DNA of 64,000 nucleotides from Nitrososphaeraceae archaeon (GCA_035250975.1 DATFEP010000063.1:1-64000), one strand, 5' to 3'; shown: positions 1 to 64,000, numbered from the stretch's first letter. Notes: generated by a model not told the origin, from the letters alone. Made by a program: numbers and translations.

Positions 1-1
1 T

Positions 2-148
2 AAAGAAGAGGATAAGCCTTTTGGAATGCCTCTCAGGGAAAAGAAATCTCATAATAAAATAGATCTTGGAGATATTATTCAGATAGCTGATGATTACTAT
101 ATTGTTGATACTGTTGGAGTAAGGAAAATAAAAATAATTAATAATTGA
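2..148 (+). CDS. 3' end of a hypothetical protein running in from the left edge
   Basis: Open frame KEEDKPFGMPLREKKSHNKIDLGDIIQIADDYYIVDTVGVRKIKIINN* read by hand, TGA at 146-148. Confidence 0.6.
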   Translation, partial: KEEDKPFGMPLREKKSHNKIDLGDIIQIADDYYIVDTVGVRKIKIINN

Positions 149-779
149 TATTATTAACTAGGTGATGGAATCTTTTAAATAGGTCTTCTATTATGTTAAG
201 GGGCATATTTAAAATATAGTCTAATCTAATTATAAATTTTCTATTAACAGGTCAATTATTGATAGAATACAAAATATTTCAAATCTACATTATCATTAAT
301 TAAGATTCACTAAATTTGAAATCTTTACATTACTAAGAATTTAATTAATAGATGTCATGGCTATATTAATTTAAGAAAATATACTTAGCTTCAAATGTTC
401 TAATTTCCCATATGTGTTGTTAAAATTTGTCAGAAACCGAACAGCTACCTTTATCGTTACATGTTCATTGTTTTTGTATTTTCATGTTTAGTCTGAGAAA
501 AACGTCTTGTGTATTGGAATCATTAGCACATGGAAAAATGAGTTGTAAGATCATATAATACTATTAAATGTAAAATTATGCATACAAAATAAAATAGTAT
601 ATTAGTAGTAAGAAGGATATCTATAATAATTATGACATGTATGATATATGCCTAAATGTCTTGGAATATTGATAATTATTATGGAACAGGAATTTATTGT
701 AATGTATTTAAACGATTATTGTTCTACTGTGATAATTATAGAAAAGCTATGATGATCTACAAATTTAAATTCTGATATA

Positions 780-1205
780 ATGCTTATAGTATTAGGGAGA
801 AAAAAATATAGAAAAATGTCTATACTTTCAAAAACTCTTAAATTACGAATTCCTTCCAGGATAGTTTACCGCGCTTTAAAGGATACACGGTTAGAAGTAC
901 TTTTTCCTGAATTTTTTATAGGTGTAGAAAGAAAAGTCATAACTGACATAATAAATAAAGAAATTAGCTTTAACACAATAACTGAAGGAAAACAGATTGA
1001 AATTATTGAAACATTCAAATTTAAAATTTCTAACAATAACGGAACAGTTGTCGAATATATTACTGAAACAACAAGCATAGAAGAGAACGATATAATATTA
1101 GAATCTATAGTACAGACACATGTGGCTAATATTTTATATTCACTTTTGATGCTTGAGACAGGATATATCAATGGAGTATTAGAAAAGAAAGAGAGAAAAA
1201 AATAG
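780..1205 (+). CDS. hypothetical protein (possibly SRPBCC/START-like; true start may be ATG 816)
   Basis: 141-aa ORF with normal composition; beta-rich core plus C-terminal helix pattern. Confidence 0.6.
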   Translation: MLIVLGRKKYRKMSILSKTLKLRIPSRIVYRALKDTRLEVLFPEFFIGVERKVITDIINKEISFNTITEGKQIEIIETFKFKISNNNGTVVEYITETTSIEENDIILESIVQTHVANILYSLLMLETGYINGVLEKKERKK

Positions 1206-1495
1206 ATAATTCAATATGAAAATGGAAAAGAAAAAAGGTAAAGATTACAAACTTTGATATGAAAAATATGATGTAAATCTTGAACCTGATTGGAGTTGGA
1301 GCGAATATTTTAAACCAATAACATACTAATTATTAGTTTTCAAACTTCATACGATCAATATGTTATTTTAAGACGGTTAAAAGCAGTTATGGATTATGAA
1401 ACAAAAAAGTTTGATTCTATAAATAGCTCCAAAATTCTAATACATAGAGAATATCTTTTTACATCATCGATAAAAATAATTTGTTTGTTTGATAA

Positions 1496-2428
1496 TTATT
1501 GACAGAATTTTCTTAGTTCTTTAACAAATTCAATAGTTTCATTTACATCATAATCCTTTTCTGCATTCACAGCAAGAATTACTCTGTCTACGCCAGATCT
1601 TTCGAGCACAGATAAATCAGAACCAATTTCATCAATTGTTCCTCCAGTCATAGGAGACCTATTACTTTTTTTTTCAGAGCTTGTTTTCATAAGATATGGA
1701 AATGTTAGAACAGTTAGATCAAGATCCCTTCTAGTTCTTGAACTTTTTTCAATAGAATCATTAAACATTTTAATTGAATTGTGAAAGTAATCAAAAGATC
1801 CTGCTAAGGTTCCTATATAGCCATCTCCATATTTTATCATACGTTCAAACGTCTTTGGCGAGAAACCCCCTAGCAAAATTTTAGGGTGAGGTTTTTGAAC
1901 AGGTTTTGGATCAATTATTGACTTCGGAATTTTGTAAAAGTCTCCATTAAATTCTACAATATCTTCTGTCCATACATTTTTCATAGCTTGGAGAATTTCG
2001 TTTGCTCTTTCTCCTCTTTTCTCATAAGGAATATTAGCGGCAAGATACTCATCTTTTGACCATCCAATACCAAAACCACAGATTGTCCTACCTTCAGATA
2101 AAATGTCTATTGTAGTAAATTCTTTAGCAAGTGTTACAGGATTATGAAAAGTCATGTCAATAATACAAGTTCCTAAATTTACCTTTGTTGTACTAGCTGC
2201 AATAAATGCTAATGTTGTTAATGGATCCAAATTATTCTTAAAAAATTCAGGCCATTCTCTTTTATCTGGAGTTCCCGGGTATGGTTGTTGAGGATTAATA
2301 GCATATAACATTCTATCATATACCCAAAGCGATTCAAATCCTTCTTGTTCTGCAATTTGAACAAATCTAGTTAGATTTTCTTTAGTAGCATTTATGCCAA
2401 ATTGAGGAACAGCTAATCCTACTTTCAT
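1496..2428 (-). CDS. LLM-class (luciferase-like) F420-dependent oxidoreductase
   Basis: AEQEGFESLWVYD, DPLTTLAFIAASTTKVNLGT, LAKEFTTIDILSEGR, PKPVQKPHPKILLGG motifs. Confidence 0.9.
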   Translation of the reverse strand: MKVGLAVPQFGINATKENLTRFVQIAEQEGFESLWVYDRMLYAINPQQPYPGTPDKREWPEFFKNNLDPLTTLAFIAASTTKVNLGTCIIDMTFHNPVTLAKEFTTIDILSEGRTICGFGIGWSKDEYLAANIPYEKRGERANEILQAMKNVWTEDIVEFNGDFYKIPKSIIDPKPVQKPHPKILLGGFSPKTFERMIKYGDGYIGTLAGSFDYFHNSIKMFNDSIEKSSRTRRDLDLTVLTFPYLMKTSSEKKSNRSPMTGGTIDEIGSDLSVLERSGVDRVILAVNAEKDYDVNETIEFVKELRKFCQ

Positions 2429-2493
2429 ATCTATTATTAATTTCTATACTATAAAGACATAATGAATGTAATCAATATTATTATCTATTTTTC

Positions 2494-3009
2494 TTAATTA
2501 GAATATTTCCAAATTATAGTCTTTTGAATATCAATTATAATGCAGATGTCTCCAATTCCTACCATTTTTTTATACTGAAGATATTTTTCTGACAATAGTG
2601 AATGAGCTTTTTCTACTGTATCTCTTTCTTTTAACCTATTTACTATTCTTGCTTTACCTTGTATCATCAAATAAGAAAGATTACTCCAGTCTTTATCGTC
2701 ATATGTATCAATTAGTAAAGAAACATTAGGATTTTTTTGTATATTTTTTACTCTTTTTAACTGGTTTGAATTTACCCTTTTAGGTTTGTCATCTATTGGA
2801 ATGAAGATATTATTACCATCAAATACAAATACCACGGGTATTAAGTAAGGTTGATTAATCTCAGGATCTACTGTTGCTAATCTGGCTATTTTTGAATTGT
2901 TCAAATTTTCTAATGTTTTTCTGTTTTGTATCAATCTATTGCTATAGAAAAGATCTATAAAAAATTTATAGTTATATTTTTCTATATGATCAAATCTTTT
3001 ATCTATCAC
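2494..3009 (-). CDS. PPOX-class (pyridoxamine 5'-phosphate oxidase-like) F420-dependent oxidoreductase, Rv0121-like
   Basis: ARLATVD..PYLIPVVF, IDDKPK, LKRVKNIQKNPNVSLLID.YDD.DWS.L motifs; real start probably about 25 codons downstream. Confidence 0.85.
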   Translation of the reverse strand: MIDKRFDHIEKYNYKFFIDLFYSNRLIQNRKTLENLNNSKIARLATVDPEINQPYLIPVVFVFDGNNIFIPIDDKPKRVNSNQLKRVKNIQKNPNVSLLIDTYDDKDWSNLSYLMIQGKARIVNRLKERDTVEKAHSLLSEKYLQYKKMVGIGDICIIIDIQKTIIWKYSN

Positions 3010-3185
3010 TTGAATAGAAAAATAAATTAATATGAAACGTAATAGATGTTATCTGTTTTATCCTATTGAATAGATTGATTCAATACTTCCAAATTGGTAC
3101 ATTAAATATGTGACCCGCATAATTTACTTTATAAAGGTTAAAAGGTGGCAGATAACTTAAAATGGGTTCAGTATAATATTATTCA

Positions 3186-3230
3186 GCTAAATGAGTGAGA
3201 TTTGAACCCTTCTATAAAGTGGGACCAGTT
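3186..3230 (+). repeat. Repeat type A, copy 1 (45 bp, tRNA-3'-end-like)
   Basis: gctaaatgagtgagatttgaacccttctataaagtgggaccagtt; 42/45 identical to 4940-4984, with a 32-bp exact core. Confidence 0.9.
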
Positions 3231-3462
3231 AATATTTTTTATTGCTTTGCTAATTTAATAGATTATCAATAATAGATCAATTATATCAAATTCTCAAGAT
3301 TAATCTGTTCTGAATTGTACCCTATCTAGTGCACTAGTTAAATAACTATCAAACAAGCAACATAACTGAACTCCTCTACATCTAGTAATATCACAAATAC
3401 TTAGGTCATTCAATCCAATTCTCCATATACAAATATACAATCTATGCAATTATTATCATTAA

Positions 3463-4653
3463 GTGGCTACATCAAAACAAATCTTAATTTTAGGAGCAGG
3501 TTTTGGAGGATTGGCATCAGCCAACTTATTACGAAAGAGTCTTCAAAAGGAAGAGTGTCAAATTACTGTCATTGACAAGAACCAGTATTTTATGATGGGC
3601 CTTGTGAACTTATGGATACTAAATGGAACTAGAAGATTGGAGAATTCCCAAGTTGCTCTGAAAAAACTAGAAGCTAAAGGAATTAAATTTTTGAATGATG
3701 AAATAATAATGATAGATCCATCTGAAAATAGCGTTACTACTAAAACCAACCATAATAAATTACAATACGATTATTTGATAATAGCACTAGGTGCAGAACT
3801 TGCCCCAAAACGAATCAATGGATTTGAAAATAATAATGGAAGTTGTTTTAACATATATGATGCTCAGCAAGTTCCAAGTCTGCGAGAAAAAATACTTTCT
3901 CTAACAAGTGGTCGTATAGTAATCTGTATAGCAGATATTCCATATAAATGCCCACCAGCACCTTATGAGGTGTCATTATTGATCAATGATATATTGATTA
4001 AAAATAAAACAAGAGATTCCGTTGATTTGAATATATACGTACCAACACCAATTTCATTACCTGTAGCTGGAGCAAATATGAGTCAAGACGTTGTCAACTT
4101 GCTTAATGATAACCACATCAATTTCTATCCTCTACATAAAATAAAAAAAGTATTAGATAAAAAAACAATAGAATTTGAAAATGGCAGCAAGACAAGCTAT
4201 GACGTATTAGTACTAATTCCTCATCATCAAGTTCCTCAAATCATCAAGAATTCTGATCTGTTAGGAGATGGTGATCAACATTGGATCAATGTTGACAAAT
4301 TTACCCTTAGAACAAAACACAAGAATGTCTTTGCAATAGGCGACGTAACCGAGATTAGACTTGATAAAACCACAACCATCCCCAAAGCTGGAATATTTGC
4401 AGAAGGCGAAGCAAAGGTAGTCAGCCGGCAAATTATCAATGAAATTAAAAATAACAATAGCAATAAAGCACTTACAAAGTTTGATGGAAAAGGGTTTTGC
4501 TTTATGGAAATAGGAGATAAAAAAGCTGGATACATCTATGCAGACTTCTATAATGAAAGGGGTCCTACTACTAGGCTTGATCCACCGTCAGACGAGTTCT
4601 ATCAAAAGAAACTTGATTTTGAAAGAAGCAGATTAAACGAATGGTTGATGTGA
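3463..4653 (+). CDS. FAD-dependent oxidoreductase, sulfide:quinone oxidoreductase / flavocytochrome c sulfide dehydrogenase family
   Basis: ILILGAGFGG dinucleotide fold, YKCPPAPYE, NVFAIGDV, PKAG and GFCFME (second conserved Cys). Confidence 0.85.
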   Translation: MATSKQILILGAGFGGLASANLLRKSLQKEECQITVIDKNQYFMMGLVNLWILNGTRRLENSQVALKKLEAKGIKFLNDEIIMIDPSENSVTTKTNHNKLQYDYLIIALGAELAPKRINGFENNNGSCFNIYDAQQVPSLREKILSLTSGRIVICIADIPYKCPPAPYEVSLLINDILIKNKTRDSVDLNIYVPTPISLPVAGANMSQDVVNLLNDNHINFYPLHKIKKVLDKKTIEFENGSKTSYDVLVLIPHHQVPQIIKNSDLLGDGDQHWINVDKFTLRTKHKNVFAIGDVTEIRLDKTTTIPKAGIFAEGEAKVVSRQIINEIKNNNSNKALTKFDGKGFCFMEIGDKKAGYIYADFYNERGPTTRLDPPSDEFYQKKLDFERSRLNEWLM

Positions 4654-4939
4654 TAATAATATGAACTTATTTAGTCCTAACACCTTCTTTTTTTTAAGTT
4701 CTGCGATTTAATCAATAAATGCTTGCTTTTCAAAATTGGAAAGAGAATAAAAATTTTTTCTTACTGTTATACTACTCATTTCTATCACCTTTTTTTAAAG
4801 TTTCTTCTAATAGGTTTTTCTTTTGTAATAAATACATATATTCTTACTAAACTGTTAGGTTATTTATGTTAGCAAATTATTTCAATTCTATAGAGCAAAT
4901 GAGACCAGTAAAAGATACAACAGTTCAGTACTATTTTTC

Positions 4940-4984
4940 GCTAAATATGTGGGATTTGAACCCTTCTATAAAGTGGGACCAGTT
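4940..4984 (+). repeat. Repeat type A, copy 2 (direct repeat closing the SQR-like gene interval)
   Basis: gctaaatatgtgggatttgaacccttctataaagtgggaccagtt. Confidence 0.9.
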
Positions 4985-5064
4985 GATTTAGGATATACTG
5001 ACATACTGCTTAGTCATTTAGTACCATTTTTCTAACATATCAAATATTAATCAATGAAATCAAT

Positions 5065-5286
5065 CTATGTATTTTCACAATCTGAATTTATAATATCTTC
5101 TTTAGAATTGAAATCCAACACTATATCGATTCCCTCGTTACAGTCAAAAAAATATTTGCCAGAACCACCTTTGAATATGTCATTTCCAGAACCGCCCAAT
5201 AAAAAAACTGGCTTCGTATTCGTATTTTGTAACACATTAGAGGAATCTTGTACTTTATTGAAAAGTTTTAATGATGGTAATGAAAT
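5065..5286 (-). pseudogene. C-terminal remnant of a hemolysin-type (RTX) Ca-binding repeat protein
   Basis: Minus frame reads LLGGSGNDIFKGGSGKYFFDCNEGIDIVLDFNSKEDIINSDCENT*; no start codon after an upstream TAG. Confidence 0.65.
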
Positions 5287-5567
5287 CTAATCATCCAAGA
5301 TTTCAAGTAACCATAGTTCAATGTGGCCCGTGGTTTCCGTTGTGATATCGATTCTAGAAATGGACTCACAGTATTAAATAAAAAGTAAATAATTAAATGT
5401 TACGTATTAGAACTTATTTGTTTAAAATTTATAAAAGCAGTGCTTTGATTTTGCATATATAGATTATTATTAGTATCTTTGTAATTCTGGTTTTACATAC
5501 TGAAAAAAAAAAATAGTGAAAAATATTTTAATGGGTTAAAGATAGTTTATTAAAGATATGGTCAAAA

Positions 5568-6401
5568 ATGGATATTGATGTTATTTATATTATGTTTTTA
5601 TTCGTTATTGGCTTTATCATTAGTTTTATTGGTGGAATGGTTGGATTAGTTCTTGGAGTAATAAGATTACCCTTTATTTTATCTACTGGTCTTAGCGTGA
5701 CTGAGTCTGTTGGTACGAATATCGGTGTGAGTACTTTAGGTGCAATTACAGCAGCAATACAACATATAAAAAATAGGAATATCTCATTTACAATTTTTAT
5801 AGTGATGGCAGTAACAGGTGCTGCTGGTGCATTTTGTGGTGCATTACTAACCAAATACGTAGAAATAAATTATTTTTTGATCTTGATAGCATTGATTATA
5901 TCTTATGAATCATTTACTTTGTTAAAAGAAAACAAGAGAAGAAACAATGATAATAATCGAAAAGCAACACAAAGTATATCTAACTTAAATCAAAACCCAA
6001 TTAAGCAAAACAAATATTATGATATTTTTCTCCAATCAATAATAAGTTTTTTCGTAGGGATACTCGGAGGACTAGTAGGTCTAGTTCTGGGTAGTATCAG
6101 ACTTCCAGCATTAATAAAGATCTTGAAAACTGAACCAAAGGTAGCAGTTGGTACCAATATGCTTATTTCTTCGGTAATGGGGATGTCAGGATTTATTGGA
6201 CATTTTATTAGTAATGAGATAAATTTGCTTTATTTAATTATTTTAGGACCTTCTTCTATGATCGGTGGATTTCTGGGTGCTAAATATACAAATAATCTTA
6301 GTTCTGACTATCTAAAAAAATTAATAGGAATAGTTTTAGCAATAGTGGCACTAACTATATTTTTCTCGATTTTTATGGGATTCAATATATTGTATTCCTA
6401 A
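5568..6401 (+). CDS. TauE/SafE (TSUP) family sulfite/sulfur-compound exporter
   Basis: Two-fold repeated G..GG.VGLVLG..R.P and (S/A)VGTN motifs; about 8 hydrophobic segments. Confidence 0.85.
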   Translation: MDIDVIYIMFLFVIGFIISFIGGMVGLVLGVIRLPFILSTGLSVTESVGTNIGVSTLGAITAAIQHIKNRNISFTIFIVMAVTGAAGAFCGALLTKYVEINYFLILIALIISYESFTLLKENKRRNNDNNRKATQSISNLNQNPIKQNKYYDIFLQSIISFFVGILGGLVGLVLGSIRLPALIKILKTEPKVAVGTNMLISSVMGMSGFIGHFISNEINLLYLIILGPSSMIGGFLGAKYTNNLSSDYLKKLIGIVLAIVALTIFFSIFMGFNILYS

Positions 6402-6680
6402 CAGATATCGTTCTTAATTATTTAATCTAGGTATATTTCTATTGGAGGTTTTTTGTGATATTTGCAAAGCAAATATATGTCACATGTAGAGATGAAAATT
6501 ATTTCTTCTAAAAACTTTAGCTTTTTTTACTATAACTTCAGACAATTCTACAGTTTGTGGCTTATTTTTACAATGCCAATTATCTTCATAATATTATTTA
6601 TCTCTTTGCAGTCTTATAATTTATCTGCGTTGAAATAAATACGTAAGTTATTATCAATCTATGCCAAGAATATAAGTTAT

Positions 6681-7100
6681 TTATGTCCATTCTTCCAATT
6701 CTTGTATGAATTTACCTGTTACTTCATATGTTTTAGCACATAAATCAATTGCGTATGGTATTGGTGAGTTAGACGTATCAACTGCATTCCATTCGACTGT
6801 AATTCCACTTACTTTTAAATCCAGAGATAGTTCAAGTTTGATTATAGATTCGATATCAGACCATGTTTGGTTATACATTTCTCTTGTTTGTCCAAGTGAT
6901 GCACTGTTTACAAATGTAACACATTGTAGTAATTTCATTTCTACACTAATTAGATCCTCAGATGCCTTTTCTACAGTTTCAGCTAAATTTTTTGGATAGT
7001 TTCCATATTGAAAATTAAGATCTTTTTGCGCATATATATTTGAGGAAACCATAAAGCTTACTAACAATCCACTTGCGATCAGTATGAAAAATTCCTTCAC
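6681..7100 (-). CDS. hypothetical secreted protein
   Basis: Signal-peptide-like N-terminus ending IYA-Q; 139 aa. Confidence 0.6.
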   Translation of the reverse strand: MKEFFILIASGLLVSFMVSSNIYAQKDLNFQYGNYPKNLAETVEKASEDLISVEMKLLQCVTFVNSASLGQTREMYNQTWSDIESIIKLELSLDLKVSGITVEWNAVDTSNSPIPYAIDLCAKTYEVTGKFIQELEEWT

Positions 7101-7486
7101 TCGCTACTTTATAAAGAGGTTAGCTAATAAGGTTTATCTATTGTTTATCTTGAATTAAGTCGTTTTTTTGCTACAAAAATGTTTCTGTTTCTTCTTTATT
7201 TAAATAAATTATGTTCACCGAGTACTTTCTTGGTCAAATATGTCACCATTTGCTAAAATCCCCCTATAATATCTCCGTAATATACATATGTAATACATCA
7301 AACAATCTTGATACTGAAAAACCGATCAGTCAAGACCTCGTTTATTATCCATTCTGATCTTTTCTATTATAACAATGCCCAAACGGATGCACGCACCCAT
7401 TGGACATATCCAAAACTATCCTTGAAGATATTCTGGATAAAACAATATGGACAACATTATTTATAGTCATTAATAAATCCTAAATT

Positions 7487-7729
7487 ATGACGAAAGAAGA
7501 AGATAAGAAAGAATTTGTTGTTGTAAGAATAAACGATAGTAGTGAAGGAATAGATCTTGAAATTCTGCCTAGATTTTTTGATAATTTTGCTACAAAATAT
7601 ATTTCTGGTACTGGACTTGGCTTGTATCTCACAAAAAGTATCGTTGAAGCTCATGGTGGAAGAATATGACGCATGAATGATAAAGACGGAAAAGGTGCAG
7701 AATTTGGATTGACTTTACCAATATTATAA
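7487..7729 (+). pseudogene. Histidine kinase HATPase_c remnant
   Basis: IND..EGID..ILPRFF..FATK..SGTGLGLY.TKSIVEAHGGRI, in-frame TGA at 7667 (likely from TGG), then RMNDKDGKGAEFGLTLPIL*; N-terminal part missing. Confidence 0.85.
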
Positions 7730-7965
7730 TTTCTAATTCAAAATTGCATATCATCTTATTATATAGATGGAATATAGAACTTACAAAGTTCCCCTAATAA
7801 AATGATTGTTTATATAAAATATATAGAATTAAATTTTTTATTTAGAAGTTACTATAATTATAGGGAAACTTAATGACAACTTTTTGAAAAATCTTACAAT
7901 AAAAAGATTCTGATTATTGTTAGAATATGAAAATCTAGAATAAATATACAGAACATATAATTGGA

Positions 7966-8793
7966 TTGAATAAATATAACTCATCAATATCATATTACCG
8001 TATGCAACATTGTATAAAGATACTTTTACCTAAATTTTTTTTATTTCTTATTTCTGTTTTTATTATAAACAAGAATGTTATCAAAGAAAGAATTAATTCG
8101 AAAATACATTCAAATACCTCGAATTACAGGGTAAATAAGATAATTATTAACTTTAAACCTTACATTTTAGTAACTCTATTATTTTTTATTCTTTTCACCA
8201 CAATGATGATATCAAACATCGATACGGCTTTTGCAAAAAAAGATTCAAAAAGAAAAACGATTGACATCTGTTGTAGTTGGGGGAATTCAATAAGAGATGG
8301 AGTATTAACATTTTCTATCAAGAATGGTGGATCGGACTTGGCTAAAATTGTAAAAGTAGCTATTAAAGATTGGGAGAAAGCATTAGGGGATTCAGTACAA
8401 TTCAAAAATGTAAAGGAGGATGACTCTGACGCAGATATTGAAATTGAATTCAAAAAGGGAAAAGGGGAAAAAGTCGGAAAAGCTGTAACATTCTTTGATC
8501 ATAATGGAAAAATTGATCATGTGGAAATTTCAATCTCTAAAAAATCATATGGCCGTACCTTAGATCAACATCTATTAGAGCATGTTGCAAAACATGAGTT
8601 TGGTCATGCTCTTGGTTTAGGTCACGCAAATTTCAAAGAATCTCTTATGTCTGTCCATGTAAATGAAGTTGTAACAAAAATATCTGCATGTGAATTGGAA
8701 TCTGTCAAATTTGTTAATAATTGGAAATCTACTGATGATTATAAATCTTCCAGTACTCTAGATAAAGATAGTTTTAGATGCAAGAATAAATAA
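7966..8793 (+). CDS. Matrixin/metzincin family secreted zinc metalloprotease
   Basis: HEFGHALGLGH zinc motif plus SLM Met-turn; hydrophobic signal/TM segment; start probably downstream of 7966. Confidence 0.85.
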   Translation: MNKYNSSISYYRMQHCIKILLPKFFLFLISVFIINKNVIKERINSKIHSNTSNYRVNKIIINFKPYILVTLLFFILFTTMMISNIDTAFAKKDSKRKTIDICCSWGNSIRDGVLTFSIKNGGSDLAKIVKVAIKDWEKALGDSVQFKNVKEDDSDADIEIEFKKGKGEKVGKAVTFFDHNGKIDHVEISISKKSYGRTLDQHLLEHVAKHEFGHALGLGHANFKESLMSVHVNEVVTKISACELESVKFVNNWKSTDDYKSSSTLDKDSFRCKNK

Positions 8794-9051
8794 GTTGTGA
8801 AAAAATATCTTTTTGAGAATAATCAAATACATTTTACTTTGTCTTTTATCCTTTCTACCAATATATTTTATTTTTTTTATTTGAGTAATCGTATTTCATA
8901 TCATTTACATCAATACATTAATTATAAAAATAATTGTATACTTTTTATCTGTTTCACCATTCTTAAGAAAGAAATTTTCATATTGATAAATAGTTACGTT
9001 ACTACAATCTAAGTGTATTTGAGAAAGTATTATCATAATTTATAGATTGTG

Positions 9052-10212
9052 CTAACTACCTTGGTTACAATTGTAGTTTGCCCTAAAGTGTGATTTTCCG
9101 CTATCTGTAACATAAATATAGCCTTTAGAGTCGATCGCGATGTCATGAGGAATTAGAAATTGGTCATCCTTACATCCAAGTGATCCCCACATAGTTAGGA
9201 AGTTACCATTGCTGTCAAATTTTTGAACTCTGACATTTCGTGTATCCACTACATAGACATTTCCTTCCAAATCAACAACAATACCATGATTTTCGATAAA
9301 TTGACCTTTGCCTTTCCCTTCACTTCCCCACATTTTTATAAATTTACCATTACCGTCGAAAACTGATACTCTAGAATTTTCTCTACCATCAGTAACATAA
9401 ACATTATCTTTAGAGTCTACTGTTATATCGTGTAGGTGTACAAATTGACCCTTCTTTTTACCCTCTTTTCCCCACATGTCTATAAATTTACCATTGCTGT
9501 CAAATTTTTGTACTCTGGGAAGTGTTTGATCCGCAACATAAACATTACCACCTGAATCTACCGCGACACCCCAGGGTTTTTTAAATTCACCTTTCTTTTT
9601 ACCTTCTTGTCCCCACATGTTTATGAATTTACCTTCACTATCAAATTTTTGAATATTTTGATCTGAATATTCAGCAACATATATGTTATTCATGGAATCT
9701 ACATCCATACTTTCAGGTTGCAGGAATTTACCCGGACCTATTCCTTTCGTACCCCATTTGCTTATAAATATTCCACTGGCATCAAATTTCTGAATGTTAC
9801 AGTTCTCTGCATCGCTAACATATACATTATCTTCCGAATCGATGGTTATACCATGAGCATGGAGAAACTGGCCGTCCTTAGATCCTACAGTACCCCAACT
9901 ATCTATTAAATTTCCATCTTGATCAAATTTTTTTATAAAGTGAAAATTAGAAAAATAGGAATCAGAACCTGCATCATTATTGGAATACAAAACAGATTCA
10001 ATTTGGTTATTGATACAATTCTCTTTAATTGTATCTTCAGAATTTGTAATAGCTGTTGTTTGAGAATTCGTCGGATTTTGTTTTGAATAGAAATAATCAT
10101 TCGGGTTAACTTGAAATTCCTGTGCATATATTAAGGATTTGAAATCTATCAGAAAAAAATATGAAATCATCAAACTAAATGTAATACAGAGTAAGTTGAG
10201 TGTATTCTTCAC
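9052..10212 (-). CDS. Secreted NHL-repeat six-bladed beta-propeller protein
   Basis: Six repeats of WG..G...GQF..P.GI.VDS.GNVYV.D..N..VQKFDS.G; signal peptide. Confidence 0.9.
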   Translation of the reverse strand: MKNTLNLLCITFSLMISYFFLIDFKSLIYAQEFQVNPNDYFYSKQNPTNSQTTAITNSEDTIKENCINNQIESVLYSNNDAGSDSYFSNFHFIKKFDQDGNLIDSWGTVGSKDGQFLHAHGITIDSEDNVYVSDAENCNIQKFDASGIFISKWGTKGIGPGKFLQPESMDVDSMNNIYVAEYSDQNIQKFDSEGKFINMWGQEGKKKGEFKKPWGVAVDSGGNVYVADQTLPRVQKFDSNGKFIDMWGKEGKKKGQFVHLHDITVDSKDNVYVTDGRENSRVSVFDGNGKFIKMWGSEGKGKGQFIENHGIVVDLEGNVYVVDTRNVRVQKFDSNGNFLTMWGSLGCKDDQFLIPHDIAIDSKGYIYVTDSGKSHFRANYNCNQGS

Positions 10213-10643
10213 AATCTTAAATAGCTCTGTATATATTTATTAAGATTGTATAGGAAAATTATGGTCCATTTCTCTAGTACAACAATCGAACAAATACAAA
10301 AAATTAACATTAACTAATCTATTCAAATTATGACTAAATATAGTAACAATTAATAGGTGATAATAACTTGCAATAAATCAATAATACAGAACTGATAAAT
10401 AAAGTAATTAAAATTTGATTTAACAAAATATTATAGAAATATACTGAACATTCCATTTCAGCTTTGATAATATTTTTATGTTGTAATGGTTTTATTTGAC
10501 AAAATAATAAATCTATGATTTTGGTAATGTCTTATATGGGGTGTTAAACAAATTTTTTTCTATGATTAATAACCACGGTATATTTTCGACATTTTTACTC
10601 GGTTTTGTTTTTTCAATAGAATAAATTGAGAAAGGGACCGAAG

Positions 10644-10678
10644 TTTATGTCAAATTTGTTTCACAAACCACTGGCCCG
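10644..10678 (+). repeat. Repeat type B, copy 1
   Basis: tttatgtcaaatttgtttcacaaaccactggcccg, followed by tctataagtgggttca, which resembles the type A core. Confidence 0.8.
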
Positions 10679-11140
10679 AATCTATAAGTGGGTTCATATA
10701 CTTGAATTGGATATTAGATGTTGAAAGAACAAGAGGAGGAAAATAGAATAAATGCTATTTCTAGATGATCGAATAATTTAATTTCAAATAAACGGGTCCA
10801 GTCATACGAGAAGAAGATTGACTAATTATCATCTCTTTTTTTAGTTAAAATTAAATATTTTAATTTGTCATAACAATTTAAAACTAATATTAATTTTCAA
10901 TTATGTGTCTTAGTCTTGGCTAGCCATTTACCTCTACAAGTGTTGCCAATTCTCCAAACGCTCCTGCAGTTCCCTTTTATAAAGGTTCAATATCCTGTTT
11001 AGATAGTGATTTTATCTTTCTCTTCTTTTTAATCAATTTATTACACAACACGTATAAAAAAAGAATAATACATTCATCAATTATATTTTAATAGATTCTA
11101 CTTTCGAATCTTAAATTAATTTTATAAGTATTATCTTTTC

Positions 11141-12061
11141 ATGTTACATCACTTTATTATTACCTTCATTACGTTGCTCTTAACAACTTTTTTTATAACC
11201 ACTCTAGTAGTAGAATCAGTTATAGCAGCACCAAGTACAATTGATATTCCAAGCAAAGAGAAAAAATCTACTACCAATGATGATGATGATTTGATTGTAA
11301 TATCAAATATTAATTTACAGAATATAGAAAAAACAGGATTTCTTAGAGTAGTTGGTTTTATAAATGCGCAAGAATTTTCCAAGGATATTTCTTTATCAAA
11401 CATAAGCGAATCAACAATGAAATTAACAGTTAAATTTAAAGCGGATAGAGAGAATGAGATAGTTAATGGTAATTCACCAGATGAATTCTTTATTTGTGCA
11501 TATCACGTTAAAAATCAACACGATCCAATACATCATTTTGATTGTAATGAAGGGGATATAAAATCTACTACTGGACCTACCAAGGCGAATCTCTTCAAGC
11601 CGTTATCGCAAGTATATCAAAAAAGTATAGACTACTATAATTTGTATGGAAAGACCAAGATAACCTCATTTTCTTTATTAAGGAATGATAGTCATAGTTC
11701 CAATGACAGTGTTAATCCTAATCCGAATATGAATACAACTAATCAAGAGAAGGTGAAGGTGAAGGTAATTGTACCGTTAGAAGACAAGAAAGACACAAAA
11801 AAAATCAAGGTGATGGCAATGCTAAAGGGCCAGATCCAATCCGAAGTGGTAGACGTTCAAAATGAATTCGATAAAATTGGTGGTTACACAATAGAAAGAG
11901 TATTTGTATTTGATAGAGATACAGATATAGGGAAAATGCAACTTGGAGATAGATTTCATGCATGTGTATCAGGAGAAGCGCTAAGACCGCCAGAAGGAAC
12001 AGAATGTGAAAAGAGAATAATAAAAGATCTGGATAAAGTCAATTCATTGGCGGCAAGATAA
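11141..12061 (+). CDS. hypothetical secreted protein with two similar Cys-pair domains
   Basis: Signal peptide; DEFFIC...DCNEG and DRFHAC...TECEK halves separated by an N/S-rich linker. Confidence 0.75.
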   Translation: MLHHFIITFITLLLTTFFITTLVVESVIAAPSTIDIPSKEKKSTTNDDDDLIVISNINLQNIEKTGFLRVVGFINAQEFSKDISLSNISESTMKLTVKFKADRENEIVNGNSPDEFFICAYHVKNQHDPIHHFDCNEGDIKSTTGPTKANLFKPLSQVYQKSIDYYNLYGKTKITSFSLLRNDSHSSNDSVNPNPNMNTTNQEKVKVKVIVPLEDKKDTKKIKVMAMLKGQIQSEVVDVQNEFDKIGGYTIERVFVFDRDTDIGKMQLGDRFHACVSGEALRPPEGTECEKRIIKDLDKVNSLAAR

Positions 12062-12289
12062 AATCAAAGTTATATTTGTTTTTTTTGTATTTTAATAAAA
12101 GTTATAAAAAAAATATTATAAGATGTATTTCATTAAAAAAAAGTCTTTTTTTATAAATTAATAATTATAATCAAAAACTTCATGCATATTTTAATTTAAT
12201 GAAGTATATGAAGATATAAATAATCCATCTAAATGATGTTAGCCAAATTTATCAAAAATAGAAAATACTCATAATGATTAATCATTAGA

Positions 12290-12785
12290 TGCTACCGTAA
12301 ATCCTTCCTGCTGGTAGAGCTTATCCAGTAAACCTTTTGCCCTTTCTTAAAAACTTCTTTTAATGCCGTGTTTAGATATACTCTTCTTAGTACCTCCTGC
12401 TTGAATACCCATTTGAAATAGTGTATAGATGAGAATCTGGTGGTATTGTACTCCGCTTTCTCCTATTATGATATGATTAACCTGTTTTGTTATCCAACGT
12501 CATGCTTGCTGATAAGAGTTGGTTTTTTATCCTGTATGCGATCTCTTATGATACATCTTTGCCACTTTTTGGTCTGTTTTTTAATCCATCTATACTTCTT
12601 CTCTGTATCTTTCTTTAACCAATCAGATATTCATCTCCGTCTTGTGTGAATATCTTTTGCTGCCTGTGTAGCAGTCTATTTTTTATATACTAAATTTAAA
12701 ATAACTAATATTCTTTTCCTTACATCAGTATCATGTTCTGGTCTGTATAGTTTTTCAACCTTGTTTTTGAAATTATACCTGTACT
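12290..12785 (-). mobile_element. Degraded IS630-family transposase (N-terminal HTH part)
   Basis: Minus-strand fragments SDWLK, IDGLKNRPKSG, ESGVQYH, KWVFKQEVLRRVYLNTA match the IS630 HTH region (KWGFKQKVPR type); stops and frameshifts; borders approximate. Confidence 0.75.
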
Positions 12786-12901
12786 AGTAGTAATAAATAA
12801 AATATAAGATGTTAATAGTAATATATAATACCTATTCTGAACTAATATGTATTCCCCAGATAGTAAAATAATGTCAGCATACTTATGCTAATTGGTATAG
12901 T

Positions 12902-13171
12902 TTATGTTTGATACATCATCTTCTTATCTTTAGTAGATCTTTCCCATATTGTAAATGGTGTAGCTACCTTCATCATGCTAGTTTTATTCATCTGTTTCAT
13001 CATTTTCTGCATCTGGATTGGGTCTGTCATCATAGGTCTCATCATAGGTGGTTGCTGTTCTCTCACCATCATTCCTGGATTTATCATACAGAGCATAATA
13101 CCCATCATAGTCTGATTTCCTATCATCATCGGTGCCAACATAATACATGGCATTGCCATACCTGGTTTCAT
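12902..13171 (-). CDS. Met-rich small protein or 5'-truncated remnant of one
   Basis: Very Met-rich 89-aa frame; segment MMTDPIQMQKMMKQMNKTSMM is homologous to 27558-27674. Confidence 0.5.
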   Translation of the reverse strand: MKPGMAMPCIMLAPMMIGNQTMMGIMLCMINPGMMVREQQPPMMRPMMTDPIQMQKMMKQMNKTSMMKVATPFTIWERSTKDKKMMYQT

Positions 13172-14306
13172 GTGGAGGTACTATTTCTCTTATTTCTATA
13201 TCATAGATATCAAATTTAAAATCATTTGACTTGATTATAACTATTGGAGAACCCCACGTAATTGCTTGACCATCTGTCTCCGCACCACATACTTTCATAG
13301 CATCACCCCAATTACCGTTATCTATTACTTCATGTACTTTTTTATAAGGTCCCTTGCCACCATTTTCTACATCCACCCAAGTTTCTAGTTTTACTGCGGT
13401 ATCATTTACATTATATATTATACCTTTGAAACCGACTATTTTATCATAAATGTTTCCCACAGTTAAGGTTTCGTTATAGCGTTCCCATTCATAATCAATA
13501 TGAAATTGTTCTTTTTTCATTCTTATGTTTCCATCATTAGATATATTGTTGTGGTAACTTGACCCACCACAAAAAAATTTGGGTTGGCCATCAAATTTTT
13601 TATATTCATTATCAAGTTGATTATGCGATATTGATCTGGTTACTATCGAAAGAGAATGCTGTTCTCCGTTAGAACGTGCTGAATCAAGGAGTTTAAAAAT
13701 CAATGTCACTTCTATATTTTTCCAATCACTTGGTTTATACCAATATCCTATCTCTTTTAGTTCAGAAAAATTCCAACTTTGAATTTTGCCATTGGACATA
13801 TTATTTAATTCTAATGGCTTATCAGGTAGTATTCCTGCATCCTTGGTATGAATATCTATCCTTGGTTTGCCAAAATCTATTCTCCAACTTCCATCAATAT
13901 TTTGCTGTGTAAAAATATTTTCTTTATCACTTTTATCTACTTGAACAAGATCATTTGGATTGGTGATATTCAATCTATATGTTTCTCCATTTGAAATAGT
14001 TTGGTAAATCTTTGGTATTGTTATTTTTTTTATAGGAAAGAAGGCTCTGTACGCAGGATCTAGTGCAGTAGAATATGATTCATTTTTATCCTTCTTTTTA
14101 TCCTTTGTTTCTTTATCTTTTTTATCTATTTTTTTATCGTCTTCGTTTTCTTCATCTTCTTCGTTATTATTTGGTTCGGCATAGATGGATAAAATAGATA
14201 GAGTATTATTAGAATGATTAAAATTAAAAATAATACTTATGACAATGATGTAAATTGCAATAAAAAATAACGAAGATATTGCAATTTCTCTACTTCCTAA
14301 TCTCAA
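12984..14306 (-). CDS. Membrane-anchored/secreted protein with a putative carbohydrate-active beta-sandwich domain
   Basis: N-terminal TM, E/D/K-rich linker, domain (DWKNIE..CGG..KKE..GFKGIIYN..CG..ITWGSP..IREIVPP) homologous to the C-terminal domain of 59310..63350. Confidence 0.8.
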   Translation of the reverse strand: MRLGSREIAISSLFFIAIYIIVISIIFNFNHSNNTLSILSIYAEPNNNEEDEENEDDKKIDKKDKETKDKKKDKNESYSTALDPAYRAFFPIKKITIPKIYQTISNGETYRLNITNPNDLVQVDKSDKENIFTQQNIDGSWRIDFGKPRIDIHTKDAGILPDKPLELNNMSNGKIQSWNFSELKEIGYWYKPSDWKNIEVTLIFKLLDSARSNGEQHSLSIVTRSISHNQLDNEYKKFDGQPKFFCGGSSYHNNISNDGNIRMKKEQFHIDYEWERYNETLTVGNIYDKIVGFKGIIYNVNDTAVKLETWVDVENGGKGPYKKVHEVIDNGNWGDAMKVCGAETDGQAITWGSPIVIIKSNDFKFDIYDIEIREIVPPHETRYGNAMYYVGTDDDRKSDYDGYYALYDKSRNDGERTATTYDETYDDRPNPDAENDETDE

Positions 14307-14907
14307 TTTTTAGATTATAATCGTTTATTTTATTTATTAACTACCTCAATTTATTATATAATTTTGTTATTATACTTTGTATTATTTTTACAGAAAATAA
14401 AATTTATATTTCATTTATTGCAGAAATACTAAAATGTATAAATATATTACTAATTTTTCGTTGTAGTTATTATATAACATCTTTACTAAATCCAAAAACT
14501 ATATTTTATCTGTTATTTTAATAAATAAGATGTCAATGTAATTGTTTTATATTAAGGTCTGTTGCATAACTCATTTCGATAGTCAATTTATTTTAATGTA
14601 ACCAATCCTTGTGTGTATAGTTATACTCAGAAACATACTGTATAAGGATACTTTTACAATCATTTTCTTATCGTGATCTCAAATATGATTAAAGTCGCAT
14701 ATTTATCAAAGATGCAGTGACAAAGAGACGGTTTGGTGGATATATTACATCTCGGCTGATAATAAAACAGAACAGGGATTTGACCTTCTGGTGTAGAGTA
14801 TGCAATGTGAGGTGGTTTTTATGGGATGGTATCTATAAAGGCTTAGAACATTTCTCAGTAGAGAAACTAGATAAAGTTTTTTAATTATATTTTTTAAGAT
14901 TAATAAA

Positions 14908-16272
14908 ATGCTTTTAGATTTTATACGGTGCGAATTTAAGCATCATTTTATTGTTGGTATTTTATTATTTCTTATTTGTTTGCAAACTTTAACTTTTCAT
15001 GATGTTTTTTCAACAAATACCAAACCTAAGTCGACAAATGAAGGTAGTGTTAGTAATAGTGTCAAGAAAAATTATATTAACATAAATGATGATCGTAATA
15101 ATAATACTTCTGTTAATCAAAATCAAACTATAAATGAACAAAAAATAAAAGTTGTTGCTGCAGGTGATTTTGGTTGTGGACCTGTAGCACAAAATAATAT
15201 CAAACAAATTGAATTACAAAAACCAGATATTTTCTTGGTATTGGGGGATTTATCATATGAACCAAGTTTGGATTGCTGGTACAATATGACTAAACTATTG
15301 GATTCAAAAATTAAAGTTGCTATAGGAAATCATGAGGATGAGGAAGAAAAAGCAAAAGGAGGTTCTAAAGAACTAAAAAATTCATTGTTAGAACATTATA
15401 ATTTAGAAAATTCATACTATTCATTCGATTATGGGAATGTACACTTTTTAGTATTAGATACACAATTAGAATTTTCACTTAATGTTTTTAAACCCGAGGA
15501 AAAAGAAGACGAAGAAGATACTGAAAGTAATAAAGATACTGAAAGTAATAAGAAACCAGGCGCAAAATATTATGTTACAACACTTAAAGATCTATTAGCC
15601 AAACATAGTATAAAGGCCGAAATACCTCCATATCATTTGGTAAATGATGAAGTGATTGTTGAAGATATCCCATTTGATACAGAACAATATATATTTGCTG
15701 TTAACGATCTAGAAAAGGCTAATAATAACTCCTCTATTGATTGGATTATAGTCATGTTACACAAGCCAATATATTCTTCACTTTCAAGTCACATTCAAGA
15801 GTATATTATGAGAGATAAATATCAACCTGTATTTGACAGATATGCAGTTGATATAGTATTACAAGGCCACAATCATATATATGATAGAACTTTACCTCTT
15901 CAATTTAATCCTAATAATATCAGCAAACCAATCGTAGATGAATCGAATAATACAAATAAATTTTCTAATCCAGAAGGATCAATTTTTTCTGTTATTGGTC
16001 TAGGAGGCAGGACCAGTCATATAATGTTAAATCAACCCAATTATGTAGTAAGTCAGCATAACGGATTTGGATTTCTTGGTATTGAGATTAATGGAAAACA
16101 GTTAGATGCAAAATATTATGATATAGGATACAAATGTAAAGAAGATAAGTTAAAAGAAAGTGATTTAGATGAAGGAGATTTTACTATATTTGAAATGCCA
16201 TCATGTAAAATGGATAAAAATATAAACTCTTTAGAAATAATTGACCATTATACCATATCTAAAGTAAAATAA
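14908..16272 (+). CDS. Secreted metallophosphoesterase (purple acid phosphatase-like)
   Basis: AAGDFG, LGDLSY, IGNHE, HKPIY, GHNHIY motifs; signal peptide; 18-bp tandem duplication (DTESNK x2) at 15517-15552. Confidence 0.9.
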   Translation: MLLDFIRCEFKHHFIVGILLFLICLQTLTFHDVFSTNTKPKSTNEGSVSNSVKKNYININDDRNNNTSVNQNQTINEQKIKVVAAGDFGCGPVAQNNIKQIELQKPDIFLVLGDLSYEPSLDCWYNMTKLLDSKIKVAIGNHEDEEEKAKGGSKELKNSLLEHYNLENSYYSFDYGNVHFLVLDTQLEFSLNVFKPEEKEDEEDTESNKDTESNKKPGAKYYVTTLKDLLAKHSIKAEIPPYHLVNDEVIVEDIPFDTEQYIFAVNDLEKANNNSSIDWIIVMLHKPIYSSLSSHIQEYIMRDKYQPVFDRYAVDIVLQGHNHIYDRTLPLQFNPNNISKPIVDESNNTNKFSNPEGSIFSVIGLGGRTSHIMLNQPNYVVSQHNGFGFLGIEINGKQLDAKYYDIGYKCKEDKLKESDLDEGDFTIFEMPSCKMDKNINSLEIIDHYTISKVK

Positions 16273-16831
16273 TTTTATCAAATAATTTTTATAATATTCT
16301 TGTTTTTTTATGATTTATATAAAAGATATTGAAGAATATATAGAAACACAATATTTAAAAATTATATTTGTGTAAGTATAATTTCTAGTCAATAAACTAT
16401 TGAATAATAGATTTTATTTAATAATTGAATTTATGTGTTATATAGTATATAGCATTTCTTTAAACACATAATGAAATTGAATCTAAATAATAGTATGGTA
16501 TCCTGCTATGCAAAAGTTATCTTAATGTTTGGTATATTATAAAGTAATGTTTATTACCTGCTTCTAATTTAATAACTTCGAGTGCTTTTCTAGAATCAAT
16601 ATCATAATGAAAATAAATGGTCCCATATTGCATAATTTGACAGTTCATTTATTTAAACTCATAGATGAAACAATCATTCAGATTGGTAATCAACATTTCT
16701 GGCTGTGGTTTTATATAGAACCAGTATACCATAACACAGCCTAAATTTTCATATTCATCAATTTTTTAAAAGTTTTTTTGCTTAGATAAATGAAATAAAA
16801 TTAAAATATTAGAGAATTATATTTTTAGGAT

Positions 16832-18364
16832 TTATTTTATAGTAGGTTTTTCTTTTATTATGGCAGGGATTATGGCAATAAATACCAATATAGAAGATAC
16901 AAAAAATATTATATGAAATGAAGACAGAAACTTATTTGCGATTGTTTCATTATGATTATATATCTCAGAGTTTAGAGGTTCGTTAGAGGTATTAACAGGA
17001 CCTGTGGCTATTGTTGTATCAGTATTTCTAAAATCTATTAGAATATCTTTCACATATTCTGATGGCAAGATACTTGTCATTATTAAAAATGAGATTCCTA
17101 CACTCAACGATCTGCCTACATAAAATAAAGTAGTACCTGTACTTCCTGATACCCCTCTCCTACTTGGAGGCACACTATTCATTATTGATGCTCTATTGGG
17201 TGATGTAAATATACCCATTCCTGCTCCAAGTAAAATAAAAGGTAATAGTAATTCGACAAAATTGGTTTTAATTTGTAACTGAGTAAGGGATAGAAACCCG
17301 ATGCCAGTAATGAATAAGCCAAGTGCTGAAAAAAATCGAGAACCATATCTATCAGATAACCATCCACTTAAAGGGGCAAATATTGCTAAAGCAGCAGAGA
17401 TCGGAATCAGATAGATTCCAGTTTCAACAGGACTCAAATTCATAAATGCTCCTTGCAGATAAATTGATATCAGAAAGATGAAATTACCTCTTGCTATTGA
17501 ATTGAGAAGAATGGCGATATTGCCTCCTAAGAATGATTTAATTTTAAATAGTGAAAAGTGAAACATAGGATATTGCTTGGAAATAAATTTCTCTATGAAG
17601 ACAAATATTATGATGAGAGCTAACCCACCAAAAATGAGTAAAAATATTATCAAAATGTTAGATATGATACCAAATGAGCTTAATGTCATTCCTGCTAATA
17701 TAAAAAATAATCCTCCTGCAAATGAGATATTTCCAAGCCAATCTATTTTCTCTTTTCTTATTGATCCTAGTTCTTTTAGATATTTGTAGGACAAGAATAC
17801 CCCAATTATTCCTATTGGAATATTTATCCAAAAAATAGATCTCCAACCTAGGTATGAAGTTAATAAGCCACCTAAAACCAAACCCAGTATTGAACCTAAC
17901 ACAATTGCAATCTGATTTATACCTAATGCTTTTCCCCTTTCATTTGATGGAAATGAATCAGTAAGTATTGCTACACTATTTGAAAAAAGAAAAGCAGCTC
18001 CTACCGCTTGAACAATTCTAAAAACCACTAATTGTTCTCCTGATTGAGATATACTACATAATCCTGATCCAAAAGTAAATATGATAAATCCCAAAGTGTA
18101 AAGCTTTACTCTGCCAAAAATATCTGCGAGACGACCAAAATTCAAGAGAATAGATGCTGTAACAATAGAATATCCAATAATTATCCATACCATAGTAAAT
18201 AGAGAGGTACCAAGTTCTGACGCAATAGTAGGTAATGCTATAAAGATAATATTCGCATCAAGCGATGCAATAAGCGTGCCAAGCGTGGTATTCACTAGCG
18301 CTATCCATTTGTAGGAAAGACATAAACGATTTCTTTTATTATCGGAGGGAGCAGCGTTAACCAA
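16832..18364 (-). CDS. MFS transporter, DHA2 (EmrB/QacA) type
   Basis: LDANIIFIALPTI, GRLADIFGR, WRSIFWINIPIG, GWLSDRYGSR; about 14 TM segments. Confidence 0.9.
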   Translation of the reverse strand: MVNAAPSDNKRNRLCLSYKWIALVNTTLGTLIASLDANIIFIALPTIASELGTSLFTMVWIIIGYSIVTASILLNFGRLADIFGRVKLYTLGFIIFTFGSGLCSISQSGEQLVVFRIVQAVGAAFLFSNSVAILTDSFPSNERGKALGINQIAIVLGSILGLVLGGLLTSYLGWRSIFWINIPIGIIGVFLSYKYLKELGSIRKEKIDWLGNISFAGGLFFILAGMTLSSFGIISNILIIFLLIFGGLALIIIFVFIEKFISKQYPMFHFSLFKIKSFLGGNIAILLNSIARGNFIFLISIYLQGAFMNLSPVETGIYLIPISAALAIFAPLSGWLSDRYGSRFFSALGLFITGIGFLSLTQLQIKTNFVELLLPFILLGAGMGIFTSPNRASIMNSVPPSRRGVSGSTGTTLFYVGRSLSVGISFLIMTSILPSEYVKDILIDFRNTDTTIATGPVNTSNEPLNSEIYNHNETIANKFLSSFHIIFFVSSILVFIAIIPAIIKEKPTIK

Positions 18365-18614
18365 TCAACAAATTTTCAATTCATTATTTGTATATCTATG
18401 TTTGGGAAATTAAAATATTATAATTAACAAATATTTTGTTAAATTCCAACATTATAAACTTAAATTATGATATTTTTTTGATTATTATACAAAAATTGTA
18501 CTTATATTTTGTTATTAGTTCAAAAAACTTTCCATTAGCAATTGAGCGATAAAAACTTTATTTGGATTTTATTTACAATCAATGTATAAAGACTTTCTAA
18601 TATCTAGTCTGGGT

Positions 18615-18666
18615 AAAAATCAAATCCATTTTTTAGGTCAAATTTGTTTCACAAACCATTGACCCG
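18615..18666 (+). repeat. Repeat type B, copy 2
   Basis: aaaaatcaaatccattttttaggtcaaatttgtttcacaaaccattgacccg. Confidence 0.85.
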
Positions 18667-19057
18667 ATGAACTCTCAGTTCCAATCCTATTTTACTAGAA
18701 TTTATGAAGCAATAATATGATTTGAACTCGGAGTTAATATTTACCTTTTTATTATTTATTTGCTTTTTGTCCGAATTTATTTAAGCTATATTTAATGTCT
18801 TTATCTCTAATTTCATATTCTATAAAGTCAAAGAATTTTTTCAATCTTCTTTCAAAATATTTTCTAGTAATCTTTGTCTTAATTGCGTATTTGAACATTA
18901 GATAAGGAGAAAATTCTTTTTGTGTCCTTCATTTGCGATAATTTCTATGAAGCAATCGTGAATTGATATCCCTTAGATATGATAAAAAATGGGTCTAAAT
19001 AAAGACTCAGCTTAGTAATGGGCAAGTCGAATGAGATCTTTGACATCGAATTAGTAA

Positions 19058-19168
19058 AAAAAGATAATCCATGTTGAATTCGAGGTTTTAGGTTTATTTT
19101 GTGACCAACTATCAAAAGAATTGGCAGGTTTTTTCGAGGCCAAGAACTTTTGGAATAACAATTTCTAA
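19058..19168 (+). pseudogene. Isolated C-terminal fragment of a GAF-domain protein (paralog of 34068-34559)
   Basis: KKIIHVEFEVLGLFCDQLSKELAGFFEAKNF vs KKFSTIDFEMLGIFYDQLSKDLTGFFEAKEF. Confidence 0.7.
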
Positions 19169-19570
19169 AATATTTCTTGGGAAAAAGAATGTATAGAAAT
19201 ATTATTTGGAATTGGAAAAGATTTTATTTTTTCTCATTATCTATTATAGGTATAGAGAGAGAGGCTTTTTTATAATGTAAATTAATAGAAAATAGAGCAA
19301 ATTTGAAGAATCAGGATATAATGGTGTAACCTGAAAATTTTCATATCGTCAGAGCCAAAAAATAAAATAAAAATTGGGTACTTGACTCTTTAATCTTTCC
19401 ACAAAATAATTTTACTTTTTTTGTAAATAGATAATAAATTATTATACAATAAATTATTACCTCAAAAATAAATACTAAATCATCACTACTTATAAGAAAG
19501 ATAATTGCAAACATTATTGCAATTACAATTATTATGATGAGTTATCTAGCAATTTTGTTATTCATTATTT

Positions 19571-20182
19571 TTATAGACCTGGTTGAACTTGAATAATTTC
19601 CGAGTCAATAACGGGATTTTTATCTTCCGTGTCATCTTCATCTTCATCTTGATTATCTGTAAAATCTTCGTCCTCGTCTTTGTTTCCCTGATCTTCATCT
19701 TCATCTTTTTCTGACCCAACTTTGCTCATAATGTTTTGAACTTCTATTTTGGTTGCCTCATCGGAAACTAAATTAATGTCAACTATCTCAGGTCTTTTTG
19801 CAGGAGAATTTTCTCCGTTTTTGCATATGACACTTATATCTTTTATAGTCAATATGCAAGTTGTAAAGGTATCTCCAGCATTAACCTCAGTTCCATTAAA
19901 ATTGAATAAGACTTCAGAAGTATCTCCATATGCTAGTTCTTCATAGGGATCAAATATTTTGAAGTGTGTAATATTTTCAGAGCTACTAAAGGTTATTACA
20001 TCACCAGTATTCTTATTGACACCAAATAAAGTAAGAATTACATCGAAGGAATTTTCTTTGGTCTGTGCATGTACATTGATATTATCATTCGTTGTGGTCA
20101 TGATAGCAGTAGTTAGAGCAATTAAAGCAAAGGAAAGTAATATTGTCATTACAAATTTTCTTAAAATTCTTTGCTCCTTCAT
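19571..20182 (-). CDS. hypothetical secreted protein with Cys pair and acidic tail
   Basis: Signal peptide; GDTFTTC...ICKNGENSPAKRPE; D/E-rich C-terminus. Confidence 0.75.
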   Translation of the reverse strand: MKEQRILRKFVMTILLSFALIALTTAIMTTTNDNINVHAQTKENSFDVILTLFGVNKNTGDVITFSSSENITHFKIFDPYEELAYGDTSEVLFNFNGTEVNAGDTFTTCILTIKDISVICKNGENSPAKRPEIVDINLVSDEATKIEVQNIMSKVGSEKDEDEDQGNKDEDEDFTDNQDEDEDDTEDKNPVIDSEIIQVQPGL

Positions 20183-20567
20183 CTGAGTTTAGTATCCCAT
20201 TATGAATTATAAGTATTGTGTTAGGTGATCCTGTCAACTTAAACAACACTGAATTTCTGAAAATGACTCGGACACTTGAGAGAAGATGAACACAAATTAT
20301 CAACCTTAATAGATTTAAATGTCAGGTAATTTCAATAAATATGATTATCTTTTAACTATTTCTTAAACACCTACGATGAATTCTTTAATGTCTTCGAAAC
20401 CTATAAAAAATTTGATAAAGAATTTGTTTTGTTTTTGAAAAGCTGTATATTTGTAAATATAATAGTAAGTCACTTAATGCTGTAGAAATTATTAGAATTA
20501 TTCATTCGGGTTAGAAGCATTAGTGAGGGTTAGAGCAACGATAAATTCCATCATATAAATTCTGAAT

Positions 20568-21107
20568 TTAGTTGACTGGAGGTTGTTCTTGACCTGCTTG
20601 TTTAGTCATAATCTGAGATCTAATTGAATCCAAGGATTGATCAATTTGATATACTGCTAGCTTGTCTCTTCCAATTATCTCAAACTTTTGAAGAATTGTT
20701 TCAAATAAAGTCTCTTCTTCTACTTGTTCACTTACAAACCATTGCAAGAACGAGTATGTAGCACGATCTTTTTCTTTTTCAGCAATTTCTACTATATTGT
20801 TAATGAGCTTTGTAACAGTTTGTTCACTGTTAAGACCAGCTTGGAAAGTAGATTCTAGTGAATCGAATTCACCCTGAGGCTTTTCTATTGCTGGAATTAT
20901 CGCTTCGGCTCCAGTATTATTAAGATAATGAATGAACTTTAGCATGTGTCTATTTTCCTCATTGGCTTGTTCGAAAAAGAATGCGGCACTTCCCTCATAT
21001 CCAGTTCTTTCACACCATGATCCAATAGCAACATATGCATTGATAGCTGATGCTTCATAAGAAATTTGGTCATTAATTGCTTTTTCCATTTGTGATGAAA
21101 TTCTCAT
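20568..21107 (-). CDS. ftnA: Non-heme ferritin
   Basis: AINDQISYE..AINAY, EENRHMLK, FLQWFVSEQVEEE ferroxidase-centre motifs. Confidence 0.92.
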   Translation of the reverse strand: MRISSQMEKAINDQISYEASAINAYVAIGSWCERTGYEGSAAFFFEQANEENRHMLKFIHYLNNTGAEAIIPAIEKPQGEFDSLESTFQAGLNSEQTVTKLINNIVEIAEKEKDRATYSFLQWFVSEQVEEETLFETILQKFEIIGRDKLAVYQIDQSLDSIRSQIMTKQAGQEQPPVN

Positions 21108-21758
21108 TGTAACAGTCTTAGTATTTTTCGGATATCTATATATTTTGGGATCGAGTTTTTTAGAAATACTAGTAAGGCATTATTCATCTTTAAAGACGAG
21201 AAAGGAATTTTCGTCTGTGTGGAAGTAAATACAAAAATCTGTACAGTGTAATGTGTACAAGCATAAACTTGATTCTACTTTCATAATAGATGTTAAGTAT
21301 GTAATACCGAATGGCAGATCAAAATACCTTTGGAAACGGCAGAAGTGTAAAGATATTTGAAGGTAGTAAAAAAGGAGAAATTGTACTTCGTACGACCACC
21401 TGACAGATAACATTAAAAATATCGAACGATCACGATAGTGCGTTTTGTGGAACGGCTGCAGTTGCTTCTGCTGCTGTAGAGTATGGGAATTTAGTAACAC
21501 CAACCACAGTACCAAATGTTCATTTAAAGTATGACGATGATGTCATGGAAGTAAACGAAATCACATTCCAGTTGCACTAATAATATACTGTTAGTATCTC
21601 CAATTTCTTTTTTTAAACCCTCAAGGCCCAGATTTTTGAATCTCACGCTAATGTACCTATTAATACATCAAATATTTTAGACCTGCTAGAACAATAGAAG
21701 AAAGACGTAGTTACTTTGCTTACGAATTATTAAATAATGTTTTTATCTGATAAGTTTA

Positions 21759-22241
21759 GTGAAGGATAGAAATAACTTGCATAATAGAACTGCTTTAAAC
21801 AAATATCATCTTCCTGTACCAAAGAATTCTATTCAAAGAATTGATAGAAGCACATCACCTGCTCATATAGGCAAGTTAAGAAATGCAATAGACTTTATAG
21901 TTCCAGAAAATACCCCTGTACTCGCAGCAAGCGATGGAATTATAACATTTGTTAAAGATGACTCAACAATTGGCGGTCCTAGTCCTGCTTATTGGAATTT
22001 TTCTAATTTTATTTCAATTATGCATAAGAATAAAGAATGGTCAAGATATGATCATCTCAGATTTAATAGTTCTGATGTAAAAGAAGGACAAAAGGTTAAA
22101 CAAGGACAGAAAATTGCGGAAGTAGGTATGACTGGTTATACATATATTCCACATTTACATTTTCAAATCTCGATATTTAATGGTCCTAATATTTGGATAG
22201 ATTTTGACACGTTAATAGTTGAAGATTTTATAGATTCATAA
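21759..22241 (+). CDS. M23 family metallopeptidase
   Basis: AH...NAIDF..PENTPVLAASDG, YDHL, V..GQ.IA.VG.TG...PHLHF. Confidence 0.85.
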   Translation: MKDRNNLHNRTALNKYHLPVPKNSIQRIDRSTSPAHIGKLRNAIDFIVPENTPVLAASDGIITFVKDDSTIGGPSPAYWNFSNFISIMHKNKEWSRYDHLRFNSSDVKEGQKVKQGQKIAEVGMTGYTYIPHLHFQISIFNGPNIWIDFDTLIVEDFIDS

Positions 22242-23258
22242 AATTCAAGTAAAAAATCCTTATATTTTTGAAATGATTGACCATGAAAACGCTTATCGTT
22301 TAGATCATTGATAAAAAATAAGTTACATAAACAAAGTTTCAATATTTAGTAATACTAAACTAAAATATACCTGAAATACGAACGATTTTAAAAGATTTAA
22401 TAAAGAGGAATTTTAAATAGTCAATTTTAAAAATAATTATTATAACATAATTAAAAACTTTCTTTTTATTAATAAATATCTAGTAATTTAGTATATTAAT
22501 AAAATGAGTCTCGTCATAATTATTATTGTTGATCAAATTATTCAAAGTTAATATAAAGTTTATTCCATTATTTGCTGCTTTTATGTTTCTCAATTATATA
22601 TTCTTATCAACTACAACCGTTATTTACAGAACAAAAAATATTCCATTAGATCATTTTTACCTCTTACGAGGTAATTATTTGAACTTTTAATCTGTCACAT
22701 CTTTATTACTTGTTAAGAAGACTTGACTAAAATAAAATTTTCTGTTGGCTTCATATTCTTTATAGATTGATCATATCCGTTTTCTTTTGATTGGTTACGA
22801 TAGTAAATCAGCTAATGATAATTGGTATAATGATAATGATTTTAAAATAATTAATTTATATATTGTATTATTATTGGCCAAAAATTTTAAACGGAAGAAA
22901 TTAATCCGTAATATACAATACTAGTACCAGAATGGAACACAGAATAAGTATTGATGAAAGTATTTGGGAAGACAAAGATTGAAGCAGAAAAAGTTGAAGT
23001 ATCTACTAATGAGATAGTAAAACAAACATTAGATACATTTCTTGGTATTGATACAAAAAAGTTATCACTAAATAGCGAGGAATGTTGATATAGTCTTATA
23101 GATATTATTTATAATATAATTTCTTGCCAGGTGTAAATGTTATCTTTTTTTAATGATTACCGAATTTTTAATAATCATATTATAAATAAATTTATGAAAT
23201 TTTTTTTTATAAAGATCTCATCTTAAAGATATATTACATATATGGAACAACACGATTC

Positions 23259-25589
23259 CTATTCTCGACAAAGAATTTGTTGTTCTTCGTGATATACAAC
23301 TTCTCGTATCGTATCAATGGCATCTATATTACATGATATACTCTTTATGCCATATTTCATTAAAATTCTAACCATACTTGCATTACTACCACTCTCTCCG
23401 CATATAGAGGTCTCTATTCCATAGCTATTACAGATATTAATTACCATTTCCATGGATCGTAAAACAGCAGGATGAAATTCAGAAGATAATTGGGCCAACC
23501 TTTCATTGTTTCTATCAATGCCTAAAACAAGCTGAGTCAAATCATTTGTTCCAAAACTGGCAAAAGCTATACCTTCTTTGCAAAGATCTTCAATTATCAT
23601 GACAGAGGCAGGAGTTTCTACCATTATCCCAATCTTTGCTTTGTCCAATGGCAAACTAACTTGTTTTGCAATTTCTTTTGCTTTCCTTACTTCTTCGACA
23701 GAAATGACAAAAGGCAACATTACTTGCAAGTTAGTCAAGCCTTCTTCATGTAATCTCTTTATTGCCTGAAATTCTGATTTTAGTAATTCCTGCTCATCTA
23801 AGCTTCTACGTATTCCATGCCAACCCAACATGGGATTGGCTTCTATAGGTTCATCTTCTCCTCCCTCTAAATTTCTAAACTCATCTGTTCTTGCGTCCAA
23901 CATTCTTACCCAGACTGATTTTGGATTAAAAGCTTTAGCAATTGGTCTTATTCCATCCATTAGAATCTTCATATACTGTTCTTGCTTTCCCTGTTTTACC
24001 AATTTGGCGGGATGAACACCATACATTGTAATTAAATGCTCTATCCGTAGCAGACCTACGCCATCCGCTTTAGATGCTATTTGTTCGACTCCATGTCCAA
24101 ATGCGATATTTACTTTTACTTTTGTATTAGTTATTGGCATTAATGGAATTTTTTCACTAGTCTTCTTTTCTAAAAATTGTTCTTGTTCGTTAATCAATTT
24201 CAATTTACCTTCATAAACGATGCCATTGTATGCATCAACTGTAACCTCTTGGTTATCTCTCAAAATTCTTGTGGCTTTTTGCGTTCCAACTATTGCAGGA
24301 ATTCCCATTTCTCTAGAAACTATTGCAGCATGACAAGTTCTACCACCAAGGTCAGTAATAATAGCAGCAGATTTGCTCATTGCAGGAACTAAATCAGGAG
24401 AAGTCATTGTTGTTACAATTATATCTCCATTCTCTATTTTTGTAATATCATCTTTTCTTAAAATAAGTTTAACTTTTCCAGTCACTATACCAGGAGATGC
24501 TCCAGTGCCTTGCAGAAGTTTGTTCTTGGCATAGTGAGAAGTGTCGATCTTCTCAATCATTTCCTTTGCTTTTGTAGTAATTGCTCTAGTCTGGACAAAA
24601 GTTATCGTACCCTTGTCGTCTATGACAAATTCTATATCTTGTGGCTGACCTCCATAGTATTTCTCAATCATTATTCCATATTCTGCCAATTTTAGAATCT
24701 CATCCTTTGTCAAAACCTGTGCACTTAACTTATTTTCTGGCACATTGACTTCGACGTTTGAATTCAGACTGTAATCATAAAAACGCATCTTTGTTTTTTG
24801 AGAAACTTTTACTTCCATAATTGCCTCTTGTCTCCCTCCTCCTTTTTCTACTTCATCTTTGCTAACCTTGTAGGAATCTGGTTCAACTTCTCCTCCTACT
24901 ATACTTTCACCCAATCCCCATGTAGATTCAATCAAAATTATATTGTGTCCAGTAGTGGGATCAACAGTGAACATTATGCCAGATTTCTGGGCATTTACCA
25001 TTTTTTGAACTATTACAGCTATGCTGGCTTTTGAAAAACCGTGCTTTGCCCGATAGAAAATAGCGCGTGGTTCAAATAATGAAGCCCAGCATTTCTTGAT
25101 TGATTCGATTAATTCCTCGTTTCCGTTTACATTAAGAAAAGAAGCTTGTTGTCCTGCAAATGAAGCAGTTGGTAAATCTTCAGCAGTAGCTGAACTTCTT
25201 ATTGCACATAATACATCTCTTTTATTTGTATCATTAACATCTTTGGCGTACTCATGATCTTTCTCTGATAAATTCTTGTATGATTCAATAATTTTTGATT
25301 CTATTTCAGAAGGCATATTACACGAAAGGATAAATTTTTTTATTGTCTTTGAAGTCTTAAACAATTCTGTAGTATTATCTACATCTGTATTTTTTATTAT
25401 TTGTTCTATCTGGTGTTCGAGATTATTTATCTGTATTAGATAATCAAATGATGAGGTAGTTACAATAAAACCTGAAGGAACAGGAATGCCAAATTTAATC
25501 ATTTGACCAAGGTTTGCTCCCTTTCCTCCTGCTATTTTTATGTCATCTTTTCCAATTTTGTCAAGTCCTATTACATAATCATGATTCAT
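23259..25589 (-). CDS. ppsA: Phosphoenolpyruvate synthase (pyruvate, water dikinase)
   Basis: GGKGANLG, RSSATAEDLPTASFAGQQ, GGRTCHAAIVSRE phospho-His, EANPMLGW.G.R, SFGTNDLTQ. Confidence 0.95.
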   Translation of the reverse strand: MNHDYVIGLDKIGKDDIKIAGGKGANLGQMIKFGIPVPSGFIVTTSSFDYLIQINNLEHQIEQIIKNTDVDNTTELFKTSKTIKKFILSCNMPSEIESKIIESYKNLSEKDHEYAKDVNDTNKRDVLCAIRSSATAEDLPTASFAGQQASFLNVNGNEELIESIKKCWASLFEPRAIFYRAKHGFSKASIAVIVQKMVNAQKSGIMFTVDPTTGHNIILIESTWGLGESIVGGEVEPDSYKVSKDEVEKGGGRQEAIMEVKVSQKTKMRFYDYSLNSNVEVNVPENKLSAQVLTKDEILKLAEYGIMIEKYYGGQPQDIEFVIDDKGTITFVQTRAITTKAKEMIEKIDTSHYAKNKLLQGTGASPGIVTGKVKLILRKDDITKIENGDIIVTTMTSPDLVPAMSKSAAIITDLGGRTCHAAIVSREMGIPAIVGTQKATRILRDNQEVTVDAYNGIVYEGKLKLINEQEQFLEKKTSEKIPLMPITNTKVKVNIAFGHGVEQIASKADGVGLLRIEHLITMYGVHPAKLVKQGKQEQYMKILMDGIRPIAKAFNPKSVWVRMLDARTDEFRNLEGGEDEPIEANPMLGWHGIRRSLDEQELLKSEFQAIKRLHEEGLTNLQVMLPFVISVEEVRKAKEIAKQVSLPLDKAKIGIMVETPASVMIIEDLCKEGIAFASFGTNDLTQLVLGIDRNNERLAQLSSEFHPAVLRSMEMVINICNSYGIETSICGESGSNASMVRILMKYGIKSISCNIDAIDTIREVVYHEEQQILCRE

Positions 25590-25667
25590 AATGATTATAT
25601 AATCCTAAGGCATTTAAAAAATTTTAAACCAAAAGATTTTTTATAGTATATGACTGGGTCATGATGC

Positions 25668-25885
25668 AAGGTTCTTGGATTTGAGAATACATTAGTTAAA
25701 AAAGATAATCATCCTTTACGATTAGTTCCTCATTTAGAAAAAGAATTTCCTGAAATTGATTTCAAGGAATTTGACTCTGCTGAAGACATTCAAAATGAGG
25801 GATCTGTAATTTATATCATAGATTCGGTCGAAAATATTGAAAGATGACTATTATTTATAATATTGAGCAAATAGATGTCAGAAGA
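25668..25885 (+). pseudogene. Remnant of a small archaeal protein with a hydrogenase-maturation-protease-like N-terminal pattern
   Basis: KVLGFENTLVKKDNHPLRLVPHLEKEFPEIDFKEFD...IYIIDSVENIER*; no in-frame start; continues in a shifted frame. Confidence 0.5.
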
Positions 25886-26152
25886 GATTTGATGAGAATA
25901 CGCGATTTGATTAACTTTGCTGTTATCAAAGAGATTAATTCATTACTTAATTTATCAAATTTAACATAGATTCGTCACCAGTAAGCAATACTTTTTTATC
26001 AAAATATAATACTTGCAAGTTAAGTGCATCTATAGCAAGCACATTGTATAAGATATGCAAATTTCAATATTGATGAGGTAGAATTGAGGAGATAATAAAA
26101 TAAAAAATAAATAATAATAGTAATATAATAATACTATGTTATAATAGTAAAA

Positions 26153-27149
26153 ATGACTTTTTAAAAATCAACTGTTCATGTTGTCTTGATTACTATCATG
26201 ACTTTAATTATGACAACATGTGTAGGATCAACTTTCAGAATGTAAATGCTCCATATTATAGTAATGATTATGATGATGAGGATGATGTCATTAAATTAGA
26301 GCCAATTAGGCATATGATGGATCGCAGGCATCACCATATGAAGATGCACAACAACAGCAGGAAAGTTCTATAAGTAATTTTTCTATAACAAGAAGTATTA
26401 AAACAATAAATGCTGTGGATGGTGTAGACATAATGTATGCATCGATAGTTATAGGAGCAATATCCCGTACAACTGATGCTTATCAACCAAATCCTATATA
26501 TCTTAAAGAAGGTCAGATGGTAATATGGACTAACATGATTATAATCTACATACTGTAACGCAAAGGTCTTTATCTGTAGGCACAGATACTGCTTTAATAT
26601 TTGATTCTGGCATACTTTTAAGAGGTCCAGTATTTTTTGCACTTATTTGATAAAGAAGGAACTTACAATTACTATTGTACTATTCATCCCTGGATGGTCG
26701 GTCAAGTGATTGTAGTAAGCAATTCAACCGTTACCGCAACCAATACCAATAAACAATCAACATCGATATCAATGTCAGAAAGAGGAGATTTGGCCATGGG
26801 TTTTAATCAAAGCAAAATATTACATCAGTTTAAATCTGCTCCTACAGGAGGTCAAATCTCGATAAGTGCATTGAATAATAACGATATAGACACAATAAAA
26901 CAAATCAAAAATCATATTTCTATTATTCAGAAGGGATTCTCGTCAGGAAACTTTACAAAGCCTTTTTATATACATACACAAGATGTTCCAGGTACTAAAC
27001 TAATGACTGAAAAAAAGGACTTTATAAAATATAGTATAAAGGATATAAATAATGGTGCAATATTAATGCTTGAAACTAAAGATAAAGAATTACTTGATAC
27101 AATACATCAGTTTATGGCATTTCAAGATGCTGAACATCTTGGGCATTAA
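26153..27149 (+). pseudogene. Frameshifted secreted cupredoxin (plastocyanin/azurin-like) fused to a His-containing domain of unknown function
   Basis: AYQPNPI..KEGQMVIWTN / LHTVT..FDSG / F.KEGTYNYYCTIHPWMVGQVIV lie in different frames (shifts near 26535 and 26627); ORF 26637..27149 keeps the C..H..M copper ligands and the ERGDLAMGF..FQDAEH domain; 5' border approximate. Confidence 0.75.
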
Positions 27150-27465
27150 TTATAAATCAGCTGATATTCTTATCTAAATAATACTAAGATTAGTGTGTAA
27201 ATACAGAAACAAAATTGCATTTCTTATATTATTTGCTTAATAATTTGTTGTTAATTCATAATGTTAATAAAATGATACATATTCTACCGGCTATAATTTA
27301 CACGAGCTACAAAGGAATCTAATACAAATCGGTCATAGCCTGCTATTCCTGTTGAATCTATCTTTGTCTACGATAATATACATTTTTTTTATATTATGTT
27401 TATTTTGTCAATTTAATGAATATCACTTTAAATAACAAGTATAGCAGATACTTAATTCTTTTTTT

Positions 27466-27674
27466 ATGGTATCTGTATTTAAGTGCAATAGTTTTTTCTT
27501 GCTACTTACAAAGACCCACAATCGGTATTTGCAAATCCTCAAGTTATGAAAAACTAAATGAATAACACGATGGGAACACAGAACCAGCATACGATGATGG
27601 ACCAAATCCAGTTGCAGAAACTGATGAAGCAGATGAATAAAACTGGCATGATGACGCGAGTGACTAACAAATAA
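27466..27674 (+). pseudogene. Disrupted secreted Met-rich protein
   Basis: Signal-like ..ATYKDPQSVFANPQVMKN* then MNNTMGTQNQHTMMDQIQLQKLMKQMNKTGMMTRVTNK* (27558-27674); homologous to 12902..13171. Confidence 0.55.
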
Positions 27675-27892
27675 ACTTCTCATTCTTTCATTTTTTACCA
27701 GTATTAAATAGTTAGATTTTTCATTTTTCGACCTGTGACATTTTTAATAAAAATTTTGAAACTTTAGACTATACTTATTTATCATTAAAGCTTTAAAGAA
27801 TCAAATTGGATATTTTATATTGTTAGGTTAGATTAGATTTTAAAAATATACGAGCCTACCATGTTCCATTTAACGAATATCTCATGATTATA

Positions 27893-28942
27893 TTATTTGT
27901 TCTTATATGAAAGATAATAATAATTTTGAAAGTCATGTGGTAATGTTTTTACTTCAACATGAGAAAATCCTGCTTCTTTTAACATGGAGACTGCTTTTTC
28001 TTTTCCCCACATAGCACCCAACCCAGCACCATTTTGGGACAATGACACACTCATGCAGTGAAGACAAGAAATTGTATAAAGAAATGTTCCCAGTGGATGT
28101 GAAATATTATCTTTCAATGGAGTTGACGCAAGAATATCCTGCATAAGAAAAACTCCTTTATCAGAAAGAGACTGATAAATATTTTTTAAGACCAGGTCAG
28201 GTCTGGGCTGATCGTGTATTGCATCAAATGCTGAAATTAAATCAAATTTATCTTTAAATGCTAAATCCATAACGTCCTGAACTTTAAAAAATACATTTGA
28301 ATTCTTCATATATTTTGCTTCTTTTGTAGCTTCATCAATAGCCTCTTTAGAGAGATCGTATCCGTAAAATATACTTCTTGGAAAATGCTTTGCCATCATA
28401 TTAACTGCTTTTCCCTTACCACATCCAATATCGAGAACTTTAATTCCCTGTTTAAGATCAAAATTGAGATTAGGAACTAAGGGTAAAATATAATCAATCA
28501 GACCTACCACTACTGTTTGATAGCTTTCCTCTGCCATTACTTCATCAAATCGTTTGTATGAAGAATATGGAACACCTCCACCTTTTGCAAAACATTCAAC
28601 AATTTCATCTTCTACTTGAGCTAATATGGGGATCCACTGTATAGATGCTGCAAAATTATATATGTTATTTTCTCTAGTTAAATATTGAGCTTTTTCTTTT
28701 GAAAGCCAGAATTTGTTATTCACTGGATCATATTCGATGATCTTTCCAGTTACCATTCCTCCAAGCCATTCCCTAATATATCTCTGATTTAGCTTTGACT
28801 TTGATGCAATCTCTTCAATTGTTGAAGGTGGAAGTGTAGATAATACATCAAATAACTTTGTCCTATGGCCGATAGATAACATAAGAGATAGAGAACCTTT
28901 GTTAATCACATCAATTAGATAGTTGGAGAAATCATTATCCAT
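27893..28942 (-). CDS. Class I SAM-dependent methyltransferase with N-terminal winged helix (Rv2258c-like)
   Basis: SIGHRTKLFD..RYIREWL, VLDIGCGKG, AFDAIHD, SCLHCMSVSL, GLGAMWG. Confidence 0.9.
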   Translation of the reverse strand: MDNDFSNYLIDVINKGSLSLMLSIGHRTKLFDVLSTLPPSTIEEIASKSKLNQRYIREWLGGMVTGKIIEYDPVNNKFWLSKEKAQYLTRENNIYNFAASIQWIPILAQVEDEIVECFAKGGGVPYSSYKRFDEVMAEESYQTVVVGLIDYILPLVPNLNFDLKQGIKVLDIGCGKGKAVNMMAKHFPRSIFYGYDLSKEAIDEATKEAKYMKNSNVFFKVQDVMDLAFKDKFDLISAFDAIHDQPRPDLVLKNIYQSLSDKGVFLMQDILASTPLKDNISHPLGTFLYTISCLHCMSVSLSQNGAGLGAMWGKEKAVSMLKEAGFSHVEVKTLPHDFQNYYYLSYKNK

Positions 28943-29840
28943 ATTAAATAATCCACTTATTATTCACACTTTTATTTATTTCGAAGTCTTATTGGATTTT
29001 AACTAACTAACAATTTGTCTAATATTACCAAAATCAATATGTCAATGAAAACAAAACCACTAGTTGAAATGATAAATGAATAAACTTAAAAATCATTATA
29101 CATAAAATAATTTGTATCGTTATATTATGACTGACTAATACAGTCAACGATTTCCTAGAAGACATTTTATAATAAGATATTATTAAGGAGAAGATGTGTG
29201 TTTAGCGGTCAGTATTTTGAATTCTCTGGGGCAATTAGTGAGGTAGAGATTCTTGAAGAATTAAAAGAAAACAGGAAAGATGCCACTACTTAACGTTAGA
29301 ATCTATTGAAGAAAGAAAAGGCAGATAAACAAAATAAAAATCTTTCATAATAGAACAACTCTCAAATCATTGAAGTTTAAATTTAATTACTTCAGCTTAA
29401 AAACCTTGATCAGAGATATAATAAGTATATTAACGAAATATTATCGATTTTCTATTGAAAGCTAAAGTTATATGTTACTAAAAAATCCAGATGGAAGCCG
29501 AATAACATTATCAAGAAATTACCCAAATTGCTTAGGCATCTTCAATTTAATAATGGGAGAAGCCAAAAACTCTTGGAGAAAATTCAAAAATATATCGAAT
29601 AAATTCAAATTTGATTAACAATTAAATAGAAAATAAAACAATAACAAATTTGAAAACCGCTGGTAGATTGTTATGTTCTTTATTTCTACTCATTTTGACA
29701 ATCTTTTCTATTGATAAAAGTTTGTGTATAGAATAACAATTAATTAATAAAGAAATTTTCTGTTTTAATTAAATATCACAACTCCTTAATACAAGATTGT
29801 GTATTAATAAAGTGATGCAAATAATAAGTGAATTTTTATT

Positions 29841-30404
29841 TTGAGCGACAAGTGGACATTGGAAAAACAACATAAAGCATTATTGTTTTCTGCAAGTATT
29901 GCGGTTAAATCATTTCTTATGGCAACAATATCTAGTAACATCTTTTGTAAAAGTATAGATCCTAATATTCTATTTCTCCATTGTTCTATGAATATTGTAT
30001 ATGTAGGATTAAGTACAGGCGCTATAATAGTGATGGGAACGATATTTGGATATTACATCATACGCCTGAAAACCTTTGATAATATTTTTGCCAACATGAT
30101 GAAATCTGATTATATTATTACTACAATGTATTTTAGTATGGGATTTCTTGCTCCAGCAACAATGTCTACTATTATACTGATATGGTTATTTGGAATTTGG
30201 ATTCTTGGTATGCTTTTAGCGCCATTTAATAAAGAGAAAACAATTCTAAAAAAAGTAACTCAATATGGGTCATTAGTAGCAGTAGGTATTTTATTAGTTG
30301 CCTCTTTAATACCACAATTACATGAATATGGACAACCTTTTGCTATTGGCGCTATTATAAGCAGTCTTATGAGTATTTTTGGAGCAGGTAGAGTACAGTC
30401 TTAA
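29841..30404 (+). CDS. hypothetical membrane protein
   Basis: 187-aa ORF with about 6 hydrophobic segments. Confidence 0.65.
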   Translation: MSDKWTLEKQHKALLFSASIAVKSFLMATISSNIFCKSIDPNILFLHCSMNIVYVGLSTGAIIVMGTIFGYYIIRLKTFDNIFANMMKSDYIITTMYFSMGFLAPATMSTIILIWLFGIWILGMLLAPFNKEKTILKKVTQYGSLVAVGILLVASLIPQLHEYGQPFAIGAIISSLMSIFGAGRVQS

Positions 30405-30438
30405 AAGTTTCACAAGAGCTAAACATAAAAATCTCGAA

Positions 30439-30473
30439 TTTAGGTCAAATGTGGTTCACAAATCAATGACTCC
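30439..30473 (+). repeat. Repeat type B, copy 3
   Basis: tttaggtcaaatgtggttcacaaatcaatgactcc. Confidence 0.8.
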
Positions 30474-30699
30474 ATTGCTATGTTAGTTCTCTAATTAGTT
30501 TTACAAGGAAAAAATTTGATCAAAATTAAATTCTTATAGATAATTCACTTTACTATACTTTTAAGTTTCCTAGATATGTAATTCATTGATTATGAATTCG
30601 GGTAGTTATTGAAATTTTACTACAAAAAATCTAAATTTTGTGATTATGAGGAAAAATTTAATCGAGAAAAATATCTAAATTATTTCAAGTTGTTAGCTT

Positions 30700-30930
30700 T
30701 TAATCTAATATATCATAATTGCCTATAATATCTTTATAAGAAAATACAGTAACTTTTACTTTTTTATTTCCAATTTTATTTGAAATTATTTCTTCTACTT
30801 TATCTATTATATGAGCGGGGTAACCATCGATATTATCATATTCTTTGAAAATTTCGTCATATGGTTCCACAAACCACCATTGTTGCTTTTCCTCATCAAC
30901 TTCTATTTGCGAGATTTTTAGTACTGTCAT
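30700..30930 (-). CDS. small acidic hypothetical protein
   Basis: 76-aa ORF with ATG and upstream TTTATATA; lies between type B copies 3 and 4. Confidence 0.6.
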   Translation of the reverse strand: MTVLKISQIEVDEEKQQWWFVEPYDEIFKEYDNIDGYPAHIIDKVEEIISNKIGNKKVKVTVFSYKDIIGNYDILD

Positions 30931-30986
30931 TTAGTTTTCAATTATTTATAAGTATCATTTTATATAAAATTTTAAGTTTTCAATTG

Positions 30987-31028
30987 AAATTCCTTTTAGG
31001 TCAAATGTGGTTCGCAAACTATTGGCCC
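30987..31028 (+). repeat. Repeat type B, copy 4
   Basis: aaattccttttaggtcaaatgtggttcgcaaactattggccc. Confidence 0.8.
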
Positions 31029-31087
31029 AATTAAACCCTGGCTTCTAATCCTTAGAGATAAATTGGAAAGTAATAATGATATTTTAA

Positions 31088-31708
31088 ATGGTAAAAATAC
31101 AATTAGTAACTTTATTTTTCCCATTACTTTTTTTGTCTCCTTTAGTCAACATCCATTTTATAGTTCCTGAAAATATCGAATGGCTTGATTATAATGATCC
31201 TGAAGGTCTATTTACTTTAGAATTTCCTAATGAAATTGACTGGAAAATTGAAAAGATAGAAAATGAAAACCCTTCTTTCTATAATGAAGTTTTAATATCA
31301 CATCTAGATATTTCTGCAAATGTACGAATATCGTTTAACGTTATACCACTTGATGATATTAATGGCAAGTATGGTTTTCCATTATTCAACTCTTATTCTT
31401 CTTATGCTAACGCCTTGATAGATCAATTGGAGGTTGAAATGCAAAATAGTGATCCAACTTTTCAACTCGTCGAAAAACATTTCGACAAATATTTGATAGA
31501 CGGTCATAAAGCATCAGGAATTTTGTCTAGACATTCACATTCTTTGGGAAATACTACAGGCATGTTAAACTTGTACGCAATCGATAAGACAAATGATCTT
31601 CTATTAATGTATAAGTATAATTTTAATGCAAATTCATATATTCTTTATTTACCCATAGCTGAAAAAATACTAGACTCTATTAAAATTAATAAATTGAATA
31701 AAACTTAG
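31088..31708 (+). CDS. Secreted PsbP/Mog1p-like protein
   Basis: Signal peptide; WLDYND.EG.FTLEFP..W, IDGHKA, YLPIAEKILDSIKI pattern. Confidence 0.7.
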   Translation: MVKIQLVTLFFPLLFLSPLVNIHFIVPENIEWLDYNDPEGLFTLEFPNEIDWKIEKIENENPSFYNEVLISHLDISANVRISFNVIPLDDINGKYGFPLFNSYSSYANALIDQLEVEMQNSDPTFQLVEKHFDKYLIDGHKASGILSRHSHSLGNTTGMLNLYAIDKTNDLLLMYKYNFNANSYILYLPIAEKILDSIKINKLNKT

Positions 31709-32059
31709 TAACTTAAATTTCATAAGATTAATTACGAACTGTAAAGATCACATTAACTTTTTTTATAAAATATACTTATGATGATTTTAATCATTGAAAA
31801 AATCATTATTATATTGGATATGTCTTGATTTTTTCATCGACTATATTCCTATTTGTGTTCCTTGAGATTTTGACTAGTTTTTCTATCACATTTTGCCCGC
31901 TATACTGATTCGAAAAATATATTTGAATACAAATAGCAAAAAGTGTTCTCTAGAGTCAATATAAAAATAACCAGATTTTGCATCCTATGAAGATTGTATG
32001 CGATACTTGAATGTTTAGGTTAATTCAACAATGATATCTTTATTTACAAACAAATTATG

Positions 32060-32318
32060 CTACAGCGAAATAAACTGTTTTACATCATCACGTTATTGCA
32101 GTCTATGCCTTCTGCATACTGAATTTGCTTGATAGTAAATCTTTTTCCACTACTCGTTTTAATGAGAAAACGATTTCAGCAGTACATCTCCGTCCTGTGT
32201 TTTTTTGTTGCTTGTATCCATCATAGACACTTTTTCGAATTTAGATGTACCTATTCATTACGTGGTCTACAATATTTCTTCTGATAGATATGCAGGTTCA
32301 ATATGCAATTTGTCCTAA
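32060..32318 (-). mobile_element. IS5-family (IS903 group) transposase remnant, C-terminal third
   Basis: Minus fragments DKLHIEPA, GYKQQKNTGRRCTAEIVFSLKRV, DLLSSKFSMQK, FISL* correspond to the Y-2-R-3-E-6-K catalytic region. Confidence 0.75.
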
Positions 32319-32426
32319 TTGATATAATAATTATATACAATTATATAATAACATAATACTAACGATAATTATTTATTTGAAATTTTTTAATAAAAAAAGT
32401 AGATAGCTTGGAATTACTTTATAAAA

Positions 32427-33509
32427 TTATGGTTTAATTTCGTATACAATATTTATTGGTGTATCTATAGCTCTTTTAAAATGTGAAAAACCACTCTTCC
32501 TTACTATGTCTCTGATCCTTTCTTCTCCGGCCTGTGCACCTAGGGCTGGTCCATTAAAAGCTAGCGAATTTGGTACGCATATCAGTGTAGAGGCCGCATA
32601 AAATGTTTTAGATATTGGATTTATATTATCTTCAAGTTTATTTTGTGAATAAGGTTCAACTATCATACAAACTCCTTCATCCTTATTGATTGCATTTAAT
32701 ACATGGGTCAATGCACCTTGAGGGTCTCCCATATCATGAAGACAATCAAAGAATGTTATAAAATCGTAATTGGTACCTGGAAATTCCGATGCTGAAGATA
32801 TCTCAAATTTTACATTGTTTAAATTCTCTTGTTTTGCAAGATTATTTGCTTTTTCGATTGATTCTTTGTGGAAATCAAATCCTATAAATTCGGAATTTGG
32901 AAAAGCTTTTGCCATCAGTATTGTACTTATTCCATAACCACATCCTACATCTGCCACTTTGATCCCACGCTTAAGTTTTTCATGAATTTTTCCATTTTCT
33001 ATCGCTGGTATCCATAAATTAAATAAGTTACCTAAATATCCAGCTTTAAAGAATTCCGCAAAACCCTCTGCCATACAAGGATGATGATCCAACCACGAGA
33101 AAGTTCTTTCATTTTTGAACATTTTTATAAATTCTTCTTCATCTTTAAAGTAAGATTTTATTGCTTTAAATGCGCCCTGGATATAGATGGGACTATTAGG
33201 GTCAGATAATGCAAGTGCATGTTCGGGAGGTAAAAAATATTTTTCCGTTGAAGGATCATATTCTATATATCCACTAGAAACTTGATTTCCTAACCATTCT
33301 TTAACTAGTCTTTCATTCGTTCCAGTTTTTTTTGCAAGTTCCTGAAAAGTGATATATCTGTTTTCATCTGCCATCGCTTTGTATAATCCAAGTCTTTCTC
33401 CAAGAATCACTAGCATGGCAGTAGAGCTTCCAGCAATATCCTGTATAGCTTTATTCATAAATTCGTGTATCTTGGATTCATTGATATTATTTTTTAATTG
33501 TTGCACCAT
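32427..33509 (-). CDS. Class I SAM-dependent methyltransferase with N-terminal winged helix (Rv2258c-like), second paralog
   Basis: LGERLGLYKAM, ERLVKEWL, VADVGCGYG, FFDCLHDMGDP, STLICVPNSL, LGAQAGE. Confidence 0.9.
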   Translation of the reverse strand: MVQQLKNNINESKIHEFMNKAIQDIAGSSTAMLVILGERLGLYKAMADENRYITFQELAKKTGTNERLVKEWLGNQVSSGYIEYDPSTEKYFLPPEHALALSDPNSPIYIQGAFKAIKSYFKDEEEFIKMFKNERTFSWLDHHPCMAEGFAEFFKAGYLGNLFNLWIPAIENGKIHEKLKRGIKVADVGCGYGISTILMAKAFPNSEFIGFDFHKESIEKANNLAKQENLNNVKFEISSASEFPGTNYDFITFFDCLHDMGDPQGALTHVLNAINKDEGVCMIVEPYSQNKLEDNINPISKTFYAASTLICVPNSLAFNGPALGAQAGEERIRDIVRKSGFSHFKRAIDTPINIVYEIKP

Positions 33510-33696
33510 TAAGATGCTAATATAGATTATTGATATAAATATTGCGTCGTAGTGTCCTGTGTATTTCTAAAGAATCGTGATAGTTTTCCGTTATTTGCTT
33601 GTAATATAACAAATATTATATATAGATTATTAAATACTAATAGCTTGTTTTATGATACTTCTAAAAGATACAAACAATACAACTATAAAAATAGTT

Positions 33697-34065
33697 CAAG
33701 AAATTGTTTTGGATTCAGAATTAGCTCTATAATCATATCTATCGTTGAATAGTTTAGTCATCTTGACACGTAAATTTATCATAATGGCAAACATAATAGC
33801 TGAAGAAACATGAGCAATAATACATGGTAAATAATGTTCATGGCCACTTGTTAATAAATAAAAATGTATTGACCATCTAGTTATTACATAAACAACTTCA
33901 GCAATACCGACAGAAAATATTTCTTTTAATATATTTTTTCCAAACTTTTTAGTATCTAGTTTTCCATTCTCTAAAAGATATTCTTTTTTATTATCATGTC
34001 AATATAATAGTCCAAAGACTGTGTAATATATCATATAACTTATTGCTATTGTGTATGTGGTGTTA
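33697..34065 (-). pseudogene. Frameshifted, 5'-truncated membrane protein
   Basis: IAISYMIYYTVFGLLY / HDNKKEYLLENGKLDTKKFGKNILKEIFSVGIAEVVYVITRW.. about 100 open codons with no proper start. Confidence 0.55.
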
Positions 34066-34067
34066 AG

Positions 34068-34559
34068 ATGATGTTCTTTCAAATTTTAAATTCATTAAAA
34101 AAATATGATAATCTGAATGAACGACTTCAAAAAACTGTAGAATACGTGGTAAAATATTTTAATGCATATTTTGCCCGGATTTGGTTTGTAGATAAAAATA
34201 GATCTAATCTTATTTTGAGATTTAGTGCTGGAAAATATACTAGAATTGATGGAGTTTTCTAACTTATCTCTCCATGATTCCCTACAACTAGGACCTGTCA
34301 TTAGGAGAAAAAAACCATTTGTTACTAATGATTTACCCCATGACGCCTTAACAAGACATCCAGATTGGGTTAAAAAGAAAAGCTGTTGTCTTTTGCTGCA
34401 TATCCTCTTCTATATAAGCAGCAAGCAGTTGCGGTTTTGGCTATATTTAGTCGAAAGAAATTTTCAACAATTGATTTTGAAATGCTAGGAATATTTTATG
34501 ATCAACTTTCGAAAGATCTTACAGGATTTTTTGAAGCTAAAGAATTCTTAACTAATTAA
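34068..34559 (+). pseudogene. GAF-domain protein with two frameshifts
   Basis: FARIWFVD..LILRFSAGKY..IDG / VTND..D....HPDWVKK / LSFAAYPLLYK..AVAVLAIFSRKK occur in three successive frame segments. Confidence 0.8.
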
Positions 34560-34772
34560 ATTATGATTTTTAGTGTTTGAATTTAGTTTCATTAAATAGT
34601 TAGCAAAAATTCTATAAACGTATATTGTTAAGGGATAATTTTAGAGCATTATCTATATTTTTGTTTATACTATAATTTAATATCTAATATGAGATGTGTC
34701 TTACTAATGATGTATATATAAAACGAATAACATTTTTTTAGATTAATCCCACTGTAAAAAAACAAAGGTATA

Positions 34773-34798
34773 GGATCTGTTAAAAAACTTGCAGATCC
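34773..34798. terminator. Inverted repeat downstream of the OsmC-family gene
   Basis: ggatctg-ttaaaaaacttg-cagatcc 7-bp stem between convergent genes. Confidence 0.3.
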
Positions 34799-34835
34799 AA
34801 TATATTGAACAATTCACTTCTACATATTTTTAATA

Positions 34836-35435
34836 TTAATTTTTATTTTCTTCCAAACTAACTTCTACTGGAGTTGGATGAGAAACAATATCAAATACTG
34901 GTGATCTCTTTTGTGCGAGTTGTACCAGTTCCTGTAATTTTTCTTTTGGCGCATCTGCCTTGATCTTAAATACAACCTTTATCTTTTCATAGCCGTTTCT
35001 TATATTTTCGTCCAATCCAAGGAAGCCATGCAAGTTCAGGTCTCCTGAAAATGATGTTTCCACTTCATCTATTTTTATTCCCTGTGCTGCAGCATGATAA
35101 ATAAGACTTGTTGTTAAGCAACCATCAAGTGCTGCAAATACATATTCAACGGGGTTTGCACCATGGTCTCCTCCTAATAATACCGGTGGTTCATCTTTTT
35201 CAAAGACAAAGGGTTGACTTCTTTTGAATGTCTGACATGCGCCATAAAAGTCGTTAATAGTTGTGCGACCATGTGCACCATCAATCCATTTACCTTTTGC
35301 TTTGAAAGTAAATTTTGCGATTTCAGGTTTTTCCTTAATTACTCCTACTGTCTCAAAGAGTTTGTTCACATTGACTCCATTTACAATTTGTTCTTCTTGT
35401 TCCTTCTTGGTTTTTTGTATATTTATTTGATTCAT
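34836..35435 (-). CDS. OsmC/Ohr family protein
   Basis: VNGVNV, DEPPVLLGGD.GANPVEY..AAL.GCLT, GDLNLHGFLG, SPVFD. Confidence 0.9.
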   Translation of the reverse strand: MNQINIQKTKKEQEEQIVNGVNVNKLFETVGVIKEKPEIAKFTFKAKGKWIDGAHGRTTINDFYGACQTFKRSQPFVFEKDEPPVLLGGDHGANPVEYVFAALDGCLTTSLIYHAAAQGIKIDEVETSFSGDLNLHGFLGLDENIRNGYEKIKVVFKIKADAPKEKLQELVQLAQKRSPVFDIVSHPTPVEVSLEENKN

Positions 35436-35439
35436 ATCT

Positions 35440-35495
35440 ATGCTATCATGATATCATTATATAAACGTTACTCATAAATGCTAGCATGCTATCAT
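35440..35495 (-). promoter_or_regulatory. TATA box flanked by two 18-bp operator-like boxes upstream of the OsmC-family gene
   Basis: atgctatcatgatatcat (35440-35457) and atgctagcatgctatcat (35478-35495) flank TTTATATA on the minus strand (35458-35465). Confidence 0.6.
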
Positions 35496-35880
35496 ATATG
35501 CAAGTCATACGAAACTTCATATGGTATCGGGTTCTATTAATTTAAGATAACTTTTCCAGCATCAAATTCAAAATTGAAATTATTATTTTTTATAGTATCA
35601 ATATATGTAGCAGCAACGAATTGTATGCAGTTATAAACATCAATGGGTCTTGTTCCTTTTTCATACGTAAGATAGTAATCATCAAAAGTTCCGATTCTAT
35701 CCTTAAAACATTAATTAATTGGTTTCATTAGACTTTTCTCTAAAGGAGAATGTAAATACTGTTCCAATCTCAATATATTACAAAGATCCTAGTCAGAATA
35801 AAATCGAATATATACTTAAAATAAATATTGACTATGATATCAATTACAAATTTATCTTATATTAAGGCGATAGTTATATA

Positions 35881-36495
35881 ATGGTAATTAATGATTATAT
35901 TATGAGTAATGATAACTATCCCCCTACATCTTATGATGCTAAAGAAATAAGTTCTAACATAAGCGACATATCAGAAGTCAATCCAGAAAAACACGAATCT
36001 AAAGAAATAGGAAGCTATCATATTTCAAAAAATAACCTTCCTTCTTTTAAAAGAATACTAGTTACTGACGATGGAAGAGATATATCAAATAAAGCACTTA
36101 ACTATGCTATTTCTTTATCTAATTCGACTGGAGCAGAATTACTTATTCTTCATATATTAGAAGATGTTGAAAAATTTGGAAATATTTCTGTAGAAGGTTC
36201 TCACGAGATATCGCAATTAGATAGTCAAGACTTCCATAGAAAGATCAAAGCTGATGTAATAGATGCCATGGAAGAAAAAATAAATAAATGCCAAAAAGCT
36301 GGATGTCAACATAAAGTTTCTTATAAATTTCTGACCGGAAATGTAGTTGATGAAATAGTGAATGAAATTAACAATAATAACTATGATTTGGTAGTTATGT
36401 TAACTTCTCATATCGATTCGTGGTTTAGATCCTTATTTAGTGACGTCAGGAAAATAATTAATCATATTAGGAAACCTGTTTTGATAATACAATAA
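35881..36495 (+). CDS. Universal stress protein (UspA family)
   Basis: FKRILVTDDG..SNKALNYA..L...GAELLILHI, G.VVDEI....YDLVVM, KPVLII. Confidence 0.88.
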   Translation: MVINDYIMSNDNYPPTSYDAKEISSNISDISEVNPEKHESKEIGSYHISKNNLPSFKRILVTDDGRDISNKALNYAISLSNSTGAELLILHILEDVEKFGNISVEGSHEISQLDSQDFHRKIKADVIDAMEEKINKCQKAGCQHKVSYKFLTGNVVDEIVNEINNNNYDLVVMLTSHIDSWFRSLFSDVRKIINHIRKPVLIIQ

Positions 36496-37348
36496 ATTCT
36501 ATACTTATTTTTTTTAGACGTCGTCTATAATTGGAGATAACTGTTTCTATATCGTGTGTAATCAATATATCTAATTTTATTCTATTTCATTTAGAATTAT
36601 TATCATTTAGATAGATACATATTAAAAGGACCTTATTTTTATAAATTAATTCCTTATTAGTTTCCTTTGATTGCCTGTACAACAAGATGGCATCGCATCC
36701 AGGACCACATATAGGTTTTCATCCTTTAGTGTTTTCATTACCAACTCAACAGCGTGCTTGACCCTTCCCGCGTGATCTAATAAGCAGTAGGCAATGAAAA
36801 ACATTCATCAGTATTCTATCTTTTTTTTGTTGCTCTTATAATATAAGATACTGTTATGTCTAAAGATTTGTACTAAATATTATAATATTATTTAATGATT
36901 TATTCACTGAAATGTTATTGAATTTATTAGAGTTGATAATACAATATCAAACAAATAAAATATAGATATAATATATCACATTTTTTAATTCTTTAAGTAC
37001 ATCTTCCTGTCATATATTTTTTGAACTTCGATTTTTGCAAGGATTAGATTGATTGAAATGTTTTTATCATATTTTTTGCTATTATTAGAATGATCTTAGA
37101 AAATTACCTTTTAATTAGTCGGAAGAACATTCCACCATTCAAAAACATTTTGCGTAATTCATTAAATAGAGTATTTTTCTACGTGAAAAATAAAGAATTA
37201 CATCTAATCATTTAGCTAAGTCAACTATCTTATAAGAAGATCTTGAAATTGTAATATTATCATTTCTAAAATATGATAGATGTTTACCGCTAGAAAGATA
37301 GAGAAAGGTATAGATCTATAGATAACAAACCTAAATAACTTATATACT

Positions 37349-37723
37349 ATGGAACCCATATATTACTATATGAAGAGAATAAAAAATAATAATAATGATC
37401 ATTATAATTTCTTATTAATTGATAATAAAAGTAGTAAACCTCTAATAATTGTAAAAGATTCTAATCTGCAACTATCTTCATCTTCACAATCATCATCTAC
37501 CAATATAGCAAATACAAAAGACGAAAGATTAGGTCTTATAAAAATTTCGAAAGGATTAGTTGAAATTTTACAGAGCAATGGTTTTACAGTTGAAATGATA
37601 TTAGAATATGGTCCGTCGCAAATTGCAGAAATTCTAGGAATAGATGTCTATATTGGAAAAATAATATATGACGAGACTAAAAAAATAACTAGTAATATAA
37701 ATCCTAATTCTTTAATCAATTAA
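37349..37723 (+). CDS. hypothetical protein (C-terminal HhH/HTH-like segment)
   Basis: GLVEILQSNGFTVEMILEYGPSQIAEILGIDVYIGKII. Confidence 0.6.
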   Translation: MEPIYYYMKRIKNNNNDHYNFLLIDNKSSKPLIIVKDSNLQLSSSSQSSSTNIANTKDERLGLIKISKGLVEILQSNGFTVEMILEYGPSQIAEILGIDVYIGKIIYDETKKITSNINPNSLIN

Positions 37724-37859
37724 ATGAATAAATTATCAAAAAAAAAGAACAATAACCAAAACAAAAATTGAAAATATTCGCAATCCCTTTTTGCACGACT
37801 CATTATTCCATATAATTAGATTACTTGTTACTGTCATACTGTACAGTTAACTGTGAAAG

Positions 37860-38460
37860 AAATACAGTCATTCTCTGGTAAAAGAGAAAAGATATTGAAT
37901 TTGTTTTTATAGATTACTGGGATCTCGGATTAGAAAAGATAAAGAAGATAAAGAAGAAATTAGAAGGTCGGTATATCCATATTCATTTTCAGGACATTTG
38001 GGTTCATGAGAGCATACATATTTCACTTATCCAACAGACATAAAGAAAGTGTATTCATACCATTAATACAATTCAGTATCATGATTTCCAGATTAAAGCA
38101 GAACTTGCAGAAAAATAAAATGACTCGACATCAATATTTATTTGGATGCCACCAGATCTAATTTAGATGATAACTGTTTTGTAATAGTAATTGATTCTAC
38201 TGTTATGAAGGCGGATACAGGGGAGAATGCATACGTCACTAATGCAATGTTAAGAAAGGACATCTAAAGATACATGTAACAGTTGACATCAAAAGAAAGA
38301 GAATCCTATCATTAAAAGTAACTAGTAAACAAATACATGACGGAAAGATATTACTAAAAGCCATAAATGATATTACTATAAAGAATAACAAGATAGTAGA
38401 TACTGGTATTATGGGTAGCTCGCATTAAGATAACAAGAGGAATAGTTTTAAACATTTATC
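37860..38460 (+). mobile_element. IS5-family (IS903 group) transposase remnant, N-terminal two thirds
   Basis: Fragments FIDYWD, MRAY.FHL, VIVIDST, KKGHLKIHVTVDIKRKRILSLKVTSKQIHDGKILL match the IS903-group DDE transposase; many stops and frameshifts; borders approximate. Confidence 0.8.
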
Positions 38461-38730
38461 TCCCAGGTTTCTTTTGTCGCTTTAACATTAGGATAAACAT
38501 CTAGTAATTCTAGGTATTATGTCACTTATCTCCTTTCTCGTAATTTTATATTAAATTACTGATTAGTTATAGATCTTCCTATTTGTACTGTGATCAAGAC
38601 ATTATTCTTTAATTCTGTCTAACCAGTAGTTTATCAAAGGCAAAAGACTGGTTTGACGATCTATGAATAGCACTGTTTTTATCCTGCGACGGTCTTTCGT
38701 ATTGAAAAGTAATAATTTAAGAAAAACCTA

Positions 38731-39207
38731 TTATTGAAATATCCATTCATAACCTAAACTTCTAAATTCCTTGTCATTTTTATTGAAGGATCCTTCCAAT
38801 AAACATACTAGACCATTAATCCAAGATAACTTTTGAGAATTAGTAAAATATGTTCTAAGGACGACAAATTTATCGCTTTTATTCATATCACGACCTTTAA
38901 ATGTTAATTGTTCTTTATCTTCATTTATAGTGAAAACACCTTCCCAATCTGAAATAATTACTCCATTCTTTCCTTGAAAGGAATTTCCTGAACCTACAAT
39001 TTTTCCATCAGGAAAACCGTTGTAACCTTTTACTACTCCATTCCAGCTCCCTTCACTTTCTATTCCGTAAGAATTTTCATACACTATTTTATAGCCGATC
39101 GGTTTATCAATTTCATCAAATAATTTTCTCCCTATAACCATCTGAATAATCAAATCATCCTTAGATTTCAATATTTTGAACACTAAAGTAATGAGTTGTT
39201 CCAACAA
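38731..39207 (-). CDS. hypothetical beta-rich protein (start probably MVIGRKLF)
   Basis: 158-aa ORF with Gly/aromatic-rich beta-strand pattern ending GYEW. Confidence 0.65.
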   Translation of the reverse strand: MLEQLITLVFKILKSKDDLIIQMVIGRKLFDEIDKPIGYKIVYENSYGIESEGSWNGVVKGYNGFPDGKIVGSGNSFQGKNGVIISDWEGVFTINEDKEQLTFKGRDMNKSDKFVVLRTYFTNSQKLSWINGLVCLLEGSFNKNDKEFRSLGYEWIFQ

Positions 39208-39234
39208 ATAAAATATTTGTATTTACATAACCGT

Positions 39235-39264
39235 AAATCCGCTTTTTAGGCCAAATTTGGTTTA
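39235..39264 (+). repeat. Repeat type B, copy 5 (3'-truncated)
   Basis: aaatccgctttttaggccaaatttggttta; nearly identical to the reverse complement of 45861-45890. Confidence 0.8.
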
Positions 39265-39457
39265 GAAGTAGCTAATACGAATACAAAAATGTCTTAAATC
39301 CATTGATCTTATCATACCAATTTGAAAATCAAAAATAAGGATAAGATAAAAAATAGTAATTATTTTATATATTTATCTTTATAAATATTACAAGGCTGAA
39401 TATACTACGTCTATTATTGTTGGACTGGATGATTTAACGAAAGCTAGAATAGTACAT

Positions 39458-39787
39458 ATGATTCTTGGTAAAAAAACAGAAGAAGCGTTACAAAATCTGA
39501 GCAGATTCTATAAAGTTACACCACCTGCAATAGCTGTTGGAACTATAAAAGGGAAAAGAAAGACGGTATATGCAGTGTATGTCCAAAGAGAAAGCACGAT
39601 TTATTGTATAAACTCCGATGTGTTTTATAATCCATTTATAGTGTTACATGAGTTTTATCATCATATAAGAACAAGAAGCGGTGTTCACAGAGGGTCGGAG
39701 AAGTATGCCAACATGTATGCAAAAAGTTTCATTGACTCTTATAAAAAAATAACAAATCAAATAACAAAACAAAATCAGGAATACTAA
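39458..39787 (+). CDS. Small HExxH zinc-metallopeptidase-like protein
   Basis: IVLHEFYHH..H.GSEKYAN. Confidence 0.75.
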   Translation: MILGKKTEEALQNLSRFYKVTPPAIAVGTIKGKRKTVYAVYVQRESTIYCINSDVFYNPFIVLHEFYHHIRTRSGVHRGSEKYANMYAKSFIDSYKKITNQITKQNQEY

Positions 39788-40053
39788 CATATTTTCATAT
39801 AATTGGCTTTAAAATTAGTTATGAATTGACTTGCAAAATGGCTGACCTATTTTGATAGAGCAATTCTAATTTCACTGCCATGTACAGCAAAAAAATTACA
39901 GGATAATAAAGATATTTCAAAGTTTCAACTTCAAATATTGAATTTCTAGATTTATACAAGGAATATGAATGATTAGGATCCACCTATAAATTTATTACAT
40001 ATAATTCGTTAGTACGTTAAAATCATCTAAATTTATTAAAATAAGTTCTTCTT

Positions 40054-40401
40054 TTATCTAGGAGTATAAAATATTATTATTGATCCCAAAACAGCGACAA
40101 ATGAACCAATTATCTCGTACCTATCAGGTTTCTTTTTTTCCACCGTCATACCCCATAAAATAGACGAGATGATAAAAATTCCTCCATATGCTGCATATAC
40201 TCTCCCAAATTCAGCAGGTTGAAATGTCGGAACGATGCCGTATAGAAACATAATAATACCTCCAACTATACCTAGCATATATGTTTTCTTTTTACGTAAC
40301 CATATCCATACTAGATATCCTCCTCCTATCTCAGCAATTGCTGCAATAATAAAAAGTATGAAGGGAACTATGATGGAGGAAATTACTATGACTTGGTCCA
40401 A
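40054..40401 (-). CDS. ynfA: YnfA (UPF0060) family SMR-like membrane protein, copy 2
   Basis: AEIGGGYLVW.WLR, PTFQP..FGRVYAAYGG, PDRYEIIG. Confidence 0.9.
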   Translation of the reverse strand: MDQVIVISSIIVPFILFIIAAIAEIGGGYLVWIWLRKKKTYMLGIVGGIIMFLYGIVPTFQPAEFGRVYAAYGGIFIISSILWGMTVEKKKPDRYEIIGSFVAVLGSIIIFYTPR

Positions 40402-40751
40402 ACTTGCTCACCTTTCCTAGGTGCATAATATATTATTATTACACCTACCAATGCAATAGAAGCACCTATTATATCGTACATATCTGGAGCTATTCCTTGA
40501 AAGAGCCATCCCCAAAGTAATGACATAACTATGAAGATTCCCCCATATGCTGCATAGATTCTATGAAAAAATGATGGTTGAAAAGTAGGAACAACTGCAT
40601 ACAAAAAAAGAATAAAGCCGCCTAAGGCTCCAAGTATCCAACTCATGTCATCTCTCAACCAAATCCAAATAAGATATCCTCCTCCTATCTCAAAAAGTCC
40701 AGCAAGAAAAAAGAAAAGTAAAGTTATCAAAATTTTATTAAATTTAATCAC
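40386..40751 (-). CDS. ynfA: YnfA (UPF0060) family SMR-like membrane protein, copy 1
   Basis: FEIGGGYLIW.WLR, PTFQP.FF.RIYAAYGG, PDMYDIIG; overlaps copy 2 by 16 bp. Confidence 0.9.
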   Translation of the reverse strand: MIKFNKILITLLFFFLAGLFEIGGGYLIWIWLRDDMSWILGALGGFILFLYAVVPTFQPSFFHRIYAAYGGIFIVMSLLWGWLFQGIAPDMYDIIGASIALVGVIIIYYAPRKGEQVWTKS

Positions 40752-40899
40752 TTAAATCGTTGGTTTTGCTTGATTATTAAAAATTTGGTTATTGACAGTG
40801 CCTTAATCATTATAAATAAATATCATGAAACTAGAGATAAACGGATTGTAATAGTAACTACGAGAAATTAATTAATTAATTAAAAGAAGAAACCAGTAA

Positions 40900-41100
40900 A
40901 AAAGTTCTAAAAATACGTTTGCCCCTCCATCCAGTGTATTCACAGTATTCAAGCCGTCACAAGGTTTAGACTTCCTATTATCGCATTTCTCCGGTCCAGA
41001 ATTCCCAAGAACAATAATGACACCAATGGTAAAGCAGAAGGAAGTATATTCAAAGGAACAGGCACTGCAGTATTTTACAAAGAGGTTAAGAGGAGGATAA
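40900..41100 (+). pseudogene. 5'-truncated ORF whose end duplicates the primase N-terminus
   Basis: Frame reads ..SQGLDFLLSHFSGPEFPRTIMTPMVKQKEVYSKEQALQYFTKRLRGG*, vs primase QAGLDFLLSHFSSPLFPRTISTQK..VSSREEALSYY. Confidence 0.7.
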
Positions 41101-41109
41101 AAAATAATT

Positions 41110-42234
41110 ATGATGTTGTCGTCTAGTCAGCAGGAACGGCAGAAACAACAAGAAGAAGAGATACAAGCAGGGCTAGACTTCCTACTTTCCCATTTCTCCA
41201 GTCCACTGTTCCCCAGAACAATATCAACACAGAAAACCGTGGATAGCCAGATACCAGTAAGCAGTAGGGAAGAGGCATTAAGTTATTACAGAAAATCAGA
41301 ATTCAAGGATTGCAAGATTAACGCCTTTTACTATTCCAAGTTGGAAGATACCACAATAGGGGGTTTATTCTGGCATCCAGATTTAATATTCATTGATTTA
41401 GATTTACAGGATTTTAAGAGTGAAAAGGCATTACAGTTTGCACTTTCCAAGACTTTAAAGAATATTGCCGATAAATTGGGTAGTAATTCTGCAGTTCCTA
41501 CCGTACTTCACAGCGGTGGAGGTTACCACGTCATACAACCGGTAGACTGTCCGGTACCATTAGAGAGTATCCAGGATGTAAAAGAGTTCAGGGAGATTCC
41601 AAACCCTTCAGAAATATTTTTGAGGTTTGCCAAAGAGTTTCTATCGAATGGAAAGGCAGACAAGAAGAATAATCCTTCCTTCAAATCCTGCATGTTAAGG
41701 ATTCCAGGTTCCATTAATTCCAGACGTAACGGCAAGAAGGTTAGGATTATTCAACGTTGGAACGGATACAGGCCACGAATAACGAAAGAGTTGATAATAG
41801 AGTTCCAGGGCTGGTTGATACAGAAGAAGATAGACAAAAGGATAGAACAGGAAAAAATAGACAGGGAGAGACAAGTAAGAAGGAAGGAATTATCTGCAGG
41901 TTACAATATCAATTATTATTACGAGTGGATAGAAAAATTATTAGATACAGGAATAGAAGACTGCAGGAAAACATGTGTAGGTTTGATTCTAGCACCCTAT
42001 CTTATTCATGTGAAGGGATTATCGTTTGAGATTTCCAGACAAATAATCAAAAACTGGTTACAGAAATGTGACTCGCTTAGGAAGCTAGATAGAGGTTTTG
42101 ATTCCAGAATAAGAGACGCATTGAGAAGTTCACAAAGGAACAAGATAGGACCAATGAGTAGGGAGAAGATAAAAGTCGATTCCACGTATAATACATTATT
42201 AAATTTGCTGGTTAGCAAGGGGGTTTTGGATTAA
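41110..42234 (+). CDS. Archaeo-eukaryotic primase (AEP) catalytic domain fused to a PriX-like C-terminal domain; mobile-element replication protein
   Basis: Motif I FIDLD, motif II SGGGYH, RIPGSINS; C-terminal YEWIEKLL.TGIED.RK....LILAPYLI.VKGLS...II..WL.KC typical of PriX. Confidence 0.8.
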   Translation: MMLSSSQQERQKQQEEEIQAGLDFLLSHFSSPLFPRTISTQKTVDSQIPVSSREEALSYYRKSEFKDCKINAFYYSKLEDTTIGGLFWHPDLIFIDLDLQDFKSEKALQFALSKTLKNIADKLGSNSAVPTVLHSGGGYHVIQPVDCPVPLESIQDVKEFREIPNPSEIFLRFAKEFLSNGKADKKNNPSFKSCMLRIPGSINSRRNGKKVRIIQRWNGYRPRITKELIIEFQGWLIQKKIDKRIEQEKIDRERQVRRKELSAGYNINYYYEWIEKLLDTGIEDCRKTCVGLILAPYLIHVKGLSFEISRQIIKNWLQKCDSLRKLDRGFDSRIRDALRSSQRNKIGPMSREKIKVDSTYNTLLNLLVSKGVLD

Positions 42235-42254
42235 GAAGATTAACGACAATTACA

Positions 42255-42404
42255 ATGGATACTGCATTAATGGGACTCATCATTGGAGGGGAAGTCTGTA
42301 TACTGATAGCAGTTACCAAAATATGGAAATCATTGAAGGAACGTAAGAAAATGAAGAAGAATGATAATAATAACAACCATTATGATAAATATGATACTAA
42401 TTAA
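42255..42404 (+). CDS. 49-aa single-TM protein (below the ORF-track cut-off)
   Basis: MDTALMGLIIGGEVCILIAVTKIWKSLKERKKMKK..; hydrophobic helix then basic cluster; 20 bp after the primase stop. Confidence 0.5.
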   Translation: MDTALMGLIIGGEVCILIAVTKIWKSLKERKKMKKNDNNNNHYDKYDTN

Positions 42405-42454
42405 AAGTTGAGATTATAAAAACGCGAAAATCAAACCGTATTGGATTCAATGAT

Positions 42455-43081
42455 GGGATCCCATCAACAATTACAAATGCAGGTGCACAATTGTAGGGAG
42501 ACCAGTATGGATATGATGATAACCATCCAAAAAAGAATTCTCATACAGATGTCCAGAAAATAAAGTGTGTAAACAGTAACATGAATTTCAACCGTATAGA
42601 TATTACCCAGATACCTCAAGACGGTCCTGGCGTAGCAGCAGCAAATGAAGGAGGAGGAACAGCAGAAGCAGCAAATACACAAAATGGTAACGGACTTGCA
42701 GATGGAATAAACTTCGAGAAGAACCTAGTAAATATATGTGTAAATGTAAATCATAATGAACATATTAAAGTTAGTGCTCCAGAAGAACAACCATGTGAAG
42801 AATGTTTTTCAATTTTAAGTAAGCAAGTTATCGGAAACGTATTGAGTACTATTGACTCTATTCTTAACAATTTAGAAATAGATGCACAAATAAATACACT
42901 TGCCGATCTTTGTGAATTTCTGGAGACATCCACAGCAATATCATCCAAAGTAAAATGGCAAATCCTAAACACACCACTAGGTAGTGAATCATTACCTCGT
43001 GGGACCATTGATAATATACTACTATGCTTGGAAGATTTGGGAATAATTTGTAGAGCCAGCGTAATTCAGGTAGAAACCTAA
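42455..43081 (+). pseudogene. Secreted Cys-containing protein with disrupted 5' part (ORF 42581..43081 is the remainder)
   Basis: Same frame extends upstream as GDQYGYDDNHPKKNSHTDVQKIKCVNSN, preceded by an in-frame TAG after ..ITNAGAQL; signal peptide eroded. Confidence 0.55.
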
Positions 43082-43111
43082 CCCTCTTTTTTCTTTTTTG
43101 AGACTTTAACC

Positions 43112-43528
43112 AATTAATCTATTACTCTAGCGATATAGCGTATTTTAAACTGTTATGTTATTGTTGACTCTTCTGGTCCTACCTCTTCTGTCTTCTTATA
43201 TTAAGATATAACCATAACGCAATCAATGATAAGCCAATTACTATGAAGATAAGAGATATTCTTGTGCCAGCCCCTATTGTGATCAAAAATATACCAAATG
43301 CTATAATGACAAGACCATAAATTAATATCCAAAGTGGAGGATGACGATTATTAGTATTCAATTTATCAATTAGCCATTTTTAAATCATGATATATTTTTG
43401 TTCCTAGTACTACTGCTATGGAATAAGAGTAAGAGTTTGAGTTTCTATCTATCTATCTATTAAAATATAATTATTGAATATTAAAAAAATAAATAAATAA
43501 ATAAATTAATCTATTACTCTAGTGATAT
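43112..43528 (+). repeat. 25-bp direct repeat pair (43112-43136, 43504-43528) bracketing a small membrane-protein gene
   Basis: aattaatctattactctagCgatat / aattaatctattactctagTgatat, 24/25 identical. Confidence 0.8.
43179..43361 (-). CDS. 60-aa two-TM membrane protein
   Basis: Two hydrophobic helices, basic C-terminus RRQKR. Confidence 0.6.
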   Translation of the reverse strand: MNTNNRHPPLWILIYGLVIIAFGIFLITIGAGTRISLIFIVIGLSLIALWLYLNIRRQKR

Positions 43529-43948
43529 CTAGGATGTAAAATCAAAATTTTCACTAATCCCGGAATGGAAAGTGGTTGACAGATGTGCACTTTCTTCGTT
43601 CCGGAATGGGACGCGAGTCACCAATTACGAAGTTGGTATGTGTAATTATGACAAACTGGTTTATTTTTATTTATAATAGAAAATATTTAGAGGTATATTG
43701 AACTAATACACTATCCGAAAAATAATTAGATTAACTATACTCTTTTAGGACCAAATATATGATCTATTTAGATTTTTCAATCGTGTCTAGTGTTTCAGAA
43801 ATCGTCATTACTATGCTTTTTATCTTTTATTGAGTCAGGAAATTATGTTATATTTAAGAAATGGTTAATAAATTTTGAACTATATAAAAAAAGACAAAAA
43901 CAGCAGATTTACAAAACAATAAAATGTTTATTGATACAAAATTGATTA

Positions 43949-44833
43949 TTGAAATCGAACTTTAAACTTTCCATCTTTTCTTTTGCTATCTCACTTTTTA
44001 TGCTGCTTTCTATTACAAATTATGTTTACGGATTTAATATTATTACGGTAGGGGACGTTGATTGTAAATCTACTGCAAAAGAATTAGTAAACGATATTGT
44101 AAAAAAAGCTGCGGATTTTTATTTATGGTTAGGAGATCTTTCATATACAGAAACCCCTGAAGGTGATGAATGTTTTCTAGATATGTTAAAAAACAAAGAA
44201 ATACTAGATAAATCTTATATTGTTCTAGGAAATCATGACCTTTTGAATGAAAAAGATTATCTTAACACTTTTAATCTAACCAAGCCATATTATTCTTTAG
44301 ATTTTAATTATAAAATAAAGGATTATAAAAATAATTTAAATATACATTTAATAGTCATTAATTCAGAAGAAGAGATTTTGAAGAATACCCAACAATACGA
44401 GTGGATTGAAAATGATCTTGATAAAGTATGGAATAACGGAAAGGAGCTTTATAATTATACATTGGTTGCCACTCATAGACCATTATATGGCGCAAAGGAT
44501 GTCAAACAAGAATTGGGGGAAGTTAAATTATCCTCGTTTCAGTCTCTTCATCCTTTATTCCAATCCAGGGGTGTTGATCTTGTCCTTTCAGGTCATCATC
44601 ACGTCTATTATCGCATGGTTCCTTTGGATGGAATACAATACATAACCATAGGTACTGGCGGTGCACCCCAACATCATTTTTTTACAGCTGATGAAAAACC
44701 GAAGAATATTTTCATTAGATTTGCAGGAATTCATGGATTTTTAAATATTGATTTTTCCGACAAAATTTATGGAACTTTTGTTGATATACCAGATAACAAC
44801 GTATTGGACTCCTTCTCTATTCAATCTAATTGA
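43949..44833 (+). CDS. Secreted metallophosphoesterase
   Basis: VGDVD, LGDLSY, LGNHD, THRPLY, SGHHHVY, GTGG; signal peptide. Confidence 0.9.
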   Translation: MKSNFKLSIFSFAISLFMLLSITNYVYGFNIITVGDVDCKSTAKELVNDIVKKAADFYLWLGDLSYTETPEGDECFLDMLKNKEILDKSYIVLGNHDLLNEKDYLNTFNLTKPYYSLDFNYKIKDYKNNLNIHLIVINSEEEILKNTQQYEWIENDLDKVWNNGKELYNYTLVATHRPLYGAKDVKQELGEVKLSSFQSLHPLFQSRGVDLVLSGHHHVYYRMVPLDGIQYITIGTGGAPQHHFFTADEKPKNIFIRFAGIHGFLNIDFSDKIYGTFVDIPDNNVLDSFSIQSN

Positions 44834-44993
44834 GAAATCATTAATTTGCAACTCTTTTGATTGGTAATTGTTCAGTAAAATCCTTCCAAACGATATTTTT
44901 TCATATTTAGTTATATTTTTATTGTGTATTGTAATATTATATCATAATTGTAAGCAAACATTATATAATGTAATACACATTACATCATGTAAA

Positions 44994-45527
44994 ATGATTA
45001 ATAAGGTGAAAGAATCATGGAATTTTAAAAAGATCTTTGAAGATCTTAATAGAGAATTTGCGACAGCAGAAAATATGTTGGACTAAATCTTTATAACAAC
45101 AGGAGAAAGTAAGACGTCTGTGAAACGAAATGTTCCATATTTTTATGGCTATCAAATTATTGTAGGTCCAGATGGGAAACCTCACATCAGTGAATTTGGA
45201 AACGTAAAACCAAGTAAAAAAGCATTAGTAGAAAGTGATATAAGAGAACCTTTAGTTGATGCAATGTTTAATGAAAAAGATAGTACATATGTTTTAACTG
45301 CTGAAATGCCAGGAGTAACAAAAGAAGATATTAAGGTAAAAATCTCAGAAAAGACTGTAGTCATAAGTGCTGAACGTGCAGATAAAAAATACTATAGTGA
45401 ATTTCCATTGGACCTTGAATTAAATGCAAACTCTGCAAAGGTAAGATACATAAACGGGATATTGGAGATTAAGATAAAAACAAAGGAGCGACCCAAACCA
45501 AAGTCAACAGGCGTTAAAGTTGAATAA
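44994..45527 (+). pseudogene. Archaeal small heat shock protein Hsp20 with an in-frame TAA at 45084 (or restart at GTG 45120)
   Basis: PYFYGYQI.VGPDGKP.I.EFGNV, REPLVD, AEMPGV.KEDI, Y.NGILEI; N-terminal MINK..FKKIFEDLNREF is in the same frame. Confidence 0.8.
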
Positions 45528-45845
45528 TTCTTTTTTTAAGTTTAAGAATAAAGGACTAAAAATAACAAGGTAAATCTTCGAGAGTTCTTTGGGTAAAATT
45601 ATTCAAAAGAGTAACAAATCAATAGTTAATAACAGTGGTATAGCGTGATCACTAGTAGCAGCCGATTAATATCCTAGATGATGAAACAATATGAGAATTT
45701 TTTTAACTTTATTTTAGTTTTAAACTAATTAGCATAGTTTAACTGTCTTGATTCATTGCGGTAATCCTTGGAATATTTCATATTATTTTCTTAAATTCTC
45801 TAATATTCGATGTTAAAATCCGTTAACTGTGATCTTATATTATCT

Positions 45846-45898
45846 GGGTTCAGTACTCTGTAAACCAAATTTGACCTAAAAAGCGGATTTTGATTTTT
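45846..45898 (-). repeat. Repeat type B, copy 6 (inverted)
   Basis: Reverse complement aaaaatcaaaatccgctttttaggtcaaatttggtttacagagtactgaaccc. Confidence 0.85.
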
Positions 45899-46757
45899 TG
45901 TTAGCAATTGTTTTAGATTTCATACTCAAGTCGACATAAAATTAATTTATTATTATCATTTTTCTTACTCCAATATTATCAACTACACAATACTCCTCAT
46001 TTATCTAAATAAAGTCTCTACGGGAAATTTGAGAATGAGTTTTCTTTTTGTTTAATGGGGATTCGACAGGTTTATTCTGCTTTTTAAATTTAAGCCAAAT
46101 TCTTCCTACATTTTAATATATTTTAAATTGCAATTCCCAAACTAGAACATAGAGACTAAAGAGTGCTTGATGGCTCGTTTTATTATTTCTAATAAAGATC
46201 TCTGATTCAGGTTCTATAGAGAAATATACCTGCACTTCATAATTAAGTTTGTAAACATGCTATGAGATTTATTAAATATATATCATTTAATCTTAAAAGT
46301 ACATACAATTATAGTAATTAGATAGTTTATTGTATTACTATTACTAAAATTGTGGATTTTGAAGATTGTTATGTTCTGTTTCTAACTTATTAATTCAATC
46401 TTCATTTTAAAATGAGCAGAATGGATAATTAAACACCTTTGTAACCATATTAGATAGAGTGCGGTACTAAATAAATACATATGATAAGAGGAAACCAGTA
46501 GTTTCCCTTGTAATGTTGCCACTTTAAAAGAATTCTACATAATAACAACATATCAAAACTATAAATGTACAATACACTAACAACGATTATTATTACTATT
46601 AAAGTTCTTTAATATTTAGAATTAGAATAGTTATCTTAAGTTCTAATAATAATCTTTGGGGCGATGGTTTCGGACGAAGTAGTCTTATTGTCATAATAGA
46701 CCGGATAGTTTAAACTATCTTGTTATGTGAAAAATATTATGTAGTTTTAAATATAAA

Positions 46758-47135
46758 ATGATACTATTACTAGTTATGCGAACAGCTAATGATAGCAAGA
46801 ATATAATCACAAAATCGATAAAAGATAGTGATGTTTATGACCTACTGTTACAAATACCTGCAGGCAAGGTATCTACTTATGGGGATTTTGCAAAAGCTCT
46901 TGGAAATCCTTCATATTCAAGAATAATAGGACGAATACTTGCGAAGAATCCAAACCCAATTAAAGTGCCATGTCACAGGGTAGTGATGTCTGATGGTAAA
47001 GTTGGTGGTTATTTTTATGGCAGTGACAAAAAGAGGCAGTTGCTTGAAAAGGAAGGAATATCTTTTACTAACGGAATAGTTACCAATTTTAAAAATGTTA
47101 GATCAGTCATCATCAAAAATGACAATAAACTTTAG
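46758..47135 (+). CDS. O6-alkylguanine-DNA alkyltransferase (MGMT/Ogt family)
   Basis: IPAGKVSTYG..AK.LG.P...R.IG, NP.PIKVPCHRVV active site, K..LL.KEG. Confidence 0.9.
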   Translation: MILLLVMRTANDSKNIITKSIKDSDVYDLLLQIPAGKVSTYGDFAKALGNPSYSRIIGRILAKNPNPIKVPCHRVVMSDGKVGGYFYGSDKKRQLLEKEGISFTNGIVTNFKNVRSVIIKNDNKL

Positions 47136-48370
47136 AGTTTTGCTGTGAATAATTATATCATCTTTATACCAATTTCAAGCTAATCAAAAACAGTATTAAC
47201 ATTGTATTATGGTTTAGTATCTCTAAGGGTTTTCTCGAAACAATATTGTAATTTGTATAAACCATAGATATTTTTGATTCCAATCTATTCTTGGTGGCCG
47301 ATCATTTTTTCATTTATAAGACGTACAATTTTATTCAATATAGTTTTTATAAATATATACATTAACATATCATCGTTCTAAAAGTTTGGTTTATTGTACA
47401 CATAATTATTTATTTTGGACTTGGGCAAGTTGTACAATCAATTGAATTGAGTAATATCTTTCATTACAAAGAAAGCCTCCTTGTTCAGGTGGAAACGAAG
47501 GTGTTTATTTAATTTGTTTTTGTCTGAATGGGAATCCGCGTTCTGATCCAAAGCTCAATAAGTAAATAGCAAGAGCAGTTTTTTATCATCATTATGCTAG
47601 GACCTGTGGTCCTTTGTCTTGTGATGCAACTTCAGCAAACAGAAATTGAATTTTGTTCCTGTAACTTCCTTTATTGTGTCTGAGAACCATGGTTTTTAGT
47701 ATAGTCCAAAGCTAGCCTAGTTGTATTTGAATAAGTATCTAAGTAATTAGAATCACCATCCCATACAACTTTTCATTTTGTAATAATCTATCAAAATCAA
47801 TTTGTATCCTCATATTTCTATAACTTTTGACAATCGTTTACAAGAACCACCTCTTGGCAAAACGTTGCGTACAGTATATTCATTAATTAGATTAATTTTT
47901 GGATTTTTTGCATTCACTATTAATGCAGTGTGCATAAGGTAGATAACCTTGCAATATCGCTGCCTGTCATGATGAGAAAAATATGCAATTTCTTTTTACA
48001 ATCTTTTTCCTGACTTACAATCGTCTTTATCGCATATCTAAATTGTATGTCTCCCATCAAACAGATAGATCTCATTTTGTCCTATTATTTTTAGTTCTAT
48101 ATTACTAGTATCATTATGAACTGTTATGTTCATATCTTAATTTATGGCATCATGAAAAATAATACTAAGAATATTCGTTCTCCATCATGTATTTCGCTTA
48201 TGCCAAATGTTCGTTTGCAACGATCAAATATTCTTCACGATCAAGTTAACGAAAGGATGAATTAATATTGTTATTACATTATCATCTATCTCTTCTTTTC
48301 TCTTCTTAACATATCAAATCGGCTATTGTATCTTTACATCAAATTCTTTTAGTAACCTTTCGATAATCAA

Positions 48371-49480
48371 TTAATGTTCGGTTTGAATCATGACAAGTTT
48401 GTCTGTTCCAGATTCTGCACCCCATACTTGTCCTGAAACTCCCAGAATCTGACGTACGTTGGCATCTGCACTAGGCAATACAAATACCTCAAAACTTTCT
48501 TGGATAGGATCAAATCGGACTAAGGCATTGGCTCCGAAATCGCTTGTCCATACAATATCATTCTTATCTACATAAATCGCATAGGGTTGCGGGTTATCGC
48601 CTGGGAGTTTCCACTCTGTCCATTTATCTATAAACGGATTATAAGCAGCTATCTGTCCTGCTTTCCATTCACTGATCCATAGATTACCTTCAGAATCAGA
48701 CCAAACACGTCTAGCTCCTTGATCAGGAGTAGATGGCTCTATAACAGTAGCACCTCCCGTTTCTAAATTAATACTCGCGATGTGGTTTCCAGCTAGTGAA
48801 GCATAGTAAACGCTACCATTTGGTGTTGTCGTAATACCATATGGTCCTTGTCCTTCAGGAGCGTTGAAGACCTCGACGTGTCCACTAGCTGGATCCAAGC
48901 GACCATAAATACCACTCTGTCCAGTAAACCATAGAACACCGTGAAGGTCAAATGTAGCAGTATTTAGATTAGCATAGCTATCACCTTTAGGTAGCGAAAA
49001 CAGTCTGATCTCTTCAGTCTGGGGATCAACACGTATAATTGCATTGAGTCCTCCATCTGTTACCCAAGGCGCGCCGTCAGGTCCTACAATAACGCCGTGT
49101 GGTGCAGAGTCACGACCAAGCTTAATATGATGAGTTTTACCAGTAATTGGGTCCATTCGACCCAGTTCACCGGATCCTTGAGCTGTATACCATATAGTTC
49201 CATCCGGTGCAGGAGCCACGTCGTGTGGGTGCGACCCTACTGGAACTGGAAACTCTCGTATCATAGGATTGATTAAGCGCTCAGCCTCAACTGATCCAAC
49301 AATTGACATCTTATTAAATGTGGACATTAGAGCTTGAGTAATTGTAGGAGAAGACCATGTCTTTTCAGTTGATTGTACAGCTAATTCTTGAATTGTTATT
49401 TCAGGTAAAAAAACACAACAAGACAAGGCCAATAATAATCCTGATAGATATTTCGAAATTATATTACATGAATATAACAA
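48371..49480 (-). CDS. Virginiamycin B lyase (Vgb)-like beta-propeller protein
   Basis: HPHDVAPAPDGTIWYTAQ, APHGVIVGPDG.PW.TD, NLNTATFD, GPYGI, GARRVWSD, VWGAESGTDKL. Confidence 0.85.
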   Translation of the reverse strand: MLYSCNIISKYLSGLLLALSCCVFLPEITIQELAVQSTEKTWSSPTITQALMSTFNKMSIVGSVEAERLINPMIREFPVPVGSHPHDVAPAPDGTIWYTAQGSGELGRMDPITGKTHHIKLGRDSAPHGVIVGPDGAPWVTDGGLNAIIRVDPQTEEIRLFSLPKGDSYANLNTATFDLHGVLWFTGQSGIYGRLDPASGHVEVFNAPEGQGPYGITTTPNGSVYYASLAGNHIASINLETGGATVIEPSTPDQGARRVWSDSEGNLWISEWKAGQIAAYNPFIDKWTEWKLPGDNPQPYAIYVDKNDIVWTSDFGANALVRFDPIQESFEVFVLPSADANVRQILGVSGQVWGAESGTDKLVMIQTEH

Positions 49481-49770
49481 TTTCCGCTTAGATAACTCTG
49501 CCGTTACTTAAATAATTTTGTTTCTAAAACTGTGATTTTAAATATAATACTAAACCATCTTTTGTATACTTTATATATTACGATATAGGGTATAGTATGC
49601 TAGTTATCGGTGAGCTAGAGTTTCTATACATATTAAATAAATTCTATTATAATAAAATCGACATACTAAAATATATAATGAAATAATTCTTTATTTACTA
49701 AAAATGGTATGAAACTCCGATAAAATGTATAAATTCTTATTACAAACCTGTCATAAATATGATCTTTTCC

Positions 49771-51135
49771 CTATTTATTTTGCTTGCCTGTTCCTTTAGT
49801 AAAGAATATTTCATGATTACCTGGGGTAAAATCTTCCCATACAACATAGATATAATTTTCAGATGCTGCAATTTGGGGACACTCTGAAATGCCTATATTA
49901 TTACTTAAATTTAATACTTTAGTCGCCTGAAAATTGTTTTTAATATTTGTTATAAATATGTCTTGGTTTTCTTTTGAAATTACGTCTTGCCATACTATAT
50001 TTGAAGGACTATTAGCGATTGTTTCAACATTCGTAGGATGGTTAATCTTATTAGAATAATTTTGATCTTTAAATTTAGTCACGTTTTCTAAAATTGTATA
50101 TGGATCCGTAAAAGTAGTACCATTATCATCACTTTTGACGAAAAAGATGCCATTTATATTTTTTGAATGTAATCCTCCCCAAACTACAAATATTTCATTT
50201 TTAGAAACTGCTATTTGCGCTTCTCCAAAATTATTATGGGCTATCTTATTGATATTTTCAAAACTATTTCCGTTATCATAACTTCTAGTAAAAAATAGTC
50301 CGTTATTTTTAAAATCATCCAAACCGCCATCATTATTTTCATTATTCCACACAACATATACATAATCAAAATAGGAATTTATCTTCGGATAAGCATCTCT
50401 AGTATTGTTTGTTAGTTCTTTTGTATTATTGAATGTCTTTCCGCTATCTGAACTGCTTTTAAACATGATACTAGACAAAGTTTTTTTATTATTATTGTAA
50501 AACATTGGGTCAGTTTCTTGCCACACAACATACACATTTTCATCAGAAGCCGAAATTTCTTGATTATTTGAATTTTTTGAATTATTGCTTAAGTTTATTG
50601 GTTCACTAAATGTTGTACCATTATCCAAACTTCTGCTAAACAATATGTTGATGTTATTAGAATTAGTATTGTCTGCCCAAACTATAAAAATTCCATTTTT
50701 AGATACGGCAATCTGAGGATGTTCTGAAATTCCAATATTATTACTCAAATTGATAGATTTACTGAACGTACTCCCATTGTCTAAACTTTTTTTAAAATAA
50801 ATGTCATAATTATTTTCAGAGTTATCATCAACAGACTCTTGCCATACCAGATATACATTATTATCAATTGCAGCTATCTGAGCATACACAGAGTCGAGTT
50901 TATTGTTTGTGATATTAATTATATTTGAAAAGTTCCAGTCCGATATAAAAGAATTATTATAGCCATTTTGAATCTGCAAGAAACCATTGAAAGGTAACTT
51001 TTCAGCTGTTTCATTTATCGCAAAAATCTCAGAAAAATAAAATAAAGAACTAAGGATAACGGCTAATAAAATGAATTTCAGATGGAACCAGATTACCTTA
51101 TAAACATTTTTGGAATTTAACTTACGAATAATCAT
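49771..51135 (-). CDS. Secreted BNR/Asp-box repeat (sialidase-like) protein
   Basis: Repeated S.DNG.TFS..INLS.N.G.S..PQIA....VYVVW units; signal/TM. Confidence 0.85.
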   Translation of the reverse strand: MIIRKLNSKNVYKVIWFHLKFILLAVILSSLFYFSEIFAINETAEKLPFNGFLQIQNGYNNSFISDWNFSNIINITNNKLDSVYAQIAAIDNNVYLVWQESVDDNSENNYDIYFKKSLDNGSTFSKSINLSNNIGISEHPQIAVSKNGIFIVWADNTNSNNINILFSRSLDNGTTFSEPINLSNNSKNSNNQEISASDENVYVVWQETDPMFYNNNKKTLSSIMFKSSSDSGKTFNNTKELTNNTRDAYPKINSYFDYVYVVWNNENNDGGLDDFKNNGLFFTRSYDNGNSFENINKIAHNNFGEAQIAVSKNEIFVVWGGLHSKNINGIFFVKSDDNGTTFTDPYTILENVTKFKDQNYSNKINHPTNVETIANSPSNIVWQDVISKENQDIFITNIKNNFQATKVLNLSNNIGISECPQIAASENYIYVVWEDFTPGNHEIFFTKGTGKQNK

Positions 51136-51224
51136 ATAATTATTAGTATACGATTCTAATCTATTTCAACCTATTTGAAACTAGTCTTTCATACTCTGCT
51201 ATTTTTTAAAAATTAAATAAAAAA

Positions 51225-52721
51225 TTAGGAAAGGATTTTTCCGGTAATTTCTACTTTTTTATCTCCTTTTGGAATGAATACTGAGATTTCTTTTGTTACA
51301 TCTTTTTGTTGTAGCTGTTGATCACTTAGACTACTACTTGGTATTTCTTTAATTTCTACTTTTTTTCCATCTATCAATACTGTCATATTTCTATCTCCTT
51401 CAATAATTGTGTCTAAAACTGTTCTTGGAATTTTAATTTGTAACTCTCCTCCATCTGAAGATGTCACTTGCATTGATAGAGTTTTATTCTCACTATCCAA
51501 AATAGCAGCTGAAGTTAAATATGGAGAAATAAACCTATCCTTCTCTCCAGCAGCAGTAGAAGTATCCATCAATACAGGATTTAATATTTGAACATCTTGA
51601 CCATGTACTATAATGTTATCTACAAACAAGATTGGAGGTTCTTGTGTTACTACGGGTACACTAAGAGCATATGATTCTGGTCCCAAAACAAAAATATTAT
51701 TAGAAAACTTTATAGAAGCGTATAACTTGTGAGAATTTGAATCAACAACAATATCATTTGGTGTTCTACCATCTAGTTCTATCACTGCCTCGATTTCGTT
51801 GTTATCTCCATTAATTTTTACGACTTTGTCAATATCATGAAATGATGCATAGATCTTGTGTTCGTTAGTATCTACTACTACTGATTGACCTTCAAAACCG
51901 ATAGGTATTTCCTTGATTACTTTTTTGTTTAAAATATCTACTACAGCAATATAGGGACTATTATGATGACCAATATATGCAAGATGTTTACCATTATCTA
52001 TACCAATACCCCAAGGAGAAATACCTGTATCTACTGTTCCTGTTATCTCATTTGTATCTCCTGAAATAAATGTCAACTTTTTGGAAGCAAAACTTGTTAC
52101 CAAGACCTGATTGGTAACAGGGTCTACCTTTACATCTATGGGATGTGCAGAAACTTGTATTGTTTTTACTATTGTGTCATTATTTTTGGTATCTATTACT
52201 ATTACCTCATCAGTGTTATAGTTTGCAATGTATAATAGCTCATTATTAGGGTTATATTCAAGAGATGTTCCGCCAGTAATCACTGTCGAAGTTACCAATG
52301 CAGTATCTGCCAATCTCTGTGGAAATTGTATAGCAGACCCAGGAATGGCAATTGTCTTTAACAATTTTTTAGTTGTAATATCATATACCTCAATTTCTCC
52401 AGTTTGAAACGTAGCAACATATAGTTTATTTTTATCATTAACGCCTTCGACATCAATTACACCTTGTGTTGTATTGATTGTTCCAACAACTTTATCGGAT
52501 ACTGTACTAATAATAGATATTACTGGTTGACCTAAATTAGATACAAATAATAACGGTTCGTCTAATGACATTTTCATAGGTCTTTCTGTTACAGCAATTT
52601 CTTTTACTACATGGTGAGCAAATGAGCTTTGACTTGGAAGATAAAGTATGTTTAACATAAAGATGGATATGAAAATTGTAGATGTTAAAAAAACAATATT
52701 AGAAGTGGCTTGTTTTACCAT
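51225..52721 (-). CDS. Secreted YncE/YVTN beta-propeller protein with a C-terminal archaeal surface-protein domain
   Basis: YVTN-like repeats (LYIANY..DEV.VID, P..V.VDP.TN..V.); C-terminal DGGELQIKIPR.VLD..VLIDG..G.KKVEI.G. Confidence 0.8.
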   Translation of the reverse strand: MVKQATSNIVFLTSTIFISIFMLNILYLPSQSSFAHHVVKEIAVTERPMKMSLDEPLLFVSNLGQPVISIISTVSDKVVGTINTTQGVIDVEGVNDKNKLYVATFQTGEIEVYDITTKKLLKTIAIPGSAIQFPQRLADTALVTSTVITGGTSLEYNPNNELLYIANYNTDEVIVIDTKNNDTIVKTIQVSAHPIDVKVDPVTNQVLVTSFASKKLTFISGDTNEITGTVDTGISPWGIGIDNGKHLAYIGHHNSPYIAVVDILNKKVIKEIPIGFEGQSVVVDTNEHKIYASFHDIDKVVKINGDNNEIEAVIELDGRTPNDIVVDSNSHKLYASIKFSNNIFVLGPESYALSVPVVTQEPPILFVDNIIVHGQDVQILNPVLMDTSTAAGEKDRFISPYLTSAAILDSENKTLSMQVTSSDGGELQIKIPRTVLDTIIEGDRNMTVLIDGKKVEIKEIPSSSLSDQQLQQKDVTKEISVFIPKGDKKVEITGKILS

Positions 52722-53166
52722 TATTAGAAATTTGATTCAAAAGTATTTTAATATAACTATTTTCATGTTATCAATTACGGATAAAATGTTGAGACTGACA
52801 TAAAGTAATTTTTTATACTCATTAAAATTAGAAATAAATATTAAGTATTTTAATTATTACTTCATATAATAGATTATCTAACATCCTATGAAAAAGTGTC
52901 AAACAGTCTTGTCAGAAATTAACTCCAATAACACCTGGATTTTTGTAACCCTCTGTTCAAAACACAAAAGTTCTGAATTGACTACTCTTACAGTTGAAAA
53001 ATATAAATAAAAATCTAGAAAAATATGAATAAAAGGTTGGTTGAAATGAAACTATTTACATAGTTTACTTTACTATGGCTCCTACGTCAGTTACAAAGAT
53101 AAGTAAATTCAATGATCTTGATCGTGCCAGAAAAAGGAATAAAAATAAGATTATCTAAACTTTGAT

Positions 53167-54798
53167 GTGCACTTAATAAATAAGGGAATCGCCAGAAAGC
53201 AAGTCAAATATATTTTTGTTACTGGTGGTGTTCTTTCTGGCCTCGGAAAAGGAATAATCACATCTTCAACTTCAAAAATATTACAATTAACTGGGTTAAA
53301 TGTTTCTTGCTTAAAAATTGATCCATACGTAAATTACGATGCAGGTACGATGAATCCTGTTGCCCACGGTGAGGTTTTTGTAACATTTGATGGCGGAGAA
53401 TGTGATATGGATATCGGGAATTATGAGAGATTCTTAGACAAAAGATTATCCAAGGATCATAATTTGACAACTGGGCGAATATATTCTGAAGTTATAAATG
53501 CAGAACGTGAAGGAAAATACCTTGGACAATGTGTCCAAATAATCCCTCACGTTACGGATGTAATTAAGGATCAGTTAAGGCATATAGCCAAAACAGAATC
53601 ATTGGATGTTCTAGTAGTAGAATGTGGTGGAACCGTGGGAGACATCGAGAGCTTACCATTTCTTGAGGCGTTTCGTCAAATGACACTCGAAGAAGGACAT
53701 AATAGCACTTTATTTATTCACGTTACTTTGGCCCCCGTTCTTGATGTAGTAGGAGAACAAAAAACCAAGCCAACACAACACAGTGTTCAAGAATTACGTA
53801 GAATAGGAATCAATCCTGATATTATTGCTGTTAGATGTAAAACTCCTCTTTTAAATGATTCAAGAAAAAAAATATCTCTTTTTGCTAATATAGACACAGA
53901 TTGCGTCATCTCGTGTCATGATGTCAAATCGATTTATCTAGTACCAGAAATTCTTGCTGAACAGGGGATGATGAAAATTATAAATAAAAAATTACAACTG
54001 GATCGACATTCTATTAGATGGGCAAATTGGAAACGGATATCTCAATCATTTGCACAGGCTAAAGGAAATATAAATATTGCAGTAGTAGGAAAATATGTTT
54101 CTCTCTCTGATAGTTATGTCAGTGTTTATCAAGCTTTATCCCATGCGGCAACAGCCATAGGAAAAAAAGCTGAAATTTCATTGATTGATTCAGAACAATT
54201 TGAAAGAGATCCTAAAAAATTGGTCTCGTTGAAAAAATTTGATGGAATACTTATTCCTGGTGGATTTGGAAGACGAGGTTCAGAAGGAATTATTGATGCT
54301 ATCAACTACTCTAGAAAAGAAAATATTCCATTTTTAGGTATTTGTTTTGGATTTCAATTATCTATTGTTTCATTTGCTCGGAGTATGTGTGGATTACAGG
54401 AATCTAATTCTACTGAACTTGATCCAGAAACTGGACATCCAGTCATTGAATTTATGCCCGAACAAAGGACAATAAATAATATGGGTGGTTCTATGCGATT
54501 AGGAGGTCATAAAATAAATATAGTTGCAAATACCATGGCATCCAAAATTTATTCTAGGAATATAATCTGCAAGAGACATAGACATAGATACGAGTTTAAT
54601 AAGAACTATCTATCAATTATAGAAAAGAATGGGATGCTATTATCTGGATACTCAGATGGTGGAAAAAGAACGGAAATATTGGAGATTCCAGATCATAAGT
54701 TTTATTTTGCGGTGCAGTATCACGCAGAATTTGATAGTAGACCAGGAAAGCCAGAACCTGCATTTGCATCATTCATAAAGGCCTGTACTAAATCTTAA
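53167..54798 (+). CDS. pyrG: CTP synthase
   Basis: KYIFVTGGVLSGLGKG, KIDPYVN.DAGTM.P..HGEVFV, KTKPTQHSV, GICFG, RHRHRYE, QYHAEF. Confidence 0.97.
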   Translation: MHLINKGIARKQVKYIFVTGGVLSGLGKGIITSSTSKILQLTGLNVSCLKIDPYVNYDAGTMNPVAHGEVFVTFDGGECDMDIGNYERFLDKRLSKDHNLTTGRIYSEVINAEREGKYLGQCVQIIPHVTDVIKDQLRHIAKTESLDVLVVECGGTVGDIESLPFLEAFRQMTLEEGHNSTLFIHVTLAPVLDVVGEQKTKPTQHSVQELRRIGINPDIIAVRCKTPLLNDSRKKISLFANIDTDCVISCHDVKSIYLVPEILAEQGMMKIINKKLQLDRHSIRWANWKRISQSFAQAKGNINIAVVGKYVSLSDSYVSVYQALSHAATAIGKKAEISLIDSEQFERDPKKLVSLKKFDGILIPGGFGRRGSEGIIDAINYSRKENIPFLGICFGFQLSIVSFARSMCGLQESNSTELDPETGHPVIEFMPEQRTINNMGGSMRLGGHKINIVANTMASKIYSRNIICKRHRHRYEFNKNYLSIIEKNGMLLSGYSDGGKRTEILEIPDHKFYFAVQYHAEFDSRPGKPEPAFASFIKACTKS

Positions 54799-55792
54799 GC
54801 TCATATATCCTCTGTCTTGCATCCCTTAACGATGTTTTCTTTTTAACATAACCCCTATTCAATAAATGCCCCAATGAAAGCCTAATTGTTCTTTCAGGAA
54901 GTAACGTTTTAGAGGAAAGGTCTTTTTGTCCCATTGCACCTTCGTATTCCAATATCTTTAGTATTAGTTTGGCACTGGGAGGCATATCCAATAAATCTTC
55001 TGCGAGTTTAACTTTTTTGGCTATAAGTGATGTAGCAGAATCTTCTCCTATCAATCTCACCAACTTGGCTGGATAATTATGTTTATTACACTCCAATGTT
55101 TTTTTAATCCCAACCCGCCTCCCTCCATCCAAAACTACTTCACAATGAAATCTACTTAAAATGTCTGAAATTTCAATTCGACTTTCATTAGGTACAATGA
55201 GTGGTCTGCGAGTATTATCTACCGAGTTTACCGAAACGATTACAAAAACTTGCGATTTTTGTAATACCATTGGACCACCAGCTGACATAGAATATGCTGT
55301 TGATCCAGTTGGGGTAGATACAATAACACCATCGCTATTATCATGCCATACATCTTTGTTGTCTATTCTAAGAACATGTTCCATTAAAGTTGCACTTCTG
55401 CTTGGAAAAACAACGACATCATTTAATACAGGTTCAATTTCCTTTCCATCAACTTTAACTGCTAGTCTTATTACCTCATCTATGCTATAATCTCCTTTCT
55501 TTAATCTATGTGTAATTGTCTCTAAATCTTGGACATCTATTTGTGCCAAAAAATCAGTTGATTCTGCTTCGTATACACCTATAGCAGGAGATGAGTCTGT
55601 TATTACCTTGTGAAAATAATCTAACATGGCACGATCTCCCCCAGCAATTAATACCAGGTCAACTTTATTAGCCAAGTCATAATTTTTTTCGTTCATATTG
55701 AAAGTTTCAACATTAAGATTATCAAGCACTTTTTTGATCTTTATTGTTAATTCTAAATCTTGCGAATAGGCACCTACAAGTGCAATTTTCAT
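54788..55792 (-). CDS. NAD(+)/NADH kinase family protein with C-terminal winged HTH
   Basis: GGD, LND, DGVIVSTPTGSTAYSMSAGGP; C-terminal PPSAKL..K.LEYEG...QKDL...TLLPERT.R..L..L. Confidence 0.88.
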   Translation of the reverse strand: MKIALVGAYSQDLELTIKIKKVLDNLNVETFNMNEKNYDLANKVDLVLIAGGDRAMLDYFHKVITDSSPAIGVYEAESTDFLAQIDVQDLETITHRLKKGDYSIDEVIRLAVKVDGKEIEPVLNDVVVFPSRSATLMEHVLRIDNKDVWHDNSDGVIVSTPTGSTAYSMSAGGPMVLQKSQVFVIVSVNSVDNTRRPLIVPNESRIEISDILSRFHCEVVLDGGRRVGIKKTLECNKHNYPAKLVRLIGEDSATSLIAKKVKLAEDLLDMPPSAKLILKILEYEGAMGQKDLSSKTLLPERTIRLSLGHLLNRGYVKKKTSLRDARQRIYELKI

Positions 55793-56003
55793 TAGTTTTA
55801 TTTATCTTAACTTATCTCTCATTTAAAGTTAAATTCTATTACATCATAATATTCACTATAAACAATTATGAAAACATTAAAAGTGTATCTTTTGTCTGAT
55901 CCTATCAATTAACTTAAATTATTTGTACTTTTATCTGATGTAAAGAATTTTGCAAATAATTTTTACCAGAACCTTTAAAGTATGGAATTAAGATGATATT
56001 TAC

Positions 56004-56291
56004 ATGCCAAAGAAACGTACGAGTCGGGGTCGTACAAAAGGAGGAAAAGGTAGTTCAGGAACAGTACATTGCAGTCAATGTGGAGCTATGGTTCCAAGGG
56101 ATAAAGCTAAAAAAATAACAGGCCGAATAACTCTAGTAGAACCAACTCTGGCAAAAGAATTAAGAGCCCAGGGTGCTTATATATCTCCGGCAACGGATGT
56201 TAAATTCTATTGTGTTTCATGTGCCGTTCATAGAGGAATTGTTAAAGTAAGATCTGAGCTTGAAAGACGGGTAAGTACAAGACTACGATAA
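56004..56291 (+). CDS. rps26e: 30S ribosomal protein S26e
   Basis: MPKKR.SRGR.K, C..CG..VPRDKAKK, YCVSCAVH..IVKVRS. Confidence 0.97.
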   Translation: MPKKRTSRGRTKGGKGSSGTVHCSQCGAMVPRDKAKKITGRITLVEPTLAKELRAQGAYISPATDVKFYCVSCAVHRGIVKVRSELERRVSTRLR

Positions 56292-56292
56292 T

Positions 56293-56889
56293 TCAATCTA
56301 GTTTTTTTATTGTGTTAAAAATCCTCTGAATTATAGTCAGAATGGATATTATTATTATTATTATAACTCCATATTCCAAAAAATTTTGAATTGGTATTAT
56401 TCCCATTATAGCTAATATCAATAATCTTTCTGCCCTTTCTCCAAATCCTACTCCACTTAAATCTATTCCAAGTGATTCTGCTCTAGATCGAGTGTAACTT
56501 ACCAGCAAAGATGAGGAGAGAGCCGTCATACACAATATAGGATTAGACAAGCCTCCTATGGCTATTCCGGTAAATATTATTACCTCAGAAATCTTATCCA
56601 ATGTCGAATCAAGAAATGCTCCCTTCCTAGATGTTTTTTTAGTAATTTTCGCAACAGTTCCGTCTATTACATCAAAAAATCCTGAAATTAACAAAAGGAT
56701 ACTGCCTACTAATGCAGCATTAAAAAAAATATCCTTTTGTATGGAATTTAACCCATATGCAATAGACGATGAAATCGCAAGTATGAAGCCAATAATAGTT
56801 AGAGTATTTGGAGATAATCCAGACGACGCAAAGATTGATGCTATTTTTTCAAGAATCGGTGCTAGATTTTTCCTAAATTTATTTAACAA
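56293..56889 (-). CDS. pgsA: CDP-alcohol phosphatidyltransferase (archaetidylinositol phosphate synthase-like)
   Basis: SPNTLT, D..DG.VA......GA.LD..LD motif, SYTRSRAE, ERAER. Confidence 0.9.
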   Translation of the reverse strand: MLNKFRKNLAPILEKIASIFASSGLSPNTLTIIGFILAISSSIAYGLNSIQKDIFFNAALVGSILLLISGFFDVIDGTVAKITKKTSRKGAFLDSTLDKISEVIIFTGIAIGGLSNPILCMTALSSSLLVSYTRSRAESLGIDLSGVGFGERAERLLILAIMGIIPIQNFLEYGVIIIIIISILTIIQRIFNTIKKLD

Positions 56890-57020
56890 TAGATATTTAA
56901 CTAATAATTTTAATTAAATTCGTTTTATATCTTTTGAGTTTTATTCAAAATTGATTTTTTCTTCTTCTCTTCGGAAATGGAAAATAATTTAATAGTCTTC
57001 TCTGTTTACATCGAATTCAT

Positions 57021-57656
57021 ATGATGAAATCTAACTCTGTTCTGGTTTTTGGCGCACATCCTGATGACTTGGAAATAGGAATGGGAGGAACGATTTCCAA
57101 ACTTTCAAGACTGGGTTTTAAAGTAGTCCCAATCATAGCTACCCTTCCAAATTTTACTGAAAATGATACAAAGGACGAACGTAGATCGGAATCTGTAGAA
57201 TCGAGCAAAATATTAGGATGTATTTCTCCAGAATTTCTTGATCTTTCACCTACTGAAATGTTATTCAATAGAAAATTAGTATCGTTGATTGACAAGTTAA
57301 TAAAAAAATATCAGCCCGAAAGTGTGTTCACTCAATGGATAGGTGATTCACATCAGGATCATCAAATTCTGACAAAGTCGGTAATGTCTGCTTCTCGTGA
57401 TATTGATAACTTGTATATGTATGAAACGACTATTCCTGGTGGTCTAACTGAAATATCATTCAAACCACAACTTTATGTTGATATCACCACGGATATAGAT
57501 ACAAAAAAAAATGCATTAACTTGTTTTAAATCACAATTTGTTAGGTGCGGTCAATACTGGTTAGATGCGATAGTAGGAAGATCTAGTTACAGAGGATATC
57601 AAATACATACTAAATATGCTGAGGCATTTGAAATTATTAAAACCATTAAGTTCTAA
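57021..57656 (+). CDS. PIG-L/LmbE family deacetylase
   Basis: GAHPDDLEIGMGGT, R..E, DSHQDH, K..AL..F.SQ, YAEAF. Confidence 0.9.
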   Translation: MMKSNSVLVFGAHPDDLEIGMGGTISKLSRLGFKVVPIIATLPNFTENDTKDERRSESVESSKILGCISPEFLDLSPTEMLFNRKLVSLIDKLIKKYQPESVFTQWIGDSHQDHQILTKSVMSASRDIDNLYMYETTIPGGLTEISFKPQLYVDITTDIDTKKNALTCFKSQFVRCGQYWLDAIVGRSSYRGYQIHTKYAEAFEIIKTIKF

Positions 57657-57710
57657 TTTCAAGGTTTATTAAATATCTATATTTTTGTGTGCTCCAAATT
57701 CGAAATTTAT

Positions 57711-58847
57711 TCATCCCTTTTTAGATGAAATCTTCCTATAAATTATTAGAAATACTGCTTGAATCGTTAATGCTATAATGACAGCTAATGCAAGCCCTGT
57801 CACCTCCATCCATTTCCCTAATGTTAACATCAATGATATTTGTAAAATTTGGTAGATTATGGCACCAATTACAACACCTTTCGTATTCCCTTCACTAAGG
57901 AATCTAGAATTAATGATATAAGTAACCATCATGGGAATAATTCCGATACTCATTATTCTTATTGCATCAAGCGAATTCTTGTAACCAGGGAAAAACAAGT
58001 CTATTATGACAGGACTTGAAATATACAGTAAGAGTGCGAGTGCTATTGATATTCCAAATCCTAAAATCCTTAACTTTGTTTTTTTATTACCGCTCGCTTC
58101 TTCTGGAATCAAATACTGAAAGAAACTGATGGGAATCATACCAAGAAACATTAAAAATTGAAAGCCTAATTGATAATATCCTAATATAACGTATCCAAAA
58201 ATAGGACCGATAAGAATCTTATCGAAGTACATTAACAACGCGTTTGACATATTAAAAGAATAACTGTGTAAAGAAAATTTTATCTTACTTCTGATTTCCG
58301 TGATATCTTTTTTGAAATGTTTTATTGATAAAAAATATTTATAACTGAAGATAAAGAATGAAATTGTAAATCCAATTATTATTCCTGGGATACCCATAAT
58401 GTAATATAAAGCGATAGAGAGGACTAGTTGAATTGCTCTTGCACCTACATTTGCAATTGCATATTGTTTATAAGATTTTCTACCAAGATATTCATAAACA
58501 CTCATCATCCAAAAAGTCATGCCGACAACAAAAAATCCTAATAATATGTCTTTTTGTGCTACAATTATACCTAAAACGATGCTTGATATTAAGATGACTT
58601 GATTAGCGGCAACATGTATCTTATCAAAACCTTTGGGAATATAAGTCGTAACCGTAGTATTGAGTCCTAATAGAGCAATGCTAGATGCAAGTGATGCGAT
58701 TGAAATCATATAACTAGTCTCCCCATATTCTTCGACACTTTGTAGTGAAGCCAATAAAAGCCAGAAGCCTCCTGTAATCAGAGCACCAAGAATATTTCCA
58801 ACTATTATGTAAATAAGACCCTTATTTGATTTAATAAATTTCAGCAA
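57711..58847 (-). CDS. Polysaccharide biosynthesis / oligosaccharide flippase (Wzx-like) membrane protein
   Basis: About 12 TM segments; EYG..Y, DKILIGP.FG...LGYY.LG pattern. Confidence 0.8.
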   Translation of the reverse strand: MLKFIKSNKGLIYIIVGNILGALITGGFWLLLASLQSVEEYGETSYMISIASLASSIALLGLNTTVTTYIPKGFDKIHVAANQVILISSIVLGIIVAQKDILLGFFVVGMTFWMMSVYEYLGRKSYKQYAIANVGARAIQLVLSIALYYIMGIPGIIIGFTISFFIFSYKYFLSIKHFKKDITEIRSKIKFSLHSYSFNMSNALLMYFDKILIGPIFGYVILGYYQLGFQFLMFLGMIPISFFQYLIPEEASGNKKTKLRILGFGISIALALLLYISSPVIIDLFFPGYKNSLDAIRIMSIGIIPMMVTYIINSRFLSEGNTKGVVIGAIIYQILQISLMLTLGKWMEVTGLALAVIIALTIQAVFLIIYRKISSKKG

Positions 58848-59309
58848 TTTTTATGTCCCTTTTATGTATTATCATCAATAATCTTTCTCTTAATAAAATG
58901 GTTTATTTCATTTTTTGCATTATATTTTTTTAGTGCATTTGTAAAAGTAATCCAATTATTCATTCAAGTTGATTTTTTTCATATCTTTTTATAAGTTATT
59001 ATTGTTATAATATAATATTACTACAAAAAATACGAAAAAAAATCTAGAGTTAAAAATAATTATCAATAATTATTGTACAAAATAGAGTTCGTCATAAATA
59101 TTCAGAATCCTTTTTCATATAAATGAAAGGGAATTTTTTAAAAAAACTAAATTACATAATTAATATCGGAATAAATTCTGTTATGCATGGCGTATTGGCA
59201 ATTTCTAACTTGGTTGTAGTAATGGTATTAAGTAGAATAACTGTAAAAAGGTCATAGGAGTATTTTTAAATAGTAGACTAAATGTAAAAGGATTCTGGGA
59301 GTAAGTTAG

Positions 59310-62300
59310 ATGAAAAATTCCGATAAGAAATTTAAGGTTTTAGTTGCTGGAATATTGATATTTATCTCTTATCTTGTGTTAAACTCTTTTACAGATTTAT
59401 CAGTTAATGCTCAATCACAAAGCACTTTTCTTACCCTTTCAGGATCAAATTTTCTTGACGTAAAAAATAGTGAACGATTGCAATTAGACAAATTTACTCT
59501 TTCTACATGGTTTTCTACAGATAAACAAGATTTCGTAGATCCAGGGATGATTGTAAACAAGGGAGGTATGAATGATGATGCCCCTGGTAAAAACATGAAT
59601 TACGGTCTCTGGATAACACCAACCGAACTTTTAGAGGGAGGTTTTGAGACGAAGTCAGGTACTAATCTCTTTATAACATCTAAAAATAAATTTAACGATG
59701 GTAATTGGCATCATGCAGTTCTTACTTATGATGGCTCTGTTTTGAAACTGTACGTAGATGGTAACGAAGAAGGTCAAGTCTCAACATTGAAAGCTGTCCC
59801 TGACAACACTGGTACTCAACCGATAAGAATAGGTGCAAATTCATTTGCAGAAGACAAATTTTTCACTGGAGAGGTGGATGAAGTTATGCTTTGGGATAGA
59901 GCATTATCGTTTGAAGAAATATCCAATTCCTATAACTTTGATGAATTCCCATTAAATGGAAGAATTCTTTATCTTTCCTTTTCATCAGTCTCTCCAATTC
60001 AATCTACCTATAATTATGGTCCCTTCAAAACTTTTGACGGAAGTGAAAAGGATGAAATTGATGAAGATGAGCAATTATTCCATCTAAGTAATTTTTCGGC
60101 AGCAAGTTGGTTTAGAAGCGATAGAATTGACCATGACGAAGTCGGAATATTATTAAACAGGGGTGGATTTGGATCTGAACTACAAGATGAAAATCTAAAT
60201 TATGGTATATGGTTAAATCCATCAGAAACTATTGAAGCTGGTTTTGAAACTTCTTCCGGTACAAATGTTTTCGTGACTACATTAGATAAATTTAATGATG
60301 GGCTGTGGCATTACGCTGTATTGACCTACGACGGAAAGACATTAAAATTATATGTTGATGGTATTCTTGTAGATGATAAAATAACATCAGGAATACTGCC
60401 AGATTTGGCAGGCGATACAAAATTTGTTATTGCTGGTGACTCTGTTGCAGATGATAAATTCTTTAAAGGTGACCTTGACGAGATTCGAGTATGGAATAGA
60501 GCTATATCTTCGGATGAAGTTTTAAGTGGATTTAAAAATAATATATTTAATATTGATGGACAAATATTCTATGAATCGTACTCAGGTGAAAGTCCACCTC
60601 CACCACCACAACAAGAAGAGTGTCCAGCGGGTCAACACTTTGATACTACCACAAACACATGTGTCCCAGACTTACCACCTCCACCACCACAACAAGAAGA
60701 GTGTCCAGCGGGTCAACACCTTGATACTACCACAAACACATGTGTCCCAGACTTACCACCTCCACCACCACAACAAGAGTGTCCAGCAGGACTACACCTT
60801 GAGAATGGTCAGTGCGTCCCAGACTTACCACCTCCACCACCACAACAAGAGTGTCCAGCAGGACTACACCTTGAGAATGGTCAGTGCGTCCCAGACTTAC
60901 CACCTCAACAAACAGGAACAGGCTTTCTTTTGGTCGTTACTAATGTTATGAATGATGATAATGGTTCAAAACAGGCTTCTGACTTTACTGTTAGTGTTAA
61001 TGGGAATAGACCGTTGCCAAAAACATTCAGCGGTATTCAATCACCAACAGCAACAAGTGTTGCCATTAATCAAGGAGACTACTCTGTAAGCCTTAAGGAT
61101 AACTTTGGATATGAAACAGATTTCCTATACAATTGTGCTGATACAATACACACTGAAGAAACGCGTGTTTGTGTTATCAATATAGATGATCCAACACCAC
61201 CACCTCCACCACAAGGATGTCCAGTCGGACAGCATCTTGAGAATGGTCAGTGCGTCCCAGATTCACCTCCTCCACCAGGAACTGGATTTCTTTTAGTAAT
61301 TACAGATGTTGTTAATAATAATGGTGGCACAAAAACATCTTCTGATATTGATATTACTGTTAACGGTAACAATCCTGTTCCATCTAATTTCAAAGGATCT
61401 CAAACACCATTAGGAAAAATTATTGCGCTGACTGAGGGAGAATTCTCTCTAACTGTCAATAATAATTTTGGCTATCAAACAAAATTCCTACATGATTGTG
61501 CTGGTACTGTCAAAGCTCAAGAAACCAATGTTTGTGTTATAAATCTGGATGATCCGATCACAACTGTTTCTTCAGGATCACCACAAGGATGTCCAGCAGG
61601 CCAACACTTCGACCAAACAACACAAACATGTGTCCCAGACTTACCACCTCCACCACAAGGTACATTTGTTCCTTTCAACTTTGGGGCAGCGGGTGATTGG
61701 AATTGCAACTCAAATTCTGAAAAAACAGTACAATCTATACTTTCTAAAGATCCAGAAATTGTACTAGGACTTGGGGATTACTCCTATCAGTCTAATGCTA
61801 ATTGTTGGTTAGATGTTATTACTCCTCTCAATGATAAAATGAAAATTACAATTGGAAATCATGATAGTGACGAAGAAGAAGGTCCGGAAATTACTGAACA
61901 ATTCCTCGATCATTTTAATTTAGACAAACAGTATTATTCATTTATTGAGGGAAATACTTTGTTTATATCGATGTCTACTCAGGTATCATTTTCTGAAAAT
62001 TCGGAACAATTTAATTTTGTAAAAAGTGAATTAGAAAAAGCTGCACAGGATAATAGAATCCTTTGGAAAGTAGTATATTTCCACAAACCTGCATATGCTG
62101 CCCCTACTAAACATGAAGGGGAAGCAAGTTTACGTGATACCTATCACCCATTATTTGACCAATACAAAGTAGATCTCGTTCTTTCAGGTCATAATCACAA
62201 TTATCAGAGAACTTTTCCAATTCACTTCAATCCAGATGATTCATCTAAACCGATTATAGTCAATACTGACCAGAATACATACAACAACGTTGGAGCCCCA

Positions 62301-63350
62301 CTATTTATAACATCTGGAACGGGTGGAGTTTCGTTGCATGCATTGGGTACCAAACCAGACTTTAATGTAAAACAATTAGGAAAATTTGGACATCTCAACA
62401 TAGATGTGACAGGAAATAATGGTGAAAAGTTAGTTGGAACATTTGTTGATAATGATGGTAATCAATTAGACCAATTCACCATCACAAAATCCATTGGACC
62501 ATCTCTATCTCCTTTGGCACTAAATTCACAACAAGCTGGAAGTGCAGGGGTTGATGTGTTTGGAATGAATAAAATCTATCCCACTAAACCTGGAGGAGAA
62601 GAATGGTTCATGAACATGGAAAATCTGAAATCTGATCCAAGATTAAAGGTTGGTACAAGTACAGGAGATATTATAAAGAACCAAGACGGGTCTTGGTCTC
62701 CTGTGAGTCAAGATAAAGTTATACTTAATGTATACACATCATCTGTTGGAGAATTCAACAAAGGAAATGTGACTACTTTTAATCTAAAAGAACTAGCCAA
62801 AAATGGTCATTGGTTTAAAGAAAATGATTGGTTGAATATCGAGATGGGTGGATATTTTAAATTGAATTCTACTAATGATCTTTCACTTGGATATAGTTTC
62901 TTCCCAAGATCAATAGACCATAGTAATGATCATGGCGGATGTGGAGGTGCAACTCCGGTATTCACATTTGGCTTCAACGGTGTATTGACGGCTAAAAAAG
63001 AGATGTGGTTTTCAAGTTTGATAAGTTCTGCAGCAGAAAAAATTGGAGAACTATCACCATCAATTGTCGATAAATGGATCGGAATGAAGGCAGTTATCTA
63101 TAATCTTCCCAATAAGGATGTAAAACAAGAGTTTTGGATGGACAAAGACAACAATGGCAAATGGGAAAAGGTCTATGAATTTACCGATAAAGGCGGCTTT
63201 GGTATTAGTGGCGAAACGGGACCTGAAAAATGTGGAGGGGAATGGGACCAGCGATATACATGGGGTTCTCCTAAGGTTACATTTAAATGGAATCAGGCCG
63301 ATGTCGAGTTCAAGAATCTTTCCGTACGTGAAATAATACCTCCAAAATAA
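59310..63350 (+). CDS. Large secreted modular protein: 2x LamG, Pro/Cys repeats, 2x Ig-like, metallophosphoesterase, C-terminal beta-sandwich domain
   Basis: DG.WH.AVLTYDG..LKLYVDG and F.G.(V/L)DE...W.RA twice; CPAGQH..C repeats; AAGDW, LGDYSY, IGNHD, FHKP, SGHNHNY; C-terminal domain shared with 12984..14306. Confidence 0.9.
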   Translation: MKNSDKKFKVLVAGILIFISYLVLNSFTDLSVNAQSQSTFLTLSGSNFLDVKNSERLQLDKFTLSTWFSTDKQDFVDPGMIVNKGGMNDDAPGKNMNYGLWITPTELLEGGFETKSGTNLFITSKNKFNDGNWHHAVLTYDGSVLKLYVDGNEEGQVSTLKAVPDNTGTQPIRIGANSFAEDKFFTGEVDEVMLWDRALSFEEISNSYNFDEFPLNGRILYLSFSSVSPIQSTYNYGPFKTFDGSEKDEIDEDEQLFHLSNFSAASWFRSDRIDHDEVGILLNRGGFGSELQDENLNYGIWLNPSETIEAGFETSSGTNVFVTTLDKFNDGLWHYAVLTYDGKTLKLYVDGILVDDKITSGILPDLAGDTKFVIAGDSVADDKFFKGDLDEIRVWNRAISSDEVLSGFKNNIFNIDGQIFYESYSGESPPPPPQQEECPAGQHFDTTTNTCVPDLPPPPPQQEECPAGQHLDTTTNTCVPDLPPPPPQQECPAGLHLENGQCVPDLPPPPPQQECPAGLHLENGQCVPDLPPQQTGTGFLLVVTNVMNDDNGSKQASDFTVSVNGNRPLPKTFSGIQSPTATSVAINQGDYSVSLKDNFGYETDFLYNCADTIHTEETRVCVINIDDPTPPPPPQGCPVGQHLENGQCVPDSPPPPGTGFLLVITDVVNNNGGTKTSSDIDITVNGNNPVPSNFKGSQTPLGKIIALTEGEFSLTVNNNFGYQTKFLHDCAGTVKAQETNVCVINLDDPITTVSSGSPQGCPAGQHFDQTTQTCVPDLPPPPQGTFVPFNFGAAGDWNCNSNSEKTVQSILSKDPEIVLGLGDYSYQSNANCWLDVITPLNDKMKITIGNHDSDEEEGPEITEQFLDHFNLDKQYYSFIEGNTLFISMSTQVSFSENSEQFNFVKSELEKAAQDNRILWKVVYFHKPAYAAPTKHEGEASLRDTYHPLFDQYKVDLVLSGHNHNYQRTFPIHFNPDDSSKPIIVNTDQNTYNNVGAPLFITSGTGGVSLHALGTKPDFNVKQLGKFGHLNIDVTGNNGEKLVGTFVDNDGNQLDQFTITKSIGPSLSPLALNSQQAGSAGVDVFGMNKIYPTKPGGEEWFMNMENLKSDPRLKVGTSTGDIIKNQDGSWSPVSQDKVILNVYTSSVGEFNKGNVTTFNLKELAKNGHWFKENDWLNIEMGGYFKLNSTNDLSLGYSFFPRSIDHSNDHGGCGGATPVFTFGFNGVLTAKKEMWFSSLISSAAEKIGELSPSIVDKWIGMKAVIYNLPNKDVKQEFWMDKDNNGKWEKVYEFTDKGGFGISGETGPEKCGGEWDQRYTWGSPKVTFKWNQADVEFKNLSVREIIPPK
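60594..60899 (+). repeat. Intragenic tandem repeats: 2 x 81 bp then 2 x 72 bp (PPPPPQQ(E)ECPAG..CVPDL)
   Basis: Units 60594-60674 and 60675-60755 differ at one base; 60756-60827 and 60828-60899 appear identical; further dispersed copies near 61200-61275 and 61580-61655. Confidence 0.95.
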
Positions 63351-64000
63351 TGATCTCGATATTGTTAGCATGTTGTCGGATTTTTTGACTAAATTCTTTT
63401 TCTATTTTTTAACTTGGTAATTATGTCTAGAATTTGTATTGATATTAATGATTCCTCTTATATACATGAATTGCTTCGGTAATCCATCAAATCATCATAC
63501 ATACAAATATTACAAAACCATATTTTGCGATTTTAGTTAGTACATCAAGAGAAGGAGGAGAAGAAGAAGGTAACAGGAATAATATTAGTATAAGAGAGAA
63601 TAGCAAGTAATAATCTAATAGTTTGGGATTTACTTGTAATTTCTTTAAAAATAAATTTGGATGTATCATCTATCCATTCGTTTAGATTTAGTGGGAACTC
63701 ATTGTTATTTCGTCAATTTTAATAATAAATAGAACTAATAATAAATATGATTATGATTTAATTTTGTTATATTCATTCTTTGTGTCATTATCTAACCCAC
63801 ATTACTGAATACTTTGATTTTATAGATACACCTAACAACTCAGCCAATTGCGTTAAGCTGTGAAACTCCTTTTACCCCTGTTGTTGCCATTATGATTAGA
63901 TAAAACTTTTATCGTTGGAAAATTCTTTTATTCCTTCAGATATTTATCCGAAATTCTAATGAATTAATACTGTTTAGATATTATTAAGAAGTTTTAAATA

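Follow-up and report, generated by a model that had tools for sequence, protein, structure and literature searches.

Dispersed repeats with a tRNA-derived core in a genomic island of a Nitrososphaeraceae archaeon and their probable origin as att junctions of integrative elements

The window, which is the whole 64,000-nucleotide stretch of a Nitrososphaeraceae archaeon (genome G000) analysed here, carries a short repeat, designated B, dispersed among unrelated genes, which raises the question of what kind of site this repeat represents. The sequence-only reading regarded it as the half-site (a constant arm plus a crossover core) of an integron-like mechanism. The copies are very probably att junctions left by tRNA-targeting integrative elements that were accreted in tandem and then decayed; we read them as attR/attP-type junctions and the process as one of a known kind.

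Repeat copies and core-bearing sites in the window

All six B copies proposed earlier were found at their positions, far beyond chance expectation with both a 21-nt pattern and a profile search:

10623..10704, + strand: B copy 1, arm, core ACCACTGGCCCGA (10667-10679) and type-1 right arm, a TATA-containing A' segment (nhmmer E 6.5e-17)
18611..18692, + strand: B copy 2, arm, core and type-3 right arm (nhmmer E 1.2e-13)
30418..30497, + strand: B copy 3, arm, degenerate core CAATGACTCCA and type-2-like right arm (nhmmer E 5.2e-12)
30974..31055, + strand: B copy 4, arm, core CTATTGGCCCA and type-3-like right arm (nhmmer E 9.6e-13, flank typing)
39224..39305, + strand: B copy 5, arm alone, core not recognisable (nhmmer E 1.1e-10)
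45820..45901, - strand: B copy 6, inverted, arm and variant core ACTGAACCCA (45845-45854) (nhmmer E 1.7e-11)

The 21-nt central pattern was observed in 4 copies against 0 expected (100 shuffles), and the repeat search grouped 10643, 18631, 30438 and 30994 as family D7, with 39235 and 45846 joined to the family via the inverted pairs I2, I3 and I14, the last of which covers the 97% complementarity of copies 5 and 6 across 30 nt. A profile built from 11 copies and searched against the 2.49-Mb assembly gave 11 matches at E <= 5e-10, the next match having E = 0.028; six were located on the window's contig, one on C18, two on C32 and two on C45, with no match beyond 46 kb of the window, in line with the earlier claim that the core block lacks copies. 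The six-way alignment of the window copies contains 22 invariant columns. The 36-nt consensus given previously is too strict, as it recovers 18622-18657 alone at up to 3 mismatches. The copies are intergenic, as claimed (6/6 between ORFs of at least 80 aa), and mostly share one orientation, with five on the + strand and one on the - strand.

The arm was said to end in a short core, and this holds for most copies but not for the copy at 39235, which has no recognisable core. The short core ACTGGYCCCA, with up to 1 mismatch, occurs 9 times in the window against 2.18 +/- 1.47 expected, a number reached by 0/100 shuffles; four of the nine matches (3798, 43000, 51676 and 63243) are located within ORFs, far from any repeat, and may be due to chance. 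Core-bearing and related segments were also observed elsewhere in the window, as follows:

3163..3172, - strand: isolated variant core ACTGAACCCA, adjoining type A repeat 1 (core scan, flank comparison)
3186..3233, - strand: type A repeat 1, core end ACTGGTCCCA, TATA spacer and T-arm-like GGGTTCAAATCTCAC (D18)
4940..4987, - strand: type A repeat 2 (D18)
5321..5372, - strand: C arm, core CACGGGCCACA and type-3-like right arm (inverted pair I4, core scan)
10681..10790, + strand: promoter-like segment A', AAGAGGAGG, and start codon (ATG) of an intA integrase gene that has been deleted (alignment with relatives)
16575..16626, + strand: C arm (second left-arm family) and core AATGGTCCCA (inverted pair I4 with 5321-5372, core scan)
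18755..19030, - strand: inverted attL-type remnant with type-4 right arm, degenerate core and intB N-terminal pseudogene (aa 6-62) (tblastn, sequence)

B copy 1 continues into tctataagtgggttca, as described before; in the alignment, the same A' segment leads in relatives into an integrase ORF beginning MPLKLSTT, of which a 9-codon ORF remains here. The statement that the window holds no recombinase gene is correct for intact genes but misses a 58-codon integrase N-terminal remnant at 18755-18928(-), where the intB pseudogene is detected by tblastn at 40% identity (E 1e-7). The type-4 right arm of this remnant is the flank found after the tRNA in G016/G012, and counterparts of the 18755-19030 segment adjoin 24-nt tRNA-end copies in G016 and G019. 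The two type A repeats show 92% identity, with about 12 copies across the genome, and sequence comparison confirms that the tRNA-like type A repeat has the same core as B, since parts of one and the same tRNA 3' end are present in A and B alike. The second arm family, overlooked earlier, shares this core as well, and the C arm is also located upstream of intA genes in L038/L039.

tRNA origin of the core and the linked integrase genes

The right half of the B repeat copies the last ~15-22 bases of a tRNA gene, and the left half is the constant arm. Within the genome, GTTTCACATCCCACTGGCCCCA matches the tRNA 3' end GGTTCAAATCCCACTGGCCCCA (C23:6313-6334) at 20/22 positions. No tRNA gene is located in the window itself; the gene concerned, at G000:C23:6313-6408(-) on another contig, is intron-containing, was called by ARAGORN and scores 30.2 bits in Rfam against a gathering score of 29, and the target is probably tRNA-Pro(GGG) with an intron. 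In most copies of the genus, the final 15 bases equal the tRNA end, the window copies being more decayed. The flank after the tRNA differs by genome: G015 and G003 have integrases there, and G000/G019 and G016/G012 have other arms. Among the genomes compared at the tRNA, no target site was found that was cleanly empty and showed complete element boundaries.

In G015:C232 the tRNA end is directly followed by A' and an intact ORF of 445 aa, in G003:C297 it continues directly into a second integrase family, intB, and relatives have intact ORFs of 445 aa and 448-451 aa directly after the tRNA end or after a B-like arm. Among 22 aligned copies from L001-L020, the B-core-A' unit leads in 11 (10 from relatives) into the N-terminus of the intA integrase ORF, and most of the repeat-linked ORFs in this alignment are cut down to 9-186 aa. 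An intact integrase beside a B copy is not present in the window, and the assembly carries fragments alone of the B-linked intA subfamily. B arms precede intA units and intB units alike, and other intA subfamilies are located behind other tRNAs, with non-tRNA left arms that carry the matching core.

The sequence and the structural model indicate that the linked ~450-aa ORF is a tyrosine recombinase with the pNOB8-type R..YxxR..Y signature. The residues R174, K202, Y290, R293, H294, W315 and Y325 are invariant in the integrase alignment and fit the catalytic pattern R-K-(H/Y)xxR-(H/W)-Y, the C-terminal part has a long helix and a CPRC..CSKC stretch resembling a zinc ribbon, as seen in alignment and model, and all 18 Foldseek matches against the PDB with E <= 0.001 are tyrosine recombinases, IntI (2a3v) being among the fold matches (query model pLDDT 74.5). 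Pfam Phage_integrase (PF00589) is above cut-off for the homologue L028 (29% identical) and below it for the B-linked protein itself, for which the best PDB sequence match by profile is XerA (E = 0.047). SSV-type (suicidal) integrases have their att site within the integrase ORF, which is split on integration. This type was rejected, as the core ends ~95 nt upstream of the start codon and the varied truncation lengths (9-186 aa) give no single split point. As with the pNOB8 type, the integrase gene is not split when the element integrates, since its att site is external to the ORF; in the available text of PMC8371274, pNOB8-type integrases share the R..YxxR..Y signature (here Y290 and R293), although the B-linked protein is distant from them in sequence.

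The tRNA-anchored array and synteny breaks at the core

In the relative G016, whose genome is nearly closed, contig C8 carries the tRNA at 91504-91604(+) and, in the 82 kb after it, 14 full B copies and 2 that consist of the core alone, all on the + strand and none on the - strand. Integrase remnants are present in 5/14 units, scattered along the array, and the units hold 0-6 ORFs in the window and 1-13 ORFs in G016, on both strands. The window is linked to the tRNA through synteny with G016, in which ~210 kb separate the two. After the core, five discrete right-flank types were observed, one of which is the flank following the tRNA in G000/G019, and right arms of at least five kinds are combined at the junctions with several left arms. 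Of 24 further genomes of the genus, 23 contain the B repeat; among genomes from other families of the order, 0/16 do.

The half-site claim was borne out by comparison with close relatives, in which synteny ends exactly at the core of B copy 2 and at the core beside type A repeat 1. The G019:C72 ortholog shares the arm and left flank of copy 2 but carries a type-2 right flank that begins exactly at the core, and the core at 3163-3172 is the exact flank switch point between G000 and G016/G019, where the blocks common to the window and G016/G019 have ends at 3223/3241 and a start at 3160. Further block boundaries against relatives were located at 10615, 16635, 18662, 39231/39235, 45829 and 45859, such as the left edge of copy 1 (10615), which starts a 6-kb block common to the window and G019:C38 that ends at 16635, and copy 5 (39231/39235), where blocks in both G016 and G019 begin; the synteny-breaking edges of copies 1 and 5 are the left arm borders, not the core. 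Copies 3 and 4 show no synteny break against G016, copy 3 lying within a block collinear with G016:C8:331228-335363, and the segment 25675-30579, which ends ~105 nt past the copy 3 core, is absent from G019. The 6.6-kb segment between the inverted copies 5 and 6 is flipped in G019, where the junction lies inside the arm, so that the copy 6 arm continues into the copy 5 right flank, and 45830-46226 is absent from G016.

Gene blocks between these sites also differ in arrangement. In G019, a one-gene MFS unit is located between two B-cores with no integrase inside, a CIME layout; its left edge adjoins a core exactly in G016 and G019, and its position with respect to the neighbours X and Y is not the same in G000, G016 and G019. 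At the X|Y site (20371/20519), G016/G019 carry the MFS unit and G000 has no core. The SQR and PNPOx-LLM blocks, which are far apart in G016 and G019, are next to each other in the window, and no core is present where the SQR block ends on the right (4755). Likeness to contigs from four public runs ends at 4949/4984 around type A repeat 2, and variant contigs from the public runs have differing junctions at 19022 and at the borders of that repeat, with the core restored at the 18755-19030 remnant; no circular or excised form was detected among the assembled contigs of these runs.

Proposed mechanism, rival explanations and closest known systems

If the B copies are att junctions, each element would carry a ~450-aa tyrosine integrase gene with the promoter-like A' segment directly after the crossover core, and integration would join the element attP (B arm, core and A'-int) to the tRNA 3' end, yielding attL (tRNA-A'-int) on one side and attR (B arm plus the last 15-22 tRNA bases) on the far side. 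Later elements would use the tRNA or an older core again, so that units stack head to tail, all in the tRNA orientation. The integrase genes would decay, cargo genes would stay between solo B-core scars, and core-to-core recombination would continue to shuffle, delete and invert units. We infer this direction of events and the exact crossover position, and later rearrangements were presumably brought about by integrases rather than by short-homology recombination. The sites would thus explain the patchwork of unrelated genes, as had been suggested, because integrases inserting elements successively and leaving B scars would build such an island in this soil ammonia-oxidising archaeon.

The repeat could also be a cassette-borne recombination site rather than the mere scar of decayed self-sufficient elements, in which case integrase-less units ending in B-core would be moved in trans by integrases encoded elsewhere, as on an integron-like or CIME-like platform. 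The G019 MFS unit with its varying position, the separation of the SQR and PNPOx-LLM blocks in relatives, and the G016 units, 9/14 of which have no integrase remnant and 6/14 a single ORF of at least 100 aa, are consistent with this account. It is nevertheless unlikely: the X|Y site of G000 is empty and without a core, and therefore a simple core-by-core event does not account for the MFS move, a unit can contain as many as 13 genes, located on both strands, with no hairpin or covariation and no resident integrase/attI platform, and decay after accretion accounts equally well for integrase-less units, as for bacterial CIMEs in the available text of PMC5704250. We offer only tentatively, as unlikely, the idea that the tRNA-Pro locus is an archaeal gene-capture platform in this genus, where pNOB8-type integrases acting in trans would cut out, as circles, one- to few-gene units without integrase, each marked by the conserved B arm and the tRNA-end core, and would insert them again at any core; if true, it would functionally parallel integron cassettes and CIMEs and build islands of up to ~260 kb.

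Other kinds of element are far less probable. A transcribed structured RNA or tRNA-mimic module folding by pairing of GGGACCA with TGGCCCC is very improbable: this 7-nt imperfect inverted match flanks many copies, but 45 aligned copies show no compensatory change, because AAATCC-variant copies (left side) keep the same core, the six window copies fold differently as DNA and have no common structure (z-scores -1.44 to +0.78), and there is no Rfam match within the window. Just as improbable is a transcription-factor operator or promoter element of island genes, with the 8-bp arm palindrome CAAATTTG as binding site at a fixed distance to a TATA box. TAGGTCAAATTTGTTTCAC is indeed the best conserved stretch (at least 90% per column) and the type-1 flank has the TATA-like TTCTATAAG directly after the core, but the right flanks after the arm are of five unrelated kinds, of which some have a TATA-like motif and others do not, downstream genes are on either strand or hundreds of bases off, and the link to tRNA ends, integrases and breakpoints would be unexpected; the arm may instead bind an integrase or helper protein as part of att. 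The least probable origin is a MITE or insertion sequence end, which would suit a short, dispersed, intergenic, AT-rich repeat; on contig C45, copies of A and B flank an IS that encodes a DDE transposase. Against it, terminal inverted repeats do not extend past 7 imperfect bases, which are missing from the AAATCC variant, copies are co-oriented with the tRNA gene, one repeat end is the tRNA 3' end, no transposase adjoins the window copies, and flank alignments contain no target duplication, as had been noted.

Compared with known systems, the att junctions add to known tRNA-targeting integrative elements and are not a new mechanism; the integron-like mechanism gives way to ordinary att junctions, since tyrosine integrases adjoin the repeat in relatives and the array is tRNA-anchored. 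In integrons, the attC site is an imperfect palindrome that folds as a single strand, and an intI-attI platform is combined with cassettes that mostly carry one promoterless ORF in one orientation. Co-oriented short recombination sites between unrelated genes and the involvement of a tyrosine recombinase are common to both, but the analogy fails because the sites here, which copy a tRNA end, have no folded single-strand hairpin and no fixed, resident intI-attI-Pc platform, and the units hold several genes on both strands. Tandem accretion and CIMEs were reportedly first described by Pavlovic in 2004. Bacterial ICE/IME accretion, in the available text of PMC5704250, resembles the present case in site-specific integration, in decay to integrase-less att-flanked units, and in new integration at a remaining att site that gives a composite island with complex excision patterns; those cases usually comprise two or three units with conjugative movement, whereas here the host is archaeal and many more units are known from sequence.

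Closer in host is the Thaumarchaeota survey PMC6563490, whose available text describes tyrosine-recombinase integration in the 3'-distal part of tRNA genes, intron-containing ones included, and whose available main text does not contain the word Nitrosocosmicus. Its elements likewise have short identity segments (median 17 bp there, about 15-22 bp here) and accessory genes as cargo. As far as that text describes them, they differ in being single or paired, and here most integrases are decayed, one conserved arm is common to junctions into two integrase families, and one tRNA of a relative anchors at least 14 co-oriented junctions in 82 kb.

Copies of the repeat in the window and the assembly

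All six copies of the B repeat, which joins a constant left arm to the crossover core, were recovered at the positions proposed by the sequence-only reading, and, as noted there, every copy (6/6) lies between ORFs, five copies are on the plus strand with one on the minus strand, and the profile search placed none in the conserved block beginning near 52.7 kb. The 36-nt consensus from that reading proved overly strict as a search pattern, with a single match at up to 3 mismatches; a 21-nt central pattern detected four copies in the window versus 0 expected (100 shuffles), and the remaining two were tied in by the repeat search (family D7 and inverted pairs I2, I3 and I14). The alignment of the six copies exhibits 22 invariant columns. 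When the assembly (2.49 Mb in 91 contigs) was searched with a profile of 11 copies, 11 matches reached E <= 5e-10, and the next match had E = 0.028.

Profile matches to the B repeat, by contig
Contig of the window: six
C18: one
C32: two
C45: two

The short core is enriched in the window, with 9 matches versus 2.2 expected; four of the nine sit inside ORFs that have no repeat nearby and could be random. The type A repeat, a second family, may be parsed into a core end, a TATA spacer and a T-arm, and its copy at G016:155725, in a related genome, runs on into a full tRNA end and an intB-like gene. TAGGTCAAATTTGTTTCAC in the repeat arm may represent a bound site. ACTGAACCCA was rejected as the end of another tRNA: it occurs 5 times in the assembly, never at a tRNA.

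Other repeated DNA was also observed. Contigs C18 and C45 both terminate in the same type A copy, and the assembly therefore breaks at these repeats; on C45 (L022) an IS with a DDE_Tnp_1 transposase (374-1343) has a type A copy (70-116) on one side and a B copy (1803-1878) on the other. A 65-nt inverted repeat, I1, occupies 12970-13034 and 27590-27654 of the window (88% complementary), and the stretch 12967-13166 recurs in the related genomes G016 and G019. Three further multi-copy families, at 12273-12900, 37786-38458 and 42460-42818, each have about 15 to at least 25 copies in G016 at ~70-80% identity and are probably IS-like or derived from fragments of paralogous genes; that at 37786-38458 lies a short way left of repeat copy 5.

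The tRNA target and the linked integrases

Among 22 aligned repeat copies from L001-L020, the unit extends beyond the core in 11 (10 of them from relatives), in the order of a TATA-containing segment (A'), an AAGGAG-like motif, an ATG and a conserved ORF starting MPLKLSTT.... The C18 copy of the own genome is followed by a 186-aa truncated version of this ORF, most versions at the repeat loci of relatives are shortened to 9-139 aa, and full-length open frames of 444-493 aa occur elsewhere in the genus. At G015:C232, in a related genome, the intact 445-aa ORF is preceded by a tRNA gene instead of the arm of the repeat, and the tRNA 3' end, GTGGGTTCAAATCCCACTGACCCCA, directly joins the same A' segment; the right half of the repeat therefore copies that tRNA end. 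The own-genome tRNA, C23:6313-6408(-), ends in GGTTCAAATCCCACTGGCCCCA, which matches GTTTCACATCCCACTGGCCCCA of the well-kept repeat copies at 20/22 positions. This gene scores 30.2 bits with the Rfam tRNA model (gathering score 29), and the alignment places 28 inserted nt in the D region and reads the anticodon loop as CUGGGGC, from which Pro(GGG) is tentatively assigned. In the window, ARAGORN detected no tRNA and Rfam gave 0 matches at gathering thresholds.

The anticodon of the target tRNA could not be named by ARAGORN, and a reading of its variable hairpin as an anticodon arm with suppressor-like anticodons was rejected on the Rfam alignment. The D-region insertion, ~22-28 nt long, was observed in G000:C23:6313-6408(-), L055 and L069-L072; its sequence varies between species, a 3-4-bp helix is kept (CTTC/GAAG, CTC/GAG) and its borders repeat AGGAT/AGGTAT. 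The insertion resembles a non-canonical intron whose fold is of a bulge-helix-like kind.

The MPLKLSTT... family (intA) is barely detected by Pfam: the 186-aa C18 fragment, the 445-aa intA and the 263-aa intB, a member of the second integrase family, all lacked a Pfam match, the family member L056 falls under the Phage_integrase cut-off, and the homologue L028 (29% identity, tblastn) passes it with 32.4 bits. Against PDB sequences, phmmer found no match for intA, and the intA profile found XerA only (E = 0.047). Seven residues, R174, K202, Y290, R293, H294, W315 and Y325, are invariant in the family alignment, the R..YxxR..Y pattern given for pNOB8-type integrases in a review of archaeal recombinases (PMC8371274). 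The AlphaFold model of the 445-aa protein has a pLDDT of 74.5, and with this predicted structure Foldseek returned 18 matches at E <= 0.001, all of them tyrosine recombinases (XerH, XerA, IntI, Cre and lambda Int). Because the core precedes the integrase start codon (G015:C232), intA is not of the split-gene SSV type; SSV-type genes are split on integration, whereas the core of intA is outside the ORF. The intB family follows the same tRNA in G003:C297, another relative, and has left a remnant of 58 codons in the window, at 18755-18928(-). Further intA subfamilies are found after different tRNAs, and where their left arm is not a tRNA it has the corresponding core.

Near the integrase, the A' arm repeats the 5' T-arm half of the target tRNA of each subfamily (L040, L044, L047, L055 and L056), such as GGGAATTCATATAC upstream of intA beside a tRNA with GGGAATTCAAATCC, and GTGGGTTCATATAC beside GTGGGTTCAAATCC; this repetition could provide a second site for integrase binding or reflect past T-loop crossovers. 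The own genome has two more tRNA-integrase pairs: an intB-family gene after tRNA-Val(GAC) (G000:C2:4-739), and an integrase of 390+ aa related to the C57 gene after tRNA-Val(UAC) (G000:C9:39292-40601).

The tRNA-anchored array and its junctions

In the nearly closed genome G016, the tRNA lies at C8:91504-91604(+), and the profile found 14 full copies and two core-only pieces in the next 82 kb, all on the plus strand and none on the minus strand; five sites in the array carry integrase remnants. The window aligns in rough collinearity, and in the same orientation, with G016:C8:303-356 kb, and its plus-strand copies would therefore share the orientation of the tRNA, if the G016 arrangement holds here. 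In the own assembly the tRNA is on contig C23, where the DNA 2.9-3.5 kb downstream matches the G016 array. The core is joined to different partners on both sides, with at least five types on its right.

Partners of the core
Left: the tRNA itself
Left: B arm
Left: C arm (a second left-arm family), 5321-5372 (-) and 16575-16626 (+) in the window
Left: type A repeat
Right, type 1: A' and intA
Right, type 2: intB upstream region
Right, type 3
Right, type 4
Right, type 5: flank following the tRNA in G000 (own genome) and G019

Such mixing of arms at one short core is the outcome expected of recombination among attachment (att) sites. A C/A difference at a T-loop position of the B copies gives TCAAAT in 2/4 type-5 flanks versus 1/41 others; TCAAAT was dropped as a mark of true attR junctions, the numbers being too few and the sample biased.

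The proposal that synteny breaks at the core was upheld in part. At copy 2, the arm and left flank are alike in G000 and G019, and the right flank is of type 3 in G000 and of type 2 in G019, the change falling precisely on the core; between G000 and G016/G019 the flank also changes precisely at the variant core 3163-3172. Copies 3 and 4 showed no synteny break against G016, and at copies 1 and 5 the synteny edge is the left arm border, not the core.

Edges of window blocks common with G016 or G019
10615
16635
18662
39231/39235
45829
45859

The segment 45830-46226, which holds copy 6, is absent in G016, and the stretch bounded by the inverted copies 5 and 6 is flipped in G019, where one end joins within the arm and the opposite end has a deletion. 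Two places lack a core: position 4755, where the SQR block ends on the right, and the X|Y site, which is occupied by the MFS unit in G016 and G019. The 6.6-kb segment between copies 5 and 6 also contains a 374-aa ORF (41110-42234) with a C-terminal PriX (primase X) domain, which may be the replication gene of a former element.

Assembled contigs from four public runs of four studies, one of which may be the source sample, show variant junctions in near-identical strains, not excision. In 4/4 runs the contigs cease to resemble the window at 4949 and 4984, which bound type A copy 2, and position 19022 is a loose end with an intact core in one run and is joined to type A copy 2 in another, where 14 letters complete the tRNA end. 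The joints 3231>16661 and 10677>3190 were set aside as evidence, having sides of 27-41 letters at repeats.

Alternative readings, distribution and significance

An RNA module or attC-type hairpin would require a structure retained among the copies, and the evidence speaks against it, as the single-strand folds of the six copies have no common structure (z-scores -1.44 to +0.78), 45 aligned copies display no compensatory change, and the same core is retained where AAATCC replaces GGGACC. The integron-like cassette mechanism proposed by the sequence-only reading did not hold: the units between cores have genes on both strands, with 0-6 ORFs of at least 100 aa in the window and 1-13 in G016, unlike integron cassettes. 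A MITE had already been doubted there, rightly, since the repeat alignments contain nothing resembling MITE termini. On the reading of the repeats as att junctions of integrative elements, integrase-less units may in addition be mobilised in trans. A one-gene MFS unit in G019 has a B-core on both sides, and its place relative to its neighbours differs across the three closest genomes. None of the 18 more distant genomes with the MFS gene has an adjoining B copy.

A 161-nt query around copy 1 matched 23 of the 24 other genomes of the same genus and 0/16 genomes representing the other families of the order, and many genus genomes have 10-20 or more matches, often several per contig on the same strand. 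That elements accrete in tandem at a tRNA gene is an established principle. A thaumarchaeal survey describes integration into 3' tRNA-gene parts, short att sites and site re-use (PMC6563490), the bacterial literature includes accretion and att-flanked integrase-less CIMEs (PMC5704250), and inversions and module exchange between integrated elements are described for archaea in a review (PMC8371274). Full-text literature searches for such an array in Nitrososphaeraceae returned only a paper mentioning integrase-flanked Nitrosocosmicus islands. What is notable here is the number of junctions and the question of cassette mobilisation. The finding accounts for the mosaic genome region, whose genes for stress, transport and redox functions were brought in by integrative elements that entered at one tRNA gene. 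It also reveals a divergent family of integrases and provides the B arm and core as a sequence tag for island junctions throughout this genus of soil ammonia oxidisers. With an array of at least 14 junctions in a relative, and with small integrase-less units being reshuffled, the locus is suited to testing cassette mobilisation in trans by archaeal integrases.

Two other window loci contain repeated DNA: two tandem YnfA/UPF0060 genes (40054-40751) have a 16-nt overlap and repeated DNA between them (D11 and D17), and a 1346-aa ORF (59310-63350) in the conserved block, unrelated to the repeat finding, encodes laminin-G, metallophosphatase and proline-rich tandem repeats (D2, D5 and D6).
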